DNA from: a virus | Lineage: Duplodnaviria; Heunggongvirae; Uroviricota; Caudoviricetes | Virus record (IMG/VR): IMGVR_UViG_2563366827_000005 | DNA length: 33,965 nt | Reading direction: 5' to 3' (one strand) | Shown here: piece after piece, positions 1-33,965 of the stretch | How the letters are laid out: each line of letters starts with the position of its first letter | How positions within the stretch are numbered: the stretch's first letter is position 1 | Notes under the pieces: generated by a model | Database searches by the model: none | What the model was told of the DNA's origin: nothing | The model's input: the letters and a program-made list of their open reading frames with translations, nothing else | Position numbers and translations under genes: made by a program

Positions 1-1362
1 ATGTTTAAACCGGAACTCCTTTCCCCGGCGGGAACGCTGAAAAATATGCGTTACGCTTTCGCTTATGGCGCAGATGCTGTTTATGCGGGCCAGCCGCGTT
101 ATTCCCTGCGTGTGCGCAACAACGAATTCAACCACGAAAATCTTCAGCTCGGCATCAATGAAGCCCACGCGCTGGGGAAAAAGTTTTATGTCGTGGTCAA
201 CATTGCACCGCACAACGCCAAGCTGAAAACCTTTATCCGTGACCTGAAACCGGTGGTGGAAATGGGGCCGGATGCGCTGATTATGTCCGATCCAGGGCTG
301 ATTATGCTGGTGCGTGAGCACTTCCCTGAAATGCCGATCCACCTTTCGGTGCAGGCTAACGCCGTGAACTGGGCGACGGTGAAATTCTGGCAGCAAATGG
401 GCCTGACCCGCGTGATCCTCTCTCGCGAGCTGTCGCTGGAAGAGATTGAAGAGATCCGCAATCAGGTGCCGGATATGGAGATCGAGATCTTCGTTCACGG
501 CGCGCTGTGCATGGCCTACTCCGGTCGCTGCCTGCTCTCTGGCTATATCAACAAGCGCGACCCGAACCAGGGCACCTGCACCAACGCCTGCCGCTGGGAG
601 TACAACGTCCAGGAAGGGAAAGAAGATGATGTTGGCAACATCGTACACAAGTACGAGCCGATTCCGGTGCAAAATGTTGAGCCGACGCTGGGTATCGGCG
701 CACCAACCGACAAAGTGTTTATGATCGAAGAGGCCCAGCGTCCGGGCGAGTATATGACCGCGTTTGAAGATGAGCACGGCACTTACATCATGAACTCGAA
801 AGATCTGCGCGCCATCGCCCATGTAGAACGCCTGACCAAAATGGGCGTGCATTCGCTGAAAATCGAAGGTCGTACCAAATCTTTCTACTATTGTGCACGC
901 ACCGCACAGGTTTACCGCAAAGCTATCGATGACGCCGCTGCGGGAAAACCGTTCGATACCAGCCTGCTGGAAACTCTGGAAGGTCTGGCGCATCGTGGCT
1001 ATACCGAAGGTTTCCTGCGTCGTCATACTCACGACGATTATCAGAACTACGAATACGGTTATTCAGTTTCTGACCGCCAGCAGTTTGTTGGTGAGTTTAC
1101 CGGTGAGCGCAAGGGGGACCTCGCGGCGGTAGCGGTGAAAAATAAATTCTCCGTTGGCGACAGCCTTGAGCTGATGACGCCGCAAGGCAACATTAATTTT
1201 ACCCTTGAGCACATGGAAAACGCCAAAGGCGAAGCTATGCCGATAGCACCAGGCGATGGTTATACTGTGTGGCTCCCGGTCCCGCAGGATCTTGAGCTCA
1301 ATTACGCGCTGCTGATGCGTAATTTCTCCGGGGAAACCACGCGTAATCCCCACGGTAAGTGA
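1..1362 (+). CDS. yegQ: U32-family peptidase-like protein YegQ (tRNA hydroxylation-associated), host gene, complete
   Basis: 453-aa ORF starting MFKPELLSPAGTLKNMRYAFAYGADAVYAGQ, recognised as enterobacterial YegQ; GC-rich host-like composition; lies outside the att repeat. Confidence 0.85.
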   Translation: MFKPELLSPAGTLKNMRYAFAYGADAVYAGQPRYSLRVRNNEFNHENLQLGINEAHALGKKFYVVVNIAPHNAKLKTFIRDLKPVVEMGPDALIMSDPGLIMLVREHFPEMPIHLSVQANAVNWATVKFWQQMGLTRVILSRELSLEEIEEIRNQVPDMEIEIFVHGALCMAYSGRCLLSGYINKRDPNQGTCTNACRWEYNVQEGKEDDVGNIVHKYEPIPVQNVEPTLGIGAPTDKVFMIEEAQRPGEYMTAFEDEHGTYIMNSKDLRAIAHVERLTKMGVHSLKIEGRTKSFYYCARTAQVYRKAIDDAAAGKPFDTSLLETLEGLAHRGYTEGFLRRHTHDDYQNYEYGYSVSDRQQFVGEFTGERKGDLAAVAVKNKFSVGDSLELMTPQGNINFTLEHMENAKGEAMPIAPGDGYTVWLPVPQDLELNYALLMRNFSGETTRNPHGK

Positions 1363-1506
1363 TTAATTTCGATTATTTTTCCCGGATGGAAAATTCTTAG
1401 AAACCGATCACATACAGCTGTATTTATTAAGGTTATCATCCGTTTCGCTGAAAAACATAACCCATAAAATGCTAGCTGTACCAGGAACCACCTCCTTAGC
1501 CTGTGT

Positions 1507-1534
1507 AATCTCCCTTACACGGGCTTATTTTTTA
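1507..1534. other. Prophage attachment site core (attR, ogr-proximal); 28-bp perfect direct repeat of 33463..33490
   Basis: aatctcccttacacgggcttatttttta occurs identically at both prophage ends; its reverse complement matches the P2 att core AAAAAATAAGCCCGTGTAAGGGAGATT as I recall it. Confidence 0.8.
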
Positions 1535-1603
1535 CGCGTAATTCAATGAAATAAAAGGATTTATTTCTGGTCACGTCCACACATTGACCACATCGACAAA
1601 AAA

Positions 1604-1621
1604 GCCCCTCGACTGAGGGGC
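1604..1621. terminator. Hairpin gcccctc-gact-gaggggc with T-rich flanks on both strands; likely bidirectional terminator downstream of ogr and of yegQ
   Basis: Perfect 7-bp stem and 4-nt loop; followed by ctttctgttt on + strand and by TTTTTTG on - strand; sits 14 bp beyond the ogr stop. Confidence 0.6.
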
Positions 1622-1634
1622 TTTCTGTTTGTAA

Positions 1635-1853
1635 TTACATCCACATAATTTGCTGCCCTGACGGTAACGGGTGCGGCCTTACGGCGTGGACTTCTCCCGG
1701 CTTTACGATGTATCGCTGTACCGACTCATAAGTGATGAACGTGGCGCTGCAATTCACGTTCTGGCACTGGTGATAACGCTCTTTTGTCGTGTCAGTGATA
1801 TAGCGACTTGTACGCGCATGTGCGGCATGCTGGCATAAAGGACAATGAAACAT
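1635..1853 (-). CDS. ogr: Ogr, zinc-finger late-gene transcriptional activator
   Basis: 72-aa product MFHCPLCQHAAHARTSRYITDTTKERYHQCQNVNCSATF... with CxxC...CxxxxC motif; ORF-track start at 1916 trimmed to the internal ATG at 1853 to match P2 Ogr length. Confidence 0.9.
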   Translation of the reverse strand: MFHCPLCQHAAHARTSRYITDTTKERYHQCQNVNCSATFITYESVQRYIVKPGEVHAVRPHPLPSGQQIMWM

Positions 1854-1934
1854 CGCGAGCACCTCTTCCGGTTTTGTTGATGGTGCCATTTTAGTTAATT
1901 TACCCTTATAAAACAAACAGATAAATAAACCGCA

Positions 1935-3098
1935 TCACTCATCATCTTCTGTTTCGTACTCCACATCAGAAAGCCTTACCTCAAGCTCCAAGGACGTCGT
2001 GAAGCCGCTATTATTGAGACAATGTGTCACCTTAGTGATGGTCCAGTCCTGCTCGTCTATGACGCGCTTAAAGCCTGACACTTTAACCGGTGTTTCCGTG
2101 TAAATATCTGCCCGACCAGTAGCCAGGCTGATGGAGAACTCCGCAACACCCCGTTGCAGTTTATCCCACTTCGCCTGAGCGGCGCGCATGGCCTGTGCTT
2201 TCGTGGCATATACCGTGGTCAGGGCAAAAACGTTGTCAGCCTCACCGGCCATGTATTCACCTTCGCGCGCTTCCGGTACTTTTGGCTCTTTCTTCTGCGT
2301 GACCGGTTTCGCTTTCGGGTGCTCCAGTGCGCGCAGGTGTTTCTCTTTCTTTTTGCGTTTCAGTTTTACCTTCTGCTTTTGCGGCTTCGGGTCTTTGGTG
2401 TGTAACCACTTTGCCGTAACGCCGGTATAGGCTCCACGGTCAGCAATCGCAAAATGATGACGGTCGCCGTCGCTGCGGGTGATGGTGACCTGCGGGATTT
2501 TTTTACCGCTGGCCGTCACCCCCTGCCCCGCTTTGAGAAACAACAGTTTTCCCATTTTTACCGACACCTCACCGCCGTTGCGTTCTGCAAGACGGGTCAG
2601 GAATTTCGCATCAGACTCCTGCGACTGGTCGATGTGCGGGATTTTAATTCCGGCCAGTGACGGAGCGACACTGGCCTCCAGCTTGTTACGGGAGGCTATC
2701 GCCTCAACAATCGCACCGAGTGTGGTGTCATGCCAGGAGCCTTCCCGGCGGGAATTGAGCGTCCCGCGAAAATCTGCACTCCGGGCGCGGATGGTGACCA
2801 CATCCGGTGCGCCCCGGTGTTCAACCTCATCAACGGTAAATTTCCCTTTGCATACCAGGGCAAAACCTTTCCAGCCGATATACACCGTCAGGACAGCGCC
2901 ACGAATCGGTAGTCCGACCTGCCCGTCGGCATCGTTCAGTTCAATATCAAGCTGGTCAGCCTCAAAGCCCCGGTTATCCGTCAGGGTCATGCTCATCAGA
3001 CGGTCGCTGATATTGCCGGTAATATCCCTGCTGTCGAGCATCAACATATAATCCGGCGTCAGCGTACTGCCTGCATCAAATGTCAGCGCATCCAGCAT
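1935..3098 (-). CDS. D: Tail protein D (late control gene D homolog)
   Basis: 387 aa, same length and position as P2 gpD, last gene of the F-E-T-U-D tail operon; ATG overlaps the U stop (TAATG). Confidence 0.85.
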   Translation of the reverse strand: MLDALTFDAGSTLTPDYMLMLDSRDITGNISDRLMSMTLTDNRGFEADQLDIELNDADGQVGLPIRGAVLTVYIGWKGFALVCKGKFTVDEVEHRGAPDVVTIRARSADFRGTLNSRREGSWHDTTLGAIVEAIASRNKLEASVAPSLAGIKIPHIDQSQESDAKFLTRLAERNGGEVSVKMGKLLFLKAGQGVTASGKKIPQVTITRSDGDRHHFAIADRGAYTGVTAKWLHTKDPKPQKQKVKLKRKKKEKHLRALEHPKAKPVTQKKEPKVPEAREGEYMAGEADNVFALTTVYATKAQAMRAAQAKWDKLQRGVAEFSISLATGRADIYTETPVKVSGFKRVIDEQDWTITKVTHCLNNSGFTTSLELEVRLSDVEYETEDDE

Positions 3099-3577
3099 TA
3101 TCCCACCCCCGTCATACCCGTGAATTTAGTCGCCATACTGCCAGCCTTACCGATGAGCGACTCCGCCTGTTTACCGATATCGCCATAAAGCGCGGCCAGT
3201 GATTCATCAACGCGGGTGAGCGACAGCGTAAAATCAATTTTCCGGGGTGTGCCGTCTGCAAAGAAAATACTCCCTGTTTCACTCACCCTGCTGATGACAT
3301 ACATGCCGTAAATCATGCCGGTGCCATCCAGCAATGGCCACGCCCGACCTTCCTCTGCCATCAGCCTGAGCGTGGTCATCGTCAGCTTGCCGCCGGTCAG
3401 TTCGGGATAAAGCACACCGGCCAGCGTGATGTTTTCCTCACCCACACCGAGAAACTGAAAGGCATCCCGTTTGCCGATACGGGAATTTGACGGCCAGCGA
3501 TAATCTGATTCACGCTGCATGGTCTGGTGTGGCAGCGTCTGGCGCATAAAAACAAACATACCTAACGCGAGCATCAT
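3098..3577 (-). CDS. U: Tail protein U
   Basis: 159 aa starting MMLALGMFVF, P2 gpU length and synteny. Confidence 0.85.
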   Translation of the reverse strand: MMLALGMFVFMRQTLPHQTMQRESDYRWPSNSRIGKRDAFQFLGVGEENITLAGVLYPELTGGKLTMTTLRLMAEEGRAWPLLDGTGMIYGMYVISRVSETGSIFFADGTPRKIDFTLSLTRVDESLAALYGDIGKQAESLIGKAGSMATKFTGMTGVG

Positions 3578-3591
3578 TTTTCGTCACCTCC

Positions 3592-6039
3592 TTAACCGTC
3601 ATGCATCATGCTGGCACGGGCGCGCGCACGTTTATCCCGCTCGTATTTTTCGAGCGCATCCTGTAACTGGCGGTCAAGCGGTGTCCCCGGCGCAGTACCG
3701 CCCGTCAGGCTGATGTGATATTCGTTTTTACTCTGGTCCACATAAGAGCGGCCAGCCGGTGCCGTGACCGGCTGATAAGCCTGATAACCTGCATAAGAGC
3801 TGGTCGCCGGAATATAACCACCGCTGCCATACGTGGCGGCTTGAGTTCTGGCGGCGGTCTGGTCAAGTGTGCCTGACTCTTTGTTGATGACGCCGAGTTT
3901 TTCCAGTACCCAGTCAATACCGCCGCGCAGTTTGTTGAACGCATTAAGCGGCAGCATCAGCGCGTCAGCCAGTGCCTGCCCGAACATGACGCCCGTGTCA
4001 CGGCAACGGTTCAGGGTGTCCTGGGTGGCTTTGACCGGGGCAATCAGGTTTTTAAACCACTGCCACGCGGCCTGTAACTTTTCACCCAGCCAGTCAAACA
4101 CCGGCTTAAGTGGCGTGAACAGTTCCCCCACTGGCGCAAATGCTGCTTTCAGCCCTTCAACCACACCGCCAAAGAATGCGCTGACAGGCTCCCAGTATTT
4201 ACGGATAAGCAACGCCCCGGCGACAATGGCGGCCACCACAGCCACAACCGGCCAGCTAATCGCCCCGATGGCCGTCATAACAGCACTGCCAACCGTCGTG
4301 AAGATTGCCCCCATTGCGCCTGCTGCCGCGATGATGGCATTAATGCCGGTGATAACCGGCCAGGCTACAAGACCAATTGCACCGATGATGCCAATAAGCG
4401 CCAGTGCGCCACCGACAATAAGGCCGATGGTTGACGCCAGTGATTTGTTTTTCTGGATCCAGCCGTCGAGTTTTAACACATACTTTGTGGCCGTCTGCGT
4501 GAGATTACGCAGTGCGCCTTCCTGCTGGTCAAACAGGTCAGTCCCCACCGCCTCATAAGCAGACTGAAACTCCTTAAAGTCACCGCCTAGGTTGTCCTGC
4601 ATGATATTTACCAGCTCGGCGGTCTTCCCGTCTGAGGCTTTAAACGCAGCGGTCAGTTTGTCCAGCTTTCCGGTTGAGGCGGCAGTCATCAGCACGGCGG
4701 CGGCTGAGCTGGCCTCCTCCCCGAAAATAGTTTTCATGTATTCAGCCTGCTGGGCAGTACCGAGCCGGTTTTTCTCAAAACTGGCCTGCATTTCTTTCAG
4801 AATGGTAAATATTGGCCGGGTGTTTCCCTTGCTGTCTGAGGTTTTCACTCCAAGCTCTTTGAGTGCATCCCATGCTTTTCCCGTCGGTGCCTGCAGGCGG
4901 CTTAACACGGCACGGCTTCCCGTCCCCGCCATTGAGCCTGTGATTTTTGCATCATGCAGCGCCCCGACCATTGCGGCGGTTTCTTCAATGCTGACACCGG
5001 CATTTTTTGCCACAGGTGCGGCATAGGTCAGCGCATCGCTCATGCCGTCAAAATCGGCGGCGGTTTTGTTCATCGTCATGGAGAGAACATCCCCGATATG
5101 AGCGACCTTATCGTTTGAAAGCTGAAAGGCGGATTTCATCCCCATCAGCAGGGCGGCGTTTTCTTCCATCGTGCGGCGGTTCGCCAGCGCCATATTCAGC
5201 GTGACCGGCGTTGCCGCCTGAATGGCATCAACATCCCCACCCGCTTTCGCGATGATTATCTGTGCACCGGCCGCATCATCCGCCGAGGCGGCGGTATTGT
5301 CGCCGAGCTGGCGCGCCTGTTTGCGTAGTGCGGTCATTTCGGCGGAGTCTTTTGCCACTCCGAGCACGGCCTGCAATTCTGAGTTTTTCTGCGCAAACTC
5401 ATAACCGGGCATCAGCAACTTAACTCCGGCCATCGTTCCCGCCGCCGCAATCCCCACACCGGCAGCGCCTACTGAGGCCATATTTCCGGCCAGTTCCTTT
5501 CCGGCCTGATAACGCTGTTTGACTGCGTTAAGTTTTGCCTGTTGCGCACTGACACGCGCCAGCGCGTCGCGCTGACGGTTAAGCTGTGCGGTGGTTTCAC
5601 TGATACGGTTTTTCAGTCCCTGCTCATCATGTGCAAGATTGCGGGTATTAATTCCCACAGCGGCCAGTTCCCGCTGCTGGCGTTTAACGGAATCCGTCAG
5701 GCGGTTATATTTCGCCTGTAAGTCCTCCGCCGCTCGCTTTGCGGATTCCAGCACTTTCGCCTGAGCACTGGTCGGACGTTCGGTGTTTTTAAACTGTGTG
5801 GCAAGGGCTTCGGCTTCCTGCCGTGCCTTTTCAAGTGCATGACCAGTCACGGCGAGCTGCGCACTGGTCTTGCGAAATCCCTCAATACGGGATGCGTGAC
5901 CGTTCAGCTCGCGCAGTGATTTTTGTGTTTCCCGGATATCCCCCGACAGCGACTTGCTCACTGTGCGGATGGATTTAAACGGGCGGGATGCCTGGTCAAC
6001 AGCCCTGAGCAATACCTGTAATTTTACATTGTTACTCAT
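3592..6039 (-). CDS. T: Tail tape measure protein T
   Basis: 815 aa, Ala/Gly-rich with hydrophobic central segment, coiled-coil N-terminus; P2 gpT length and position. Confidence 0.9.
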   Translation of the reverse strand: MSNNVKLQVLLRAVDQASRPFKSIRTVSKSLSGDIRETQKSLRELNGHASRIEGFRKTSAQLAVTGHALEKARQEAEALATQFKNTERPTSAQAKVLESAKRAAEDLQAKYNRLTDSVKRQQRELAAVGINTRNLAHDEQGLKNRISETTAQLNRQRDALARVSAQQAKLNAVKQRYQAGKELAGNMASVGAAGVGIAAAGTMAGVKLLMPGYEFAQKNSELQAVLGVAKDSAEMTALRKQARQLGDNTAASADDAAGAQIIIAKAGGDVDAIQAATPVTLNMALANRRTMEENAALLMGMKSAFQLSNDKVAHIGDVLSMTMNKTAADFDGMSDALTYAAPVAKNAGVSIEETAAMVGALHDAKITGSMAGTGSRAVLSRLQAPTGKAWDALKELGVKTSDSKGNTRPIFTILKEMQASFEKNRLGTAQQAEYMKTIFGEEASSAAAVLMTAASTGKLDKLTAAFKASDGKTAELVNIMQDNLGGDFKEFQSAYEAVGTDLFDQQEGALRNLTQTATKYVLKLDGWIQKNKSLASTIGLIVGGALALIGIIGAIGLVAWPVITGINAIIAAAGAMGAIFTTVGSAVMTAIGAISWPVVAVVAAIVAGALLIRKYWEPVSAFFGGVVEGLKAAFAPVGELFTPLKPVFDWLGEKLQAAWQWFKNLIAPVKATQDTLNRCRDTGVMFGQALADALMLPLNAFNKLRGGIDWVLEKLGVINKESGTLDQTAARTQAATYGSGGYIPATSSYAGYQAYQPVTAPAGRSYVDQSKNEYHISLTGGTAPGTPLDRQLQDALEKYERDKRARARASMMHDG

Positions 6040-6459
6040 TCGTGTTTCCGCTTCGCCGGAGCGCCTTTTCGCGCCATGTGATGAGTTCGGTCAGGCTCAT
6101 GGGATACAGTTCTGATGGCGGCCAGTGAAATATCACTGCCACATCCGCCATCAGGTCATCGACCGAGAGATTTTTCGGAAACGTCACTGCACCGAGTTCG
6201 GCGACAAAAAACCAACCACCTTACCGGCCAGCGCCACAAGGTCAGGCAGTTCCAGCGCGGCGACTTCCTGCTCGGTCAGCATCGGTGCCGTCATGCGCGG
6301 CAGCACTTTAATCAGTGCATCGACTTCGGAGTTCGCGACTGCAGCCAGACTGACACCGCGCAGCGTCCCGGCATTGGGTTTCATCAGCGTGACCTGTTCG
6401 ATAACCTGCTCACCACGTTTGACCGGATTGTCCAAGGTAATGACGTTTTCTTTGTTCAT
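6032..6459 (-). CDS. Tail assembly chaperone E+E' fusion produced by programmed -1 ribosomal frameshift
   Basis: Hand translation of the -1 frame from the slip site gives ...GFF-VAELGAVTFPKNLSVDDLMADVAVIFHWPPSELYPMSLTELITWREKALRRSGNTNE-stop, total 142 aa, ending at TAA 6032..6034 and overlapping the T start by 8 nt. Confidence 0.75.
6184..6459 (-). CDS. E: Tail assembly chaperone E (in-frame product)
   Basis: 91 aa ending ...KVVGFLSPNSVQ; slippery TTTTTTG lies near its 3' end; P2 gpE length. Confidence 0.85.
   Translation of the reverse strand: MNKENVITLDNPVKRGEQVIEQVTLMKPNAGTLRGVSLAAVANSEVDALIKVLPRMTAPMLTEQEVAALELPDLVALAGKVVGFLSPNSVQ
6205..6211 (-). promoter_or_regulatory. Slippery heptamer T-TTT-TTG (minus strand) for the E/E' -1 frameshift
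   Basis: caaaaaa on + strand equals TTTTTTG on the coding strand, in the GGT-TTT-TTG (G-F-L) context near the end of E. Confidence 0.75.
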
Positions 6460-6515
6460 GGTTTTCTCACTTCTGAATCGGGGTTAACCGGTCAGCCAGG
6501 CTGACCGGATGAAAA

Positions 6516-7034
6516 TCACAGGCCGATATTGCGGCGGTGTTGCTCCAGCCGGTCGACGCCGTTCACCTTCTCAATCATGTTGATGGTGTCGATTTCGACC
6601 AGCTCCTTACCGTCCATCGTCAGCCGGAAATAGGTGCAGACCACGGAGATTTTCGACTCGGTGTCTTCTCCCTGTTTGCCCTCGCCGGTGTCGATTTCTT
6701 TCTGACGTCCACGCATGACCACCTCGACGGCCACCGTTTCGCCGGTATCGTCGCGCTGGTAAGAGCCTGCAAAACGAATCGGTACGGCATCCACACCGGT
6801 TGCGGCGTAAAGCTCCCAGATAACCGAATCCGGGAAACCACCGAGCGACCACTCCATTGACAGCGCATCGTCATCAAGGCCGAGGTCTACCGGTGCGCTG
6901 CCGTTCATCCCCGCACCGCGATAGTTTTCGAGCTTACGGGTCAGTTTTGGCAGCGTGACGGACTTTGCAACGCCCTGATAGCTGTAGCCGTTCAGAAAGA
7001 CGTTCATTAACTTGAGTTTGCGCGGCATTGCCAT
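6516..7034 (-). CDS. FII: Tail tube protein FII
   Basis: 172 aa, P2 gpFII length and synteny. Confidence 0.85.
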   Translation of the reverse strand: MAMPRKLKLMNVFLNGYSYQGVAKSVTLPKLTRKLENYRGAGMNGSAPVDLGLDDDALSMEWSLGGFPDSVIWELYAATGVDAVPIRFAGSYQRDDTGETVAVEVVMRGRQKEIDTGEGKQGEDTESKISVVCTYFRLTMDGKELVEIDTINMIEKVNGVDRLEQHRRNIGL

Positions 7035-7046
7035 CGGTCAGGCTCC

Positions 7047-8237
7047 TTAATTGCTATTAACCGAAGTGACCAGACTTGCCAGGTATCTGGAAGTAATACG
7101 CTGGCGCAGGGTCAGGTTTTCGAGAGGAGGCACCGGGGTATAGTCGTAGTCGATATACAGTTTTCCGGCCTTGAGGGTTTCCGCATCGTTGGATTCTTCG
7201 CTGAACCAGCAGGTCGCATCCACGATATAGCCGTTTGTTTTCAGCTCACGGAATTTGGCATTGATGCCGTCAACGATGTCGCGAATCAGCGTTGCGGTGA
7301 TGGGCTTGTCCACCGCCCACATGTGCGCCTCAGCCATCGTATCGGCCAGCACCTGCGCGGTGCGGGTGTAGTTTTCAAAGAGGAACAGCGGGTCATCAGA
7401 GCAGGTACGGTTACCCCAGAAGCGTAAACCGTCACGGCGAATCAGCGTTGTGACCCCTGACTCGTTCAACAGGTCAGCATCGGTGCCGGACTCCTGCAAA
7501 TCCCAGAATACAGATGCGCTGATGCCGGTAACACCGTTCACCCCGACATTGGACAGAGTTTTATGCCAGCCCTGCTCCTGGTCGATTTTAGCGCGCAGGC
7601 CCAGTGCACGGGCAGTGGCATACGCGGTGGCGGTGGTACTGGTGACCGTATCCCATGCGAGGAAATCCGGCCAGATGACCATCAGCTCACGCTGGCTGAA
7701 ATTCTGGCGGTAGGCTTTCACCTCGGAAATAGTCTTACATCCCCATGCGCTGATATACCCGAAAGCACGCAGCTTCTGACAGACAGATGCCAGTGCAACA
7801 GCCACCTCTTTGGTATCCAGTCCCGGCACGCCGAGAATACGCGGTTTAACACCGGTTACCGACTCCGCCGCCAGCAGGGCTTTCAGTCCGGTGTACTGAC
7901 CGTTTTCGTCGGTGGTGCCGATGATATTGGAAACGGTCTGCGCGAGTTTCGTTTCTTCGTCGTCGCCGGTGCCGTCTTCCACACGTACGACAACGGTGAC
8001 CGGTTTTGACTGGTCGGCGATGGCCTGCAACGATGCCGCCAGCGTGCCTTTTTTACCAGCCTTTGCAATTGCGCTCTGCACATTGGTAATCAGCACCGGT
8101 TTATTGAGGGGGAAGGTTTCCGCATCTGCATCGCTGGCCGTGCAGACCATGCCGACAATGGCCGTGGATACGGTGGAAATGACGCGGGTGCCGTCGTTAA
8201 TCTCCAGCACCTGCACGCCGTGATGATAGTCACTCAT
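7047..8237 (-). CDS. FI: Contractile tail sheath protein FI
   Basis: 396 aa, P2 gpFI length and synteny, first gene of the F-E-T-U-D operon. Confidence 0.9.
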   Translation of the reverse strand: MSDYHHGVQVLEINDGTRVISTVSTAIVGMVCTASDADAETFPLNKPVLITNVQSAIAKAGKKGTLAASLQAIADQSKPVTVVVRVEDGTGDDEETKLAQTVSNIIGTTDENGQYTGLKALLAAESVTGVKPRILGVPGLDTKEVAVALASVCQKLRAFGYISAWGCKTISEVKAYRQNFSQRELMVIWPDFLAWDTVTSTTATAYATARALGLRAKIDQEQGWHKTLSNVGVNGVTGISASVFWDLQESGTDADLLNESGVTTLIRRDGLRFWGNRTCSDDPLFLFENYTRTAQVLADTMAEAHMWAVDKPITATLIRDIVDGINAKFRELKTNGYIVDATCWFSEESNDAETLKAGKLYIDYDYTPVPPLENLTLRQRITSRYLASLVTSVNSN

Positions 8238-8680
8238 CCGTTTAACTCCGTGGTTAATGGGTGCAACTATTTTCTGTTGTGCAGAGCATGAGACGCTATT
8301 TGACCTGGCTGGTCAGGGGATGAAACAACAGATAAAGAAAATGCGGGCAATTCGCCCGCCTGTCCTGATTTGTACACACTCATTTTCCGACTGACTATTT
8401 AGATAGCCGAAACGCTATCAAATCTGACAGTCTGCTTTGAGCGAGGAGCAAAGGTTAGACCAGACTTATCTTTAGGGATGTTTTCTACCCTCATGTTGAC
8501 GTTATTTTTAAGCGATAAATCTATTGTTATGGAGCTGATTATATTTTCAGACACTAATTTGGATTACTTCATATTAATCTGGCCGATATATGAAAGGATC
8601 TATTACAGCCAGATTTAGGATAAGTTTATGCTCTTCCTATATAATTTTAAGTATCAGCTTTAGATTCTGCTGCACCCGCA

Positions 8681-9166
8681 TTACCAACCTCGCTCTTTAA
8701 GCCTTTGCTGCACATGTGATGCTGTCATTTTTAGAATATCAGGTAGAATAATTTCATTACCTTGAGAAGGTTGAAACGAGGCATTACGATTGGCAAAGAG
8801 GTCATGAAACCTAGTGTCTGATGTAATCATGACGGGAAGATTGTTATATCCCCGGTCGTTGAACTGATCTGCAGTCAAATCAACAATCATTCCATCCACG
8901 ACAAGCCAAGCATGTGAATTACCGTTTGAAAGACCGCTGGCGGGGGACTTATGATCAGATTCATAGTAATATCCTGCGAGTACTTCAGAGACTATCCCGA
9001 ATTGCTGATAAAGCAAATAAGCAAGCAGTTTCGATGTATCCCCGCAGCATCCCACTGGAAAGTTCGAATTTCTAAAGGATGACAGCCGTGAATGATCTTT
9101 TTTGGTCATCTTCTCAAGTGCTTCACGCACATCAACACAAAAAATTTTTAACTCATCTTGATTCAT
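8681..9166 (-). CDS. Cargo gene 2: small protein with transglutaminase-like (papain-fold) Cys-His-Asp signature; function unknown, candidate effector
   Basis: 161 aa; motifs VGCCGDTSKLLAYLL (Cys40/41 at a helix start), NSHAWLVVDG (His85) and IVDLTAD (Asp) match the TGL-superfamily pattern GxCxx[FY]A ... HAWxEV ... D[PA]T; AT-rich; ATG with AAGGT Shine-Dalgarno. Confidence 0.45.
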   Translation of the reverse strand: MNQDELKIFCVDVREALEKMTKKDHSRLSSFRNSNFPVGCCGDTSKLLAYLLYQQFGIVSEVLAGYYYESDHKSPASGLSNGNSHAWLVVDGMIVDLTADQFNDRGYNNLPVMITSDTRFHDLFANRNASFQPSQGNEIILPDILKMTASHVQQRLKERGW

Positions 9167-9252
9167 CTAGTTACCTTTTATTGTCTACACAACCATAGAA
9201 TTAAATTTAATTGGCCCGTAATGCACTATCATTTAACTACTAAATAGAAAAG

Positions 9253-10038
9253 TCAAATAGGATTAAAACGTAGCGCAAATTCTCCATATTTTTTTTCAGC
9301 CCGATGAAACTTCACATGGCTTAGACCATTTTCACTACATATATTTTTGATTTTTGCAATATCCTGTTCCAGCGTTTTCAAACCAAAAAAAACATCAGTT
9401 ATTGCCTCTGGCTTAATCTTATAGGCTCCAATATTACTTTTATAAACTCTAATCTCCTCTTCATAATTCCAATCCATTGATTTCGTAGAGAGTGTGTCGA
9501 GTATTGATTTTTTAGGGTCTCTAAGATAATTTAATGGAATATATTGCTTCATATATACTATGTTTTGGGGGGTTATAAAGAACTCTGGATCCTTAGCAAT
9601 ATTGAGTTTTATAGCAACTCCGGTATGGTTCTCCGCATAATGAGACCATAAAAGAACATTTTCATTAGTTTTAGATAGCGATAAAATGCCATGGGCATTG
9701 ACGGCATTTGTTTTTATATTTTTAACTAGATCATTAAATGCTTGGCTGTTTTCTTTATACACATCTATTAAGTTCTGCTTTGCCTTCTTGGTTAATCCAT
9801 TCTGATATGAATATAACCAACAAGTAAAGTCTGATAAAGAGTATTCTTTTTCCTCATCCAGCATACAATCAAATGGATCATTAAAATTTTCCGCTGATGA
9901 AAAGTAAAATTCTTTTTTTTGAAGAATATCACAGGCTTTATCTATAGTTCTGAACTTGTAAACTGATTCTGGGTAGGTGCCTTCATTTATTCCTTTAAGG
10001 ATTAAATCTTTTTTATCCAACCATCTTATTCCTGACAT
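9253..10038 (-). CDS. Cargo gene 1: DUF2971-family protein; function unknown
   Basis: 261 aa from the ATG at 10038, preceded by a strong SD (AAGGAGG, about 7-nt spacer); the ORF-track start at 10059 is a TTG. Motifs VYKFR...FYFSSAENFNDPFD and LSLSKTNENVLLWSHYAENHTGVAI match what I recall as DUF2971 hallmarks. AT-rich. Confidence 0.5.
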   Translation of the reverse strand: MSGIRWLDKKDLILKGINEGTYPESVYKFRTIDKACDILQKKEFYFSSAENFNDPFDCMLDEEKEYSLSDFTCWLYSYQNGLTKKAKQNLIDVYKENSQAFNDLVKNIKTNAVNAHGILSLSKTNENVLLWSHYAENHTGVAIKLNIAKDPEFFITPQNIVYMKQYIPLNYLRDPKKSILDTLSTKSMDWNYEEEIRVYKSNIGAYKIKPEAITDVFFGLKTLEQDIAKIKNICSENGLSHVKFHRAEKKYGEFALRFNPI

Positions 10039-10368
10039 TTGATTCCTCCTTATTATCAATAACTTTCATTGGTCTTTTCGCACCACAATTTTAGACTAAA
10101 CACAATGCAAATCAACATGATTGTAGTGTCGGTGATTGTCTTACTGGTCACCAGATACTATACCGCTAAGATCAGATTAAAGGGAATGATTCTTTATTAT
10201 GTAGCAAACTTTAGAGGCCGGGAGTAATCGTGGGTAGCTCTGTTACACTGTTATAATGGGTTAGCATAGCCCATGTGATCAACGCCCGCTTTTGGCACAG
10301 AGCGGACTGTCAGATTAGGCTTTACTCTGTGCCATAGATATGTAAGCTCACACCAGAGTTCATACAAC

Positions 10369-10896
10369 TTATTGCGGCATTTCCGGCCATTCAGGATTTG
10401 CAGGATCCACACGACTGACCAGAACGCTGTAGCGTTCCCAAGCCTCCAGCCGTGTGCGCTCCTCCTCTGTTGCCATGTTCAGTCTGACCGCGCGCTCCAG
10501 CGGCAAAATCACGGATTCAGCATCTGCAAGAAGTCTGGCTTTCCGAATTTCTGCCTGCTGCTGTAATTCCTCTGCCGTATAAATGCGTTTAATCACTTTG
10601 CCGTCCTTAAACATCCAGCCCCCTGAAATATCCGCCCGTCGGTTAGCAGTAATATCCGCCACTTCAACCACACTTAATCCATCCGGTCTGATAGCTGTCA
10701 CATCCTTTTCCACATAGCGGATGATATTATCTTTGTCGTACGCTATTTTTATCGTGTCATCAGCAAAATACTTTTGTTCTTCGTACCAGTTCTTACCATC
10801 TTCTGTAAAAAACCAGACAACATCAAAGCCCTTTGTCAATTGATATTGTTCAACCGTTTTTGGATTACCCGCCGTAATATTTTTTAAATGCTGCAT
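10369..10896 (-). CDS. G: Tail fiber assembly protein G
   Basis: 175 aa, P2 gpG length and position directly downstream of H; N-terminal half is AT-rich. Confidence 0.85.
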
Positions 10897-10899
10897 AAA

Positions 10900-12897
10900 T
10901 TATACCTGTGCCACGTTATACCATGTCCCGTTAATGTATTTCTGCACCGGTCTGTAATATACGCCACCAATGTTATCGGCAGAGTTTGAGCCGGTATCCT
11001 GAATAATAATGCCGGAATATACACACCCGGACGGTGCCTGATGTGTCCATGTCATGCCATTGTTCGCAGGTTTGTATGTGGCAGCACCACCAAGCCGGAT
11101 ATCCCGGACATAGCGGGAATCAAAGTTACCGTAATCTGTGGGATTAACACGACCCGTAATATTTATGGTTTTATTACTTTGAATGCTACCGGAGACAAAG
11201 CGCATAACATGAACGTTATTAGCATAAACATCCAGATTACCGTCACCATTTTGTTTAAAGCCCGTGTCATTATCACCCAAAACAATTGAGTTACCGCCAA
11301 GAACACTGGATGTTCCGATGCCCAGTGCACCATTCAATTGACCTCCAGATAATGACAACGCCCCAACATCAGCAGCAGTCGGTTTAATGTGCGAACTGTA
11401 AATTACATATACAGTTCCATCTGTAAGACCTGTTGGTTTATTCGCTGTATAAGTTGGTGATGTATGAATCGTTACGCTGGCGTTACTGGTATAATCCCAC
11501 TGAATATTAACACCTGTGGCGTAATTACCTATTTCAACATAAACATCATAGGTATCACCGGATGTATTCACCCATGCAAAATTAGTAAATCCAACCGATG
11601 TCCGTCGCCATAACGCACCAGTAAGACCTTTTGGATTTCCATTTCCCGCACGAAGAACAAGTTCAGATATACCAGCCTGCATAGGGGAGTTAACATTATA
11701 TCCAGCACCACCAATCAGACTTATGTAAACCACGGAACTGGCCTGTGGCATGGTTACAGTTGCCAGCCTGAACCATCCTGTACCACCACTAAAAGACATG
11801 GTTGTTGAATTTGTTGCTCCAATATTGCGCAGGAATAATCTTTTATCAGGAATATCCGCGCCATTTTGATCTTTCTGAAGACGTTTTTCAGCATTGTCAT
11901 AGGCAGACTTCACCGCTTTTGGTGTTGCAGCCAGCGTTTCAGAATCGCTGTTGATGGCACTATTGAGCTGAACAAGACCTTTCCGCGCCGTGGTGGCGTC
12001 CTGTGCAGTGTATTTTCCGTTAGCAAGGTCATACGCTGTCTTAACCGCCTTTGGCGTTGCCGCAAGCGTTTCAGAATCGCTGTTGGTGGCGCTACTGAGC
12101 TGGACAAGACCTTTTCGCGCTGTGGTGGCGTCCTGTGCAGTGTATTTCCCATTAGCAAGGTCATATGCTGCCTTTACCGCTTTTGGTGTTGCGGCGAGCG
12201 TTTCAGACGTGCTGTTGGTGGCGCTACTGAGCTGGACAAGGCCTTTTCGCGCTGTGGTGGCATCCTGCGCAGTGTATTTCCCGTTAGCAAGATCATACGC
12301 GGCCTTTACCGCTTTCGGCGTTGCGGCCAGTGTTTCAGACATGCTGTTGGTCGCATTGCTTAACTGAGTAAAACCTTTTGCGGTCAGCGAGGCGTCCGGG
12401 TGACGTCGTGACTGTCCATGCTCTGCAATTTTGTCATCAACGTAATCCTGCGTCGCCATCACCGTTGTGGTGTCAATGGTCAGCGCCACTGAGGCCACAC
12501 TGCTGACGATGATGACCATGCGACAGGTCTGCGAACGCCCTGAGCCTTCGGCAAGAGCTGGCTTATAACTTTCGGCCATGTTCGCCACGGCAATTAATGT
12601 TCCCGCATCATCGTACAGGCCAAGCTCACGCATCCAGAAACCGCCCACCTCCGGCGGAATAACCAGCTCTGCAATAATATAATTACTGTTTCGTTTGTCC
12701 TGGCTGATTTTGTTCAGCGCATGTCGCCAGACTTCATGGATAAGCCCGGTCTGTCCGGCATCCGGGACAGGCAATTTACCACCTCCATCCCCGACGGCCA
12801 TCGTGGTAATGTTGACCTTCCGCCCTCCCGGCGCGGTTGCCGCTGCCAGCTTTGCTGCACCGGCAGTGGTGATAACGGTTCTGAATTTTGTGCTCAT
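10900..12897 (-). CDS. H: Tail fiber protein H
   Basis: 665 aa; N-terminus P2 gpH-like, central tandem 44-aa repeats, C-terminal receptor-binding region of lower GC. Confidence 0.85.
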   Translation of the reverse strand: MSTKFRTVITTAGAAKLAAATAPGGRKVNITTMAVGDGGGKLPVPDAGQTGLIHEVWRHALNKISQDKRNSNYIIAELVIPPEVGGFWMRELGLYDDAGTLIAVANMAESYKPALAEGSGRSQTCRMVIIVSSVASVALTIDTTTVMATQDYVDDKIAEHGQSRRHPDASLTAKGFTQLSNATNSMSETLAATPKAVKAAYDLANGKYTAQDATTARKGLVQLSSATNSTSETLAATPKAVKAAYDLANGKYTAQDATTARKGLVQLSSATNSDSETLAATPKAVKTAYDLANGKYTAQDATTARKGLVQLNSAINSDSETLAATPKAVKSAYDNAEKRLQKDQNGADIPDKRLFLRNIGATNSTTMSFSGGTGWFRLATVTMPQASSVVYISLIGGAGYNVNSPMQAGISELVLRAGNGNPKGLTGALWRRTSVGFTNFAWVNTSGDTYDVYVEIGNYATGVNIQWDYTSNASVTIHTSPTYTANKPTGLTDGTVYVIYSSHIKPTAADVGALSLSGGQLNGALGIGTSSVLGGNSIVLGDNDTGFKQNGDGNLDVYANNVHVMRFVSGSIQSNKTINITGRVNPTDYGNFDSRYVRDIRLGGAATYKPANNGMTWTHQAPSGCVYSGIIIQDTGSNSADNIGGVYYRPVQKYINGTWYNVAQV
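11893..12378. repeat. Tandem direct repeat, about 3.7 copies of a 132-bp unit, inside tail fiber gene H
   Basis: Near-identical 132-bp units visible in the DNA (compare 11941.. with 12073..); they encode KG[LF][VT]QLSxATNSxSETLAATPKAVKAAYDLANGKYTAQDATTAR four times in frame. Confidence 0.85.
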
Positions 12898-12907
12898 TCT
12901 TCCTCAC

Positions 12908-13438
12908 TTATCCGGGGTAAACCGTAATTACATCGCCGTCGTAAGCCACACCACCGGCGAACAGGTAGCCGGGAATGTCCCGGGTAATGTTCAGACCAAT
13001 AAGGTGACGGCTTGCAGGTTTGGCATCGGCAATCAGCCGTTCCATTTCCTGATACATTGCCTCTGTGATACCGCTTTCCAGTACACCAATATCAAGCCGG
13101 AAGGTGCCGGGCGGGTCACTGTTTTCCCACCACTCCGTCACGTTGATGAGATAGCCGAGCGGCTCCACCACACGCCGGATTGCGCCTATAGTGCCTTTAT
13201 GACAGTGGATGAAATAGGCATCGCGGATAACGGCGCGTTTTGTCGCTTCCGGCCACTTTTCATCCCACCTGTCGACCGAAAACGCCCACGCCAGCCACGG
13301 CAGCAGATTTGCCGGGCAGGTGTCCGGGTTCCACAGCTCACGAATACTGGCCGGTGTTTTTTCAATTTCCGCACAGGCTTTTGCGGCAGCGACTTCAAGC
13401 AGTGATGAGCCGGTCGGCAGCAGGCGCGAATCACTCAT
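12908..13438 (-). CDS. I: Baseplate assembly protein I
   Basis: 176 aa, P2 gpI length and synteny. Confidence 0.85.
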   Translation of the reverse strand: MSDSRLLPTGSSLLEVAAAKACAEIEKTPASIRELWNPDTCPANLLPWLAWAFSVDRWDEKWPEATKRAVIRDAYFIHCHKGTIGAIRRVVEPLGYLINVTEWWENSDPPGTFRLDIGVLESGITEAMYQEMERLIADAKPASRHLIGLNITRDIPGYLFAGGVAYDGDVITVYPG

Positions 13439-14339
13439 CCGAGCCTCCGGTCACGACGCGGTATTCGGTACAGAAAGACGCCTGCGTACTGTTGAGCACG
13501 ATGTCGGCCAGTGGTGCAGCCAGTTCGACACGCTGCACGCCTTCCACATGCAAAGCGGCATAAATGGCAGACAGACGGATGTCGCGCCCCAGCCGGTGCT
13601 GTGCCGTGATGTACGCTTCCAGTTTTTTCACGGCGGCGGCGCGGATGGGTTCGCTTTCGGGACCAGGGTAAAGGTAAAGCGTGGCGTTTATCTGGTATTC
13701 AACGATGGCGGCAGACTGCACGGTCACGCGGTCGGCCACCGGCCTGACGTCCTCACCATTAAGGGCGTTGCGCACCACCGCCAGCAGGTCTTCGGATGCC
13801 ACACCGTTATTTTCACGTGACAGCACAGAGATGGTGACGCAGGCCGGAGACGGACTGGTGACAGAGATATCCGCGACACGCCCGTCGGCACTGCGACCAT
13901 GATACTGATAGGCTCCCACCGACCCGGCGACGCTTAAGCCCTCAAACGCCTGCTGAATACGCAGACGATAATCGGTGTCAGACTCCATCACTGCCGGTGT
14001 CGGCGGGAGGGTCGAATCATCTGCCGGGGTGATAATCAGGCGCGTGGTGTTGTAATTGGCACCAATCACATCAAGGTCATTACCGGCGGCACAGGCCAGC
14101 ATCACCGCCCGTGCGGCCTCATTCACACGCTGACGCCAGATAAGCTCACGATAAGCATTTTCCTCCAGCAGTTTGACGAGAGGCTCAGATTCCAGCGTCA
14201 GGGTACGGGCGACCGCCTCCTGCTGGTCTTCCGGGTAAAGGGAAATCAGTGTCGCCTTGCGTTCGGCGAGAATGGTTTCAAAGTCCAGCTCCTCGACCAC
14301 ATCCGGTGCGGGTAGCTGGTTCAGGTCGATAATCGGCAT
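13431..14339 (-). CDS. J: Baseplate assembly protein J
   Basis: 302 aa, P2 gpJ length and synteny; overlaps the I start by 8 nt. Confidence 0.85.
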   Translation of the reverse strand: MPIIDLNQLPAPDVVEELDFETILAERKATLISLYPEDQQEAVARTLTLESEPLVKLLEENAYRELIWRQRVNEAARAVMLACAAGNDLDVIGANYNTTRLIITPADDSTLPPTPAVMESDTDYRLRIQQAFEGLSVAGSVGAYQYHGRSADGRVADISVTSPSPACVTISVLSRENNGVASEDLLAVVRNALNGEDVRPVADRVTVQSAAIVEYQINATLYLYPGPESEPIRAAAVKKLEAYITAQHRLGRDIRLSAIYAALHVEGVQRVELAAPLADIVLNSTQASFCTEYRVVTGGSDE

Positions 14340-14343
14340 GGTT

Positions 14344-14691
14344 TCAACTCACAGGAATGGTTAACGAAAGTGGCTGGCCGGTGTCGTTGTGCTGACCGGT
14401 TAACGTGACCGTCATTCGCCCGTCAAAACTGCGCTCAGTGGTGACGGATGACAGGGTGACGCGGGGTTCCCATTTCAGCACTGCCATGTAACAGGCGACC
14501 TTAATCTGCAACTCAAGCGCCGGAGTCTGCGGCTGGTCAATCATTGACGCCAGCAACGAGCCGTAATCACGACGCATCACCCGTGAGCCGACAGGTGTGC
14601 GCAGGATATCGCCGATACTCTGGCTGATATGCTCAAGGTCAGTGACAGTCAGGCCATCACTGCGATTCATTCCGAGATAACGCGCTGTCAT
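14344..14691 (-). CDS. W: Baseplate wedge protein W (gp25-like)
   Basis: 115 aa, P2 gpW length and synteny. Confidence 0.85.
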   Translation of the reverse strand: MTARYLGMNRSDGLTVTDLEHISQSIGDILRTPVGSRVMRRDYGSLLASMIDQPQTPALELQIKVACYMAVLKWEPRVTLSSVTTERSFDGRMTVTLTGQHNDTGQPLSLTIPVS

Positions 14692-15323
14692 AGAGGACTC
14701 CCGGTTGTGCCGCCGCTGTCGCCTGGGTGTTTGTGTGTATGCAGTACCTTCCCGTTTGATGAGAGTTCACCGCCAGTGTGTTCAATGTTGCCGCGCATCG
14801 TCCCGCCCTTCTGCACTTCCAGCGTGCCGGTAATCAGCTTGTTAGTGCAGACCACCTCCGGTGTGTCCAGGGTGACGCGGGTTGATGCTTTCACCACGAC
14901 CACCGGCACCATGGCAGTAACAGAATCAGAAGCCGTCACGCTGGCCGTTTTAATTCCGCTTACCGTGAGTGCACTGGTTTCGGGTTCATACTCAATCACC
15001 GCCCCGTCAGGGAAACGGATATGCATGGCATCCGCCGACGCAGACGGCGCGGGGTTATCGCCGGAATAAATCCCCGGCAGAACGAACGCCGTGTCGAGTT
15101 CACCGCCCACGGCCAGAATCAGCACCTGTTCCCCCACGGAAGGTGCCCACCATGTGCGCGAACGCCCGGCACGATGGGTCAGCCACTGCAGCCAGTCGGT
15201 GCACATGCTGCCGGTCTGCACACGGCAGCGACCGGCGTTAAGGTCGGTTTCGACGACAAGGCCGGTACGAATCATGTTGCGCAGTGCGCGCGCGAGTTCC
15301 TGAATATTTGCAAGAGTGTTCAT
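14688..15323 (-). CDS. V: Baseplate spike protein V
   Basis: 211 aa starting MNTLANIQELARAL, P2 gpV length and synteny; first gene of the V-W-J-I-H-G operon. Confidence 0.85.
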   Translation of the reverse strand: MNTLANIQELARALRNMIRTGLVVETDLNAGRCRVQTGSMCTDWLQWLTHRAGRSRTWWAPSVGEQVLILAVGGELDTAFVLPGIYSGDNPAPSASADAMHIRFPDGAVIEYEPETSALTVSGIKTASVTASDSVTAMVPVVVVKASTRVTLDTPEVVCTNKLITGTLEVQKGGTMRGNIEHTGGELSSNGKVLHTHKHPGDSGGTTGSPL

Positions 15324-15335
15324 AACGGGAAGGAT

Positions 15336-15357
15336 GCCGCCGGGTCATACCGGCGGC
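15336..15357. terminator. Hairpin gccgccgg-gtcata-ccggcggc between S and V; candidate terminator or attenuator between late operons
   Basis: Perfect 8-bp GC stem with 6-nt loop in the 66-bp S-V gap; no strong U-tract, so function is uncertain. Confidence 0.3.
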
Positions 15358-15389
15358 AATGTGACGATGAGGTGTCGGAAATGGCACAA

Positions 15390-15842
15390 CTAACGGTCGA
15401 GATGAGCCAGGATAATCTCTTCAATCATCTGCACATCCTCACCGGTAAAGCCGAGCAGAGGACGCGCCGGATAATCAATTTTCTTACCGTCTTTCCGGGT
15501 TTCTTCCGACAGACCGAACTGATGCACACTGGCGATTTTCGGTGACTTCCCGCCGTAAAACTCCATTGATGACTGTTCCGGGCTGGCGCGGATATGCAAA
15601 AAACGACTGGTGATAAGTTTCGCAAACATTTTTCGCTTAACACGACCGGTCTTTTTTCTGGAGCTCTGCTGCTGGCGTGGCGCATAGGGTGTGCCATCCG
15701 GGGCTTTCTGTGCCATCACCCGACGCTGCTGACTCTGCCGCAGGCGTTTCGCCAGTTCGGCACTCAGTCGCCGACGCCCTGACGGTGACAGCGATTCAAT
15801 AAGTCCAGTCAGCCGGTCTTCAAAACGCTTAAACTCATTCAT
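15390..15842 (-). CDS. S: Tail completion protein S
   Basis: 150 aa, P2 gpS length and synteny. Confidence 0.85.
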   Translation of the reverse strand: MNEFKRFEDRLTGLIESLSPSGRRRLSAELAKRLRQSQQRRVMAQKAPDGTPYAPRQQQSSRKKTGRVKRKMFAKLITSRFLHIRASPEQSSMEFYGGKSPKIASVHQFGLSEETRKDGKKIDYPARPLLGFTGEDVQMIEEIILAHLDR

Positions 15843-16302
15843 CCCACTTGCTCACCAGTTCGCCATTGATATACAGCTCCATCGGGCGGGTGACCGGCTC
15901 CGGCGGCGGGGGTTCCGGGATATTCTTCACATGCAGTGCGCCATCCACCTCACTGACCAGCGTGCGCTCGGTCAGCATCAGGCTGATGCTGATATCAAAG
16001 CTGCTGTCATTGTTGATGTCCGCATAAAACGTGAAGCCCTTTTTCTGGCCTGCGTCGGTGGTCATGATGTCGGGCTGATTTTCCCGCAGCCACGCCAGCA
16101 CCGGCACGATGAGCAGGTCAAAATCACCGGTAAAGTCGGTCACAATGACATTGAGCGTGTAACGCTTTTCGAATGACAGCGACGTCGCCAGCGTGGAGGC
16201 AATACTCCCGTTATCCACGAATATCCGAAGCATCTCGGGGCTTGTTTTCAGCACCGTGACGGCATCAGTCAGCGCCCTGCGCAGGCTGTCGGGTTTGAGC
16301 AT
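15835..16302 (-). CDS. R: Tail completion protein R
   Basis: 155 aa, P2 gpR length and synteny. Confidence 0.85.
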   Translation of the reverse strand: MLKPDSLRRALTDAVTVLKTSPEMLRIFVDNGSIASTLATSLSFEKRYTLNVIVTDFTGDFDLLIVPVLAWLRENQPDIMTTDAGQKKGFTFYADINNDSSFDISISLMLTERTLVSEVDGALHVKNIPEPPPPEPVTRPMELYINGELVSKWDE

Positions 16303-16555
16303 CGTTTTCGTCCTGACAGTGTTTAATCATTTTTATCTGGCTGGCACAGCGTGCCAGCGCGTTCTCAAGCTGCCGGATATCGGCACTTAAATCACCGTTC
16401 GTCTCCGGGTCACTGCCCGGCATCGGGCAAAGACTCACTTTCGGGCAGGCGTTGGCGACAATCACTGGCGTCGGTGCAGACCGGGCGCTGGTGCAACCGG
16501 CGCACAGCATCAGGCAGGCCAGCGCCGTACCAGCGGCGAAAATCTTCGTTTTCAT
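16265..16555 (-). CDS. lysC: LysC, Rz1-like outer-membrane spanin lipoprotein, embedded out of frame in lysB and overlapping R
   Basis: 96 aa with signal peptide and lipobox LCAGC, Pro-rich mature part; overlaps lysB in an alternative frame. Confidence 0.7.
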   Translation of the reverse strand: MKTKIFAAGTALACLMLCAGCTSARSAPTPVIVANACPKVSLCPMPGSDPETNGDLSADIRQLENALARCASQIKMIKHCQDENDAQTRQPAQGAD

Positions 16556-16835
16556 TCAGTAACCTCGTGATGGTTTTCTCGCGCTGTGCTTCACGCTTCG
16601 CGGCGTTCTCCAGTTCCTGACGCAGTGCCACCTGCGCCAGCTCGTTTTTGTCTGCTCTGGTGAGGGCAACATGAAGCTGATTTTTCAGCATGGTGATGGT
16701 CGTCTGCTGCCCGCTGGCGACGTTGTTCACCCTGTCCAGCGAGGCGCGCAGGCTGGCGTTTTCATGCTTCGCCAGAAACAGCCCCGCCACCGCCAGCGAT
16801 AACAACACGACCAGCACAATCATCAGCTTTGACAT
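16410..16835 (-). CDS. lysB: LysB, Rz-like inner-membrane spanin
   Basis: 141 aa, N-terminal transmembrane helix followed by coiled-coil; P2 LysB length. Confidence 0.8.
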   Translation of the reverse strand: MSKLMIVLVVLLSLAVAGLFLAKHENASLRASLDRVNNVASGQQTTITMLKNQLHVALTRADKNELAQVALRQELENAAKREAQREKTITRLLNENEDFRRWYGAGLPDAVRRLHQRPVCTDASDCRQRLPESESLPDAGQ

Positions 16836-17248
16836 GGTTCCCGCCCCTCAAAACGCTGACGGCAGGCCGTACGAATCAGCCGGAAGAACACCGATGCCAC
16901 GAGATAAATCAGCGCGGTAAAAATCCACCCGGTAGCGACCAGCGAGCTAAACGTCGCCACCACCACTACCAGAACCGCCGCCCGTCTGCGCCACGGCACC
17001 GGCTGCAAAAACAGCGACGTGACAATCTTCACGGCCAGCGATTCCGGCGGCAGCTCCCGCCCGTAGCGTTCCAGTACATACTCAGTGGCATACACGCCGA
17101 CACCACCGGAAACCACACAGATAACCGTCGCCAGAATCGCCCAGGCAGCGACAAAATTGACGGCCACGCTCTGCGGGTAAATCAGTGACAGTGCCAGCAT
17201 CAGCGCCAGCGACACGTTCAGCATCAGTGAAAGGGATAATTTCTTCAT
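16823..17248 (-). CDS. lysA: LysA, multi-pass membrane lysis-timing protein
   Basis: 141 aa with several hydrophobic helices; P2 LysA length and position. Confidence 0.8.
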   Translation of the reverse strand: MKKLSLSLMLNVSLALMLALSLIYPQSVAVNFVAAWAILATVICVVSGGVGVYATEYVLERYGRELPPESLAVKIVTSLFLQPVPWRRRAAVLVVVVATFSSLVATGWIFTALIYLVASVFFRLIRTACRQRFEGREPCQS

Positions 17249-17262
17249 GGTGTTTACTCCGT

Positions 17263-17760
17263 TTAAGCCGGTACGCCGCCAGCGGTACGCCAGACGGTGA
17301 CCAGTTTTTCCAGTGAATGCTCACGCTGACCGTAACCGGCACCCGGCAGGGACGCCCAGATATTGCGACAGCGTGAAATGGCGCGCTCAATGCGTCCCGC
17401 CCGGATGTCATCCAGTGCACCGCGTTCGCGGATCAACTGAATGGCGAGTCTGTCCTGTGACAACGGACTGAAATCAGGCAGGGCAAGCTGTTTGCGGTAG
17501 TGCGGCCAGAACAGGTAAAGCTGCTGATAGCGACCGGAGGCCGTGGACTTTTCACCGCGACGGTTAAACACCTTCGCCGGTCGGCCATGCGCGAACGGGT
17601 GGTCACTGTAGTCGGTGAAAATTTCCGGCTTCCCGTCCAGTCCGGTGACTATCACGTCATAGCCCCGGTTTTTCGTCAGCGGATGATTCGCCGTCCCTTC
17701 GGACACGGCCAGCATGTCGAGAAAGGCGGCGATATTCTGATGCGTGTTAATTACCGGCAT
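17263..17760 (-). CDS. K: Endolysin K
   Basis: 165 aa, P2 gpK length, located between holin and lysA. Confidence 0.85.
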   Translation of the reverse strand: MPVINTHQNIAAFLDMLAVSEGTANHPLTKNRGYDVIVTGLDGKPEIFTDYSDHPFAHGRPAKVFNRRGEKSTASGRYQQLYLFWPHYRKQLALPDFSPLSQDRLAIQLIRERGALDDIRAGRIERAISRCRNIWASLPGAGYGQREHSLEKLVTVWRTAGGVPA

Positions 17761-18041
17761 TACGGTTTCCCCCTGCCCTTAAAACGGCGCTGAATGGCAA
17801 TCTCAATCACCTGATAACCGGCGATACCCAGCATGGAGCCGATGCCGCACACCGCAGGCAGTGACAGGTCAGGGAACTGCACCAGAACAACACCGGCAAC
17901 CATCGAGACAAAACCACCGAGCAACATGCGCCCGATAAACAGACGCGGGGTGATGGGTTCACCACCGGCAAGCACCTTGCCGACAACAATCAGCACCCCA
18001 ATCATGAAAAGCGACAGGACGCTTTTTTCTTCTGCTGTCAT
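17760..18041 (-). CDS. Y: Holin Y
   Basis: 93 aa with hydrophobic transmembrane segments and charged C-terminus; P2 gpY length. Confidence 0.85.
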   Translation of the reverse strand: MTAEEKSVLSLFMIGVLIVVGKVLAGGEPITPRLFIGRMLLGGFVSMVAGVVLVQFPDLSLPAVCGIGSMLGIAGYQVIEIAIQRRFKGRGKP

Positions 18042-18044
18042 GCG

Positions 18045-18248
18045 TTACTCCCACAGATTGACAGTTTCAGCCACGGGCGCGGTCTGAACGTCGGGCAGTT
18101 CGACGGCGGTGCCGTGTGGCAGCACCGCACCCAGTTCAGCCAGTCCCGGATTTGCGGCGAGCACGGCTTCGACCACGCCCTCAGTGCGCCCGTAATACCG
18201 GACACAGATGGCGTCGAGCGTGTCGCCCTGTAGCGCAAAGGTCTTCAT
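18045..18248 (-). CDS. X: Tail protein X (LysM-like)
   Basis: 67 aa from the internal ATG at 18248 (MKTFALQGDTLDAICVRYYG...); the ORF-track N-terminal extension was rejected. Confidence 0.8.
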   Translation of the reverse strand: MKTFALQGDTLDAICVRYYGRTEGVVEAVLAANPGLAELGAVLPHGTAVELPDVQTAPVAETVNLWE

Positions 18249-18757
18249 CAGATTTGACTCACGATGCAGCGCGGCTTGTCCTGGATACGCGCCACCGCCC
18301 AGCGCATATCCCGCCACAGCTCATCAATGGTGCTGTCAATGCTGTCGGCCTTCTTGTCGCCTTTCGCACTGGCATCCACGCCGCGGTAACGCTCATAAAG
18401 CGACGCGGTCGCCATCGCACACACGGCGCGCTCGTAGTAAAAAACCTTGATGCTTTCACCGTCGATGTCGTCCGCCGGGACGTCCGCCAGACGCGTAAAA
18501 CCGGCGGCAATTTTCTGTTCGCGGTACTCGTACAGCTCCGCATTCGTCTCTGCCATGCCTGACTTGATGGCCTCACGCAGACGGGCGGGGGCGACGGTCT
18601 GCTCAAGGCGCATACGTTCCCGGACGCGCTTCGGGTCGATATCGGGAAAAAAGAACGTGTTTTTAATCACCGGCTCGTCGCCTGCCGGTTGCGGGATGAC
18701 CACCGTACCCTCACCGGACACGGGAGCCTCCTTTCGCGGAATAATCAGCGTCATCAT
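18248..18757 (-). CDS. L: Head completion protein L
   Basis: 169 aa from ATG 18757 (MMTLIIPRK...); the ORF-track start at 18817 is a GTG; stop overlaps the X start (TGATG). Confidence 0.85.
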   Translation of the reverse strand: MMTLIIPRKEAPVSGEGTVVIPQPAGDEPVIKNTFFFPDIDPKRVRERMRLEQTVAPARLREAIKSGMAETNAELYEYREQKIAAGFTRLADVPADDIDGESIKVFYYERAVCAMATASLYERYRGVDASAKGDKKADSIDSTIDELWRDMRWAVARIQDKPRCIVSQI

Positions 18758-18856
18758 GACTACCTCTGAAAAGTCGGGCGGTGGACGCCGGTGCAGTGTC
18801 AGGTGATTCACCCTCACTGACCGGCGTGCCGCCCTGGCGCGGGGCGCATTCGGTTG

Positions 18857-19600
18857 TTAACTGGCTTTCTTTTTCGGGCGTCCACGTTTTGCCGGTGTCA
18901 CGCTCCGGGTCTTACGCGGGGCGCGGGTGGCCGCTTTGGGTTGCGGCTCCGGCTTCGGTTTCAGCTCCCGCTCCAGTCGTTCAATCTCTTTTTTGACGCC
19001 TGCCTGACAGTCGAGCTGTGTCGCACGTTGCAGGTGAGCCAGCGCACCGGCGGCATCACCACCGTCACGCAGAAACAGACCGGTGATTTTGTGCAGCTTT
19101 GCGCGCACTTCATCAGGCATGTCAGCAGCGGCAGTCAGTTCAAGGGTCTCCGTCAGCAGGCGGGTATCCACAGACTCACCGGCCGCGTGGGCGCGCATGG
19201 CCGCAAGCGCCACCTCCTCGGTGAACATGTACGGCGGGGTGCGGCGGTGTTTACCCGGCATGGTCAGACCGTATTTCAGGGCATAACGGGCAATCTCCAG
19301 CGCACCGGCAATATCGCCGGTATCCAGACGCCACAGCATGACCGTCATCAGAATGTCATCCTGTGCGCCTTTGCCCTGCTCCAGCACGCCGTTCACCCAC
19401 GGCAACCAGAACGGCAGCAGTTCGCGCTTTTTCGCGGCCTTCAGCTCTTTTGAATAAATCGCTTTCAGTGTGCGCTGGTCTGCGGCGAGCTTAACCAGCA
19501 TCTGCTCATAGACAGTTGCATGTCGCAGCGGGGCGGCTTCCCGCTGCGCGGTCATCGCTGCCGAGACCCGCATCATGTGGCGCTGTGCGGGACTCGTCAT
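18857..19600 (-). CDS. M: Terminase small subunit M
   Basis: 247 aa, P2 gpM length and synteny. Confidence 0.85.
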   Translation of the reverse strand: MTSPAQRHMMRVSAAMTAQREAAPLRHATVYEQMLVKLAADQRTLKAIYSKELKAAKKRELLPFWLPWVNGVLEQGKGAQDDILMTVMLWRLDTGDIAGALEIARYALKYGLTMPGKHRRTPPYMFTEEVALAAMRAHAAGESVDTRLLTETLELTAAADMPDEVRAKLHKITGLFLRDGGDAAGALAHLQRATQLDCQAGVKKEIERLERELKPKPEPQPKAATRAPRKTRSVTPAKRGRPKKKAS

Positions 19601-19603
19601 CGG

Positions 19604-20677
19604 TTACGCTCCCGGCTCTGCGGTCGCTTTAGCCGGTGTGGAGAAATCACCGACCTTAATTTTTTCCACCAGACAACCGGCGGCGTAGTCTTCCACCACG
19701 TAATCAATGTTCATTGACTCGTAGTTCTCCACGCGGTCGAGTTTCGGGTTTTCCACAATCACGCGGCGATGGCTGTCATCCATGTAGTAGATGGACAGGT
19801 TTTCCAGCTTCGTAATGAGCATCGCATCCGCCGGGAAGTACGGGACGCGTACCGCCGGCAGGTTACCGATGCGTTTCTGGCTGATGATGACGTCAGCGGC
19901 CAGCATTTCGCTGTTGTCCTGCTCCTTGTTGACGATGGGGAAATACTTGTCCGCCAGTAGCTGACGCCCCACAATCACCACAAGGTCAGGGTCTTCCTGA
20001 TACCACGGCTCAATCAGGTTGTTGGTCGCATCCATCACCAGTGCATCGAGGCTGGCATAATCACCGCCCTTACCCACGCGGATGACCTCAGAGGTGGTGT
20101 GACCTTCCTCGTCAGTAACCTTGCTCATCACGCGCGCCGGGGCTTCATTGCGGTATTTCTGCAGCCAGCCGACCGCCACATCCTGCAGCATCGGGTTACT
20201 GCTGCGGTCAGAGGTTTCGGCACGCTTCACGCCGTTAAAACCGGCCATGATGAAATCAAGGGACTGGCGTTTGATAATGGCGTTACGGACACGGAGCTGG
20301 AAATCCTGATAACGCGCCCACAGGTCCAGCGTTTTGTAGCGGATATAAAAATCGAAGTTAATCTGGTCGCATTCGTACTTGTTTGACGCCAGCTTCGAGA
20401 AGTCCTTCGGCTGACGCTCGGTGCCACCGGCGGTGTCGGTGGTGCTGGCGATGGAGCCGGTGACACCGATGCCAATTTTTTCCCCTTTCATTTCGCTGAC
20501 CGGCACAATGTTGATGCGGGTCAGAAAGTCAGAGGACTCCTGCATGGTGTTCATCAGGGTCTGGGTGACCGACGGTTCAACGGTGAATTTTTTCGACACA
20601 TCACCGGCGTCGATGCCGTTCAGTTCGGCAACACGGGACAGGTAGGCATTAAATTTAAAGCGGGTTTCCTGGCGCAT
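19604..20677 (-). CDS. N: Major capsid protein N
   Basis: 357 aa, P2 gpN length and synteny. Confidence 0.9.
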   Translation of the reverse strand: MRQETRFKFNAYLSRVAELNGIDAGDVSKKFTVEPSVTQTLMNTMQESSDFLTRINIVPVSEMKGEKIGIGVTGSIASTTDTAGGTERQPKDFSKLASNKYECDQINFDFYIRYKTLDLWARYQDFQLRVRNAIIKRQSLDFIMAGFNGVKRAETSDRSSNPMLQDVAVGWLQKYRNEAPARVMSKVTDEEGHTTSEVIRVGKGGDYASLDALVMDATNNLIEPWYQEDPDLVVIVGRQLLADKYFPIVNKEQDNSEMLAADVIISQKRIGNLPAVRVPYFPADAMLITKLENLSIYYMDDSHRRVIVENPKLDRVENYESMNIDYVVEDYAAGCLVEKIKVGDFSTPAKATAEPGA

Positions 20678-20735
20678 ATTTGTTCCTGAAATTAAGGGTT
20701 AATCGTGAAGGTTTTCCCGGACTGACTGACGCCGG

Positions 20736-21590
20736 TCAGCAGTTCGTCATCAGGGCGTCACCGCCACCACCGGTGGCCTTGCTGCGGCGCTGCTGGGTCA
20801 GACTTTCGGTGTGGTCGAGACTGTTTTTCAGGCGGGTGAATGCCTGGCTGGTTTCATCCGCCCTGTCAGTCACCTCCTGCTTAAGTGCAGAAAAGGCGGT
20901 TTCCACCTCAGCGAGGCGCTGCTCAGTGGCGCTCAGTTTTTCCTGCACATGTTCAGCAACAGCGGTCACCGCTTCATGCACGTCATTCAGACGGGCATCA
21001 TCGCTGGCCTGTTTGCGGCCAAAAATGGATTTCACCTTTTCGGTCAGGGCGGTGAACACGGTTTCAGGCAGGTCTTCAAATTCCAGCTCAACAGACGTTG
21101 CCACTGAAATCAGGTTTTCAGGGCTTAATTTGAAGCGGTTCAGAGGGTTGTGTTTTGCCGTGCGGCAGAATTCCAGGTATTCCGTGCCGAGGCTTGCCGG
21201 GTCATCGGTGACGGCCAGACCCACCAGATAACATTTGCCGGTGTTGGCAAAATTCGGCTGAATTTCCATTGAGGTGTAGACCTTCTGCGCGGCCTTGTTC
21301 ATCGCGATAAGGTCATCGGTCGGGGTGATTTTCGCAAACAGCGCCCATTTGCCTTTCAGCGCCGAATCATCGTCAATCTTTTCGGCCTTCAGTTCGACCA
21401 CATCGCCATAACGCTTAAAAATGCCGTCAGGCAGGATGCCGCGCAGATGTTCCAGGTTAATGCGGCAACCATAGACTCGCGGGTCAAAGGTTTCGGCCAT
21501 TTCCTGAATATCCTGTGCACTGATGACACGCCCGTCACAGGTGTCACCCTCAACGCCGATACGAAAGAATTTTGAGACTTTTTTTGCCAT
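20736..21590 (-). CDS. O: Capsid scaffolding protein O
   Basis: 284 aa from ATG 21590 (MAKKVSKFF...), matching P2 gpO length; an upstream in-frame ATG at 21656 is possible but has poor SD spacing. Confidence 0.8.
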   Translation of the reverse strand: MAKKVSKFFRIGVEGDTCDGRVISAQDIQEMAETFDPRVYGCRINLEHLRGILPDGIFKRYGDVVELKAEKIDDDSALKGKWALFAKITPTDDLIAMNKAAQKVYTSMEIQPNFANTGKCYLVGLAVTDDPASLGTEYLEFCRTAKHNPLNRFKLSPENLISVATSVELEFEDLPETVFTALTEKVKSIFGRKQASDDARLNDVHEAVTAVAEHVQEKLSATEQRLAEVETAFSALKQEVTDRADETSQAFTRLKNSLDHTESLTQQRRSKATGGGGDALMTNC

Positions 21591-21763
21591 TGTCAGGAGT
21601 CCTGAATAGTGATTAGAGGAGTCACATGTCGGCATCAGTTTCCCGACGATGCGCATCCTCCGCCATCAGTCCCGGATGGCTTATCACTGACACAACAGCA
21701 CCTTAGCGAATCGCGGGACGCGACTCAGTAGCCTTGCCGTGTATTCATCACGGCGAGGTATTC
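21591..21763. promoter_or_regulatory. Divergent late promoter region between O (leftward) and P-Q (rightward); Ogr-dependent by analogy with P2
   Basis: Position between divergently transcribed late operons; exact -10/-35 and activator sites not resolved by eye. Confidence 0.45.
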
Positions 21764-23536
21764 ATGACCATCACCACAGACACCACTCTTTTACACGACC
21801 CGCGTCGTCAGGCGGCGCTGCTGTACTGGCAGGGGTTTTCCGTGCCGCAGATTGCCGCCATGTTGCAGATGAAACGCCCGACGGTGCAGAGCTGGAAACA
21901 GCGCGACGGCTGGGACAGCGTTGCCCCCATCAGCCGTGTCGAAATGAGTCTGGAAGCGCGGCTGACCCAGCTCATCATCAAACCGCAGAAAACCGGCGGT
22001 GACTTCAAGGAAATTGACCTGCTGGGACGCCAGATTGAACGACTGGCACGGGTCAACCGCTACAGCCAGACCGGCAACGAGGCAGACCTTAATCCGAACG
22101 TCGCTAACCGCAACAAAGGCGGGCGGCGCAAACCGAAAAAGAATTTTTTCAGTGACGAGGCCATCGAAAAGCTGGAGCAGATTTTCTTTGAGCAGTCTTT
22201 CGACTATCAGTTGCACTGGTATCGTGCCGGGCTTGAGCACCGCATCCGCGATATCCTGAAATCCCGCCAGATTGGCGCAACGTTTTATTTTTCCCGCGAG
22301 GCGCTGCTGCGCGCCCTGAAAACCGGCCATAACCAGATTTTTCTGTCGGCCAGTAAAACGCAGGCGTATGTGTTCCGTGAATACATCATCGCCTTTGCCC
22401 GGCTGGTTGACGTTGACCTGACCGGTGACCCGATTGTCCTGGGCAATAACGGCGCAAAACTGATTTTTCTCGGCACCAACTCCAACACCGCACAGAGCCA
22501 TAACGGCGACCTGTACGTCGACGAGATTTTCTGGATCCCGAATTTTCAGGTACTGCGTAAGGTGGCATCAGGTATGGCCTCACAGAGTCACCTGCGCTCG
22601 ACCTATTTCTCCACCCCGTCCACGCTGGCGCACGACGCCTACCCGTTCTGGTCGGGTGAACTGTTCAACCGGGGACGCGCCAGCGCCGCCGAACGCGTGG
22701 AAATCGACGTCAGTCATAACGCCCTTGCCGGTGGGCTTCTCTGTGCGGACGGCCAGTGGCGGCAGATTGTCACCATTGAGGACGCCCTGAAAGGCGGCTG
22801 CACGCTGTTCGACATTGAGCAGCTCAAACGCGAAAACAGCGCCGACGATTTTAAAAACCTGTTCATGTGTGAATTTGTTGACGACAAGGCATCGGTGTTC
22901 CCGTTCGAGGAGCTGCAACGCTGCATGGTCGACACGCTGGAAGAATGGGAAGACTATGCGCCGTTTGCCGCGAATCCGTTCGGCTCCCGCCCGGTATGGA
23001 TTGGTTACGACCCGTCACACCGTGGCGACAGCGCCGGATGCGTGGTACTGGCACCGCCGGTGGTGGCCGGTGGCAAATTCAGGATCCTTGAGCGTCACCA
23101 GTGGAAAGGCATGGACTTTGCCACTCAGGCGGAATCCATCCGCAAACTCACCGAAAAATACAACGTCGAATACATCGGAATTGATGCCACCGGCCTCGGT
23201 GTCGGCGTGTTCCAGCTCGTTCGCTCGTTCTATCCCGCCGCGCGCGATATCCGCTACACGCCGGAAATGAAAACCGCAATGGTGCTCAAGGCAAAAGACG
23301 TTATCCGTCGTGGCTGTCTGGAATATGACGTCAGCGCCACCGACATCACCAGCTCGTTTATGGCTATCCGCAAGACCATGACCAGCAGCGGACGCAGCGC
23401 CACCTATGAGGCCAGCCGCAGCGAGGAAGCCAGCCACGCCGACCTCGCCTGGGCGACCATGCACGCCCTGTTAAATGAGCCACTCACCGCCGGTATCAGC
23501 ACCCCGCTGACATCCACCATTCTGGAGTTTTACTGA
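21764..23536 (+). CDS. P: Terminase large subunit (ATPase/endonuclease) P
   Basis: 590 aa from ATG 21764 (MTITTDTT...) with GAGGT SD; the ORF-track start at 21734 is a TTG; P2 gpP length. Confidence 0.9.
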   Translation: MTITTDTTLLHDPRRQAALLYWQGFSVPQIAAMLQMKRPTVQSWKQRDGWDSVAPISRVEMSLEARLTQLIIKPQKTGGDFKEIDLLGRQIERLARVNRYSQTGNEADLNPNVANRNKGGRRKPKKNFFSDEAIEKLEQIFFEQSFDYQLHWYRAGLEHRIRDILKSRQIGATFYFSREALLRALKTGHNQIFLSASKTQAYVFREYIIAFARLVDVDLTGDPIVLGNNGAKLIFLGTNSNTAQSHNGDLYVDEIFWIPNFQVLRKVASGMASQSHLRSTYFSTPSTLAHDAYPFWSGELFNRGRASAAERVEIDVSHNALAGGLLCADGQWRQIVTIEDALKGGCTLFDIEQLKRENSADDFKNLFMCEFVDDKASVFPFEELQRCMVDTLEEWEDYAPFAANPFGSRPVWIGYDPSHRGDSAGCVVLAPPVVAGGKFRILERHQWKGMDFATQAESIRKLTEKYNVEYIGIDATGLGVGVFQLVRSFYPAARDIRYTPEMKTAMVLKAKDVIRRGCLEYDVSATDITSSFMAIRKTMTSSGRSATYEASRSEEASHADLAWATMHALLNEPLTAGISTPLTSTILEFY

Positions 23537-24570
23537 TGAGCAAGAAAGAAGGGAAAACACCGCAGCCAGCGGCAAAAACAATCACCGCCAGCGCCCCGAA
23601 AATGGAAGCATTCACCTTTGGCGAGCCGGTGCCGGTACTCGACCGCCGTGACATTCTGGATTACGTCGAATGCATCAGTAACGGCAGATGGTATGAGCCG
23701 CCGGTCAGCTTTACCGGTCTGGCAAAAAGCCTGCGTGCTGCCGTGCATCACAGCTCACCGATTTACGTCAAACGCAATATTCTGGCCTCAACATTTATCC
23801 CGCATCCGTGGCTTTCGCAACAGGATTTCAGCCGCTTTGTGCTGGATTTTCTGGTGTTCGGTAATGCGTTTCTGGAAAAGCGTTACAGCACCACCGGTAA
23901 GGTCATCAGACTGGAAACCTCACCGGCAAAATATACCCGCCGTGGTGTGGAAGAGGATGTTTACTGGTGGGTGCCGTCCTTCAACGAGCCGACACCTTTC
24001 ACGCCCGGTTCCGTGTTTCACCTGCTGGAGCCGGATATTAATCAGGAGCTGTACGGCCTGCCGGAATACCTCAGCGCCCTTAACTCTGCCTGGCTGAATG
24101 AGTCGGCCACGCTGTTCCGCCGCAAGTATTACGAAAACGGCGCACATGCCGGATACATCATGTACATCACCGATGCCGTGCAGGATCGCAACGATATCGA
24201 AATGCTTCGCGAAAACATGGTGAAGTCGAAAGGCCGCAACAACTTTAAAAATCTGTTTCTCTATGCCCCACAAGGGAAAGCCGACGGCATTAAAATTATC
24301 CCGCTCAGTGAAGTGGCGACGAAGGACGATTTTTTTAATATCAAAAAAGCCAGTGCCGCAGACCTGCTGGACGCGCACCGCATCCCCTTTCAGTTGATGG
24401 GCGGCAAGCCGGAGAACGTCGGGTCGCTGGGTGATATTGAGAAAGTGGCAAAGGTCTTTGTCCGCAATGAGCTTATCCCGTTACAGGACAGGATCCGAGA
24501 GATAAACGGCTGGCTCGGTCAGGAGGTCATCCGCTTTAAAAACTACTCACTGGACACTGACAACGACTGA
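23536..24570 (+). CDS. Q: Portal protein Q
   Basis: 344 aa, P2 gpQ length; start overlaps the P stop (TGATG). Confidence 0.9.
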   Translation: MSKKEGKTPQPAAKTITASAPKMEAFTFGEPVPVLDRRDILDYVECISNGRWYEPPVSFTGLAKSLRAAVHHSSPIYVKRNILASTFIPHPWLSQQDFSRFVLDFLVFGNAFLEKRYSTTGKVIRLETSPAKYTRRGVEEDVYWWVPSFNEPTPFTPGSVFHLLEPDINQELYGLPEYLSALNSAWLNESATLFRRKYYENGAHAGYIMYITDAVQDRNDIEMLRENMVKSKGRNNFKNLFLYAPQGKADGIKIIPLSEVATKDDFFNIKKASAADLLDAHRIPFQLMGGKPENVGSLGDIEKVAKVFVRNELIPLQDRIREINGWLGQEVIRFKNYSLDTDND

Positions 24571-24574
24571 ACAT

Positions 24575-24596
24575 CGCCGCCTGCGGGCGGCTTTTT
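24575..24596 (+). terminator. Rho-independent terminator downstream of Q
   Basis: gccgcc-tgcg-ggcggc stem-loop followed immediately by tttttt. Confidence 0.8.
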
Positions 24597-24739
24597 TACA
24601 TCCCGTCATCACGCCCTCACACGCTCACCACCGCACAAAACACCCCTTAGACACACCAACGCCCCGACGCACAATCTAAACGCCATCACGACGCGCTCAG
24701 ACGCTGAAAAAATAAAATCAGCACCACCGCCAGCGCGCA

Positions 24740-24758
24740 GTGCTTTCCCCGCCTCGCC
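24740..24758. other. cos site (19-nt cohesive end)
   Basis: gtgctttccccgcctcgcc is the reverse complement of GGCGAGGCGGGGAAAGCAC, which I recall as the P2 cohesive-end sequence; located between Q and the right-end cargo as in P2. Confidence 0.7.
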
Positions 24759-25073
24759 CGCCCGCTTCATGGGGCGGTTTTAATGCAGTTGCATGATGAA
24801 ACTGAAATCACATCAGCACTGACCGAAACTGACAAAAAGAATAGTATCTGACACATGCAAAAACACGCACTTAATATACGCCTATCTATAGCTCCTACAG
24901 GATTGTCAAAAAACGACCAACTCGTCATAGCGTAAACACATTTGGCTCAACGAACACTTACGTTATATGCCTCTTGCACATATCAAAGTCTTAAGGTAGA
25001 TCTTTACCACTAAGTGGCTATATTAAGCTGCTTTTTTACATACAATAAAAGCTTTATCGTATGAGGCATAAAA

Positions 25074-27290
25074 ATGGAACTTAGATTAAAAAATGTTACC
25101 AGTTATAAGAAAGACGCCTTCACAATACTGAATCTTGAAAAAAGAGTAAACATACTATACGGCCAAAATGGTTGTGGCAAATCTACCATTTCAAATTATT
25201 TCTACGACTCTACACACACAGATTATAACGAGTGTGAATGTACCCTTCTTGACAATTACAAACCTCTTGTTTACAACACTAAATTTATTGAAGATAATTT
25301 CTACAATGCACAGGAACAAAAAGGTGTTTTTACATTAAGTAAAGAAAATGCAGATATTGAAAAACAATTAATTGAAAAAGAAGCAATTAAACAGCAACTT
25401 ACAGAGCAATATAGACAAAAAAAAGGAGTGTTATTGAAATTAGAAGCAGAAATGGAAAAAAAAGAAAATGAATACATCGAATCGATCTGGAAAAAAACAG
25501 AACCAATCAGAAACTCTGTACTAAAAACCTTAATGAAAGGTAAAGTTGGCTATAAAAGACCTTTTTTTGAGATGATAAAATCATCCTCACCAATCACCTT
25601 TATTAATTTAAATGATATAGCAAAAGAATACTCTATACTATTAGAAAATAGAAACAATGAAACCGCATTAATAACTCCTTTACATCCATATACCCCATCA
25701 ATTGATGATGTAAATACATTAGCAACACCTATAATAGATACAAGCAATAGCTATTTATCAGAAACCATTAATAAACTTCATAATCTTGACTGGGTAAAAA
25801 AAGGTAAAGAACATTATTTAGACGGTTCTACATGTCCGTTTTGTCAGGAAAAAACTATTAGTCACGAATTTTTAAATGCCCTTAAATCAATATTTGACGA
25901 AAGTTATTCAAAGAAAGTAAAACAGCTCTCAGATATAAAGTCAGTTTATGAGAAAAATACCATATATCATTTTAACGAAATACAAAACAATATATCATCA
26001 TGTGCACTAATCAATGAGAAAGATAAAGAGATCATTATTTCCAATATTAAAATATTGCAAAACATTGCAGAAAAAAATTTAATAAACATTATTGATAAGA
26101 TCAACAATCCATCAACATGCGTTACATTAGAAATTGATAAAGAACTAGAAAATCATGTTCAGGAAAGCATAGACGCTGTTAACAAAAAAATAAGAGACAT
26201 AAATGATAAGGTTAAAAAACTCAAAGAGTATGAGAATAAAATCGGAAAACAAGTTTGGGGGGCTCTCCATGCTTTTTGCAGCGATGATTTAGAGAATTTA
26301 TCCAAACACAAAGAAAAATTCTTTGATATCAAAAAGAAAGTTCATGATGAATTAAATAATATTGAGCAACAAGGAAAAGAAAATAATCTCACAATAAAAG
26401 CATTGCGAGATAAAATATCTAACATTGATTCTACGATAGACTCAATAAACACCCATTTAAAAAATCTAGGGATCTCTGGTTTTTGTATTGAAAAACATGC
26501 AGAAAGAAAAGATATGTACATTATATCTCGACCAGGGCATACAAAAAACCAAAATGTTTATAGATCTCTTAGCGAAGGTGAAAAAACACTAATAACGTTT
26601 CTTTATTTTTTAGAGTGCTGTAAAGGTAAAACCGATAAAAATGATACCGATAGCAGGGATATTTTTATTGTTATTGACGATCCAATATCTAGTCTATCGC
26701 AAAACTATGTCTACGACATCGCATCAATTATTCATCACCACATTATAAAAAATGAATCAACAAAGAAGGTATTAATCCTTACTCACAATCTTTATTTCTT
26801 TCATGAACTTATTAAGCTATCTCCTAAAAGCAGAGAAGACAAACTATTTAAGAAAAACTATTATCTAGGTAGAGTAACGAAAAATGATTTTAGTATAATT
26901 ACTGAAATACAAAAAAACAGCATACAGAATGAATATCAATCTTTGTGGCAAATATTAAAAGATGCAAAAGATGGCAAAGCAAACAAAATCATAATACCTA
27001 ATATTATGAGAAACATACTAGAATATTATTTTGCATTTGTTCATAGAACAGATGCTCTACAAGATGAATTAACAAAGTTGGCACGCGACGATAGCAACAG
27101 TGATTTCAAAGCATTCTACAGATACATTAACAGAGGTTCTCACTCTGATGCGGTAAATATTACTGATATGGGCGACATAGACCCAGATAAATACCTAAAA
27201 CAATTGAGAACAATATTTTCAGCTACTGGTGACGAAATGCATTATTTAAAAATGATGGACGAACTAGAAGAGGAGAACGTTACCGCTTAG
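25074..27290 (+). CDS. Cargo gene: ABC/Rad50-like ATPase with long coiled-coil insert (CxxC) and C-terminal PrrC/RloC-like putative anticodon-nuclease domain; candidate single-gene anti-phage protein
   Basis: 738 aa; Walker A GQNGCGKST (aa 30-38), about 460-aa Lys/Glu-rich insert with CPFC (aa 254-257), ABC signature LSEGEK (aa 499-504), Walker B IFIVIDD (530-536), D-loop SSLS, H-loop LILTHN, C-terminal RNILE (646-650) and RYINRGSH (683-690); no Toprim motifs; strongly AT-rich; occupies the tin/old position. Confidence 0.55.
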   Translation: MELRLKNVTSYKKDAFTILNLEKRVNILYGQNGCGKSTISNYFYDSTHTDYNECECTLLDNYKPLVYNTKFIEDNFYNAQEQKGVFTLSKENADIEKQLIEKEAIKQQLTEQYRQKKGVLLKLEAEMEKKENEYIESIWKKTEPIRNSVLKTLMKGKVGYKRPFFEMIKSSSPITFINLNDIAKEYSILLENRNNETALITPLHPYTPSIDDVNTLATPIIDTSNSYLSETINKLHNLDWVKKGKEHYLDGSTCPFCQEKTISHEFLNALKSIFDESYSKKVKQLSDIKSVYEKNTIYHFNEIQNNISSCALINEKDKEIIISNIKILQNIAEKNLINIIDKINNPSTCVTLEIDKELENHVQESIDAVNKKIRDINDKVKKLKEYENKIGKQVWGALHAFCSDDLENLSKHKEKFFDIKKKVHDELNNIEQQGKENNLTIKALRDKISNIDSTIDSINTHLKNLGISGFCIEKHAERKDMYIISRPGHTKNQNVYRSLSEGEKTLITFLYFLECCKGKTDKNDTDSRDIFIVIDDPISSLSQNYVYDIASIIHHHIIKNESTKKVLILTHNLYFFHELIKLSPKSREDKLFKKNYYLGRVTKNDFSIITEIQKNSIQNEYQSLWQILKDAKDGKANKIIIPNIMRNILEYYFAFVHRTDALQDELTKLARDDSNSDFKAFYRYINRGSHSDAVNITDMGDIDPDKYLKQLRTIFSATGDEMHYLKMMDELEEENVTA

Positions 27291-27318
27291 GCCGCATATT
27301 ATCGTTTTGGGTAAGAAC

Positions 27319-27338
27319 GACGGTGCTTACGCACCGTC
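27319..27338. terminator. Hairpin gacggtgc-ttac-gcaccgtc between the convergent cargo gene and A; candidate terminator
   Basis: Perfect 8-bp stem with 4-nt loop in the convergent intergenic region; flanking U-tracts are weak. Confidence 0.3.
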
Positions 27339-27539
27339 TCCCAACGCCCAAAGCGGTAGCGGTTGTACTGGCGTACATTCACTAGCTTTAACATGAGGCA
27401 ATCTCCATGCCAGCACTATTGTTGCCAATAGCAGCCTTTATACCCTTTGTACAAAGCTAATACCAAGAGTAATGCAAAGTAGATGTCCCAAGCGGTAACG
27501 GGGCTATTCTATGTCAAACACAGAAAAAATCAAAGCACC

Positions 27540-29804
27540 CTATGAATCCCCCCAACCATCAGCGACCGGATACGTGAATTTTTTCCCGTCATAATTTACG
27601 GTCGCTCCACGCGCCAGCGCCTCAAGCTCCCATCGCTGCGGCCTGATACCGTTCTGAGCAAGGTCAACGCGGATACGGGTGATTTGCAATCGTTCAGACC
27701 TGGTCAGTCTGGCAGATGGTGCAATTTCATGCGGTTTTAACGGGCTTCCGTTTCTTTGCTGACGGTTTGGCGTTCTCAGGTCGTATTTTAATGCGCCCCT
27801 GAGCGCCCTCACGACCTCCGGTTCATTCCATTCAATAACACCGTCATCAACCAGATTAAGCACTGCTGCGGCGTGCTCAGAAGGTGTGGGAGCCGGTAAC
27901 GAAGTATCACCACCGGTGAGCTTTCCACAGTTATTGACAGGACTCCGAGGCGCGGCGATGCCGCTTTTTAAAGTCAAAGGCTCAACGACCGGAACTTTCG
28001 GAACAATGCGCCAGTCCGTCGTTCTGGTGATATGAATATGACGCGCGCCGAGATGCGGCGCGTAAATGCCGACCACTCTCTCGACTTCTTCCTCGTACTC
28101 GTTAACTTCATCCGACGGACTACGGGCAACCCTGACAGTCTGACAATCGCGCGGAACATTTGCCCCACCCTGCGCGCTGATATACAACGCAAAATCACCA
28201 CTGTCTGCGGCGGCGCGTGCAGCCTCGACGCGTTCGTCAAACTCATCAGCAATGCTGACGCCGCGAGGCAATTTGCGTAGTTCACGGTAAGCGCCCATTG
28301 TCGGCAGGCCAACCGTTTTAAATTGCGGGATACGCCACGTTGACGCCCATGCGGTAACAGCCGCTGCAGTGTCTTTCAGCGGCCTGCCGGTATCGTTATC
28401 GAGCTGACCATCCAGTGCATAGCCGTCGATATTTTTTGAGATGTATTTTGCGATATATCCCGCAGCACCGCCCCGGTTAAGGTGTTTTGCCTGAAAACGG
28501 TTTCGCGCGGCTCCTCTTTCGTTACCATCCTCTTTGAGCGCATAGCGACGCATGATTTCGATAATCTGGTTACGCTGGCGTGGATTACAAAAAAGCATCA
28601 TATGCCAGTGCGGCGTTCCGTCGTGGTGTGGCTCGACGACACGCAAACCGTAGACCTGTAAATCATTATCCTTGAATGCCGTGCGCATCAGGCTCCAGAT
28701 ACGGCAGAGATAACGCTGCGCATCCTTCGGATTAAATGCCTCATCGTTCCAGCCGTGATTAAGCTGGACGGTTTTACTTTCTCCTTTTCCGACCTGACGT
28801 GTCGGGTGATACTTTGACGGCGTGGTCAGCGTGATAAACATCCCCACATCACCCTCTGCGGCGGCGTAACGCTCAATACCGGCAATGGTGTTCATCAGCT
28901 CCATCCGGCGAATTTCAGGATTAGAAATACTGCCCATCACCTTACTGATAAGGTCGATGCGCTCGCCGGTTTCCCTGTTTTCAAGGTCACATGATTTAAG
29001 AAACTCCAGATTTGCCTGGCGGCGCGCACGCACATCACGAATGGCATGTTTACTGGCATAAGGAGAACGGTCTTTATTGACCTCCCCGACAGCAATCAGT
29101 AACGCCTCATGCCAGCGCATGCGCTGGCCTTTAAGCTGATGAGTCCACCACTCATCGTTAAACAGACGGGCAATGGCAGAATATGCCTGCCTCGTGGTCA
29201 TCTGTCCTTTACGGTATTTTTTCCAGTAGAGAGGGGAAATATTGAAAGCTCGTGCAGCGCCAGCAACATGACCATACAGGTGATCCTGAGCCTCATCCGT
29301 AAACAGTGATTCTTTTTCGCCATGCGCATCCACCCAGGCATCGCTGAGTTCCTCATACATCATGAAAAGCTGCGATGAGATACGGGCGGCAAACTTTTTC
29401 AGCTCCTTGTCATTCATTCCCGGCAGGCGCGCATAGTGGTCACGCTCTGCCAGAAACAGCAACGACGCGTCGGTGTTCATTTCATGGCGCTGATTCACAC
29501 GCTCAATGCGCGGCCATAAACGACGCTGAAAAGTGGATGTGAGGAAATAAAACCCGTGTACCGGGCTTTTATTGCGCCTGATGTAGTCATAGCGTGAAGT
29601 AAACAGCGAGCGCAAAAAGTAAGGCAGGCGGTTAATCGTGGATAAAACACCTTGCACCTGACACATCTCATCACGTGTAAGAGGTCTTTCGCGCCCGACA
29701 GCCTCGCGTGGCGCGTTCCATGCATAAGCACCGGTAAACATCTTACCGGTGCCTGCGGCAAATGCTGACGGAGGGACAAAACGCCCGGAGGCTTTAACGG
29801 CCAT
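27540..29804 (-). CDS. A: Replication initiation protein A (rolling-circle nickase)
   Basis: P2 gpA homolog by length and position; ATG at 29804 (MAVKASGRF...) chosen; the ORF-track start at 29846 is a TTG and an in-frame GTG at about 29825 would give 761 aa, so the exact start is uncertain. Confidence 0.85.
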   Translation of the reverse strand: MAVKASGRFVPPSAFAAGTGKMFTGAYAWNAPREAVGRERPLTRDEMCQVQGVLSTINRLPYFLRSLFTSRYDYIRRNKSPVHGFYFLTSTFQRRLWPRIERVNQRHEMNTDASLLFLAERDHYARLPGMNDKELKKFAARISSQLFMMYEELSDAWVDAHGEKESLFTDEAQDHLYGHVAGAARAFNISPLYWKKYRKGQMTTRQAYSAIARLFNDEWWTHQLKGQRMRWHEALLIAVGEVNKDRSPYASKHAIRDVRARRQANLEFLKSCDLENRETGERIDLISKVMGSISNPEIRRMELMNTIAGIERYAAAEGDVGMFITLTTPSKYHPTRQVGKGESKTVQLNHGWNDEAFNPKDAQRYLCRIWSLMRTAFKDNDLQVYGLRVVEPHHDGTPHWHMMLFCNPRQRNQIIEIMRRYALKEDGNERGAARNRFQAKHLNRGGAAGYIAKYISKNIDGYALDGQLDNDTGRPLKDTAAAVTAWASTWRIPQFKTVGLPTMGAYRELRKLPRGVSIADEFDERVEAARAAADSGDFALYISAQGGANVPRDCQTVRVARSPSDEVNEYEEEVERVVGIYAPHLGARHIHITRTTDWRIVPKVPVVEPLTLKSGIAAPRSPVNNCGKLTGGDTSLPAPTPSEHAAAVLNLVDDGVIEWNEPEVVRALRGALKYDLRTPNRQQRNGSPLKPHEIAPSARLTRSERLQITRIRVDLAQNGIRPQRWELEALARGATVNYDGKKFTYPVADGWGDS

Positions 29805-30069
29805 ATGAGCCAAAAGCCTCTGAACAACGCCTGCTGAGTTGCTCAACCTGCGCGTTTAAATCAGCAAAAGACTTTGCGCTTCCGGTCAGAATATCGTGAT
29901 GCATCAGGCCGGAAACGAGCTGGCTTAATTTCGGGTAATAACCAACCACCGCCAGCCATTCCTGACCGGCGTTTTTACCGCTTTCCGCTCTCTTTTTCTC
30001 GTGGAGAATAAACTGAAAGCTGTCACTGGTAACGACATAACGTTCGCCAATTTCAATACGAATACTCAT
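29794..30069 (-). CDS. Hypothetical protein (P2 orf83-like) upstream of A
   Basis: 91-aa ORF with ATG start in the B-A interval of the early operon. Confidence 0.55.
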   Translation of the reverse strand: MSIRIEIGERYVVTSDSFQFILHEKKRAESGKNAGQEWLAVVGYYPKLSQLVSGLMHHDILTGSAKSFADLNAQVEQLSRRCSEAFGSYGR

Positions 30070-30290
30070 GCCGTTCTCCGGTAATGTTTGTTTTTTGCTT
30101 CAAAGACTGACTGACAGGAAACACAACGCGTGGCTGACGGGTAAGCCGCACGACGGGCAGCAGGTATTGGCGCGTCACACTCTTCGCAAACCAGCGCAGA
30201 AGCACCGCAATGTTTTACCCTTGCCGCGTTAATCTGGCGCTCCAGTAATTCAGCCTGTTGTTCCTGAATAAAATCTACGTTGTCCGGCAT
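30066..30290 (-). CDS. TraR/DksA-family C4 zinc-finger protein (P2 orf82-like)
   Basis: 74 aa with CxxC...CxxC spacing (CEECDAPIP...CVSCQ) typical of TraR/DksA-like phage proteins. Confidence 0.65.
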   Translation of the reverse strand: MPDNVDFIQEQQAELLERQINAARVKHCGASALVCEECDAPIPAARRAAYPSATRCVSCQSVFEAKNKHYRRTA

Positions 30291-30292
30291 TA

Positions 30293-30592
30293 TCAGCTCC
30301 TTTTATCGTTAAGTTTCCTGGATACATCAGCGCAATAACTGGCAAGCTCTGTCGTTAATTTTGTCAGTTCATCCACTGAGGAAATTTGCTTGTGGAATAC
30401 AGCGCGTTTAACAAGTAAATTGACCACATCAGACAGGAGGTTTAATTCATTCTGATAAATCGCGATAACAGATTCAGTTATGTCGCGTTTTTCTTTATCA
30501 AGGCAAAGTTGAATAAGAGACAAATCGCCATTTTTCATAACGGCGATTTTTAAGGCGTTATTCAGTAATACAACTGAATGAGAACAGGACAT
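30293..30592 (-). CDS. Hypothetical protein (P2 orf81-like)
   Basis: 99 aa from ATG 30592, which overlaps the upstream stop (ATGA); the ORF-track first codon is a TTG. Confidence 0.5.
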   Translation of the reverse strand: MSCSHSVVLLNNALKIAVMKNGDLSLIQLCLDKEKRDITESVIAIYQNELNLLSDVVNLLVKRAVFHKQISSVDELTKLTTELASYCADVSRKLNDKRS

Positions 30593-30816
30593 CAAAGCAC
30601 CTCCCCGCGAGACAATCCGATATTGTGAAATTTTTCCGACTCCTGACTGAGCAGCTCGACTATCTCCACGCGGGATAACTCCGCCTTTGTGATATGGCGA
30701 ATCATGGCGTCAAGATGAGAAGAAAAGCGTGTCGCTGCGTCGGCCTGTGCTTCGGTTCTGGCCTGTTGCAGCAGTAATGCGTATTTACCGCACTGATTTT
30801 CAGAAACTGTATGCAT
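30592..30816 (-). CDS. Hypothetical protein (P2 orf80-like)
   Basis: 74 aa from ATG 30816 with GGAGAAAG SD; the ORF-track start at 30849 is a TTG. Confidence 0.5.
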
Positions 30817-30879
30817 GACTTTCTCCAGGCAAAAAGAAGCCCCGCACAATTAAGTGCGTTAAAAACTCTGGTTAATTAC

Positions 30880-31380
30880 TTAATGCAGATATTGCTCTGG
30901 TTTTACCGACGTCAGAATTGTCGGTGCATACTCAAACAGGCTGAACAATTCACGTAATGCACGGAATAAAGCATCACGCCAGTAACATGATTCTTCATTA
31001 ATTCGCCAGTATGGCTGGTTGAATTCTTTTTCAGTCAATCCGGCATGCATAAATAAAGTACGACGCTGACTGACTGTTAAAAAACTAATATATGCATACT
31101 CACTTGCGCCAACCTGACGGCGTTTTGAGAATGCCCCACGCAATTCATCAATTGCGCAAACCAGCCGTTCACGTTCGACGTCGTTCATTTCTTCAAAACG
31201 CATCGTTGCGTGACGCTGTTTTAACTGCGCATGGAAGCAAACCGTTAGCCGTTCGCGTTCCATCATCTGATTATAATAATCGCATGTCTCCTGCCAGCGA
31301 GGGACGGCCAGATGCTTACCAATTATCCGGCGCATAGCTGCTGGCTGTTTTTCAACGAGATTGAGCGTCATCACTGTCAT
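30880..31380 (-). CDS. B: Replication protein B (DnaB helicase-interacting)
   Basis: 166 aa, P2 gpB length and position after cox. Confidence 0.8.
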   Translation of the reverse strand: MTVMTLNLVEKQPAAMRRIIGKHLAVPRWQETCDYYNQMMERERLTVCFHAQLKQRHATMRFEEMNDVERERLVCAIDELRGAFSKRRQVGASEYAYISFLTVSQRRTLFMHAGLTEKEFNQPYWRINEESCYWRDALFRALRELFSLFEYAPTILTSVKPEQYLH

Positions 31381-31547
31381 TTCCAGACCCTCCGGCTTTT
31401 CAGAAAGGTCAGAGCCTTTTTTAACGGACTCTGTTTTTTGGTGCGGATAATGATTCCCTTACGCCCCTTACCGTGGGTGATGGTGAAGTCAATCGCCCTG
31501 GGGCTTTCGTTACGCAATAACTGAGCAATACAACGAGGCTCATTCAT
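31377..31547 (-). CDS. Small hypothetical protein (P2 orf78-like) between cox and B
   Basis: 56 aa from ATG 31547 with AAGGAG SD; the ORF-track start at 31571 is a GTG. Confidence 0.5.
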   Translation of the reverse strand: MNEPRCIAQLLRNESPRAIDFTITHGKGRKGIIIRTKKQSPLKKALTFLKSRRVWK

Positions 31548-31557
31548 ACGGTTCTCC

Positions 31558-31833
31558 TTAACGTGGTTCACCGAGACCTAACCACATCAACCAGCCGTCA
31601 CGAATCTCTTTAGGACGGCTTTCATAAGCCAGTTTTAGTCCGTTATTCCATGCCGGAAGGTATACCCAATATTCACCAGCACGCCCCGATACTGACTGAG
31701 GGTCAGTAATCTCAATAACTGGTAATTTCCCTTTCTCAATCATGCCCCTTACAGCTCTTGGAGTTTTGCCAATGAGTTTTGCAAACTCCTGATAAGGCAC
31801 GGCATCAGTCACGCTTACAAGCTGTCTATTCAT
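31558..31833 (-). CDS. cox: Cox, repressor of Pc and excision directionality factor
   Basis: 91 aa; C-terminal ...SGRAGEYWVYLPAWNNGLKLAYESRPKEIRDGWLMWLGLGEPR matches P2 Cox as I recall it. Confidence 0.85.
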   Translation of the reverse strand: MNRQLVSVTDAVPYQEFAKLIGKTPRAVRGMIEKGKLPVIEITDPQSVSGRAGEYWVYLPAWNNGLKLAYESRPKEIRDGWLMWLGLGEPR

Positions 31834-31954
31834 CTGCTACGATTCTCCCTTAGTGCTTCTAATGGCTCCTAATGGCTAATTATTGCCTAAAAGGATAACT
31901 CCAGAAGCACAACATTTCATACCATCAGCAAGAAATTACGCAATCGGAGTAATT
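31834..31954. promoter_or_regulatory. Lysis-lysogeny switch region between cox and C (Pe/Pc promoters and operator); contains direct repeats ctaatggct x2
   Basis: Position between divergent cox and C; 9-bp direct repeat at 31859..31867 and 31869..31877 with 10-bp periodicity, consistent with a direct-repeat operator of a P2-type C repressor. Confidence 0.5.
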
Positions 31955-32254
31955 ATGTCAATAGACGTTTCGGAGAAGTTGAAGCTAATCCGTGAATCTG
32001 AAAGGTTAAACCGTAAAGAATTCAGTGAATTAACTGGTGTAGCCTACAGCTCACTTTCGAGCTATGAGAGCCGGTCAAAAAACGCTGGAGTTGAAGCCAT
32101 AATGAAGGTCTTACAACATCCTAGATTTACTAAATATACTTTGTGGTTCATGACTGATCAGGTAGCTCCAGAAGCCGGGCAAATTGCGCCCGCTCTCGCA
32201 CACTTTGGGCAAAACGAAACAACGTCGCCCCACTCCGGTCAAAAGACTGGTTAA
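31955..32254 (+). CDS. C: Immunity repressor C
   Basis: 99 aa from ATG 31955 (GGAG SD); C-terminal ...TKYTLWFMTDQVAPEAGQIAPALAHFGQNETTSPHSGQKTG resembles P2 C; the ORF-track N-terminal extension was rejected. Confidence 0.8.
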   Translation: MSIDVSEKLKLIRESERLNRKEFSELTGVAYSSLSSYESRSKNAGVEAIMKVLQHPRFTKYTLWFMTDQVAPEAGQIAPALAHFGQNETTSPHSGQKTG

Positions 32255-32369
32255 CAATTTATCGTGAATATATTCATCACAAGTGCCTACTATTGGTGGC
32301 TAAATTTCAGCCACCACGAAAAAAGCGATTAGTAGTAGCAAAAAAAAGTACCACTCGGAGGGTTTTCTG

Positions 32370-33383
32370 ATGGCAATCAAAAAACTCGATGATGGTCGAT
32401 ATGAAGTGGACATCCGCCCTACTGGACGTAACGGAAAACGCATCCGTAGGAAGTTTGATAAGAAAAGCGAAGCTGTCGCTTTCGAAAAATACACGTTGTA
32501 CAACCACCACAATAAAGAATGGCTATCAAAACCAACAGACAAACGACGTCTGTCGGAACTGACACAGATCTGGTGGGATTTAAAGGGTAAACACGAAGAG
32601 CATGGGAAATCTAATCTTGGAAAAATTGAAATCTTCACAAAAATAACGAATGACCCATGCGCATTTCAAATCACGAAATCCCTTATCAGCCAGTACTGCG
32701 CCACCCGAAGAAGTCAGGGTATTAAACCTTCGAGTATCAATCGTGATTTAACATGTATTAGCGGCATGTTTACAGCCCTGATTGAAGCGGAGTTATTCTT
32801 TGGTGAGCACCCTATCAGAGGGACAAAGAGGCTTAAGGAGGAAAAACCAGAAACAGGCTATCTCACACAGGAAGAAATTGCCTTACTGCTTGCAGCACTT
32901 GACGGCGACAATAAAAAGATTGCGATTCTTTGCCTGAGTACAGGAGCACGTTGGGGAGAAGCAGCTCGTTTGAAAGCAGAAAATATCATCCATAACCGCG
33001 TCACATTTGTTAAAACGAAAACAAACAAACCACGCACCGTCCCGATCTCAGAGGCTGTTGCCAAAATGATCGCGGATAACAAACGAGGTTTTTTATTCCC
33101 TGATGCTGATTACCCTCGCTTCAGACGAACAATGAAAGCAATAAAACCGGATTTGCCAACGGGGCAAGCCACACATGCACTAAGGCACAGCTTTGCCACT
33201 CATTTCATGATTAATGGAGGAAGTATTATCACGCTACAACGGATACTAGGTCACACGCGGATTGAGCAAACTATGGTTTACGCTCATTTTGCGCCAGAGT
33301 ACCTTCAGGACGCCATTTCTCTTAATCCGCTAAGAGGTGGTACTGAGGCCGAGAGTGTCCACACAGTGTCCACAGTAGAGTAA
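32370..33383 (+). CDS. int: Tyrosine integrase
   Basis: 337 aa; C-terminal catalytic region ...HALRHSFATHFMINGGSIITLQRILGHTRIEQTMVYAHF (R...HxxR...Y); P2 Int length; adjacent to the att core. Confidence 0.9.
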   Translation: MAIKKLDDGRYEVDIRPTGRNGKRIRRKFDKKSEAVAFEKYTLYNHHNKEWLSKPTDKRRLSELTQIWWDLKGKHEEHGKSNLGKIEIFTKITNDPCAFQITKSLISQYCATRRSQGIKPSSINRDLTCISGMFTALIEAELFFGEHPIRGTKRLKEEKPETGYLTQEEIALLLAALDGDNKKIAILCLSTGARWGEAARLKAENIIHNRVTFVKTKTNKPRTVPISEAVAKMIADNKRGFLFPDADYPRFRRTMKAIKPDLPTGQATHALRHSFATHFMINGGSIITLQRILGHTRIEQTMVYAHFAPEYLQDAISLNPLRGGTEAESVHTVSTVE

Positions 33384-33462
33384 CGTTTAAGGGCTTTCAG
33401 TGGTAATTTATGCCGCTCAAACCCGCATTGTACCGTTGAAAGCCCCTACTGGTGACACCCTA

Positions 33463-33490
33463 AATCTCCCTTACACGGGCTTATTTTTTA
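33463..33490. other. Prophage attachment site core (attL, int-proximal); direct repeat of 1507..1534
   Basis: Identical 28-bp sequence 80 bp beyond the int stop. Confidence 0.8.
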
Positions 33491-33647
33491 TGCATAAGCC
33501 CTATCCCTGGTCACCGTCTTCCATTGACCACATCGATAGAATCTCCCTTCATAGCACGATGCCTTTCACGTAACGGCATCGTGCTCGCACAGGTTCCGGC
33601 TAAGCACAACCAGAACGCGCATGTTTGACGCTTACCAAAAAATATTC

Positions 33648-33965
33648 TCACTCTCCACATTTGAATGTCAGACGAGCGACGCCATGTAATCCTGCACCTT
33701 CTGTCTTCAGGTCAACTATCTGCATTTTTTTGCCCTGAGTAACACAGAAATGGGCTGCATCATTTTTTACTATATTTTCTGCACCAGATATTCTGCCCCT
33801 GGCTAAAGAAGCTTCGGCTTCGGTGTAGTATTGGTTATCGAGTTTACGCTGAATATTACTTTTATATGCAAGACCAAATTTACCGATACTTGTCTCATCA
33901 TTATGCACAGCACAACCAGACATAATAAAAATACTAATTAATGATATAGCAGCTATCTTTTTCAT
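33648..33965 (-). CDS. yegR: Small lipoprotein, host gene (YegR-like by length and neighbourhood)
   Basis: 105 aa with signal peptide and lipobox (IFIMSGC); outside the att repeat; symbol assigned from synteny with yegQ and length only. Confidence 0.5.
   Translation of the reverse strand: MKKIAAISLISIFIMSGCAVHNDETSIGKFGLAYKSNIQRKLDNQYYTEAEASLARGRISGAENIVKNDAAHFCVTQGKKMQIVDLKTEGAGLHGVARLTFKCGE

Follow-up and report, generated by a model that had tools for sequence, protein, structure and literature searches.

The window (the whole stretch of DNA analysed, 33,965 nucleotides) very probably carries a complete temperate phage of the Peduovirus type (P2 subgroup), integrated in the E. coli chromosome, as judged from its sequence. 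The element, as bracketed by a direct repeat, measures 31,956 bp and lies at the standard P2 attachment site, the end of E. coli cyaR (Table 1). The first-pass annotation had described a P2-like prophage between yegQ and yegR, bounded by a perfect 28-bp att core repeat, and this description was confirmed; both flanking genes were identified, and the P2 core was found at both ends.

Table 1. Features of the prophage and its flanks (positions in the window).
Feature	Position	Strand	Evidence or remark
Host yegQ/trhP, left flank outside prophage	1..1362	+	453-aa ORF; annotated under 100% E. coli matches, also K-12
cyaR sRNA gene	1445..1530	+	Rfam RF00112
attL core, copy 1	1507..1534	+	28-bp perfect repeat
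Int P-arm site	1569..1596	-	Exact match, P2 24293-24320
ogr, late-gene activator, 72 aa	1635..1853	-	100% to P2 Ogr
F operon: D, U, T, E, E+E', FII, FI (tail sheath, tube, tape measure)	1935..8237	-	97.7-100% aa, full length
E/E' slippery site	6194..6213		In F operon; exact P2 match
Cargo island 1, replaces P2 fun(Z)	8450..10285		AT-rich, GC about 0.33-0.45
161-aa Cys-His-Asp protein	8681..9166	-	phrog_26734
DUF2971/PADLOC PDC-S31 protein, predicted ADP-ribosyltransferase fold	9253..10059	-	PDC-S31, PF11185
G (fibre assembly) and H (tail fibre)	10369..12897	-	G 74%, H 49% to P2
Baseplate I, J, W, V	12908..15323	-	95-99% aa identity, full length
O operon: S, R, lysC, lysB, lysA, K, Y, X, L, M, N, O	15390..21590	-	tblastn with P2 proteins
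Ogr activator site common to pO/pP	21670..21700		Exact match, P2 3057-3087
P (large terminase) and Q (portal)	21764..24570	+	P2 homology; P 100% to P2
cos, 19-nt cohesive end	24740..24758	-	Exact P2 match
Cargo island 2, replaces old/tin	24797..27543		Holds the RloC-family gene
RloC-family ABC ATPase/anticodon-nuclease-like protein, 738 aa	25074..27290	+	PADLOC PDC-S06; GC 0.29
Early operon: cox, orf78, B, orf80-83, A	27540..31833	-	P2 homology
ori nick region inside gene A	27931..27961		Exact P2 match
Immunity switch (C-cox spacer and C)	31834..32254	+	Spacer unlike P2
C repressor, 99 aa	31955..32254	+	64.6% to P2 C
int, 337 aa	32370..33383	+	99.7% to P2 Int
Int P' arm site	33349..33375		Exact P2 match
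attR core, copy 2	33463..33490	+	28-bp perfect repeat
Host yegR, right flank	33648..33965	-	ORF; matches in E. coli genomes and K-12

The repeat, AATCTCCCTTACACGGGCTTATTTTTTA, is present in exactly two copies in the window, both on the same strand, with an expectation of zero in 100 shuffles even when three mismatches were allowed. Read on the opposite strand, it corresponds to the annotated P2 attP core (27 bp, NC_001895 24356-24382), extended by one identical base. The adjoining sRNA gene cyaR (CyaR/RyeE) matched Rfam model RF00112 over its full length (model positions 1-85), scoring 100.7 bits where the gathering score is 47. The att core holds the loop, the 3' arm and the U-tract of the cyaR terminator, and the hairpin predicted for this terminator extends across the core. 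The insertion point is thus more precisely the terminator of cyaR, between yegQ/trhP and yegR, and this terminator is regenerated on integration. The site illustrates the published idea that the terminator of an sRNA gene can serve as an attachment site, akin to the 3' ends of tRNA genes.

Comparison with the P2 genome showed 96-98% nucleotide identity in all backbone segments, and isolated Peduovirus phages are similarly close. A tblastn search with all 42 P2 proteins against the region between the repeats recovered all essential P2 genes as ungapped, full-length matches. The full-length set comprises Q, P, O, N, M, L, X, Y, K, lysA, lysB, lysC, R, S, V, W, J, I, H, G, FI, FII, E, T, U, D, ogr, int, C, cox, B and A, in addition to orf78 and orf80-83. 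The ORF lengths are the same as in P2, and neither frameshifts nor premature stops were observed in the alignments of the essential genes, in agreement with the P2-like lengths and intact frames noted earlier. Ogr, P, K, FII, orf78 and orf82 match their P2 counterparts at 100% identity, the E+E' product of the -1 frameshift is intact and identical at 142 of 143 residues, and the 754-aa A protein departs from P2 in its final few residues. The earlier statement that all P2 modules are present holds for every essential gene, but not for orf30, fun(Z), orf91, tin and old, for which the P2 proteins found no tblastn match between the repeats. Other DNA, not remarked on in the first-pass annotation, occupies the places of these genes. 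The element as a whole is a mosaic with five replaced blocks. The S-V junction lacks P2 orf30, as it does in the isolated phage D8. At least 80% of positions 1507-25000 of the window is covered by 48 phage records.

Several of the cis-acting sites are exact copies of the P2 sites (Table 1), and similarity to the P2 backbone extends about 38 bp past cos, to about position 24796. Not every site agrees with P2: several positions deviate in the IHF-site region of attL and in the activator sites of pF and pV. Phage D8 shares this pV region. The tail fibre protein H (665 aa) is a mosaic and includes a 132-bp Phage_fiber_2 repeat in 3.5 copies (11896-12351). Host range probably differs from that of P2, given the low identities of H and G to their P2 counterparts.

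The replaced blocks and the altered sites speak for a rival reading, in which the prophage looks intact but is cryptic or defective, with its lytic cycle blocked by missense changes or by incompatible mosaic parts. Candidate mismatches under this reading include C with its operators, the chimeric H fibre, and Cox with the Cox sites in attP: attP has a P2-like Cox-binding region (98%), while Cox itself is only 83.5% identical to P2 Cox. The divergence of C and the absence of the cargo combination from all complete genomes point in the same direction. Against this, the approximately 35 backbone genes contain no frameshift, stop or truncation, whereas pseudogenes are the usual mark of decay, as in K-12. 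Furthermore, cos, the ori nick region, the Int arm sites and the pO/pP site are exact, the C-cox-int module is also present in the phage record vB_EcoM-720R8, and the structural backbone occurs in isolated phages. We therefore consider a defective element unlikely and prefer the reading as a complete phage.

In the immunity switch, C is 100% identical only to the repressor of vB_EcoM-720R8 and 77.8% identical to those of Klebsiella phages. Repressors of the same immunity class are at least 95% identical (PMC3448106), and the identity to P2 C falls well below this value, so the phage should be heteroimmune to P2, with a repressor that, by its sequence, would represent a rare immunity type outside the P2 class. 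The C-cox spacer carries CTAATGGCT twice, as Cox-box-like repeats. Cox matched the Pfam family Phage_Cox with 143.6 bits, and the switch is of the P2 type (C/Cox) rather than the 186 type (CI/Apl/CII/Tum).

It had also been suggested that the prophage may be inducible. A domain search of C returned a match to a helix-turn-helix only, with no peptidase domain; no 186-type Tum gene is located between A and cos, and no LexA box (CTGT-N8-ACAG) is found anywhere in the window. SOS induction is for these reasons not expected, and the suggestion is unsupported in this respect. P2 itself is not inducible by mitomycin C, which has been attributed to the absence of a peptidase motif in C (PMC2669165). 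A 186-type prophage that responds to SOS induction is accordingly very improbable; no evidence for it was found, and general membership of the P2/186 family is its only basis. The phage may still be released spontaneously, or be derepressed by a satellite of the P4 type.

Sequence integrity, the att sites, the empty site, the family membership of the cargo and its predicted folds were observed directly; the following life cycle is proposed for the complete phage. By the P2 paradigm, a P2-type tyrosine integrase would have recombined the attP core with the identical attB core, duplicating the core and leaving cyaR unaltered. Lysogeny would be held by the P2-type C of non-P2 immunity class. The Cox/C switch, the Ogr-driven late operons, cos packaging and the A/B rolling-circle replication from the ori within gene A all seem to be there in functional form, and virions should therefore form, presumably only spontaneously or on derepression in trans and not via SOS. 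In the lysogen's cargo, the RloC-like protein is predicted to cleave the anticodon loops of tRNAs and halt translation on infection by a foreign phage, and the DUF2971 protein, of the same kind as the abortive-infection protein Aristaios, may likewise have a role in defence.

Integration at this site was further examined by reconstructing the empty junction. A single-copy core was found, as anticipated, with 100% identity over the 975-bp reconstructed sequence in many genomes, among them those of E. coli M8, GE3 and O104:H4. That the sequence is a chimera of the assembly, or comes from a P2 lysogen made in the laboratory, is extremely improbable. Nothing was found in favour of it, the element runs at either end directly into host DNA that is 100% identical to the uninterrupted site in other genomes, the element diverges by 3-4% from P2 throughout in addition to the five differing blocks, and near-identical prophages are located at the same site in other genomes.

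The protein in the old/tin slot was assigned to PDC-S06 with 846 bits and matched PrrC with 48 bits over residues 490-730 (PADLOC); PDC-S06, like PDC-S31 below, is only a candidate family in PADLOC. It also matched AAA_13 with 373 bits. Its homologues carry the name wobble nucleotide-excising tRNase, and full-length relatives named RloC-type tRNases are about 28-33% identical to it. An alignment with 12 diverse homologues showed that the ATPase motifs are invariant (Walker A G30-K36, LSEGE 499-503, D535-D536 and H571), as is C254-P-F-C257, a CxxC zinc hook motif carried by the insert, about 460 aa long, that separates Walker A from the signature. The C-terminal triad reads R646-x3-E650-x39-S689-H690, with R and E invariant and H almost invariant. 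RloC is defined by R-x3-E-x36-52-H, often with Ser before His (PMC2610378). On these sequence features, the 738-aa protein is assigned to the RloC anticodon nuclease family. The gene was identified in 44 of 5,426 complete E. coli genomes, and "RloC-like AAA_13" is listed among the systems of the P2 gpA-gpQ hotspot (PMC9122126 supplement). RloC of Geobacillus kaustophilus (PMC2610378) has the same ABC head split by a CxxC-hook insert and the same triad and is, like the phage gene, stand-alone and unlinked to a type I R-M locus. It differs in length (804 aa versus 738 aa), and the gene described here is phage-borne, in the P2 old/tin hotspot.

Cargo island 1 showed no similarity to P2 or D8, and its DUF2971 and 161-aa cassette is present in 12 of the 5,426 genomes. 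The DUF2971 gene is likely to start at the ATG at 10038, giving a protein of 261 aa. This protein matched PDC-S31 with 156 bits (PADLOC) and Pfam PF11185 with 25.0 bits (cut-off 22). Its predicted fold is that of an ADP-ribosyltransferase, with Tpt1 and DarT, which has this fold in common, as the best structural matches, and it contains the conserved Tyr (motif II) and ExE (motif III) that are hallmarks of the fold (PMC12522546). Abortive-infection activity of DUF2971 has been validated only for Aristaios, a Lactococcus plasmid protein (PMC11381338), to which the phage protein is likened by domain and ADP-ribosyltransferase fold. In the 161-aa protein, C39/C40, H84 and D95/D99 are invariant in the homologue alignment. 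Its AF2 model (pLDDT 90.9) gave weak Foldseek matches, all of them to Cys-His enzymes, suggesting a putative papain/transglutaminase-like fold. A DarTG toxin-antitoxin pair was considered and rejected, as searches of Pfam, NCBIfam and PADLOC gave no match to a macrodomain for the adjacent 161-aa protein.

The two genes are also found apart, and the 161-aa gene occurs alone elsewhere. That they form a two-component defence module, with the DUF2971 ADP-ribosyltransferase as the effector and the 161-aa protein as a regulator or second effector, is a rather doubtful proposal. If true, the module in the fun(Z) slot would be uncharacterised and distinct from DarTG and from the single-gene Aristaios, and together with the phage-borne RloC it would provide a defence repertoire aimed at tRNA plus DNA or protein. 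Both the RloC-like and the DUF2971/161-aa alleles are reasonable candidates for defence-system screening.

The element is of an ordinary, well-known kind, with individual features in its rare repressor, its mosaic fibre and its two candidate anti-phage cassettes. Because the cargo families are already catalogued, current understanding is unchanged; the main value is annotation of a clean and complete P2-family prophage at its preferred site, documented together with its two junctions, the corresponding empty site and the derivative left by deletion in K-12. It also illustrates how P2-like phages retain a near-invariant backbone, with anti-phage cargo swapped at fixed hotspots (Rousset et al. 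2022). A similar backbone is present in about 12% of complete E. coli genomes, whereas the exact cargo combination was found in none of the 5,426, suggesting that the element is a recent mosaic.

P2 (NC_001895) has the same gene order and essential genes, and its core, arm, cos, ori nick and E/E' slippery sites are identical. Its genome is larger (33,593 bp), its C-cox spacer differs, and it carries old, tin, orf91, fun(Z) and orf30, where the window prophage has the RloC-like, DUF2971 and 161-aa genes instead. Escherichia phage vB_EcoM-720R8 (ON470606), the record of which includes the yegR-yegS flank, shares the integration site and the repressor and is 97.7% identical to the window prophage from A to int; however, its gpQ-gpA hotspot has other cargo, consisting of several small hypothetical genes, and lacks an RloC-like gene. 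In K-12 MG1655, the sequence is collinear with positions 1-2149 of the window and then jumps to 33472, so that the K-12 site, from its sequence, has the appearance of a prophage of this kind after a single internal deletion. The ogrK remnant in this neighbourhood had been pointed out earlier; it measures approximately 0.6 kb, with ogr and the 3' end of D, and corresponds to the cryptic prophage PR-X (ogrK and yegZ), which adjoins cyaR and has the same site, orientation and attL. The first-pass annotation regarded the window prophage as the ancestor-type occupant of this site, which is true generically but not of this lineage: the K-12 remnant is 95.4% identical to the window prophage and 97.0% identical to P2, and thus does not descend from the lineage of the window prophage.

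By megablast, the whole backbone of the prophage was 96–98% identical to bacteriophage P2 (NC_001895) and to numerous Peduovirus isolates; its open reading frames have the same lengths as in P2. When all 42 annotated P2 proteins were used as tblastn queries, alignments over the full length and without gaps were obtained for Q, P, O, N, M, L, X, Y, K, lysA, lysB, lysC, R, S, V, W, J, I, G, FI, FII, E, T, U and D, and also for ogr, int, C, cox, orf78, B and orf80–83. Protein H was full length relative to P2 H but diverged. Protein A matched over residues 1–751 of 761; it stops seven residues short of P2 A and its tail is different, and this end coincides exactly with the start of the variable region. 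The product of the −1 frameshift between E and E' was reconstructed to 143 codons, 142 of which are identical to P2.

Several cis-acting sites were recovered as exact matches to P2 (see the table), whereas the P2 IHF site, the pF and pV activator sites and the O1/O2 operators had no exact match in the window. Alignment by hand showed that the pF site is partly conserved and that the pV region has been replaced relative to P2, yet is identical to that of the isolated phage D8. P2 orf30 is absent from the prophage, and the resulting short S–V junction is the same in D8. The flank of cos is conserved for about 38 bp past the cohesive end, to about position 24796, which is also where prophages with other cargo cease matching. 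No signs of decay were found in the prophage. Thus, the proposal of an intact P2-like prophage bounded by an att core was borne out by the 28-bp repeat described below, by the full-length essential genes and by the exact cis-acting sites. The first-pass annotation had also listed all P2 modules as present, which holds for the essential genes but not for the accessory genes of P2, which have been replaced by other cargo.

Coordinates and placement of mapped features in the window
Feature	Position	Placement or match	Remark
yegQ/trhP	1–1362	left flank	
cyaR sRNA gene	1445–1530	left flank	Rfam 100.7 bits vs gathering score 47
Int P arm	1569–1596	exact match to P2	
E/E' slippery site	6194–6213	exact match to P2	
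161-aa gene	8681–9166	downstream of DUF2971 gene	
pO/pP common activator site	21670–21700	exact match to P2	
cos 19-nt end	24740–24758	exact match to P2	
RloC-like gene, 738 aa	25074–27290	same orientation as P2 old/tin	sole gene of slot
ori nick region inside A	27931–27961	exact match to P2	
Int P' arm	33349–33375	exact match to P2	
yegR	33648–33965	right flank	

The boundaries are formed by a 28-bp exact direct repeat, AATCTCCCTTACACGGGCTTATTTTTTA, at positions 1507–1534 and 33463–33490, giving a core-to-core unit of 31,956 bp. Only these two copies occur in the window even with three mismatches allowed, and none would be expected in shuffled sequence. The repeat corresponds, in reverse complement, to the annotated attP core of P2 (NC_001895, 24356–24382) plus one extra base; this 28th base is identical by coincidence. 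The core takes in the final two bases of the 5' arm of the CyaR terminator, together with its loop, entire 3' arm and U-tract, so that cyaR is regenerated unchanged on integration. The terminator of an sRNA gene thereby acts as the att site, in the way that tRNA 3' ends do for many phages. A tRNA gene as the target was rejected, since none is present in the window and the target is cyaR. The cyaR site probably corresponds to locI, the preferred site of P2 in E. coli C, which was reportedly described by Barreiro and Haggard-Ljungquist in 1992.

The corresponding empty site was searched for in 5,426 complete E. coli genomes with a 975-bp junction joining window positions 1035–1534 to 33491–33965. 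The junction was recovered as a single uninterrupted match of 100% identity in many genomes, including E. coli M8, GE3 and several O104:H4 strains, and at least 80% of it was covered at one place in 4,565 genomes. A single-copy core is thus found at the unoccupied site, and the proposed integration was not refuted. A P2-like backbone covering at least 80% of positions 1–24999 was present in 666 of the 5,426 genomes, in many of them adjoining yegQ. No complete E. coli genome matched the whole window, the best match being 97.6% identical over positions 1–24793.

The bacterial side of attR contains a degenerate version of the Int P-arm region of P2 (33502–33550 against 1562–1610; 71% over 49 nt), which includes the exact 15-mer CATTGACCACATCGA and is followed at 33539–33548 by a 10-nt partial core, AATCTCCCTT. 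This stretch (33491–33550) is found also in unoccupied sites and in K-12, and the attB site may therefore be the scar of an older, almost wholly deleted P2-like prophage.

The genome of K-12 MG1655 is collinear with positions 1–2149, comprising yegQ, cyaR, attL, ogr and the 3' end of D, and resumes at position 33472. The K-12 "cryptic prophage PR-X" (ogrK, yegZ) is thus what would be expected to remain after a single deletion with one end within D and the other within the attR core. The approximately 610 phage-derived bases in K-12 are 95.4% identical to the prophage studied here, as compared to 97.0% to P2. The suggestion of an ancestor-type occupant of the site is therefore retained in the sense of a model, but the K-12 remnant does not stem from this particular prophage.

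Exactly five blocks differ from P2: 8450–10285, 10955–11907, 15324–15387, 24774–27543 and 31812–32124. The two cargo islands are AT-rich, with a GC content of 0.29–0.45 as compared to 0.55–0.60 for the backbone. In tblastn searches, identity to the P2 counterpart is 64.6% for the C repressor and 83.5% for Cox. Within one immunity class, C proteins are at least 95% identical (PMC3448106), and because the value obtained here is only 64.6%, the prophage should be heteroimmune to P2. By hand alignment, the C–cox spacer was not alignable with that of P2, as would be expected for another immunity class, and it retains Cox-box-like direct repeats (two copies of CTAATGGCT with 10-bp spacing). An identical C protein was found in one deposited phage record only, vB_EcoM-720R8, which also holds yegR flanking DNA; the next-best matches were to Klebsiella phages (77.8%).

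The tail fibre protein H and the tail fibre assembly protein G are 49% (overall) and 74% identical to those of P2, respectively. In the stretch 11386–12351 of gene H, 3.5 tandem copies of a 132-bp unit that encodes the 44-aa Phage_fiber_2 repeat lie at 11896–12351. Neither P2 nor D8 has the central segment of H, while the 3' end of H, like G, is 95% identical to D8. The repeats, the central segment and the D8-like 3' end suggest that host-range determinants have been reshuffled by recombination.

The prophage had further been described as possibly inducible, which needs qualification. The C protein is an HTH protein of 99 aa, too short for an S24 peptidase domain, to which it showed no match. 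No gene for a Tum-like antirepressor was found, and there was no LexA box of the form CTGT-N8-ACAG, only loose CTG-N10-CAG matches inside genes. SOS inducibility was therefore rejected, and the prophage is probably not SOS-inducible; P2 has been described as SOS-insensitive for the same reason (PMC2669165). Low-level spontaneous release is expected, and derepression by a P4-type satellite is possible.

The RloC-like gene in the old/tin slot is transcribed away from cos and convergently with A. Its product matched PADLOC PDC-S06 (846 bits), Pfam AAA_13 (373 bits), phrog_2801 (1,293 bits) and, over residues 490–730, the PrrC model (48 bits); a sequence search against the PDB gave no match. Full-length homologues with 28–33% identity carry the name "wobble nucleotide-excising tRNase", and homologues in Streptococcus prophages are annotated as "translation-disabling ACNase". 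In an alignment of 12 diverse members, the Walker A motif G30–K36, C254-P-F-C257, LSEGE 499–503, D535–D536, H571, R646, E650 and S689–H690 were invariant or nearly so. RloC has been defined by an ABC ATPase head that is interrupted by a zinc-hook insert, together with Arg-x3-Glu-x36-52-His with Ser before the His (PMC2610378), and this arrangement is found here with a Glu–His spacing of x39. By extension from the RloC literature, a signal tied to DNA damage or infection would be sensed by the ATPase/zinc-hook region, and the protein would then cleave tRNA anticodon loops and shut down translation.

This allele is present in 44 of the 5,426 complete genomes. No deposited E. coli phage carries it, and among phages the closest copy is that of Enterobacter phage ENT4 (64.8% identical). 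Several complete genomes have the RloC-like island at the very beginning of the chromosome record, at coordinates of about 2260–5235, which is probably a quirk of assembly rotation or start.

The fun(Z) slot carries the DUF2971 gene and the 161-aa gene, both in the direction of the tail operons on either side, in contrast to P2 fun(Z) (window 8343–10368). There is no terminator-like site between G and the cassette, the sole one being located at 8343–8359 (−), just before the FI promoter region, and late read-through transcription of this cargo is therefore possible. The 161-aa protein has invariant C39/C40, S83–H84 and D95/D99 residues and a confident structure model (pLDDT 90.9). A Foldseek search of the PDB with this model gave no match at E ≤ 0.001 (best E = 0.047). 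Nearly all of the weak matches were to papain/transglutaminase-like Cys-His enzymes, including SseI, protein glutaminase, vasohibins, NATs and cathepsin B, and some RefSeq records are labelled "transglutaminase-like". Based on the theme of these matches, the invariant residues and the labels, we tentatively call the protein papain/transglutaminase-like. NCBIfam searches were uninformative for all three cargo proteins.

In Serratia, the DUF2971 gene and the 161-aa gene are neighbours. In Providencia, however, the DUF2971 gene is found at a prophage end without the other, and lambdoid prophages of Citrobacter carry the 161-aa family on its own; obligate linkage was thus rejected, and the two genes are treated as separable morons. 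That the two proteins jointly form a new two-gene defence module is improbable. The island was identified in 12 of the 5,426 genomes, in none of which the same prophage also carried the RloC-like island. In Serratia quinivorans (positions 6001–12400 of the Serratia records) the pair adjoins an integrase and a Phage_GPA replication gene that is split, outside any P2-like tail module, which indicates that the cassette moves between different mobile elements.

The existence of an intact P2-like prophage is thus confirmed, and its earlier interpretation is supported with corrections: the integration site is the cyaR terminator, the accessory genes have been replaced by other cargo, and the immunity class and tail fibre differ from those of P2. 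Every component is of a known kind, namely a P2-like phage, the P2 att core and published P2 defence hotspots, and so are the RloC-like genes and the DUF2971/Aristaios-like ADP-ribosyltransferases; only the particular mosaic is individual to this prophage. The RloC-like kind has already been catalogued, since an "AAA_13 ... RloC-like" gene appears among the systems curated by Rousset et al. for the P2 gpA–gpQ hotspot, in the row "5 / AAA_13 / 420" (PMC9122126 supplement). A literature search on PDC-S31, the PADLOC assignment of the DUF2971 protein, found nothing. A DarTG system was rejected because there is no macrodomain partner. A survey from 2025 assigned DUF2971, on which Tyr and an ExE motif are conserved, to the HYE clade beside DarT (PMC12522546), and the protein studied here agrees with this placement. 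It is also consistent with the example of Aristaios, a DUF2971 protein encoded on a Lactococcus plasmid, which has been shown to act by itself, as a single gene, in abortive infection (PMC11381338).

What the first reader, a model, noticed from the sequence alone, without database searches (positions are those of the whole stretch)
6032..6459. Conserved programmed -1 frameshift generating E+E' is intact and visible
The coding strand has T-TTT-TTG in the G-F-L codon context near the end of E. Hand translation of the -1 frame runs for a further 57 codons and stops 8 nt inside the tape-measure gene T, giving a 142-aa fusion. This mirrors the known P2 E/E' and lambda G/GT strategy.
Basis: partly seen in the sequence, partly recalled or inferred. 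Interest (0 to 1): 0.4.

Follow-up and report, generated by a model that had tools for sequence, protein, structure and literature searches.

The report
Known P2 E/E' tail-chaperone frameshift
This is the well-known programmed -1 ribosomal frameshift that lets phage P2 make two tail-assembly chaperones (gpE and gpE+E') from one start codon; it sits intact in a P2-type prophage of E. coli and is ordinary.

Summary
On the minus strand, gene E (6459..6184, 91 aa) contains the in-frame heptamer T_TTT_TTG (6211..6205, codons GGT TTT TTG = G-F-L). The -1 frame then runs 57 codons to TAA at 6034..6032, 8 nt inside the tape-measure gene T (ATG at 6039). The fusion is 142 aa.

The window is a P2-type prophage of E. 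coli. The E/E' region differs from phage P2 (AF063097) at 9 of 451 aligned bases. It is 100% identical from the slip site to the start of T. The P2 record annotates exactly this position as "site of -1 translational frameshift".

The -1 product hits Pfam Phage_P2_GpE (1.2e-21). In 18 relatives, most from Peduoviridae genera, E' is always in the -1 frame of E, with a slippery heptamer in the overlap. The T6 run is the only invariant stretch nearby. In 72 close alleles the heptamer never varies, and polymorphism falls on third codon positions of the E' frame.

I found no significant stimulatory RNA structure and no conserved independent start for E'. The locus occurs in 1555 of 5426 complete E. 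coli genomes.

Verdict: real, correctly interpreted, already known, low interest.

The parts
6184..6459 (-). Gene E. It encodes the 91-aa tail assembly chaperone gpE, the product of standard 0-frame translation.
   Evidence: ORF list and translation. Pfam PF10109 Phage_TAC_7 at 2.6e-12, 47 bits against a cut-off of 25. PHROG 103 'tail protein' at 2.6e-45.
6205..6211 (-). Slippery heptamer T_TTT_TTG (last base of GGT, then TTT, then TTG). This is the site of the -1 shift.
   Evidence: Located by script. It is identical to the site annotated in P2 AF063097. It is the only in-frame X_XXY_YYZ motif in the 37-nt E/E' overlap. It is invariant in 72 close alleles. T6 is the only fully invariant run within about 40 nt across 15 diverse relatives.
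6032..6205 (-). E' is the -1 frame extension. It has 57 codons plus the TAA stop at 6034..6032 and is read only after the shift.
   Evidence: Translation. Pfam PF06528 Phage_P2_GpE at 1.2e-21 on fusion residues 104-139. PHROG 1756 at 1.4e-28. Third-position excess of polymorphism in this frame: [4,4,14], p=0.011, and [15,8,30], p=0.0008. The other two frames of the segment carry 2 to 5 stops.
6032..6459 (-). Full E+E' coding span. It gives the 142-aa frameshift fusion gpE+E'.
   Evidence: Fusion built. 141 of 142 residues match the P2 fusion. tblastn finds both halves, in two frames, in 401 phage records.
6221..6223 (-). TAA stop in the -1 frame, four codons upstream of the heptamer. It sets the 5' limit of the stretch in which a productive shift can occur.
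   Evidence: The -1 translation starts 'GGWFFVAEL' at 6220. The overlap of 37 nt was computed. The same 37-nt figure is published for P2 (PMC3931495).
3592..6039 (-). Gene T, the 815-aa tape measure protein. Its first 8 nt overlap the end of E'. It is the presumed client of the two chaperones.
   Evidence: ORF. Pfam PF10145 PhageMin_Tail at 2.4e-45. It has the same length and position as P2 T.
6516..7034 (-). Gene FII, the tail tube protein, immediately upstream of E. It completes the diagnostic order: tube, chaperone pair, tape measure.
   Evidence: Pfam PF04985 Phage_tube at 2.3e-60. Matches the P2 annotation.

Best explanation
This is the E/E+E' tail-assembly chaperone pair of a P2-type (Peduovirus) prophage, expressed through a programmed -1 ribosomal frameshift.

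Most ribosomes translate E to its TGA and make the 91-aa gpE. A minority slip back one base while decoding T_TTT_TTG. The P-site tRNA-Phe re-pairs from UUU to UUU, and the A-site tRNA-Leu re-pairs from UUG to UUU. Those ribosomes continue in the -1 frame for 57 codons and make the 142-aa gpE+E'.

Both proteins share the N-terminal chaperone domain (Phage_TAC_7). Only the fusion carries the conserved C-terminal GpE domain.

By analogy with lambda gpG/gpGT, the shared domain coats the tape measure protein gpT, and the extension recruits tube subunits. The fixed slip frequency would then set the E : E+E' ratio needed for tail assembly.

Shown here: the sequence anatomy, identity with the annotated P2 site, conservation of the frame relation and heptamer, and purifying selection on E'.
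Taken from the literature: that the P2 site really frameshifts and that E' is essential.
Inferred by analogy: the chaperone mechanism.
For: 1. Anatomy is exact.
2. Identity with P2: 9 differences in 451 aligned bases, none from the heptamer to the T start. P2 AF063097 annotates E, E+E' and the frameshift site there.
3. Domains: the E part is PF10109 and the -1 part is PF06528 at 1.2e-21. The genes are flanked by tube (FII), sheath (FI), tape measure (T), U and D.
4. Breadth: tblastn with the fusion finds 418 phage records, and 401 of them cover at least 80% of it as two pieces in different frames.
5. Frame relation: in 18 fetched relatives, down to about 35% identity and mostly from Peduoviridae genera, E' is in the -1 frame of E in every one. 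A slippery heptamer lies in the overlap. It is TTTTTTG in 14 of the 18. The variants are TTTTTTT, TTTTTTC, A_AAT_TTT and G_GGA_AAG.
6. Wobble base: the preceding codon varies (GGT, ACT, CTT, AGT) but its last base stays T. T6 is the only invariant run nearby.
7. Population data: in 72 close alleles the heptamer is invariant and both frames are intact. Polymorphism is concentrated at third positions in E ([12,6,40]) and in E' ([4,4,14]).
8. Literature: PMC3091744 and PMC3931495 restate the P2 facts. PMC5009743 describes the lambda G/GT mechanism.
Against: No direct evidence of the fusion protein exists for this particular prophage. Expression and slip frequency cannot be measured in silico.

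No stimulatory element was found. The downstream fold has z=-0.9. The consensus fold has almost no covariation. Rfam gives nothing. The basis of the slip efficiency therefore stays unexplained, although this agrees with what is reported for P2.

UUG-to-UUU re-pairing of tRNA-Leu is imperfect at the wobble position. Single-tRNA (P-site) slippage, which would put Phe at the junction, is therefore not excluded.

The primary paper (Christie et al. 2002, PMC135442) was not available in the library. Its experimental results are cited second-hand or from my memory.
Confidence: 0.94

Rival explanations
1. Transcriptional slippage. RNA polymerase stutters on the T6 template run and adds one U to a fraction of mRNAs. 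Ordinary translation of those mRNAs then gives E+E', with the junction GFFVAE.
For: The site is a homopolymeric run of six T. That run, rather than just the heptamer rule, is invariant in 15 relatives. Smp131 has T7. The sequence data here cannot separate an RNA-level event from a ribosome-level event at this locus.
Against: Six residues is short for efficient bacterial RNA polymerase slippage (my general knowledge). Two relatives with homologous E and E' use non-homopolymeric heptamers: A_AAT_TTT in P88_4B11 and G_GGA_AAG in PHL101. These fit tandem tRNA slippage and do not fit polymerase stuttering. The P2 site is annotated and described in the literature as translational.
Confidence: 0.04
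2. Independent initiation. E' would be a separate small gene (51 aa) translated from the GTG at 6187..6185, which is how many pipelines annotate it. No frameshift would be involved.
For: A GTG-initiated ORF at 6187..6032 exists. PGAP and many phage records annotate a separate 'GpE family phage tail protein' or 'hypothetical protein' here.
Against: No Shine-Dalgarno-like motif precedes the GTG. The GTG is not conserved, since 186, Kp4886-2 and others lack it. Three relatives (Arsenophonus, Vibrio MAR, PHL101) have no start codon at all in the relevant part of the E' frame. The frame relation and heptamer are conserved instead. P2 E' is reported to lack a ribosome-binding site (PMC3931495).
Confidence: 0.015
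3. Coincidence or non-functional remnant. A T-run and an open -1 frame would occur by chance in a decaying prophage.
For: The heptamer alone is common, with 26 copies in the window. About 9% of positions have a -1 frame open for at least 57 codons. A terminator-like pattern overlaps the T-run (6232..6211), but such matches are at chance level, 2 found against 1.5 expected.
Against: The -1 product has a Pfam hit at 1.2e-21. Conservation of the frame relation is 19 of 19 including the window. The heptamer is invariant across 72 alleles, with third-position polymorphism in E'. All neighbouring tail genes are full length.
Confidence: 0.005

Closest known systems
Bacteriophage P2 gpE / gpE+E' (GenBank AF063097; Christie et al. 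2002, J Bacteriol 184:6522)
   Same: It is the same gene pair. The heptamer TTTTTTG, the 91-aa and 142-aa products, the 37-nt E/E' overlap, the 8-nt overlap with T and the FI-FII-E-E'-T-U-D order all match. Sequence from the slip site to the T start is 100% identical.
   Different: There are nine nucleotide substitutions in E upstream of the slip site. Eight are synonymous and one changes an amino acid (N29 here, S29 in P2). The element is an integrated prophage next to yegQ/trhP, and its cargo in the variable regions differs from P2.
Phage 186 H (orf51/orf52) and other Peduoviridae E/E' pairs (KS5, KS14, KL3, Smp131, Fels-2-like)
   Same: Homologous E and E' domains. E' is in the -1 frame, a T-rich heptamer sits at the aligned G-F-L position, and the genes lie between tube and tape measure (PMC3091744; PMC3931495).
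   Different: Protein identity is 35-80%. A few relatives use other heptamers (T7, TTTTTTC) or have moved the slip site (A_AAT_TTT in P88_4B11, G_GGA_AAG in PHL101).
Phage lambda gpG / gpGT tail assembly chaperones
   Same: The strategy and gene position are the same. Two products share an N terminus, made by a low-frequency -1 shift near the end of the gene between the major tail gene and the tape-measure gene. Their fixed ratio is needed for tail assembly, and neither product is in the virion (PMC5009743).
   Different: There is no detectable sequence relationship, and no lambda chaperone Pfam family was hit. Lambda uses G_GGA_AAG, builds a non-contractile tail, and has a ratio of about 30:1. 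My recollection of the Christie 2002 abstract is roughly 10% shifting in P2.
E. coli dnaX -1 frameshift (A_AAA_AAG with an upstream Shine-Dalgarno-like element and a downstream hairpin)
   Same: Both are bacterial -1 tandem slippage on an X_XXY_YYZ heptamer that gives two products with a fixed ratio.
   Different: No significant downstream hairpin is present. The upstream SD-like TAAGGTGGT lies only 3 nt from the heptamer, not about 10 nt as in dnaX (dnaX spacing from my knowledge), and it is not conserved outside the enteric group. In dnaX the shift leads to early termination, not an extension.

Membership tests
P2-type E / E+E' tail assembly chaperone pair (Peduoviridae) | The upstream ORF belongs to the gpE chaperone family (Pfam PF10109 Phage_TAC_7) | tested here: met
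   E=2.6e-12, 47 bits against a cut-off of 25, covering residues 7-85. PHROG 103 at 2.6e-45.
P2-type E / E+E' tail assembly chaperone pair (Peduoviridae) | The -1 frame extension carries the GpE domain (Pfam PF06528 Phage_P2_GpE) | tested here: met
   E=1.2e-21, 76.3 bits against a cut-off of 23, on fusion residues 104-139. PHROG 1756 at 1.4e-28.
P2-type E / E+E' tail assembly chaperone pair (Peduoviridae) | In-frame slippery heptamer (T_TTT_TTG in P2) inside the short E/E' overlap | tested here: met
   The heptamer lies at 6211..6205 in X_XXY_YYZ register. It is the only such motif in the 37-nt overlap and is identical to the site annotated in P2.
P2-type E / E+E' tail assembly chaperone pair (Peduoviridae) | Position between the tail tube gene (FII) and the tape measure gene (T) in the FI-FII-E-E'-T-U-D operon, with E' overlapping the start of T | tested here: met
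   Pfam assignments for the sheath, tube, tape measure, U and D genes. The overlap with T is 8 nt. The order is the same as in the P2 record.
P2-type E / E+E' tail assembly chaperone pair (Peduoviridae) | E' has no translation start of its own | tested here: met
   The GTG at 6187 has no SD-like motif upstream and is not conserved. Three relatives have no start codon in that part of the frame. The same is reported for P2 (PMC3931495).
P2-type E / E+E' tail assembly chaperone pair (Peduoviridae) | The fusion protein is actually produced at a set fraction of E and is essential for tail assembly | not testable with these tools
   This needs protein detection and genetics. It was shown for P2 by Christie et al. 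2002, which the library does not hold. I infer it here from sequence identity across the slip site and E'.
Conserved tail-assembly-chaperone frameshift of dsDNA tailed phages (lambda G/GT type; Xu, Hendrix and Duda 2004) | Two overlapping ORFs between the major tail gene and the tape measure gene, the second in the -1 frame, joined at a slippery sequence | tested here: met
   The rule is described in PMC3091744 and PMC5009743.
Lambda gpG / gpT sequence families | Sequence homology to lambda gpG or to the T domain | tested here: not met
   The Pfam scan of E and the fusion returned only PF10109 and PF06528, and no lambda chaperone family. The relation to lambda is functional analogy, not family membership.
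dnaX-type stimulated -1 frameshift | A downstream stem-loop at about 5-9 nt and an upstream SD-like element at about 10 nt | tested here: not met
   The downstream 85 nt fold at z=-0.90, and 39 of 200 shuffles fold at least as well. The consensus fold of 9 relatives has a covariation term of -0.39 and one compensatory pair. The SD-like TAAGGTGGT is 3 nt from the heptamer and is lineage-restricted.

The most novel reading that the evidence does not exclude
The most novel reading the evidence does not exclude concerns the flanking sequence. No RNA structure is detectable, so flanking primary sequence might tune the slip frequency. Two candidates stand out. One is the near-perfect anti-SD complement TAAGGTGGT (6223..6215), 3 nt upstream of the heptamer. 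The other is the recurrent 3' context NTG-CCG-AAG seen in distant relatives. Alternatively, the event may be P-site-only slippage or partly transcriptional, which would put Phe rather than Leu at the junction. Either result would refine the mechanism of a textbook case. It would not reveal a new kind of system.
Probability: 0.12. Interest if true: 0.2.

Novelty: already known. Interest (0 to 1): 0.05.

Why it matters
Scientifically it adds little. The P2 E/E+E' frameshift was shown experimentally in 2002, and it is the myovirus counterpart of lambda G/GT. This window carries the same site, unchanged.

The practical value is for annotation. The same locus is present in 1555 of 5426 complete E. 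coli genomes, and automated pipelines usually call E' as a separate small gene or 'hypothetical protein' instead of a joined CDS. Recognising the heptamer allows the 142-aa product to be annotated correctly.

An intact E/E' pair is also one small indicator that the prophage tail module is not degraded.

Tried and rejected
- **Downstream stimulatory structure.** A single-sequence fold of the 85 nt after the heptamer gave z=-0.90. A consensus fold of 9 relatives showed essentially no covariation. An Rfam scan at E<=1 gave only two sub-threshold chance hits on the opposite strand. Rejected.
- **Terminator-like hairpin plus T-run overlapping the slip site (6232..6211).** The stem has 5 G-U pairs out of 8, it is not conserved in 186, and the number of hits is at shuffle expectation. 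Rejected as chance.
- **Independent GTG start for E'.** No SD and not conserved. Rejected.
- **Antisense ORFs on the plus strand (6115..6504, 129 aa; 6125..6487, 120 aa).** The 129-aa ORF (6115..6504) gave no NCBIfam or PHROG hit; the nested 120-aa ORF was not scanned. I treat both as shadow ORFs of E.
- **NCBIfam.** It gave no hit for E or the fusion, so it was uninformative.
- **Solved structures.** No PDB entry matches by sequence.
- **Primary paper.** Christie et al. 2002 could not be retrieved by DOI or PMC id.
- **Distant-relative locus search.** The first attempt, with a 17-sequence alignment, failed for lack of a conserved block. A 5-sequence alignment worked but returned only close relatives. 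I used those for population-level polymorphism instead.
- **Structure prediction.** Not attempted.
Full report
**1. The observation**

The genes of this region lie on the minus strand. Gene E is 6459..6184 and encodes 91 aa, MNKENV...GKVVGFLSPNSVQ*.

The heptamer TTTTTTG occupies 6211..6205. Its first T is the last base of codon GGT, followed by TTT and TTG. This is the X_XXY_YYZ register over G-F-L.

Re-reading G6205 in the -1 frame gives 57 further codons and a TAA at 6034..6032. The tape-measure gene T starts with ATG at 6039, so the -1 frame ends 8 nt inside T. The fusion is 142 aa.

The -1 frame is closed by a TAA at 6223..6221, only four codons upstream of the heptamer. A productive shift can therefore occur only within a 37-nt stretch (6220..6184). 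TTTTTTG is the only in-frame slippery heptamer inside it.

**2. Is it more than chance?**

Taken alone, no. TTTTTTG occurs 26 times on the two strands of the window. About 9% of positions in long open frames have a -1 frame open for at least 57 codons.

The context settles the question:
- The -1 product matches Pfam PF06528 (Phage_P2_GpE) at 1.2e-21, and the 0-frame part matches PF10109 (Phage_TAC_7) at 2.6e-12.
- The flanking genes are sheath (FI), tube (FII), tape measure (T), U and D.
- PHROGs agrees, with tail-protein families 103 and 1756.

**3. What the window is**

The window is a P2-type prophage of E. coli in reverse orientation.
- A 28-bp direct repeat, AATCTCCCTTACACGGGCTTATTTTTTA, at 1507..1534 and 33463..33490 marks the attachment sites.
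- The left flank is the host gene yegQ/trhP, 100% identical to E. coli chromosomes.
- ogr, D, U, T, E/E', FII, FI and the remaining late genes follow. The replication gene A and the integrase lie at the right end.

The best phage matches are Peduovirus genomes at about 96% identity.

The E/E' region differs from P2 (AF063097) at 9 of 451 aligned bases. All nine lie in E upstream of the heptamer. From the heptamer to the start of T the two sequences are identical. At the protein level 141 of 142 residues match, the exception being N29 here and S29 in P2.

The P2 record annotates E, a joined CDS E+E' ('shares amino terminus with gpE; -1 frameshift; essential tail protein') and a 'site of -1 translational frameshift' at this position.

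**4. Comparative test**

A tblastn search with the 142-aa fusion finds 418 phage records. In 401 of them at least 80% of the fusion is covered by two pieces in different frames.

I fetched 18 relatives:
- P2 and P22H1.
- 186, plus relatives from Klebsiella, Yersinia, Burkholderia and Stenotrophomonas.
- Relatives from Ralstonia, Pseudomonas, Halomonas, Arsenophonus and Aeromonas.
- P88-like, Vibrio MAR, and relatives from Acidovorax, Mannheimia and Salmonella.

Their identity to the window protein goes down to about 35%.

In all 18, the E' homologue is in the -1 frame of the E homologue, and an in-frame slippery heptamer lies in the overlap:

| Heptamer | Relatives |
|---|---|
| TTTTTTG | 14 of the 18 |
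| TTTTTTT | Smp131 |
| TTTTTTC | Vibrio MAR |
| A_AAT_TTT | P88_4B11 |
| G_GGA_AAG (the lambda heptamer) | PHL101 |

The codon before the heptamer varies (GGT, ACT, CTT, AGT) but always ends in T. Across 15 sequences the T6 run is the only fully invariant stretch within about 40 nt.

The E' peptides share the motif D..AD.A.IFHW.P......L.EL..WR..A..RSG.

**5. Population data**

Eighty close relatives from IMG/VR gave 72 usable alleles of the 428-nt E-E' segment. All keep TTTTTTG, and both reading frames are intact.

| Region and allele set | Polymorphic sites at codon positions 1, 2, 3 | p |
|---|---|---|
| E, upstream of the slip (69 closest alleles) | 12, 6, 40 | 4e-8 |
| E', downstream of the E stop, read in the E' frame (69 closest alleles) | 4, 4, 14 | 0.011 |
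| E', wider set (72 alleles) | 15, 8, 30 | 0.0008 |

Against 186 and Kp4886-2, the E' frame has no stops and the highest amino-acid identity. The other two frames carry 2 to 5 stops. E' is therefore translated and under purifying selection.

**6. How it most likely works**

The conserved route into E' is the heptamer. The GTG at 6187 that many pipelines use as a start has no Shine-Dalgarno-like motif and is not conserved. Three relatives have no start codon at all in that part of the frame. Published descriptions of P2 say the same (PMC3931495).

The best-supported mechanism is tandem -1 slippage on U_UUU_UUG. tRNA-Phe re-pairs from UUU to UUU, and tRNA-Leu re-pairs from UUG to UUU.

I found no stimulatory structure:
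- The 85 nt downstream fold no better than shuffles (z=-0.90).
- A consensus fold of nine relatives has a covariation term of -0.39.
- Rfam gives nothing meaningful.

This agrees with the reported absence of such structures in P2 and in the Burkholderia relatives (PMC3091744).

The function of the two products is inferred from the lambda G/GT system, not shown here. In that model the shared domain binds the tape measure protein, and the frameshift-encoded domain recruits the tube protein (PMC5009743). The slip frequency of about 10% in P2 is my recollection of the Christie et al. 2002 abstract, which I could not retrieve.

**7. Rivals**

- **Transcriptional slippage on T6** would give the same frame. 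It cannot be excluded from sequence at this locus. It fits poorly with relatives that use non-homopolymeric heptamers.
- **Independent initiation and coincidence** are both contradicted by the comparative data.
- **A terminator-like pattern** overlapping the T-run is weak, unconserved and at chance frequency.

**8. Comparison with the known, and novelty**

This is a member of the P2 E/E+E' family. More precisely, it is an allele of the P2 genes themselves. It works like lambda G/GT but does not belong to lambda's sequence families. It lacks the stimulators that define dnaX-type sites.

Nothing here is new. The locus occurs in 1555 of 5426 complete E. coli genomes, where PGAP annotates E' as a separate 'GpE family phage tail protein'.

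Noticed in passing
window 1507..1534 and 33463..33490; flanks 1..1362 and 33648..33965: A 28-bp direct repeat, AATCTCCCTTACACGGGCTTATTTTTTA, brackets the element, so the window is a complete P2-type prophage of about 32 kb. It is integrated next to the E. coli gene yegQ/trhP (peptidase U32 family). That flank is 100% identical to E. coli chromosomes.
   Followed up: partly
window 25074..27290 (+): A 738-aa AAA_13 ATPase (Pfam 3.9e-111) matches the PADLOC candidate defence family PDC-S06 at 6.9e-255. It sits between the Q/cos end and replication gene A, which is the variable old/tin position of P2. It is probably an anti-phage cargo gene.
   Followed up: partly
window 9253..10059 (-) and 8681..9166 (-): A 268-aa DUF2971 protein matches PADLOC candidate PDC-S31 at 3.4e-46. 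Next to it is a 161-aa ORF with only a weak YunG hit. Both lie between the sheath gene FI and the tail-fibre genes, the second variable position of P2 (Z/fun). This is probably another cargo or defence locus.
   Followed up: partly
window 6508..6488 (-), between the FII stop (6516) and the E start (6459): A perfect 9-bp stem with a 3-nt loop, CCGGTCAGC-CTG-GCTGACCGG. The 61-nt segment containing it (6520..6460) folds at z=-2.76. The homologous position in phage 186 is annotated 'tI; partial terminator of pJ transcript'. It could lower expression of E, T, U and D relative to sheath and tube.
   Followed up: partly
window 6223..6215 (-): TAAGGTGGT matches the ideal Shine-Dalgarno sequence TAAGGAGGT at 8 of 9 positions and lies 3 nt upstream of the slippery heptamer. 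It also contains the -1 frame TAA. GAGGT- or AAGGT-like sequence recurs there in several relatives but coincides with conserved K/E-V codons. The spacing is not that of the dnaX stimulator. Its significance is unknown.
   Followed up: no
relatives L014 (P88_4B11), L017 (Mannheimia PHL101), L008 (Smp131), L015 (Vibrio MAR): The slip site is not fixed across the family. P88_4B11 has A_AAT_TTT. PHL101 has G_GGA_AAG, the lambda heptamer, downstream of an acidic insertion. Smp131 has T7 and Vibrio MAR has TTTTTTC. Several of these records do not annotate E' at all.
   Followed up: partly
window 6204..6190 (-) and the homologous positions in L006-L018: The bases just 3' of the heptamer are unusually similar in distant relatives, with consensus .tGccGAag.cGg. 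This may reflect double coding (L/M/V-P-K in frame 0 and x-A-E-x-G in frame -1) or a primary-sequence effect on slippage.
   Followed up: no
E. coli RefSeq genomes and phage records homologous to window 6032..6187: Automated annotation (PGAP 'GpE family phage tail protein'; 'hypothetical protein' in many phage records) treats E' as a stand-alone gene instead of a joined frameshift CDS. This affects about 1555 complete E. coli genomes.
   Followed up: partly
L072 (IMGVR_UViG_2695420821_000010, second E copy): One IMG/VR contig carries a second E copy whose E' frame breaks off at an ambiguous base (X in translation) and continues into unrelated sequence. This looks like an assembly join or gap, not a natural disruption.
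   Followed up: no

What the first reader, a model, noticed from the sequence alone, without database searches (positions are those of the whole stretch)
8238..10368. AT-rich two-gene cargo cassette (DUF2971-like protein plus transglutaminase-like Cys-His-Asp protein) in the FI-G (Z/fun) hotspot
Two co-oriented genes (9253..10038, 261 aa; 8681..9166, 161 aa) sit between tail sheath gene FI and tail fiber assembly gene G, separated by 86 bp and flanked by unusually long non-coding spacers (443 bp and about 330 bp). Their composition is conspicuously more AT-rich than the phage backbone. The first product carries what I recognise as DUF2971 hallmarks (YKFR...FYFSSAENFNDPFD and LSLS...LLWSHYAENHTG). 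The second has a compact transglutaminase/papain-like catalytic signature (GCCGDTSKLLAYLL, SHAWLVVDG, VDLTAD), suggesting a Cys-His-Asp hydrolase or transferase. This locus is a known hotspot for anti-phage cargo in P2-like phages. I do not recognise a described defence system built from this pairing, so it is a candidate novel system, possibly a sensor/effector or toxin/modulator pair.
Basis: partly seen in the sequence, partly recalled or inferred. Interest (0 to 1): 0.85.

Follow-up and report, generated by a model that had tools for sequence, protein, structure and literature searches.

The report
Two-enzyme cargo cassette in P2 prophage
A P2-like prophage carries, in a known cargo slot, a mobile AT-rich block encoding a DarT-like ADP-ribosyltransferase-fold protein from an already listed candidate anti-phage family, followed by a small cysteine enzyme of unknown role that usually occurs alone, so this is a reasonable but not radically new defence candidate.

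Summary
In detail: two co-oriented minus-strand genes (9253-10038, 261 aa; 8681-9166, 161 aa; 86-bp gap) lie between the tail sheath gene FI and the tail-fibre assembly gene G. Cargo GC is 0.35 against 0.52 for the backbone. The true cargo is 8463-10279, bracketed by the hotspot's inverted repeats; the rest of the "long spacers" is conserved P2 backbone.

Gene A passes Pfam DUF2971 and matches PADLOC candidate PDC-S31 (E 2.6e-46). Its confident model is closest to Tpt1 and DarT, so it has an ART fold.

Gene B is a papain/transglutaminase-fold enzyme. Its triad is C41-H85-D96, invariant in 134 of 134 relatives. It passes no curated family threshold.

The pairing is real but shallow. The block recurs in Serratia and Klebsiella in other mobile elements. 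Otherwise the two families occur apart: 0 of 47 genome loci and 1 of 25 viral loci with B carry A, and 1 of 80 viral loci with A carries B.

Best reading: a DUF2971 ART-type abortive-infection gene (a relative, Aristaios, is validated as a single gene) plus an autonomous accessory enzyme that travels with it. A coupled toxin/modulator pair is not excluded. Interest is moderate.

The parts
10288..10316 (.). Left arm of the Z/fun hotspot inverted repeat. Its inner half travels with the cassette into other elements.
   Evidence: Inverted repeat I1, 29 nt, 79% complementary. It corresponds to the annotated 'left inverted repeat' of P2-EC67 AJ512685. Homology with Serratia and Klebsiella begins inside this arm.
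10039..10279 (-). Leader upstream of gene A, presumed to hold the promoter and 5' UTR of the A-B operon.
   Evidence: About 81% identical to the Serratia copy, with long blocks invariant across E. coli, Serratia and Klebsiella. A sigma-70-like site at 10115-10088 is not conserved in Serratia, so the real promoter is unassigned.
9253..10038 (-). Gene A: 261-aa DUF2971 / PDC-S31 protein with an ADP-ribosyltransferase fold closest to Tpt1 and DarT.
9167..9252 (-). 86-bp A-B intergenic region with the ribosome-binding site (AAGGTAAC) of gene B and no terminator.
   Evidence: Spacing is kept in Serratia (86 bp) and is 78 bp in Klebsiella. The -35 of the promoter-like site at 9256-9228 is deleted in Klebsiella. 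No terminator-like site lies between the genes.
8681..9166 (-). Gene B: 161-aa cytoplasmic papain/transglutaminase-fold enzyme with triad C41-H85-D96.
8463..8680 (-). Trailer of the cassette, containing a conserved hairpin at 8576-8615.
   Evidence: 79% identical to Serratia. Inverted repeat I9 is conserved in all three copies. No T-run follows it, so its function is unassigned.
8421..8449 (.). Right arm of the hotspot inverted repeat.
   Evidence: Homology with the Serratia and Klebsiella copies ends inside this arm.
8343..8359 (-). Terminator-like hairpin (GCGGGCGAATTGCCCGC plus a T-rich tail) in conserved P2 backbone, downstream of the cassette and upstream of FI.
   Evidence: It lies within the segment that is 92% identical to the P2-EC67 Z-region.
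7047..8237 (-). FI tail sheath gene (flank, P2 backbone).
   Evidence: RefSeq annotation of the near-identical locus.
10369..10896 (-). G tail-fibre assembly gene (flank, P2 backbone).

Best explanation
The interval holds a 1.8-kb AT-rich cassette, bounded by inverted repeats, in the Z/fun cargo slot of a P2-like prophage. It is probably one operon encoding two separable enzymes. Gene A is a DUF2971 / PDC-S31 protein with an ADP-ribosyltransferase fold closest to the nucleic-acid-directed enzymes DarT and Tpt1. I infer that it is held inactive in the lysogen and is triggered by an infecting phage. It would then use NAD+ to ADP-ribosylate DNA, RNA or a component of gene expression. This would block phage transcription or replication in an abortive-infection manner, as reported for the single-gene DUF2971 system Aristaios. 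Gene B is a small cytoplasmic Cys41-His85-Asp96 enzyme of the papain/transglutaminase fold, so a deamidase, protease or acyl-transferase type of chemistry acting on a protein target. Its family normally lives alone as a prophage moron. It therefore most likely acts autonomously, with an unknown target, either as a second defence function or as a lysogen-fitness function. It is probably not a dedicated partner of A. The A-B linkage is a recent association that moves as one block between mobile elements. Shown here: the gene structures, family matches, folds, invariant catalytic residues, cassette boundaries and co-occurrence statistics. Inferred: enzymatic activity, substrates, phage triggering and anti-phage phenotype.

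For: Context: this is a known variable Z-region. The full cassette is in 12 of 5426 E. coli genomes, while the flanks are in 1047. Cargo GC is 0.35 against 0.52. The other hotspot of the same prophage also carries a PADLOC candidate, PDC-S06.
Against: No experiment exists. PDC-S31 is an untested guilt-by-embedding candidate. The motif I histidine of classical ARTs is not conserved here (K27; PMC12522546). The A-B block is conserved in order and spacing across three different mobile elements at 71-77% identity, with no terminator between the genes, which would also fit functional coupling. dN/dS of 0.43 (A) and 0.55 (B) shows only moderate constraint. B's substrate and role are unknown, and a virulence or fitness role is equally compatible with its moron positions.
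Confidence: 0.5

Rival explanations
1. Coupled two-gene system. A is an ART toxin or effector, and B is its modulator: an antitoxin-like neutraliser, an activating protease or deamidase, or a reversing hydrolase. This would be functionally analogous to DarT-DarG but with a cysteine enzyme in place of the macrodomain.
For: Gene order (ART first, partner second), the 78-86-bp spacing and co-transfer are conserved in E. coli P2-like prophages, a Serratia element and a Klebsiella lambdoid prophage. No terminator lies between the genes, and the promoter-like site in the gap is not conserved, so they are probably one operon. A and B diverged to a similar degree within the clade (71-74% and 76-77%). 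B also sits 50 bp downstream of another single-gene candidate effector, ApeA-like PDC-S58, in Providencia.
Against: Both families are overwhelmingly found apart. A relative of A at 60% identity lacks B, so B is not needed to tolerate this ART. Aristaios and the PDC-S31 definition are single-gene. B's usual position is as a lone moron. No fused A-B protein was seen among the 150 best family representatives.
Confidence: 0.2
2. B is a lysogenic-conversion or virulence-type enzyme, a deamidase or protease acting on a host or eukaryotic target like the prophage-borne SseI and Cif. Only A is defence-related, and the two are unrelated passengers.
Against: B is only about 160 aa, has no signal peptide or translocation domain, and is present in hosts of very different lifestyles, including river-water E. 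coli, plant-associated Erwinia and Pantoea, and Firmicutes. Several neighbours are defence genes (McrBC, bSEFIR, ApeA-like).
Confidence: 0.15
3. B is a counter-defence or self-protection factor of the mobile element. It would inactivate a host immune protein, or protect the prophage's own lytic cycle from the neighbouring effector.
For: B rides on prophages and ICEs next to varied effectors (DUF2971, ApeA-like, bSEFIR, DUF2806). The cysteine-enzyme chemistry suits inactivation of a protein target.
Against: B often has no adjacent effector at all. Neighbours of distant relatives are heterogeneous and often housekeeping genes. There is no similarity to any described anti-defence protein.
Confidence: 0.1

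Closest known systems
PADLOC PDC-S31 (single-gene phage defence candidate) / Pfam DUF2971 (PF11185)
   Same: Gene A matches the PDC-S31 HMM over its full length (E 2.6e-46) and passes Pfam's DUF2971 threshold. It shares the invariant NDP, WSHYA and ExExR motifs.
   Different: PDC-S31 is an untested candidate defined as a single gene. Here the gene travels with a downstream cysteine enzyme in a P2 hotspot.
Aristaios (Lactococcus plasmid single-gene Abi-like system, DUF2971; PMC11381338)
   Same: The same Pfam domain and the same predicted ART fold. Both are carried on a mobile element. Aristaios shows that a DUF2971 protein alone can block phage, at the transcription stage.
   Different: 316 aa against 261 aa, and a Gram-positive plasmid against an enterobacterial prophage. 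No Lactococcus record appeared among the 30 listed rows of the plasmid tblastn, out of 488 matching records, so any relationship is distant. Aristaios has no partner gene.
DarT of DarTG toxin-antitoxin defence systems
   Different: There is no macrodomain antitoxin. B has a papain/TGase fold and no macro-domain Pfam hit. There is no sequence-level match to any PDB chain. The motif I histidine is replaced.
Transglutaminase-like / papain-like Cys-His-Asp enzymes (SseI, protein-glutaminase, LapG, Atu2299/DUF2026, YunG)
   Same: Gene B shares the fold, and its invariant Cys (at a helix N-terminus), His and Asp (on consecutive strands) are arranged in the same order.
   Different: B passes no curated family threshold: YunG 24 bits against 27, Transglut_core 13 against 23. 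It is a minimal protein of about 160 aa with no extra domains, and its substrate is unknown.
P2 Z/fun variable region (e.g. P2-EC67 Z-region, AJ512685)
   Same: The same insertion point between G and FI, and the same flanking inverted repeats.
   Different: Different cargo. None of the 50,697 deposited phage records carries this cassette.

Membership tests
Pfam DUF2971 (PF11185) | Score at or above Pfam's gathering threshold | tested here: met
   25 bits against a cutoff of 22, covering profile positions 1-89 of 89. RefSeq names the identical protein 'DUF2971 domain-containing'.
PADLOC PDC-S31 | Full-length match to a PDC-S31 HMM | tested here: met
   PDLC04990, E 2.6e-46, residues 23-259 against profile positions 6-256 of 259.
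PADLOC PDC-S31 | Anti-phage activity | not testable with these tools
   PDCs are untested candidates. Only the distant DUF2971 protein Aristaios has been validated.
ADP-ribosyltransferase superfamily (DarT/Tpt1-like) | ART fold | tested here: met
ADP-ribosyltransferase superfamily (DarT/Tpt1-like) | Catalytic motifs I (H or R), II (Y or STS) and III (E or ExE) | tested here: inconclusive
   Y134 and E193xE195 are invariant, as described for DUF2971. The motif I position is K27/R29 and is not conserved. The geometry in the model could not be inspected.
ADP-ribosyltransferase superfamily (DarT/Tpt1-like) | NAD+-dependent transfer of ADP-ribose | not testable with these tools
   Needs biochemistry.
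DarTG toxin-antitoxin | Adjacent macrodomain antitoxin (DarG) | tested here: not met
   The downstream gene has a papain/TGase fold and no macro-domain hit in Pfam, NCBIfam or PADLOC.
Transglutaminase-like / papain-like cysteine enzyme superfamily | Fold with a Cys-His-Asp triad in the canonical order | tested here: met
Pfam Transglut_core (PF01841) / YunG (PF24585) | Score at or above the gathering threshold | tested here: not met
   Transglut_core 13.3 bits against 23. YunG 24 against 27 for the window protein. All 21 members match YunG at E 0.01 or better (best 1.3e-5), i.e. weakly.
Obligate two-gene system (A+B) | Consistent co-occurrence of the two families across divergent homologs | tested here: not met
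   The genes are paired only in E. coli, Serratia and Klebsiella. Among loci with B, 0 of 47 genome loci and 1 of 25 viral loci carry A. Among loci with A, 1 of 80 viral loci carries B.
P2 Z/fun hotspot cargo | Located between G and FI, flanked by the hotspot inverted repeats, with variable content among P2-like phages | tested here: met
   The flanks are in 1047 E. coli genomes and the full cassette in 12.

The most novel reading that the evidence does not exclude
A and B form a new two-component immune module: a DarT-like ADP-ribosyltransferase whose activity is gated, reversed or licensed by a minimal Cys-His-Asp enzyme. More broadly, the B family would be a portable accessory that plugs in downstream of different abortive-infection effectors (DUF2971/PDC-S31 here, ApeA-like/PDC-S58 in Providencia) to control them.
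Probability: 0.15. Interest if true: 0.7.

Novelty: new member of a known kind. Interest (0 to 1): 0.42.

Why it matters
If gene A protects against phages, it would give the first enterobacterial, prophage-borne validation of the large DUF2971/PDC-S31 family: 488 plasmid records matched in one tblastn search, and the family is reported in 5981 species (PMC12522546). It would also provide a tractable E. coli model for asking what these DarT-like enzymes modify. Gene B stands for a family of about 1700 clusters of minimal cysteine enzymes with a perfectly conserved triad and no known function. The family recurs as prophage morons, so finding its target would explain a common but unannotated piece of prophage cargo. 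The inverted-repeat-bounded block seen in three different mobile elements also illustrates how hotspot cargo is shuttled as a unit.

Tried and rejected
1. NCBIfam gave nothing for either protein.
2. Profile searches of both families against PDB sequences found no meaningful hit, so the fold assignments rest on predicted structures.
3. Rfam found nothing credible in 8100-10500. The only hit was STnc320 at 22 bits against a gathering score of 50. No tandem or notable direct repeats were found. I therefore dropped the idea of an RNA antitoxin or ncRNA in the long spacers.
4. Conservation of the leader and trailer (about 80%) is close to the synonymous divergence (dS 0.27-0.48), so it is not evidence of extra function.
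5. A survey of 113 neighbours of distant B relatives showed no recurrent partner. Scans of co-oriented neighbours in closer loci also showed no shared family.
6. I tested whether the 466-aa protein upstream of the Klebsiella cassette is the same ApeA-like protein as in Providencia. It is not.
7. The P2 hotspot papers do not mention this cassette, DUF2971 or a transglutaminase-like gene. The older Z-region papers are not held.
8. The 'YunG' literature search returned only author-name matches.
9. The AlphaFold database fold library was unavailable.
10. Triad and NAD-pocket geometry could not be measured because model coordinates are not exposed.

Full report
**Observation.** Gene A is 9253-10038 (261 aa) and gene B is 8681-9166 (161 aa), separated by 86 bp. 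They lie between the tail sheath gene (7047-8237) and the tail-fibre assembly gene (10369-10896). RefSeq annotates the near-identical E. coli locus the same way. The cargo is strongly AT-rich, with GC 0.352 against 0.517 for the rest of the window. The flanks match the deposited P2-EC67 'Z-region' record, which annotates left and right inverted repeats around a different ORF. The same repeat is present here at 8421-8449 and 10288-10316. P2 backbone is conserved up to about 8462 and from about 10280. Much of the 'unusually long spacers' is therefore backbone, including a terminator-like hairpin at 8343-8359. The cargo proper is about 1.8 kb (8463-10279). It is rare: 1047 of 5426 complete E. coli genomes carry the flanks but only 12 carry the cassette, and none of 50,697 phage records has it.

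**Is it a pair?** The A-B block is conserved as a unit. In Serratia quinivorans A is 71% and B 76% identical, the gap is again 86 bp, DNA homology spans window 8431-10319 at 81.5%, and the block sits next to an integrase/GPA element. In a Klebsiella variicola lambdoid prophage A is 74% and B 77% identical, with a 78-bp gap. In both, homology starts and ends inside the inverted-repeat arms, so the whole IR-bounded cassette moves between different elements. No terminator separates A and B, and the promoter-like site in the gap is not conserved, so co-transcription is likely.

Beyond this shallow clade the two families are found apart. A-type genes without B:
- Providencia vermicola, 60% identity.
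- A Pantoea ICE-like plasmid region, 43%.
- Aliarcobacter, 34%.
- 79 of 80 IMG/VR loci.

B-type genes without A:
- Downstream of an ApeA-like PDC-S58 gene in Providencia.
- Between IS66 and McrBC in Pantoea.
- About 0.7 kb downstream of a DUF2806 gene.
- Convergent with a bSEFIR/TIR gene in an Erwinia ICE.
- As a lone opposite-strand moron between the terminase and lysis modules of lambdoid prophages.
- 47 of 47 GTDB loci and 24 of 25 viral loci.

Neighbours of distant B relatives are heterogeneous, with no recurrent partner.

**Spacers.** The leader (10039-10279) and trailer (8463-8680) are about 80% identical between the E. coli and Serratia copies. That is close to the coding DNA (82-85%) and to the synonymous divergence (dS 0.27-0.48). 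No Rfam family, tandem repeat or convincing small ORF explains them. They probably hold the promoter and 5' UTR plus a conserved hairpin (8576-8615), but nothing demands an extra element. dN/dS is 0.43 for A and 0.55 for B, which indicates moderate purifying selection.

**Mechanism.** Most likely (about 0.5): A is a phage-triggered, NAD+-dependent ART of the DarT/Tpt1 type that modifies nucleic acid or the expression machinery and aborts infection, as Aristaios appears to do. B is an autonomous Cys-His-Asp enzyme of unknown target that has become linked to A in one lineage. The folds, motifs and distribution are shown here. Activity, trigger, substrate and phenotype are inferred.

Rivals:
- A coupled toxin/modulator pair, DarTG-like in logic. 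It is supported by the conserved block and the probable operon structure. It is weakened by the independent distributions and by the relative of A at 60% identity that lacks B. About 0.2.
- B as a lysogenic-conversion or virulence deamidase. About 0.15.
- B as a counter-defence or self-protection factor. About 0.1.

**Novelty.** A is a new member of a known candidate family in a known hotspot. B belongs to an uncharacterised but sizeable family. The specific pairing is undescribed in the literature searched, but the evidence does not make it a system. Interest is moderate (0.42). It is a sensible experimental candidate and a useful entry point to two unstudied enzyme families, but it is not a surprise to a specialist.

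Noticed in passing
window 25074-27290 (+): The prophage's other cargo hotspot, after the capsid-portal gene Q and before replication gene A, carries a 738-aa AAA_13 ATPase. It matches PADLOC candidate PDC-S06 (E 6.9e-255), has weak PrrC/LmuB/AriA similarity, and is very AT-rich (GC 0.296). This prophage therefore carries untested PADLOC single-gene candidates in both hotspots.
   Followed up: partly
window 8421-8449 and 10288-10316; L012 about 3848-5740; L065 about 4720-6600: The inner halves of the Z/fun inverted-repeat arms travel with the cassette into a Serratia integrase/GPA element and a Klebsiella lambdoid prophage. Homology breaks inside the arms. This suggests recombination at a core within the repeat, so the cargo behaves as a discrete IR-bounded mobile block.
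   Followed up: partly
L071 / L096 (IMGVR_UViG_3300045988_117647), L096 about 5079-5495: A 98.9% identical copy of the cassette has a 1-bp deletion in a poly-A run and a 2-bp deletion about 360 nt later in the DUF2971 gene, which shifts the frame across its middle. Gene B is intact. Either A is inactivated and B retained, or these are assembly errors.
   Followed up: partly
L001 1458-3760 (E. coli GPEC1042); insertion point corresponds to window about 8191-8195: In several chicken E. coli (GPEC) genomes an IS21-family ISEc12 (istA/istB) is inserted into the 5' end of the tail sheath gene right next to the cassette. The prophage is defective there but keeps both cargo genes.
   Followed up: no
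L002 4550-6468 (Providencia sp.): A gene B relative (48% identity) lies 50 bp downstream of, and co-oriented with, an ApeA-like HEPN protein matching PDC-S58, right after a prophage integrase and before a VgrG-PLD type VI cluster. This is a second case of B sitting directly behind a 'single-gene' candidate effector.
   Followed up: partly
window 10900-12897 (-), especially about 11900-12400: The tail-fibre protein H contains four tandem copies of a roughly 40-aa repeat (…ATPKAVKAAYDLANGKYTAQDATTARKGLVQLSSATNS…), visible in the translation.
   Followed up: no
window 1-1362 (+): A Peptidase_U32 family gene at the left edge. It appears to be host chromosome flanking the prophage end.
   Followed up: no
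window 8576-8615: A conserved 8-bp-stem hairpin (AATCTGGC…GCCAGATT) about 65-105 nt downstream of gene B is kept in the E. coli, Serratia and Klebsiella copies. It is not followed by a T-run and its function is unknown.
   Followed up: no

Follow-up and report, generated by a model that had tools for sequence, protein, structure and literature searches.

Two stretches of DNA flank a two-gene cargo between the late genes G and FI of a P2-like (Peduovirus) prophage, and the question raised by this locus is what they hold besides the space between genes. The prophage occupies the window analyzed here, i.e., the whole stretch of 33,965 nucleotides from IMG/VR record IMGVR_UViG_2563366827_000005, and its late genes lie on the minus strand (Table 1). 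The cargo position corresponds to the Z/fun hotspot, known as a second defence hotspot of P2-like phages (PMC9519451; bioRxiv 10.1101/2024.10.15.618418). The protein encoded by the first cargo gene matched the PADLOC defence candidate PDC-S31 (E = 3e-46), and the second cargo gene was linked to it in seven contexts. The start of the first gene was assigned to the ATG at 10038, which is preceded by AAGGAGG, rather than to the TTG at 10059 proposed by the ORF lister, and thus the spacer boundary at 10039 in the preliminary description is correct. A megablast search against 50,697 phage records returned matches to the flanks only, indicating that this cargo is present in no deposited phage. A prophage of E. 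coli KOr024 (NZ_CP147099.1) matches the locus at 99.9% identity.

Both spacers (443 bp at 8238..8680 and 330 bp at 10039..10368) lacked ORFs of at least 60 aa, as had been reported from the sequence, the largest being 51 aa (8399-8554, minus), 46 aa, 45 aa, and 52 aa (10069-10227, plus), together with a 53-aa ORF (10251-10412, minus) reaching into the end of G. Their GC contents, 0.397 and 0.406, respectively, lay below that of the window (0.508) and above that of the cassette genes (0.351). The view of the spacers as AT-rich holds for the two parts linked to the cassette, but not for the 24-bp boundary sites and the terminator described below, which are GC-rich (0.54-0.77).

The analysis revealed that the cassette is probably new cargo of an accessory-cassette exchange system, and that the conserved cores of the spacers are known P2 promoter and terminator elements and boundary sites. 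As a whole, the spacers probably consist of three layers, namely P2 control signals, a landing pad for exchange marked by sites termed A and B, and non-coding DNA belonging to the cassette. The first layer would comprise the Ogr-dependent promoter PF for FI, directly preceded by the terminator that once ended the G operon; the second would be formed by the outer flanks and the inverted A and B sites, as the points where accessory cassettes swap; and the third would be the AT-rich 5' leader and promoter and 3' region of the cassette, moving with both genes.

Table 1. Features of the G-FI hotspot and neighbouring late genes, in window coordinates
Feature	Coordinates	Strand	Basis or remark
T	3592-6039	minus	late gene
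E	6184-6459	minus	late gene
FII	6516-7034	minus	late gene
FI, tail sheath	7047-8237	minus	ATG at 8237-8235
Putative PF late promoter of FI operon	8261..8331	minus	alignment to P2 NC_001895 (activator binding site, transcription start and FI annotated)
Intrinsic terminator, GCGGGCgaaTTGCCCGC then ATTTTCTTT	8333..8360	minus	stem-loop 8343-8359 and T-run
Outer right flank, starts TGTCAGATT	8361..8429	minus	in all occupied E. coli P2-type hotspots, absent from empty ones
Type-B site CTTTGCT-CC-TCGCTC-AA-AGCAGAC	8430..8453	minus	PWM 21.6 bits
Cassette-borne 3' non-coding region	8454..8680	minus	GC 0.335; 75-95% identical in five other contexts
Cargo gene 2, 161 aa	8681..9166	minus	weak YunG / transglutaminase-like similarity
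Cargo gene 1, 261 aa, DUF2971	9253..10038	minus	
Cassette-borne 5' non-coding region	10039..10283	minus	GC 0.38; 70-96% identical in five other contexts
Type-A site GTCCGCT-CT-GTGCCA-AA-AGCGGGC	10284..10307	minus	PWM 32.8 bits; one mismatch to consensus
Outer left flank, ends ...TAATCTGACA	10308..10368	minus	kept in occupied P2-type hotspots, absent from empty ones
G, tail-fibre assembly	10369-10896	minus	
H	10900-12897	minus	late gene

Phage control signals on the FI side

To delimit the phage backbone, 160 loci encoding FI relatives were fetched, and G and FI were located in each. Five E. coli-type phages (FI 95-99% identical) had an empty hotspot, with just 128-132 bp from the G stop to the FI start, and the spacers in the window are indeed long for a late region, as had been remarked. 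In the empty gap, the G stop is followed by 4 nt, the hairpin GGCGGGC-TGAT-TGCCCGCC, then TTTTCTTT, the PF region, and the ATG of FI. As the same terminator and PF fill the empty hotspots, 8238-8360 represents ordinary P2 control DNA, and 8361 to 10368 represents the insertion.

The PF layout of the window resembles that of the P2 record NC_001895, to whose annotated activator and start sites 8238-8360 aligns. The equivalent of the Ogr-type activator site was found at about 8305-8331, with TGT-N12-CCA in both the window and P2, and that of the start site at about 8261-8263. By homology, this segment is assigned as a P2-type PF that is predicted to be Ogr-dependent, in agreement with the proposal that the first spacer holds the FI late promoter. 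The FI-side conserved block including PF was detected in 1047 of 5426 E. coli genomes. In some other P2-type phages, a gene for a Hin/Gin-type invertase abuts PF instead.

The stem-loop at 8343-8359 was the sole terminator-like site within 8100-10500, with a GC-rich stem followed by the U-run ATTTTCTTT and a folding energy of -14.7 kcal/mol (z = -3.5). It corresponds to the terminator that ancestrally closed the late operon V-W-J-I-H-G, which the insertion has displaced by about 2 kb from the G stop. In P2 itself, the annotation places an additional terminator within the cargo, beside fun(Z), whereas the window has none there, and thus the displaced ancestral terminator is the first after G. 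With the cargo genes pointing the same way as the late genes, late transcription from G would be expected to continue through the cassette up to this terminator. The preliminary description had considered it probable that the spacers hold a promoter and a terminator of the cassette itself; the sole intrinsic terminator is the ancestral one of the G/V operon, but AT-rich parts do travel with the cassette, and a promoter within them is presumed.

Boundary sites A and B and the position of breakpoints

In occupied E. coli P2-type hotspots (53 loci and P2), approximately 85-95 bp after the G stop and approximately 90 bp before the terminator were shared irrespective of the cargo. The conserved outer flanks amount to about 60-70 bp each, or about 130 bp in all, and TGTCAGATT has a perfect 12-bp inverted counterpart on the G side. 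The inner edges of the conserved blocks constitute a 29-nt imperfect inverted repeat (8421-8449 versus 10288-10316), and conserved inverted repeats bounded the cargo in the 53 P2-type loci as well as in five non-P2 contexts. A comparison of empty and occupied P2 junctions uncovered no target-site duplication, and an origin as a transposon or MITE with terminal inverted repeats was rejected on this ground.

The ends of the cassette were further defined by tracing relatives of the DUF2971 protein (60-87% identity) to their contigs. The gene pair recurred in two unrelated metagenomic prophage contexts (L172 and L182), in a Klebsiella variicola lambdoid prophage (L174), in islands that carry an integrase and lie next to mntH/mntR in Serratia (L176) and a relative (L180), and in a P4-like satellite (L179). 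The L174 copy is diverged over a stretch following the A site. In five non-P2 contexts, nucleotide homology to the window spanned from 10297-10319 to 8430-8438, beginning at the A site and stopping at the B site, and the DNA outside these limits was unrelated.

The A consensus, GTCCGCT-nn-GTGCCA-nn-AGCGGAC, adjoins G, and the B consensus, GTCCGCT-nn-TCGCTC-nn-AGCGGAC, adjoins FI in inverted orientation. The A site of the window had zero matches expected by chance in the window. The central hexamer of the window B site is intact, and the degenerate inner arm of the site travels with the cargo. Given four mismatches in the arms of this site, this particular cassette may no longer be exchangeable. 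When IMG/VR was scanned for the arms alone (GTCCGCT-N10-AGCGGAC, centre unconstrained), the centres fell into two classes among the matches listed, nnGTGCCAnn and nnTCGCTCnn, with TGCCA in 49 of 128 loops and about 35 of the TCGCTC type; the six bases at the centre hardly varied, whereas variation was free at the two positions flanking them on each side. These features (7-bp arms, 2 variable nt, and an invariant hexamer) are consistent with the layout of a tyrosine-recombinase core site, and inverted arms around an asymmetric hexamer in two flavours would be the expected look of such a site.

A PWM scan detected 430 sites in 3.15 Mb of fetched loci, and a shuffle control of the first 150 loci yielded 9 sites versus 191 observed in the same loci; many of the loci behind these motif statistics were retrieved by the motif itself, which does not apply to the P2 loci or to the search of E. 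coli genomes. Consecutive sites followed the order A then B with consistent polarity in 120 of 188 pairs. Where B was closely followed by A, the spacing was exactly 42 nt in 27 of 43 cases, giving a 66-nt junction (B, an 18-nt linker, and A) that is an imperfect palindrome, occurs in 1-5 copies in 2108 of 5426 E. coli genomes, and was never annotated. Such junctions separate neighbouring cassettes in arrays, as in the Klebsiella prophage (A1610...B3681 / A3723...(B) / A5785...B7291), and the units of the aspV-side island of CFT073 include a TonB-receptor/ABC-transporter block. At least 81 distinct A...B cargos were counted, including a UG17 reverse transcriptase with SLATT, a TIR protein (PDC-S35), a CoiA-like nuclease, and a GNAT acetyltransferase. 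Cargo orientation was independent of A/B polarity (46 sense, 33 antisense), which favours a role at the DNA level rather than at the transcript level.

To locate the points at which similarity breaks, site pairs were classed by the likeness of their outer and inner flanks. When A sites agreed in their outer flank and differed in the inner one, the median end of similarity was +25, counted from the start of the A site (n = 614 pairs; IQR 22-26), and for the corresponding B sites its median start was +1 (n = 703 pairs), both positions being the inner edges of the sites. In the reverse class (same cargo, different backbone), similarity started or ended at the outer edges. Among A sites sharing an outer flank, the identity of the outer arm was 0.948 and that of the inner arm 0.836, the latter equal to background, and B sites showed the mirror image. 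Each arm therefore co-segregates with its own flank, which places the exchange in the central region of the 24-mers. The window agrees with this pattern, its inner arms (CTTTGCT of B, and the G in AGCGGGC of A) being shared with the same cargo in other backbones and the outer arms of both sites matching other P2-type phages.

Non-coding DNA of the cassette

As the homology in five non-P2 contexts covers 10039-10283 and 8454-8680, both AT-rich parts belong to the cassette. The 5' part presumably holds the promoter and leader of the cargo operon. A scan of the 5' spacer gave a single sigma-70 match (TTGATT-16-TAAAAT, 10115-10088), which was discarded due to its lack of conservation in the homologous cassettes, and no conserved sigma-70 promoter was found there.

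The preliminary description had further suggested a third component of the putative defence cassette, either a small RNA or a small protein, within the spacers. Several observations fit this suggestion, including the retention of both AT-rich parts with the gene pair in five other contexts at 70-96% identity, a 10-bp-stem hairpin at 8576-8615 found in all six copies (-16.2 kcal/mol, z = -4.6), and a hydrophobic 40-aa ORF (10106-10228, plus) and a 20-31-aa ORF (10151-10056, minus) that are open in most copies. Conservation of the spacers, which had been named as a point on which the suggestion depends, was indeed present, but it did not exceed that of third codon positions. Relative to three distant copies, spacer identity was 0.70-0.80 upstream and 0.75-0.78 downstream, similar to the identity of 0.73-0.82 at third codon positions of both cargo genes, which implies no excess constraint on the spacers; these comparisons, and those of covariation, draw on about four independent lineages and have modest power. 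The P4-like copy moreover keeps about 68 nt upstream of the operon and nothing downstream.

The check for small ORFs conserved across homologous cassettes argued against a hidden small protein. No candidate showed an excess of third-position substitutions among the homologous cassettes, the counts by codon position being 12/16/15 and 10/11/8 in candidate ORFs versus 96/56/131 in the DUF2971 gene, and none was preceded by a Shine-Dalgarno sequence. The two ORFs of the 5' spacer named above were rejected because they lack periodicity and differ in frames and stops among copies, as were the ORFs at 8478-8618 (plus) and 8590-8700 (plus) because they lack periodicity and their frames are not kept; in-frame conservation indicative of a small protein gene was thus not seen in the spacers. 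For RNA, RNAalifold on the homologous cassettes gave unfavourable covariation terms for the spacers, with the hairpin at 8576-8615 as the one robust element, which varies by wobble changes only. A permissive Rfam search of 7900-10700 yielded no usable match, with one sub-threshold hit (22 versus 50 bits) at the 5' end of the 161-aa gene, and a tRNA/tmRNA scan yielded none. No tandem repeats were detected in 8200-10420, and a type III toxin-antitoxin RNA was accordingly rejected, there being no repeat array beside the cargo genes. Taken together, a third component of the cassette, whether a small protein, an antitoxin-like RNA, or a regulatory sRNA, is unsupported and appears quite improbable, which removes the suspicion of such a component for this window.

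The inverted repeat noted earlier in the second spacer is real, forming a perfect 10-bp stem at 10293-10302 and 10325-10334, 1-2 nt from the position originally given. As RNA it would fold at -18 kcal/mol (z = -5.2), and 0 of 200 shuffles were as stable. Of its two arms, that at 10293-10302 coincides with the centre of the A site, and that at 10325-10334 (plus strand), in the P2-specific outer flank, repeats this centre as an inverted relic. Compensatory changes between the arms were never observed among 20 distinct P2-type left ends, and the hairpin looks like an inherited palindrome rather than a selected RNA fold or an RNA element of the cassette.

Proposed exchange of cassettes and a candidate recombinase

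The genomic neighbourhood of the sites suggests a candidate enzyme for the exchange. A 200-aa protein, represented by WP_001305361.1 and consisting only of a tyrosine-recombinase catalytic domain, was found between B-type and A-type sites in L174, in a further locus (L193), and in CFT073; it matched Xer and FimB-type models weakly, and XerD/XerA structures in PDB at E about 1e-3. Its gene with B/A flanks was present in 928 of 5426 E. coli genomes. All 13 IMG/VR loci with close homologues (83-98% identity) had the order A...B', recombinase, A'...B, with scores of 14 bits or more for B' in 12 of the 13 loci and for A' in 11, and in all 13 a TCGCTC-type hexamer lay upstream of the recombinase and GTGCCA downstream, the recombinase segment taking the place of the arm-linker-arm between the two hexamers. 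In six distant homologues (58-65% identity), the next sites carried a CGGCCA hexamer in four and TGACCC in one, and both hexamers also occurred among the independent motif hits (matches listed). This co-variation of hexamer and recombinase is suggestive, though not proof, of the identity of the enzyme. The window lacks the gene, as do most of the A/B-bearing loci that were fetched, and a search of deposited phage genomes matched just distant Gram-positive phage integrases.

On this basis, it may tentatively be proposed that A and B are heterospecific 24-bp sites (with GTGCCA and TCGCTC centres) at which accessory, often anti-phage, cassettes are swapped among enterobacterial phages, satellites, and islands by this dedicated recombinase acting in trans. 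Crossovers of A with A and of B with B would amount to a double exchange in which the cassette is not lost.

An alternative without a dedicated recombinase is that A and B are relics of a palindromic MITE- or REP-like repeat of about 66 nt scattered through accessory DNA, swapping being driven by general or phage homologous recombination with the sites and flanking genes as short homologies. The imperfect palindrome of the B-linker-A junction, its few copies in many E. coli genomes, and the match of the reverse complement of A to B at 22 of 24 positions accord with such an origin, as does the lack of the recombinase at most site-bearing loci; sharp breakpoints at a shared 24-bp segment would also be expected from short-homology recombination, since homology-driven exchange likewise puts breakpoints at shared segments. 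It is, however, difficult to reconcile with relics that the central hexamers are nearly invariant while the adjoining 2 nt on each side are free, that the A/B distinction and polarity are kept across very different backbones, and that the recombinase always lies between two hexamers, with a different hexamer at its distant homologues. Moreover, P2 G and FI (96-99% identical) offer far longer homology, yet the breakpoints pile up at the 24-mers. Exchange by homology between repeat relics is thus considered rather unlikely. With regard to named repeat families, the ends presumably share an 11-nt resemblance with ERIC/REP-type repeats, but such a repeat was rejected because there are just 1-5 ends per genome and no dispersed family.

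The possibility that the hairpins act at the RNA level, as terminators, insulators, or stabilizers isolating moron transcripts from late transcription, seems very remote. The A site and the longer hairpin do fold stably (-11.8 and -18 kcal/mol, respectively), and their position immediately follows the G stop and precedes the terminator. Nevertheless, neither A nor B is followed by a U-run on either strand, the window B site barely folds (-3.4 kcal/mol, z = -0.15), the long hairpin lacks compensatory changes, the polarity of A and B is independent of gene orientation, and the conservation of the loop hexamers exceeds what a structural role calls for.

Site-specific exchange at A and B would have partial counterparts in known systems. 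The pdif modules of Acinetobacter plasmids are bounded by inversely oriented XerC/XerD sites composed of arms and a 6-bp centre. Similar to these, A and B enclose discrete modules between two inverted sites, module and backbone combinations vary both ways, and the mechanism is deduced from anatomy; different from these, the two ends carry different hexamers, neighbouring cassettes are split by a B plus A pair instead of one shared site, and the candidate enzyme is a dedicated 200-aa recombinase with weak likeness to Xer (E about 1e-3). A dif-type module of XerC/XerD was rejected because A and B differ from dif in length and arm sequence, and we take the A and B sequences to bear no resemblance to dif (28 bp, 11-6-11). 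Hin/Gin sites were also dismissed, as their sequences do not fit A and B.

Integrons consist of arrays of single-function cassettes with imperfect palindromes of about 60-70 nt (attC), have an associated tyrosine recombinase, and may carry defence cargo. The A/B arrays likewise combine single-function cassettes, palindromic junctions of about 66 nt, an associated tyrosine recombinase, and defence genes. However, the cassettes here presumably have their own promoters, occur in either orientation, have two different ends, and reside in phages, satellites, and islands; attC was rejected since there are no RYYYAAC/GTTRRRY boxes in A, B, or the junction and no IntI. In engineered recombinase-mediated cassette exchange (RMCE), a cassette lies between heterospecific lox or FRT sites, whose arms are identical and whose spacers are incompatible. 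A double reciprocal exchange at A and B would similarly replace the cassette without excision; unlike that laboratory design, the incompatibility of GTGCCA and TCGCTC is here only suggested by the sequences.

That inverted repeats exist at the Z/fun hotspot is already known. As summarized in a passage of a review citing Nilsson et al. 2004 (PMC8987985), inverted repeats flank fun in phage and bacterial genomes, and site-specific exchange was proposed. As far as that passage describes them, the repeats reported in 2004 and those found here share the same hotspot, a position flanking the cargo, an occurrence in bacterial genomes as well, and the proposal of exchange (PMC8987985). The cargo differs, the window carrying the DUF2971 and 161-aa genes instead of the fun of P2-like coliphages. 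The two-hexamer architecture, the arrays, and the linked 200-aa tyrosine recombinase may be new; literature searches covering the site sequences and defence cassettes of the integron kind, with the originals of Nilsson 2004 and Odegrip 2006 outside their scope, returned no description of the A and B sites.

Descriptions of defence hotspots in P2, P4, and further prophages usually go no further than a variable region flanked by conserved genes. In the present case, the variable unit has defined ends, which recur in approximately 40% of complete E. coli genomes, and A...B thus provides a sequence signature for delimiting and mining accessory cassettes. With defined ends and a candidate enzyme, the movement of defence systems between phages becomes directly testable, and a two-site exchange system, if true, would explain mechanistically how defence hotspots turn over. 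For the DUF2971/161-aa pair, the bounds of the cassette are exact, 10307 to 8430 being the unit to clone, and the cargo was present at no less than 98.9% identity in 12 of 5426 complete E. coli genomes.

A small tyrosine recombinase and the sites beside it

Of 5426 E. coli genomes, 928 carry the gene for a 200-aa tyrosine recombinase consisting of the catalytic domain only (WP_001305361.1). In the loci tabulated for it, the gene has a constant setting, with a B-type cassette-boundary site on one side and an A-type site on the other. The recombinase also has a 7-bp inverted repeat of its own (GACAACC/GGTTGTC), and a 12-bp palindrome covers the ribosome-binding site of its gene. In addition, a third type of site centre, CGGCCA/TGGCCG, was present between unchanged arms in five environmental viral contigs (L189, L217, L220, L230, and L233), and this centre matches the site adjoining distant homologues of the small recombinase.

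Coordinates and loci of the features
Feature	Locus	Position	Record
DUF2971 ORF, mechanical calling (TTG start)	window	9253-10059
Outer flanks of hotspot	window	8361-8429 and 10308-10368
Hairpin in cassette 3' region	window	8576-8615
Recombinase gene	L300	6339-6941	E. coli CFT073, NC_004431 271036-271638
Recombinase gene	L174	7354-7956	lambdoid prophage, Klebsiella variicola
Recombinase gene	L193	9384-9986
Recombinase gene	L302-L331
Invertase-type loci	L004, L006, L019-L021, L025, L030, L032, L036, L038, L042, L045, L046, L053, L063	upstream of FI
352-395-bp G-FI gap	L075, L082, L104, L114, L118, L162

Flanks, hairpin and cargo genes

The outer flanks were found in all occupied P2-type hotspots and are missing in the empty ones; among their elements are AATCTGACAGTC, a perfect inverted repeat of 12 bp, and the small hairpin GATAGC-GTTTCG-GCTATC. 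The 18-nt linker of the B-A junctions partially resembles these flanks. Within the cassette, the 3' region harbored a hairpin with a 10-bp stem, AATCTGGCTG...CGGCCAGATT, which was kept in all six cassette copies, and no U-run was detected beside it on either strand.

For the DUF2971 gene, the true start is likely the ATG at 10038, given the AAGGAGG located 7 nt before it and the resulting 261 aa, a length common to all homologues. The pair of DUF2971 and 161-169-aa genes also occurs in a P4-like satellite (L179; gene order AlpA, Ash, primase, cassette), with no recognizable A/B sites at this cassette. In two Providencia-type loci (L178 and L181), the DUF2971 gene lacks its partner and homology is limited to the coding sequence, with smpB adjoining the lone gene in L178.

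Other fillings of the G-FI gap

Many P2-type phages of E. coli, forming a large class, carry a Hin/Gin-type serine invertase gene, which ends directly at the activator site of PF, the Ogr-dependent late promoter of FI; the terminator and the A/B landing pad are both missing from these phages. In P2-like phages of other Enterobacterales, the 352-395-bp gap holds a different small insert, comprising a short opposite-strand ORF and GATC-rich palindromes; no A/B sites were found in these six gaps. Moreover, FI genes 81-90% identical to that of this enterobacterial phage were found in GTDB genome records labeled Chryseobacterium sp. 18061 (L088), Vagococcus sp. WN89Y (L090/L093), and Sporobacter termitidis MAG (L155), which are probably contaminated or mis-binned contigs.

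Follow-up and report, generated by a model that had tools for sequence, protein, structure and literature searches.

The tail fibre gene H of a P2-like prophage carries an in-frame tandem array of the PF03406 repeat, and the number of units in this array is polymorphic among related phages, very probably through gain and loss between neighbouring units. The DNA analysed, hereafter the window, is the whole 33,965-nucleotide stretch of the virus record IMGVR_UViG_2563366827_000005, which is a P2-like (Peduovirus) prophage of Escherichia coli. In the mechanism that we favour, neighbouring units would recombine unequally in register, or replication would slip across them, with the gain or loss of a unit as the outcome; a single genome may suffice for the exchange, or two P2-like prophages resident in the same host may take part in it. 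Given the tandem, in-frame layout, a change by a whole unit preserves the reading frame.

Gene H (10900-12897, minus strand) encodes a protein of 665 residues with one match to PF12571 and four to PF03406. The PF12571 match is full length (profile positions 1-150 of 150; 197 bits, E = 1.9e-58) and corresponds to an N-terminal tail-collar or baseplate-attachment domain at residues 1-151 (12445-12897, minus strand), from which a short linker runs to residue 173 and the array. The PF03406 (Phage_fiber_2) matches together score 262.2 bits, against a gathering cutoff of 22 (E = 1.1e-79), and fall in four stretches, the best of which, at residues 170-210, spans profile positions 1-41 of 42. The remainder of the protein, residues 337-665 (10903-11889, minus strand), is the distal part of the fibre, presumed to bind the receptor and conserved at its C-terminus. 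When the PDB was searched by sequence, its terminal 70-85 residues found Mu protein S as well as a short tail fibre, and the distal part also matches the gp37_trimer family (PF20744) weakly.

The neighbouring genes follow the order J-I-H-G, as annotated in P2. A gpI homologue (12908-13438; PF09684) lies upstream of gene H and a homologue of gene G, the tail fibre assembly chaperone (10369-10896, minus strand; PF02413, E = 1.5e-33), lies directly downstream. Nucleotides 1-860 of gene H align with P2 gene H at 94.4% identity, in two pieces with a gap of one unit, and the region is 99.9% identical to that of E. coli KOr024, where the product is annotated as 'tail fiber protein'. The PF12571 and PF03406 matches, the gpI and PF02413 neighbours and the identity of 94% to P2 H together confirm the identification as tail fibre gene H made in an earlier note on this DNA, prepared from the letters and their open reading frames. 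The profile matches likewise confirm, at the level of sequence family, that the array consists of the catalogued 'phage tail fibre repeat' PF03406 in gpH.

The limits of the array were defined in several ways. Tandem Repeats Finder reports one array in the region, at 11896-12351, with a period of 132, 3.5 copies, 87% matches, no indels and a score of 672, while a repeat search finds three copies of 226 nt, at 132-nt spacing, across 11890-12379. Read in the frame of gene H, the array occupies 11890-12378 and comprises three complete 132-bp units and one partial unit, all on the minus strand. Unit 1 (12247-12378; residues 174-217, KGFTQLSNATNSMSETLAATPKAVKAAYDLANGKYTAQDATTAR) is the site of the best PF03406 stretch. 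It is followed by unit 2 (12115-12246; residues 218-261) and by unit 3 (11983-12114; residues 262-305), which occupies the interior position gained or lost in relatives. The partial unit 4 (11890-11982; residues 306-336) covers positions 1-31 of the unit HMM, diverges past ...ATPKAVKSAYD and travels together with the distal module. The earlier note had placed the array at 11893-12378, correct to within 3 nt, and both its 44-residue consensus peptide and its count of about 3.7 units proved right.

Its description of the units as near-identical is right for the protein, in which 2-5 residues out of 44 vary. At the DNA level it does not hold, for the full units mismatch at 15-27 of 132 nt and are only 80-89% identical. 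Third codon positions predominate among these mismatches. Estimated by the Nei-Gojobori method, dS between units is 0.46-1.03 and dN/dS is 0.07-0.19, and the longest exact in-register tract shared by neighbouring units is 30 bp. Such values show strong purifying selection on the units as protein, the DNA having drifted at synonymous sites, and the units of this array are old paralogues. Because the synonymous divergence between units is near saturation, recent homogenisation within the window's array can be discounted. DGR-like (VR/TR) mutagenesis was also considered as a source of the differences and rejected: the mismatches, of which 35 are transitions and 16 transversions, have a symmetric spectrum without A bias and are mostly synonymous.

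Three repetitive open reading frames cross the array outside the frame of gene H, and they are repetitive because they overlap it. Two are antisense. One, of 165 residues (11866-12363, plus strand), lies in a frame in which the units differ at 12-19 of 44 residues; the other, of 125 residues (11990-12367, plus strand), is in the antisense frame that is codon-aligned with gene H, where the units show 4-8 differences and contain one stop. The third, of 84 residues, is on the same strand as gene H (11910-12164, minus-strand frame 1), and here 11-18 of 43 residues differ and there are three stops. When the three full units are compared in every frame, the H frame has the fewest inter-unit residue differences (2, 5 and 4) and is the only one free of stops; in the others there are 4-23 differences and between 1 and 12 stops. 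On these grounds we rejected the idea that the array holds genuine antisense or out-of-frame genes, and the opposite-strand frames are, as the earlier note had proposed, artefacts; the same-strand frame at 11910-12164 is an artefact of the array as well.

Copy number was assessed first in IMG/VR and with respect to the N-terminal domain. Among 80 loci in which this domain is at least 98% identical to that of the window, counting with the unit HMM gave 2, 3, 4 or 5 Pfam units, 4 being the commonest. A stricter comparison is provided by fibres that share the window's distal module, defined as 316-329 residues at 96-100% identity. Here 2.7 units are found in one locus (L093) and 3.7 in the window and two other loci (L088 and L090), while 4.7 is the number in about ten distinct loci that both scans retrieved. 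Three other distal modules are each found with both 4 and 5 units (L026 against L011, a 749-residue group against L025, and a 772-residue group against L002). A comparison of copy number among relatives had been proposed in the earlier note; the number proves not to be invariant, for even where the distal domain is shared, at 96% identity or more, it is 2.7, 3.7 or 4.7.

Complete genomes and more distant relatives extend this range. The 3.7-unit form gives an uninterrupted 1201/1201 match in 22 complete E. coli genomes and the 4.7-unit query an uninterrupted 1333/1333 match in at least 42; the 2.7-unit query gave no single-piece match among the complete E. coli genomes. In P2 itself the number is 1.7. 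Elsewhere in the Enterobacterales, representatives of other species carry P2-type H with 1 to 4 units, starting at residue 173-174 except in two loci, and the span across P2-type fibres is from 0.7 to 4.7 units. E. coli PCN033 (L161) was considered as a 1.7-unit case on the same distal module and set aside as unreliable: its gene H (NZ_CP006632.1, 4367684-4369392), annotated as a 'frameshifted' pseudogene, contains a 1-nt frameshift that falls exactly at a unit junction, between NS and SETLAAT, and has arisen either by imprecise deletion or through an error in sequencing. Separately, a second and diverged lineage, annotated 'phage tail protein' and present in about 55 complete E. coli records (e.g. 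H125-H160), matches in a single piece at about 78% identity. The match spans 1178 nt of array and flanks, with the matched stretch 9 nt longer in the record than in the query, and suggests that the 3.7-unit architecture is kept in this distant lineage.

Footprints of unit gain and loss can be recognised in individual arrays. Units 2 and 3 of locus L044 are identical at 132/132 positions, and units 2 and 3 of L061, like units 3 and 4 of L025, are identical at 131/132. These adjacent pairs are very recent tandem duplications, to be set against the old, diverged units in the window. A single event can be seen in the comparison of L088, with 3.7 units, and L022, with 4.7: the two differ by one 132-nt indel and 16 mismatches in 1998 nt and are otherwise 99.2% identical. 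The indel can be placed anywhere inside a 72-nt interval, as expected from an in-register crossover or from slippage.

The window's own array can be related to the longer ones by positional orthology. Its first two units and its last pair with their counterparts at the same places in the 4.7-unit relatives, whose interior units (3 and 4) are both matched by its third. For the exact unit lost in the window with respect to these relatives no consistent junction was found, the best placement varying and leaving 52-95 mismatches. When unit alleles were typed at 97% identity, alleles 0-1-2 of the window were also found on two other distal modules, and allele 2 was found at ordinal position 2, 3 or 4, depending on the array. 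The haplotypes 25-28-2-30 and 25-28-29-2-30 both occur on one distal module. At the comparative level, then, the alignments and alleles show whole-unit gain and loss together with recombination inside the array. That the array expands and contracts, as the earlier note had suggested, is borne out on an evolutionary scale by whole 132-bp steps among relatives, by the fresh duplicates and by the clean one-unit indel.

As to rate, unit number seems to change rarely and on an evolutionary timescale, not as a programmed or fast switch. Because no exact tract common to the units of the window exceeds 30 bp, a rare event is to be expected here and no programmed switch. A copy-number difference among very close relatives was not found in eight complete genomes from river water, human and chicken sources whose identity over 1201 nt is 99.8% or higher: all have 3.7 units. 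This uniformity counts against the favoured explanation too, as does the fact that units only 80-89% identical, with such short exact tracts, are a poor substrate for slippage. Some of the copy-number differences could reflect whole-array exchange between phages, not gain and loss in situ. Draft-derived IMG/VR loci could, in addition, hold collapsed or expanded arrays, although the complete genomes speak against this as a general explanation.

The baseplate-attachment domain precedes the array and the distal part follows it. The latter varies as a module, which in all fibres examined begins at a constant phase of the last unit (unit-HMM position 31-34). We modelled residues 1-360 as a monomer with AlphaFold2, using an alignment of 40 sequences. 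The N-terminal domain is the only confident part of the model (pLDDT 80-94); the array is predicted with pLDDT below 50 and with one helix per unit, at ...TPKAVKAAYDLA. In the PDB sequence search the unit was carried only by Mu protein S chains. Most likely, we infer, the array forms part of the proximal shaft of the fibre trimer, to which each unit would add a fixed increment, so that copy number would determine the length of the shaft or its reach. A second role, as a homology joint at which distal modules are exchanged between phage types, is compatible with the first.

This second role can be taken further, and the stronger version has only a little less than an even chance of being right: the repeat would be mainly a conserved joint for swapping distal, receptor-binding modules among such unrelated phages as P2, Mu, P1-like and lambdoid ones, and copy number a by-product of out-of-register crossovers between the fibre genes of different phages that is not itself selected as a length trait. 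The homology of gene H to the H genes of other phages indeed stops within the array, at nt 726, 860 or 1049-1056, and more than ten distal modules are found on fibres with N-termini at least 98% identical, every one starting at the same phase of the last unit. The window's distal module also follows one partial unit in non-P2 fibres on contigs of 90-225 kb, Mu protein S contains one unit with the same linker, and unit alleles are shuffled among distal modules. Yet the fresh duplicates (132/132 and 131/132) and the one-unit indel in the haplotype 25-28-[29]-2-30, on an unchanged module, are more simply explained by intragenic events, and the strong protein-level conservation of every unit is left unexplained if the repeat is principally a joint. 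Such a joint would in any case be compatible with unit gain and loss.

The distal module of the window is further seen, in IMG/VR contigs of 29-99 kb (L121, L148, L143-L149 and L155), in fibres that have no P2 N-terminal domain. These fibres contain one or two repeat units and, in some that reach 1200-1650 residues, the module is duplicated. The presence of the distal module in non-P2 fibres points to modular exchange between phage types.

Returning to gain and loss between neighbouring units as the preferred reading, the question arises of whether unit number is itself under selection. It is conceivable, if rather unlikely, that it acts as an adaptive tuner of reach, fibre length being matched to the thickness of the host O-antigen or capsule and the synonymous divergence between units damping recombination and so stabilising the length.

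Much harder to sustain is the proposal of a contingency locus, in which frequent slipped-strand changes of copy number would generate heterogeneity of fibre length within a single phage or lysogen population. The in-frame tandem layout and the variable copy number among relatives are what such a locus would have, but the units are long (132 bp) and diverged, at 80-89% identity, and their longest exact in-register run is the 30 bp noted above, in contrast to phase-variable contingency loci, whose tandem units are short or perfectly identical and offer long exact homology. Inter-unit synonymous divergence near saturation and the constant 3.7 units of the eight genomes with at least 99.8% identity in the region, from varied sources, also argue strongly against it.

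Least credible of all is that the array is really invariant and the differences are artefacts of repeat assembly, for although many database gpH proteins end inside the array and are labelled 'partial', short-read contigs often break there and the frameshift of PCN033 coincides with the boundary of two units, tens of RefSeq complete genomes contain the 3.7 class in single-piece form and tens the 4.7 class, the units are diverged enough for reads to tell them apart, and curated phage genomes, P2 with its 1.7 units included, differ as well. The set of relatives retrieved with the gpH N-terminus (P0001-P0120) consists mostly of 'partial' fragments of 150-300 residues that end in the array; one of these, P0001, has 229 residues and represents 688 member sequences. 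As this set was of little help in establishing unit numbers, the counts were taken from DNA loci.

The closest known system is P2 gpH (AF063097), which resembles the protein encoded in the window in its N-terminal domain, in the J-I-H-G order of its genes, in a repeat that begins at residue 174 and in its C-terminal end (...YINGTWYNVAQV). It differs in having 1.7 units instead of 3.7, and its distal 330-420 residues constitute a different module, with about 33% identity in a forced global alignment. The Mu tail fibre protein S/gp49 (PDB 5yvq, 9ki1, 8ju3) has one PF03406 unit followed by a shared linker, DNAxxRLxKDxNGADIPxKxxF, and a related C-terminal tip. Its aligned segments have E-values of 7e-17 and 3e-12, unit 4 and the linker aligning to residues 99-175. 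Unlike the window, Mu has a single unit and a different N-terminus, and it switches the distal part by inversion of its G segment.

PF03406 is common to the tail fibres of many enterobacterial phages, and the window's units belong to this same sequence family. Its members are known as 'Pf2' in lambda Stf and in the side tail fibres of EHEC prophages, where the structure and role of the domain have been described as little known (PMC3368898). Other domains (PfN, collagen, coiled coil) surround the repeat in lambdoid Stf and in collagen-like proteins (PMC3368898), whereas in the window an uninterrupted array comes straight after the P2-type N-terminal domain.

A looser parallel is found outside the bacteriophages. 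The adenovirus fibre is trimeric and has a shaft made of a variable number of short repeats, the number differing by serotype and setting the length. Its repeats are of about 15 residues, unrelated in sequence and fold to those of gpH, and the host is eukaryotic; the comparison is by analogy only.

None of the papers searched describes copy-number variation in the gpH array. At the same time, both the repeat family and the gene are well known, public genomes hold identical alleles with annotation, and the polymorphism is to be expected and is not conceptually new. The current understanding of phage fibres is unchanged and the significance of the array is mainly practical. It explains the frequent truncated or 'partial' gpH entries in short-read assemblies, and copy number in draft prophages is accordingly not to be trusted. 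The array is also a natural, frame-preserving site both of length differences between P2-type fibres and of the joining of distal modules, which makes it useful for the construction of chimeric P2 or tailocin fibres; engineering of the P2 fibre has been reported (PMC9594776). Finally, natural fibres that combine this distal domain with 1.7, 2.7, 3.7 or 4.7 units form a series that could be used to test shaft length against adsorption.

Some other features of the window may be recorded. A gene for a peptidase U32 family protein at 1-1362 (plus strand; E = 5e-89) is probably a host gene flanking the prophage, and an integrase is encoded at the opposite end, at 32370-33383. Two stretches have the character of cargo. 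Between gene G and the tail sheath gene, the slot of Z/fun in P2, lie an open reading frame of 268 residues (9253-10059, minus strand) that contains DUF2971 and matches PDC-S31, one of the candidate defence families of PADLOC (E = 3e-46), and another of 161 residues (8681-9166, minus strand) with only a weak, sub-threshold match to YunG. Between the side of the capsid-portal gene Q and the replication gene A, in the old/tin cargo slot of P2, an AAA_13 ATPase of 738 residues (25074-27290, plus strand; E = 4e-111) matches a further candidate defence family of PADLOC, PDC-S06, with E = 7e-255.

Follow-up and report, generated by a model that had tools for sequence, protein, structure and literature searches.

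What does a P2-like prophage carry in the gap between its portal gene and its replication gene A, and what would that cargo do for a lysogen? The window analysed here is a 33,965-nucleotide stretch of a Caudoviricetes virus (IMG/VR record IMGVR_UViG_2563366827_000005). Its terminase (21734..23536) and portal (gene Q, 23536..24570) genes lie upstream of an open reading frame (ORF) of 738 aa at 25074..27290 on the plus strand, which converges with a 768-aa gpA-like ORF on the minus strand (27540..29846). The gene occupies the cos-proximal tin/old position of a P2-like prophage, a hotspot between gpA and gpQ that was defined in PMC9122126 and is a known holder of anti-phage systems. It forms an AT-rich island, with GC of 0.27-0.31 over 25000-27250 vs 0.52-0.60 in the flanks (roughly 0.29 vs 0.53-0.58), and a GC3 of 0.248 vs 0.54-0.72. 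The original prediction, made from the letters of this DNA, had described a single AT-rich gene convergent with A at the tin/old hotspot, and the ORF, base composition, neighbouring genes and limits of P2-like homology all agree with it. Its element, 24597-27539, corresponds to the whole Q-to-A gap, whereas the variable cargo proper, delimited where homology to other P2-like phages stops and resumes, starts at about 24,795-24,875 and ends at about 27,548. The locus is composed of the following features.

24795..25073, plus strand: left junction and 5' leader/promoter region (P2-like homology ends at 24794-24875; sequence reading)
25074..27290, plus strand: predicted RloC-family gene with ABC-ATPase, coiled-coil zinc-hook and HEPN parts (ORF; AAA_13; PDC-S06; phrog_2801; APEC O1 identity)
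27291..27548, no strand assigned: cargo 3' tail to the right junction (P2-like homology resumes at 27549-27557)
27319..27338, no strand assigned: GC-rich hairpin GACGGTGC-ttac-GCACCGTC in the intergenic gap where the RloC-like gene converges with A (direct sequence reading)

The ORF begins with ATG, about 8 nt downstream of a GAGG ribosome-binding site at about 25062-25065, and ends with TAG at 27288-27290. A promoter scan gave one sigma-70-like match at 24848-24877, and promoter-like sites in the region as a whole were not above chance (15 found vs 12.0 ± 4.1 expected). The scan found more terminator-like sites than expected (7 vs 2.1 ± 1.5), none of them directly after the stop codon of the 738-aa gene. 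The hairpin at 27319-27338 was missed by the terminator scan and has no T-run on either strand; it may be a transcription stop. The right junction falls slightly past the gene A stop at 27540, and the 3' tail holds just 20-33-aa ORFs. A search of the island for a partner gene returned only ORFs of 20-53 aa besides the 738-aa gene, and the ORF survey identified no Mre11/SbcD/LmuA-type nuclease partner there.

Within the protein, four segments and one motif were delimited.

25074..25349, plus strand: N-terminal ABC head half, aa 1-92 (Walker A at 25161-25187, with K36)
25350..26471, plus strand: helical insert, aa 93-466 (AF2 secondary structure; heptad test; Foldseek matches to Rad50/SMC/LmuB including coiled coils)
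25833..25844, plus strand: zinc-hook-type motif C254-P-F-C257 (conservation in homologs; RloC alignment context)
26472..26915, plus strand: C-terminal ABC head half, aa 467-614 (signature, Walker B/D-loop and H-loop, with E503, D535, D536 and H571)
26916..27287, plus strand: predicted HEPN-type anticodon-nuclease domain, aa about 615-738 (R646, E650, R683, S689-H690)

The head motifs lie exactly where the original prediction of a split, Rad50-like ABC ATPase had placed them. The Walker A motif reads G30-QNGCGKS-T38 and includes K36; the ABC signature reads L499-SEGE-K504 (L499-SEGE-503 at 26568-26582), Walker B reads I530-FIVIDD-536 (Walker B/D-loop 531-536 at 26664-26681), and the H-loop reads T570-H571-N572 (T570-H571 at 26781-26786). 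By sequence, the head matches the Pfam families AAA_13, SMC_N and AAA_23. The whole-protein structural model (pLDDT 84) matches Rad50 (E 8e-7), SMC heads and LmuB in Foldseek, and the modelled head and stalk resemble those of Rad50/SMC proteins.

Between the head halves, a coiled coil of about 460 aa had been proposed. The insert is indeed mostly helical (77% in the AF2 model) and contains the invariant CxxC, but it spans only about 374 aa (93-466). In the proposed coiled-coil check, only two helices near the head, 356-401 and 403-446, showed significant heptad periodicity (reached by 0 and 1 of 2000 shuffles, respectively), and aa 93-141 were borderline (p about 0.055). Since the heptad signal is limited to these head-proximal stretches, an unbroken coiled coil along the whole insert was rejected; as modelled, the insert is a head-proximal antiparallel coiled-coil stalk (~93-141 and 356-446) with a helical apical region. 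The loop with C254-P-F-C257 precedes the insert midpoint by 24 residues.

In the C-terminal domain, the predicted R-x3-E and R-x6-H motifs were found as claimed, R646-NIL-E650 and R683-YINRGS-H690, encoded at 27009-27011 (R646), 27021-27023 (E650), 27120-27122 (R683) and 27138-27143 (S689-H690). The resulting spacing, R646-x3-E650-x39-S689-H690, fits the published RloC/PrrC triad pattern Arg-X3-Glu-X36-52-His, in which a Ser often precedes the His (PMC2610378). The PADLOC PrrC model aligns with aa 490-730 (profile 133-352 of 372, E 2e-13), and HEPN RNases rank first and dominate among the structural matches of the C-terminal domain, whose model has the HEPN fold of Anantharaman et al. 2013. 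A Foldseek search of this domain against viral structures (BFVD) gave no significant match (best E 0.6). The PrrC/RloC/HEPN-like character claimed for the C-terminus is thus upheld by the PrrC match and the HEPN model, although the domain covers about 125 aa and not 170.

Conservation was assessed in two sets of relatives. In 56 homologs, down to about 20% identity, K36, C254, C257, E503, D535, D536, H571 and R646 are invariant (56/56), H690 is kept in 55, and F256, S689 and E650 each in 54, the other two residues at E650 being Asp. A second set of 143 independent full-length representatives retains C-x-[FYL]-C in every member, the triad in 142, Ser-His in 139 and the ABC head motifs in 140-143. 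At the level of sequence, a chance origin of the motifs is ruled out because they are conserved across distant homologs. The family is also large, with 3,846 representative clusters at E <= 1e-30 in which the motifs are conserved.

Profile searches assign the protein to a family end to end. Pfam AAA_13 matches aa 17-716 (profile 11-713 of 713, E 3.9e-111), and the PADLOC PDC-S06 sub-model PDLC04886 matches aa 2-730 (profile 4-724 of 727, E 6.9e-255). PHROGs places the protein in phrog_2801, listed as of unknown function, and RefSeq and other sources name the gene only "AAA family ATPase"; an NCBIfam profile search gave no meaningful match and no model for the gene. Homologs at 28-32% identity carry the source name 'wobble nucleotide-excising tRNase', and distant relatives of 750-800 aa mostly match PDC-S06 sub-models with a secondary PrrC match. 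PDC-S06 appears to be PADLOC's name for an RloC-like AAA_13 clade and not a separate system. Neither Toprim nor Old was matched in Pfam (E <= 1) or PADLOC, in agreement with the original exclusion of an Old homolog, and PADLOC matches to LmuB were weak (E 1e-10). Searching the PDB with the single protein gave no match, and the 56-sequence profile retrieved only weak matches to segments of AriA, coiled coils and Rad50/SMC heads, so no PrrC/RloC structure was reachable by sequence. A further profile search for characterised RloC yielded relatives of about 750-830 aa, all of them unnamed. One of the sequences considered, P0166 (804 aa), was rejected as GkaRloC; it is without C291, R692, E696 and H737.

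The gene is not new: RloC-family listings already contain it, and the copy here is intact. It is 99.6% identical to WP_000423308 of E. coli APEC O1, a single 738-aa copy between portal and replication-endonuclease genes. The 2008 paper that defined RloC lists, as entry 51 of its Table S1, E. coli APEC O1 YP_852004, a protein of 738 aa with capsid and phage replication initiation genes as neighbours (PMC2610378). Published RloC proteins range from 658 to 897 aa and are solitary, with R-M linkage rare; the window gene encodes 738 aa, and no R-M gene is found at its locus or at loci L001-L006. The window protein also shares the C-x-F-C context of the RloC orthologue alignment (PMC2610378 Fig. S1), which spans the coiled-coil/hook region only and was used for this context alone. 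Rousset et al. 2022 list WP_000423308 at the P2 hotspot, where a related AAA_13 allele, annotated 'RloC-like', ranks fifth with 420 occurrences (PMC9122126); their Table S5A pairs WP_000423308 with a "hypothetical" protein, WP_077461969. Judged by its motifs, its profile matches and the orthologue-table listing of the APEC O1 copy, the 738-aa protein is a predicted member of the RloC family. The original reading was right but overlooked this existing record in PMC2610378 Table S1 and the 2022 hotspot survey.

Several observations count against an RloC reading. A 2013 HEPN survey places a prophage-associated ABC-HEPN group, with prototype APECO1_4465 from APEC O1, beside the RloC-like family and not within it; this prototype (gi 117623091) is likely the same protein as YP_852004/WP_000423308, as both are prophage-borne ABC-HEPN proteins of the same strain. 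At R683, the canonical HEPN Arg, 9/56 homologs have another residue (Ser in 7), and the heptad signal is confined to a portion of the insert. According to a 2025 preprint, an E. coli PDC-S06 ATPase is not called by DefenseFinder, and the window gene is not among the P2-hotspot systems that Rousset et al. cloned.

Nonetheless, we consider it probable, by analogy with characterised RloC, that the gene is single-gene defence cargo encoding a DNA-end/ATP-gated anticodon nuclease (ACNase) that acts by abortive infection. The proposed mechanism is transferred from Geobacillus and Acinetobacter RloC. In a resting lysogen, an ATPase/zinc-hook switch would keep the nuclease off; because this off-switch would lie in the same polypeptide, the gene could travel without an antitoxin or R-M partner. 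Upon infection by another phage, DNA ends or breaks would engage the head and stimulate ATP hydrolysis, which would turn on the HEPN domain to cut tRNA anticodon loops. Cutting of the RloC type, on both sides of the wobble base, would excise this base, and repair by a phage tRNA ligase could not simply reverse it. Translation would stop, and the infected cell would arrest or die before progeny release; such abortive infection would spare sister lysogens and therefore protect the prophage.

Published work supports individual steps of this scheme. Mutation of the RloC triad abolishes ACNase activity and toxicity, and mutation of the zinc hook activates the ACNase (PMC2610378). A DNA-dependent ATPase activates the RloC ACNase (PMC3458546); wobble excision and DNA-dependent ATPase activity were demonstrated only for the G. 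kaustophilus and A. baylyi proteins. The antiviral role of RloC has been argued from PrrC homology and DNA-break activation, and the authors of the 2013 HEPN survey suggested a role for prophage-encoded ABC-HEPN proteins in blocking infection by other phages. The literature search retrieved no published experiment on the window protein or on any prophage-borne member.

A stress-response or prophage-maintenance (addiction) toxin, whose tRNase fires on host DNA damage with no anti-phage role, is unlikely. In its favour, the sole in vivo trigger demonstrated for RloC is chemical DNA breakage, with partial and temporary tRNA loss (PMC3874168), and the literature searched yielded no plaque-assay evidence of RloC protection or other direct demonstration of any RloC lowering phage plating. 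The P2 hotspot also bears non-defence cargo, including partition systems and cytolethal distending toxin (PMC9122126). However, no antitoxin is linked to the gene and most characterised cargos of the hotspot are anti-phage. Old, which P2 carries at this position, is a reported abortive ABC-ATPase tRNase (bioRxiv 10.64898/2026.07.10.737580), and the anti-phage role proposed in the 2013 survey likewise argues against a purely host-directed toxin.

Control in the style of PrrC, where a host type I R-M enzyme silences the nuclease in trans until a phage anti-restriction protein frees it, is rather improbable. PrrC is the closest characterised relative of RloC and is controlled in this way, the PADLOC PrrC alignment over aa 490-730 would fit, and the discoverers of RloC raised R-M interaction in trans, noting that APEC O1 'encodes type I EcoK like' (PMC2610378 Table S1). 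Against this stand the coiled-coil/hook insert, absent from PrrC, and the lack of R-M genes adjoining the gene here or in the homolog contexts examined, which comprise a P2 hotspot, an integrase islet and a P2 remnant in decay, each with a solitary homolog. Moreover, DNA-break inducers activated RloC in a natural host deficient in R-M (PMC3874168), and a host-hopping phage gene cannot rely on a particular host R-M enzyme.

We regard as very improbable a DNA-directed, Lamassu-like SMC/Rad50 defence in which the C-terminal domain is regulatory or DNA-binding and the target is phage DNA instead of tRNA. The top structural matches of the whole model (Rad50, SMC and LmuB) and the weak LmuB matches in PADLOC would be expected from it, whereas the island encodes no Mre11/SbcD/LmuA-type partner, the C-terminal model resembles HEPN RNases, and the near-invariant Arg/Glu/Ser-His pattern is that of the mutationally proven RloC/PrrC site. 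Least probable of all is that the gene is a passenger in decay that no longer functions: many database family members are fragments, ISEc12 splits the gene at about codon 635 in type strain ATCC 11775 and four E. coli genomes annotate it as two CDS, but the window copy is unbroken and retains all catalytic motifs, the gene is likewise intact in most of the 44 E. coli genomes carrying it at >=99% identity, a 65% allele is kept in a Klebsiella prophage remnant otherwise stripped of nearly everything, and the family comprises 3,846 clusters with conserved motifs.

The main value of assigning the gene to RloC is correct annotation, as an RloC-type gene in place of "AAA family ATPase". Lysogens with such a P2-like prophage would gain a candidate translation-disabling abortive-infection gene. 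An E. coli-native, prophage-borne allele is also convenient for testing RloC phage defence and the tRNAs cut, and it suits asking how a phage that itself generates DNA ends tolerates a suicide nuclease activated by them. More speculatively, the prophage-borne clade (PDLC04886) could be a functionally distinct RloC branch, an idea we hold tentatively and think doubtful as it stands: tuned to incoming phages through their DNA ends or replication intermediates, cutting a tRNA set of its own, and perhaps spared firing on the prophage's cos-cut DNA. If so, it would offer the first direct proof of phage protection by an RloC-type protein and, together with the report on Old, would suggest that the P2 hotspot repeatedly swaps ABC-ATPase-gated tRNases of unrelated folds, TOPRIM vs HEPN.

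Among known systems, the characterised RloC proteins of G. kaustophilus and A. baylyi (Davidov & Kaufmann 2008; Klaiman et al. 2012, 2014) have their domains in the same order and carry the same motifs: a split ABC head enclosing a helical insert with central C-x-F-C, and a C-terminal triad. The solitary gene without an R-M partner is a further shared feature. The window protein is shorter than GkaRloC (738 vs 804 aa), its N-terminal insert arm is broken into short helices with heptads confined to the head-proximal part, and its gene rides a phage hotspot and not a chromosomal or R-M-associated site. PDC-S06, matched end to end through PDLC04886 and by distant relatives through sister sub-models, is a computational candidate label only.

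PrrC shares the ABC ATPase N-domain, the C-terminal HEPN-type ACNase with its Arg/Glu/His triad, and a suicidal, translation-disabling defence like the role proposed here. It differs in its size of about 400 aa with an uninterrupted ABC domain free of a coiled-coil/hook insert, in its constant location within a silencing type Ic R-M (hsd) locus, in nicking rather than excising at the wobble position, and in its trigger, the T4 Stp peptide. Membership was rejected on the 738-aa length, the 374-aa insert, the partial PrrC match (E 2e-13 vs 7e-255 for PDC-S06) and the neighbours, which are phage portal and replication genes with no hsd locus. Rad50/SbcC and LmuB likewise combine an ABC head with an antiparallel coiled coil, capped in Rad50 by an apical CxxC zinc hook, but employ a separate nuclease (Mre11/SbcD/LmuA) and much longer coiled coils, with no fused HEPN RNase; the window gene, as single-gene cargo without a partner nuclease, was rejected as a member of Rad50/SbcC or Lamassu.

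P2 Old is also a single-protein, ABC-ATPase-gated abortive effector in the gpA-gpQ hotspot. It has a TOPRIM nuclease fold and no coiled-coil zinc hook, and its sequence kinship to the window protein is limited to the ABC head; membership was rejected because no C-terminal TOPRIM was detected by Pfam or PADLOC. Since the 2026 preprint reports that Old kills via tRNA cleavage and responds to DNA substrates, Old can be viewed as a probable functional analogue of the window protein.

The window is a P2-like prophage whose tail, capsid, terminase, portal, replication (A), cox/C and integrase genes follow the order found in P2. Its start falls inside a host Peptidase_U32 gene, and its gene arrangement matches that annotated in E. 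coli APEC O1. As the original prediction held, a single AT-rich 738-aa gene convergent with A occupies the tin/old hotspot:

23536..24570, + strand: portal gene, left neighbour of the cargo
25074..27290, + strand: RloC-like ORF, 738 aa, the sole long ORF between portal and A
27540..29846, - strand: replication gene A, convergent with the RloC-like ORF

A GAGG Shine-Dalgarno sequence lies ~8 nt 5' of the ATG. The GC content of the cargo island is 0.27-0.31, as compared with 0.52-0.60 in flanking DNA, and the GC3 of the gene is 0.248 as compared with 0.54-0.72. The site is the cos-proximal gpA-gpQ hotspot that carries tin and old in P2 (PMC9122126). Cassette borders were set by the loss of homology to P2-like phages with other cargos (a DUF4209 protein, a Fic/VbhT protein, or P2's own genes). 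Homology stops at ~24,795-24,875 and restarts at ~27,549-27,557, which makes the region a swappable one-gene cassette of ~2.7 kb. A search for a partner gene in the cargo island returned only ORFs of 20-53 aa.

Two putative minus-strand ORFs of 53 aa each (24609..24770 and 24767..24928) follow the portal gene ahead of the cargo, the second crossing the left cassette junction. A 'hypothetical protein' is annotated at the equivalent of 24609-24928 in some phage records, and Table S5A of Rousset et al. pairs the APEC O1 protein WP_000423308 with the 'hypothetical' WP_077461969 (PMC9122126). A GC-rich hairpin with a perfect 8-bp stem (GACGGTGC-ttac-GCACCGTC; 27319-27338) lies in the 250 bp that separate the RloC-like gene from the convergent A. 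It has no T-run on either strand and may block transcription in both directions or affect RNA stability.

An AlphaFold model of the window protein (56 homologs, mean pLDDT 84) shows an ABC head in two halves, aa 1-92 and 467-614, separated by an insert of 374 aa with a helix content of 77%. Each motif named in the original prediction was located at its expected residue:

G30..K36: Walker A
C254-P-F-C257: hook motif
L499-SEGE: signature
531-IVIDD-536: Walker B
T570-H571: H-loop
R646-x3-E650: nuclease motif, first part
R683-x6-H690: nuclease motif, second part, with S689 preceding the His

Helices 356-401 and 403-446 show significant heptad periodicity; it is borderline in 93-141 and absent mid-insert, and the CxxC loop lies 24 residues off the insert midpoint. 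The predicted split head and hook are present, with an insert shorter than the ~460 aa first proposed and heptads in its head-proximal part. In the resulting picture, the insert would form a head-proximal antiparallel coiled-coil stalk with a helical region on top and the CxxC in its loop. In a Foldseek comparison with the PDB, the whole model matched Rad50 from the Mre11-Rad50-Nbs1 complex (E 8e-7), as well as SMC heads that include coiled coils and the Lamassu protein LmuB.

Profile searches agree with the predicted PrrC/RloC affinity. Pfam AAA_13 aligns end to end (E 3.9e-111), the PADLOC candidate family PDC-S06 matches with E 6.9e-255, and the PADLOC PrrC model gives a weaker match at aa 490-730 only (E 2e-13). 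Distant relatives of 750-800 aa retain the hook, and most of them the triad as well; because they again match PDC-S06, most with a weaker secondary PrrC match, PDC-S06 appears to be the name that PADLOC gives to the RloC-like clade. Source annotations call some homologs "wobble nucleotide-excising tRNase". RloC has been defined by ABC motifs, an insert with coiled-coil/CXXC, Arg-X3-Glu-X36-52-His often with Ser preceding the His, a length of 658-897 aa, and rare R-M linkage (Davidov & Kaufmann 2008, PMC2610378). The window gene shares all of these features (ABC motifs, insert, triad, size and a position unlinked to R-M), and its C-x-F-C hook context also occurs in the Figure S1 alignment of that study (PMC2610378).

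Across the alignment of 56 homologs, with identity down to ~20%, no variation was seen at K36, C254, C257, E503, D535, D536, H571, N643 or R646. E650 (54/56, the other two Asp), S689 (54/56), H690 (55/56) and F256 (54/56) are near-invariant. An exhaustive profile search found 3,846 representative clusters at E <= 1e-30, and motifs were scored on 143 full-length representatives, none used for motif definition. The C-x-[FYL]-C hook is present in all 143 and the Arg-x3-[Glu/Asp]-x30-60-His triad in 142; Ser-His occurs in 139 and the complete motif set in 135. The canonical HEPN Arg R683 (Rx4-6H; window 27120-27122) is less constant (47/56 homologs, 119/143 representatives). It is replaced by Ser in 7/56 homologs, and Rx4-6H is missing in 24/143 representatives with R646/E650/H690 retained. 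The loop bearing S689-H690 (aa 688-699) has a pLDDT <50 in both AF2 models, which, combined with the variable R683, would be consistent with an active site that needs dimerisation or activation for its completion. Between the window allele and diverged hotspot alleles, the head and nuclease seem to change more slowly than the insert.

The original prediction is supported in both observation and interpretation, and the window gene is a rediscovery, already filed in the literature as RloC or "RloC-like" at the same hotspot. From end to end it shares 99.6% identity with the one APEC O1 copy (WP_000423308, "AAA family ATPase", in a P2-like prophage between portal and replication-endonuclease genes), and RloC orthologue 51 of Table S1 is the E. 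coli APEC O1 entry (PMC2610378). [quoted passage not shown] APECO1_4465 and the APEC O1 copy share strain and description and are putatively the same gene. Rousset et al. (2022) list WP_000423308 at the P2 hotspot, together with a single-gene AAA_13 system at rank 5 (420 occurrences) annotated "RloC-like"; their table of cloned/tested systems includes neither of the two alleles (PMC9122126). Their 'RloC-like' representative is 46% identical to the window protein over a gapless 399 aa (the representative's first 399 aa). The interest left in the prophage RloC-like clade is experimental, namely its anti-phage phenotype, tRNA targets and trigger.

The window allele (at least 99% identity) occurs in 44 of 5,426 complete E. 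coli genomes. A 58%-identical allele (protein, overall; L002 7001-9208 against window 25074-27290) occupies the same hotspot of an E. coli P2-like prophage, giving two well-diverged alleles at an identical position. A 65%-identical allele on a Klebsiella variicola metagenome scaffold (L003 3853-9217) lies in a heavily decayed P2-like remnant otherwise reduced to ogr, a fragment of tail S and several small ORFs. Its neighbour is a Peptidase_U32 gene, the host gene in which the window starts (window 1-1362), which suggests a common integration site across genera, with the RloC-like gene kept after phage decay. Enterobacter phage ENT4 (PV844615.1 3158-4176; 79% identity over the last 1 kb of the gene, unannotated) was the sole gene match in a 50,697-phage collection, the remaining matches covering only the gene's flanks; the cargo is thus almost absent from sequenced virions, though well represented in prophages. 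In the E. coli type strain ATCC 11775 (L010; NZ_CP033092.2 1859190-1867095; locus 3001-7804), the gene is split by the IS21-family element ISEc12 at ~codon 635, shortly before catalytic R646, leaving one CDS of 645 aa for the head and stalk and another of 109 aa for the tail. Four more genomes (H50, H74, H75, H77) carry a two-CDS annotation, and these split copies are natural knockouts and possible controls.

A second AT-rich island (window 8300-10400, GC 0.33-0.38) lies between tail-sheath and tail-fibre genes, at the site of Z/fun in P2:

9253..10059, - strand: DUF2971 protein, 268 aa, match to PADLOC candidate family PDC-S31 (E 3e-46)
8681..9166, - strand: 161-aa ORF, weak YunG match only

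Both P2 variable regions of the prophage thus contain candidate defence cargo.

The architecture, conserved catalytic and hook residues, solitary gene and hotspot context were observed here, and the mechanism is taken from characterised RloCs. By this analogy, the window protein is most likely an abortive, RloC-type tRNA anticodon nuclease. In RloC, ACNase activity and toxicity are lost when the triad is mutated, mutation of the hook activates the ACNase (PMC2610378), and a DNA-dependent ATPase turns the nuclease on (PMC3458546). A further report describes activation in vivo by DNA-break inducers, even without R-M, and tRNA-Glu and tRNA-Gln as substrates of the Acinetobacter enzyme (PMC3874168). 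The prophage-borne protein would thus be silent in the lysogen until infection by another phage, when DNA ends or breaks would be sensed and ATP hydrolysed. The HEPN nuclease would then be released onto tRNA anticodon loops, where excision of the wobble base would defeat simple religation, and translation would be aborted ahead of invader maturation.

A pure stress-response or addiction role is unlikely, although plaque-assay evidence for any RloC was not found in the literature searched. We regard PrrC-style silencing of the nuclease in trans by a host R-M enzyme as quite unlikely, given the solitary, mobile context of the gene and the activation of RloC in an R-M-deficient host (PMC3874168). 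A DNA-targeting, Lamassu-like role is highly improbable, as the window locus has no partner nuclease and the RNase triad is conserved. That the gene is a decayed passenger is scarcely credible, decay being excluded for the window copy, although an IS element or frameshifts have broken the gene in other genomes.

The reading as an abortive anticodon nuclease has a counterpart in P2 itself. Old, an ABC-ATPase/TOPRIM protein, is described in a 2026 preprint as a tRNase that acts by abortive infection and responds to DNA substrates (bioRxiv 10.64898/2026.07.10.737580). Because this activity is reported for a protein of the same hotspot, Old and the RloC-like cargo look like functional analogues, although their nuclease folds differ.

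Follow-up and report, generated by a model that had tools for sequence, protein, structure and literature searches.

An eroded P2-like P arm as the probable origin of the host flank at the cyaR attachment site of Escherichia coli

Attachment sites at RNA genes and the cyaR locus

Prophage remnants at the attachment sites of RNA genes have been described before, including one at the cyaR site of Escherichia coli K-12. At the 3' ends of tRNA, tmRNA and sRNA genes, where such remnants can be stacked, a conserved terminator target is regenerated upon integration, and older att copies are moved distally and decay; the locus analyzed here does not differ from these cases in principle. The closest described case is the cryptic P2 remnant of K-12, which consists of ogrK and a truncated gene D. 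Like the sequence described below, it is a P2-like leftover at the cyaR core that kept an attR-type junction and lost int and the remainder of the prophage. It sits between cyaR and the same host flank that is the subject of this study, the order in K-12 being cyaR core, full P arm, ogrK, D', partial core and then the flank. Unlike the flank, the K-12 remnant is recent and strain-limited, has a length of ~630 nt, is >95% P2-like and contains a complete P arm and ogr, whereas the flank is far older and species-wide, comprises ~50 nt and has a shortened IHF region and one degenerate repeat. The P arm of the P2 attP shares with the flank its order and orientation to the core, the sequence CTGGTCAC and, without any difference, the outer repeat with its 3' neighbour; in the flank, however, the inner repeat is lost, the spacer measures 16 instead of 33 nt, and neither the ogr terminator nor ogr follows.

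The window, i.e. the whole stretch of 33,965 nt that was analyzed (IMG/VR record IMGVR_UViG_2563366827_000005), contains yegQ/trhP (1-1362, plus strand) at its left end, followed by the sRNA gene cyaR (ryeE; 1445-1533, plus strand), to which the Rfam covariance model CyaR_RyeE matches at full length (1445-1530, 100.7 bits with a gathering score of 47). A P2-like prophage spans the interval between two copies of a 27-nt direct repeat (1507-1533 and 33463-33489, both plus strand), with ogr adjoining the left copy and int (32370-33383) the right one. The repeat, AATCTCCCTTACACGGGCTTATTTTTT, is identical to the annotated attP core of P2. Since the annotated P2 genome has the P arm on the ogr side of attP and the P' arm on the int side, the left junction is attR (B'-O-P) and the right junction attL (P'-O-B), in agreement with the original prediction, and the extra att-like sequence lies in the B arm. 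The P arm of the resident prophage (1534-1596, plus strand) comprises an IHF-site region (1534-1566) and an Int arm-binding site (1569-1596); the latter is identical to positions 24293-24320 of the P2 record AF063097, annotated as 'Int, P arm' (GGTCACGTCCACACATTGACCACATCGA), and the IHF site is annotated there at 24324-24357. The intrinsic terminator of the ogr/F operon (1601-1624, minus strand) is likewise identical to the annotated P2 terminator. The P' arm carries two Int-binding repeats TGTCCACA within the 3' end of int (33349-33375, plus strand; P2 annotation 'Int, P' arm'), and the pattern TGWCCACA is matched there at 33356 and 33367. In its interior (11890-12379) the prophage contains a 132-nt unit in three tandem copies that are 81-100% identical, and a shorter in-register repeat family is found in the same region (11989-12280).

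The 27-nt core of P2 is the 3' half of the cyaR terminator together with its U-tract; the copy at attR completes cyaR and the copy at attL is an orphan copy of the cyaR 3' end. In a set of 80 Enterobacteriaceae loci gathered via YegQ, the core 27-mer (with up to four changes) is present ~145 nt after yegQ in 78 loci, and the terminator stem covaries between genera. This conservation and covariation of the core as the cyaR terminator led us to reject the idea that a phage had donated the perfect core. The ryeE/cyaR gene has already been named as a phage target (PMC3603311). P2-like P arms follow directly after the cyaR core in several loci of other genera, and E. albertii carries a truncated P2-like remnant at this place. 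The locus is reused because its core is the conserved cyaR terminator, which is rebuilt on the gene-proximal side by each integration; the original prediction had considered the extra flank sequence relevant to this reuse, an explanation we reject in favor of the regenerated terminator.

In six Enterobacter loci (L007, L066, L072, L076, L080 and L082, from ~4533 onward) an element of ~0.6 kb that is not P2-like follows directly after the cyaR core, beginning with gccttctct...caggcaataagctcgtcgattt; thus, elements of more than one kind use the cyaR 3' end as their target. Other P2-like prophages with differing P' sequences are found at the attL junctions of six IMG/VR contigs (L138, L154, L162, L167, L184 and L192), where the join to the host is made at CCCTTACACGGG or TACACGGG; such hybrid cores delimit the point of strand exchange.

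Arm homology in the host flank

The host flank at 33507-33536 (ctggtcaccgtcttccattgaccacatcga) matches the phage P arm at 1567-1596 (ctggtcacgtccacacattgaccacatcga) in 24 of 30 positions without gaps and in 26 when two 1-nt gaps are allowed, and the 15-mer cattgaccacatcga is shared exactly. Local alignment of the flank (33490-33647) with the P arm (1534-1640) gave a score of 22. Dinucleotide shuffles of the same alignment scored 8.2±1.3 with a maximum of 19 (0 of 20,000 reached 22), and random segments of the window scored 14 or less. Chance is excluded as the source of this match, and the predicted arm homology is therefore real. The similarity also runs on past the 27-nt core (AATCT...TTTTTTACGCGTAA and ...ATGCATAA are identical at 33 of 35 positions), and the matching part of the flank covers the annotated Int P-arm binding site of P2.

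Next to the core, the flank begins with a core-proximal fossil P arm (33490-33506, plus strand), reading ATGCATAA where the phage has ACGCGTAA, in which the IHF-site region is down to 9 nt. It is followed by a fossil Int arm-binding region (33507-33536, plus strand) that contains CTGGTCAC, a degenerate repeat 1 (CGTCTTC) and an intact repeat 2 (CATTGACCACATCGA). The arm consensus published for P2-type phages is tgTGGaCa (PMC3448106). One consensus repeat is intact in the flank (TGACCACA at 33525-33532), and the other is degenerate, with CGTCTTCC in place of the phage CGTCCACA (5/8). The flank thus has one direct repeat fitting the consensus, where a functional attP arm has two. The spacer between core and CTGGTCAC is 17 nt shorter than in the phage (16 and 33 nt, respectively), and most of the annotated IHF region is deleted, so that an IHF site with phage-like spacing is not present; a plain IHF consensus scan missed even the annotated phage site.

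In a multiple alignment the flank is collinear with ten P arms (P2, the resident prophage and elements of other genera). The collinearity holds for the P2-like P arms at cyaR in six other loci and for the truncated remnant of E. albertii. The shared order is core, xGCxTAA, IHF region, CNGGTCAC, repeat 1 and repeat 2 (CATTGACCACATCGAT). A rare E. coli haplotype retains 12 more nt in the shortened IHF region, including GGATT.

The flank is present in one copy in 5418 of 5426 complete E. coli genomes (93-100% identity), unoccupied sites included. An 'empty site' construct of 910 nt, in which the left side through the core was joined to the right side after the core, is contiguous in 4565 of these 5426 genomes, in some with 100% identity. 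Thus, the B arm of the unoccupied site normally consists of this flank, and we take the site to be the preferred P2 attachment site locI. The flank is not a feature of the present lysogen, and there is nothing special to this strain: it is an ordinary, neatly readable scar. The observation that was to speak against a scar was an unchanged flank in prophage-free strains without similarity to P2 attP arms; the flank is indeed unchanged in such strains, but it does resemble the P2 arm.

The exact 18-mer of the arm is present in 88 of 89 loci that were retrieved by the hairpin pattern alone. Between 33513 and 33544 no common polymorphism is found within E. coli, and neighbouring positions are polymorphic. 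This invariant block could hint at constraint; given the number of variable sites and the multiple windows, the gap is not significant. Directly after the core (33490-33497, corresponding to 1534-1541), E. coli is dimorphic, with the palindrome ATGCAT in the majority and ACGCGT, the P-arm version, in the others. The phage sequence ACGCGTAA is also found in unoccupied sites, with 100% identity over 100 nt, and could be an excision footprint or the ancestral state.

A search for free phages with a P arm or ogr terminator like the flank or the hairpin was made with INPHARED in distant mode and with two IMG/VR pattern scans. No free phage with the flank version (CCGTCTTCCATTGACCACATCGATAGAATC) was found in these collections; all matches are attL junctions that include host DNA. 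GenBank entries ON470606 and AY639599 and ~120 IMG/VR contigs (L104-L221) are records filed as phage that include the E. coli flank, often with yegR.

The 804-nt island of E. coli

Alignment of an empty E. coli locus with that of Escherichia sp. E1V33 revealed an insertion of 804 nt in E. coli (L087, 3934-4737), flanked exactly by the cyaR core and by the ancestral spacer that precedes yegS. The order within this island is P-arm remnant, hairpins, yegR, AT-rich DNA, P'-like remnant and a decayed second core. At the distal end, outside the window and just upstream of yegS, a core-like 27-mer matches the core in 18 of 27 positions, a level reached by 1 of 63,548 background 27-mers. It is preceded by P'-proximal-like sequence at the same offset as in attP, and the 57-nt alignment of this region to the attL of the window has 39 matches and a score of 19 (shuffles 7.7±1.3, 0 of 20,000 reaching it). 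The island is therefore bounded by core copies, the proximal one perfect and the distal one decayed, where the ancestral cyaR-yegS spacer resumes, and att-arm homology in the correct order and orientation lies beside the core on both the P and the P' side.

In at least 46 of the 80 Enterobacteriaceae loci, including Escherichia sp. E1V33, yegS starts 75-150 nt after the core. Neither yegR nor the arm-like block nor the hairpin is present in any of the 80 loci, in Escherichia sp. E1V33 or in E. albertii, so the island is absent from the orthologous site of related taxa, the sample for dating comprising two non-coli Escherichia loci. Among the E. coli genomes of the collection no island-free junction was found. 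Together with the collinearity with P2-like P arms, this absence elsewhere bears out the earlier suggestion of a scar left by a previous P2-like integration. Recognizably phage-like sequence amounts to no more than ~50 nt at one end of the island and ~30 nt at the other; we found no remains of phage genes within it, and neither the island nor YegR matches real phages.

The flank contains a 10-nt copy of the core start, AATCTCCCTT, at 33540-33549 (plus strand), 77 nt after the start of the core, as had been noted. In ~68 kb (both strands) three core 10-mers recur elsewhere, and the chance that one lands in the flank is roughly p = 0.005-0.01. The copy is polymorphic and reads AATCCTCCTT or AATCCCCCTT in many E. 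coli lineages, K-12 included. Over 33540-33566 the match to the 27-nt core amounts to 15 of 27 positions, of which 10 are contiguous, a level seen about once per 1000 positions. A core match over most of the 27 nt, as expected for a secondary attB, is not found here, and we do not uphold the proposal of a tandem secondary att site. In the P-arm alignment the 10-mer lies beneath the left stem of the phage ogr terminator. It may have arisen by chance, as a decayed second core from stacked integrations, or as a decayed terminator stem, and is weak evidence compared with the other att-like elements.

The perfect inverted repeat agcacgatgcc/ggcatcgtgct was found as described, with arms at 33553-33563 and 33575-33585 forming an 11-bp stem. 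The hairpin (33553-33585; minus strand, the strand of yegR) lies 63 nt downstream of the yegR stop codon and has a free energy of -21.3 kcal/mol on the plus strand (z = -5.1) and -24.6 on the minus strand (z = -5.8). A smaller second stem-loop (33593-33616, minus strand), also downstream of yegR, appears in the minus-strand fold of 33510-33650. No T-run follows the hairpin on either strand and a terminator scan found no sites, so the combination of G+C-rich stem and T-run that characterizes intrinsic terminators is not present. There is no Rfam match in 33300-33965, and INPHARED and IMG/VR pattern scans did not find the hairpin in free phages. In other E. coli strains, substitutions in the stem are never compensated. 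Our best guess for the hairpin is a stem-loop in the 3' region of yegR, with a phage terminator relic as the less likely origin.

The yegR gene (33648-33965, minus strand), taken from the open reading frame list and annotated in E. coli genomes, encodes a lipoprotein of 105 amino acids, has 38% G+C and is essentially limited to E. coli and Shigella. Homologues with 76-81% identity lie in another chromosomal context with a second lipoprotein gene next to them; those elsewhere are chromosomal and not phage-borne. The homology to them ends 3 nt past the stop codon, which speaks against the flank as part of the donor context of yegR. In some E. coli (L002, 889-1060; also L003, L093 and L094), 172 extra nt are present between yegR and the hairpins, at 33637/33638. 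Its translation on the yegR strand aligns with the N-terminal part (residues 4-38) of a 110-aa lipoprotein ORF found after the yegR homologue in other bacteria (47% identity over 36 residues, E = 3e-6). The piece is missing from the window and is the only segment with a match to the second gene of the donor. From this translated match, the 172-nt piece looks like the decayed second gene of a two-gene yegR cassette, and the part of the flank nearest to yegR would thus stem from that cassette. The cassette may have come as phage cargo or have been inserted later. In E. coli FDAARGOS_1077 (L222, 410-430) most of yegR is deleted between two copies of CACAACCAGA; this strain keeps the arm-like flank and the hairpin, and its distal fossil core differs (AATTACCCATGC...).

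Origin of the flank and alternative readings

Taken together, the region 33490-33536, perhaps up to ~33550, is with a probability of about 0.75 the eroded P arm of an ancient P2-like prophage that lies in a fixed island. The order of events would be as follows. An ancestor of E. coli would have been lysogenized by a P2-like phage at the 3' end of cyaR, and most of this prophage would later have been deleted. On the cyaR side an attR-type junction would have been left, consisting of the core, the shortened IHF region and one degenerate and one intact Int repeat; on the far side, an attL-type junction would have been left, with ~30 nt of P'-proximal sequence and the displaced, decayed original core. 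The 804-nt island with yegR and the hairpins between both junctions would then have become fixed. Because the island has attR-type and attL-type ends and no island-free junction was found, we consider it a fossil P2-like prophage that was fixed before E. coli diversified. The site would have remained usable because integration is expected to restore, on the gene-proximal side, the complete cyaR terminator that serves as the core. Later P2-like phages, that of the window included, would insert between cyaR and the fossil and push the latter outward, which would be why the resident attL abuts the old P arm. The remnant is probably inert for Int recombination now, since it has lost one repeat and differs from a phage arm in its spacing and IHF region.

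Such inertness is not the only way to read the intact repeat. The N-terminal domain of P2 Int might still bind TGTGGTCA in the B arm, with the effect of more integration at locI or of an attL that acts as a pseudo-attP and alters the frequency or fidelity of excision. One repeat is identical to the outer P-arm repeat of P2 and fits tgTGGaCa (PMC3448106), and the 18-mer hardly varies in E. coli, in contrast to flanking positions. P2 arms, however, have two direct repeats and the second one of the flank is degenerate; the spacer to the core is shortened, most of the IHF-site region is gone, and the polymorphism-free stretch is statistically not unusual. We regard a functional arm as quite unlikely. 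Cloned attB fragments of core size have been reported to be sufficient for recombination by P2 Int, and K-12, in which a perfect core lies beside a complete P arm, has been reported not to use the P2 site at cyaR. If K-12 indeed does not use this site, an arm beside the core would not help integration. A related and equally doubtful idea is that the unoccupied site is a decayed attR that kept an arm which Int can bind, and that the site was opened again for integration when the old P arm lost its IHF region and one repeat. In that case the attL of every P2 lysogen at this site would carry arm sites to either side and be a pseudo-attP, and it would be explained why a complete remnant, as reportedly in K-12, blocks the site while an eroded one is the preferred target.

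With respect to the direction of transfer, the phage might have gained its P arm from host DNA by imprecise excision at the cyaR locus, and shared sequence adjoining the core is the product expected of aberrant excision. This is highly improbable: the P-arm layout occurs in P2-like elements at cyaR on chromosomes without the flank, the same repeat consensus is present in the P' arm and published for P2-type phages generally (PMC3448106), and the host flank, found in E. coli alone, is the more degenerate copy. The island itself could be a composite of several events, since yegR homologues elsewhere are chromosomal. In one such arrangement the 10-mer would be a real junction: the stretch from the 10-mer to the distal decayed core would be an older yegR element, and that from the cyaR core to the 10-mer a later P2-like phage, cut to ~50 nt. 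The three core-like copies share their orientation, K-12 and the window prove that stacking takes place at the cyaR locus, and the p-value of the 10-mer is low (roughly 0.005-0.01). Against this, the 10-mer has the variant readings in many lineages given above, matches the core at a level that recurs about once per 1000 positions, and fits equally well under the left stem of the phage terminator. We therefore hold a composite island with this junction to be unlikely.

On the preferred reading of an eroded P arm, a long-studied P2 attachment site would have to be re-read: the CyaR terminator serves as its 27-bp core, and the host arm beside it would be derived from a phage. The literature that was searched contains no report of the B arm as a P-arm fossil or of yegR inside a fossil prophage. 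The locus would be a clean example of an RNA-gene attachment site that is rebuilt and used repeatedly, with older scars displaced outward, and the orphan lipoprotein gene yegR would be placed within a fossil prophage. At this site, software that sets prophage limits from att repeats or arm motifs can extend beyond the true attL, and boundaries are commonly drawn too far out. At the deletion junction of the K-12 remnant (L004, 1334-1354), gene D and the partial core meet at TACACGGGC. In the window, where gene D is intact (2093-2150), the sequence at this point is GAACTCCGCAACACCCCG; since 10 of 18 positions there are like the core, the deletion in K-12 may have used a pseudo-core.
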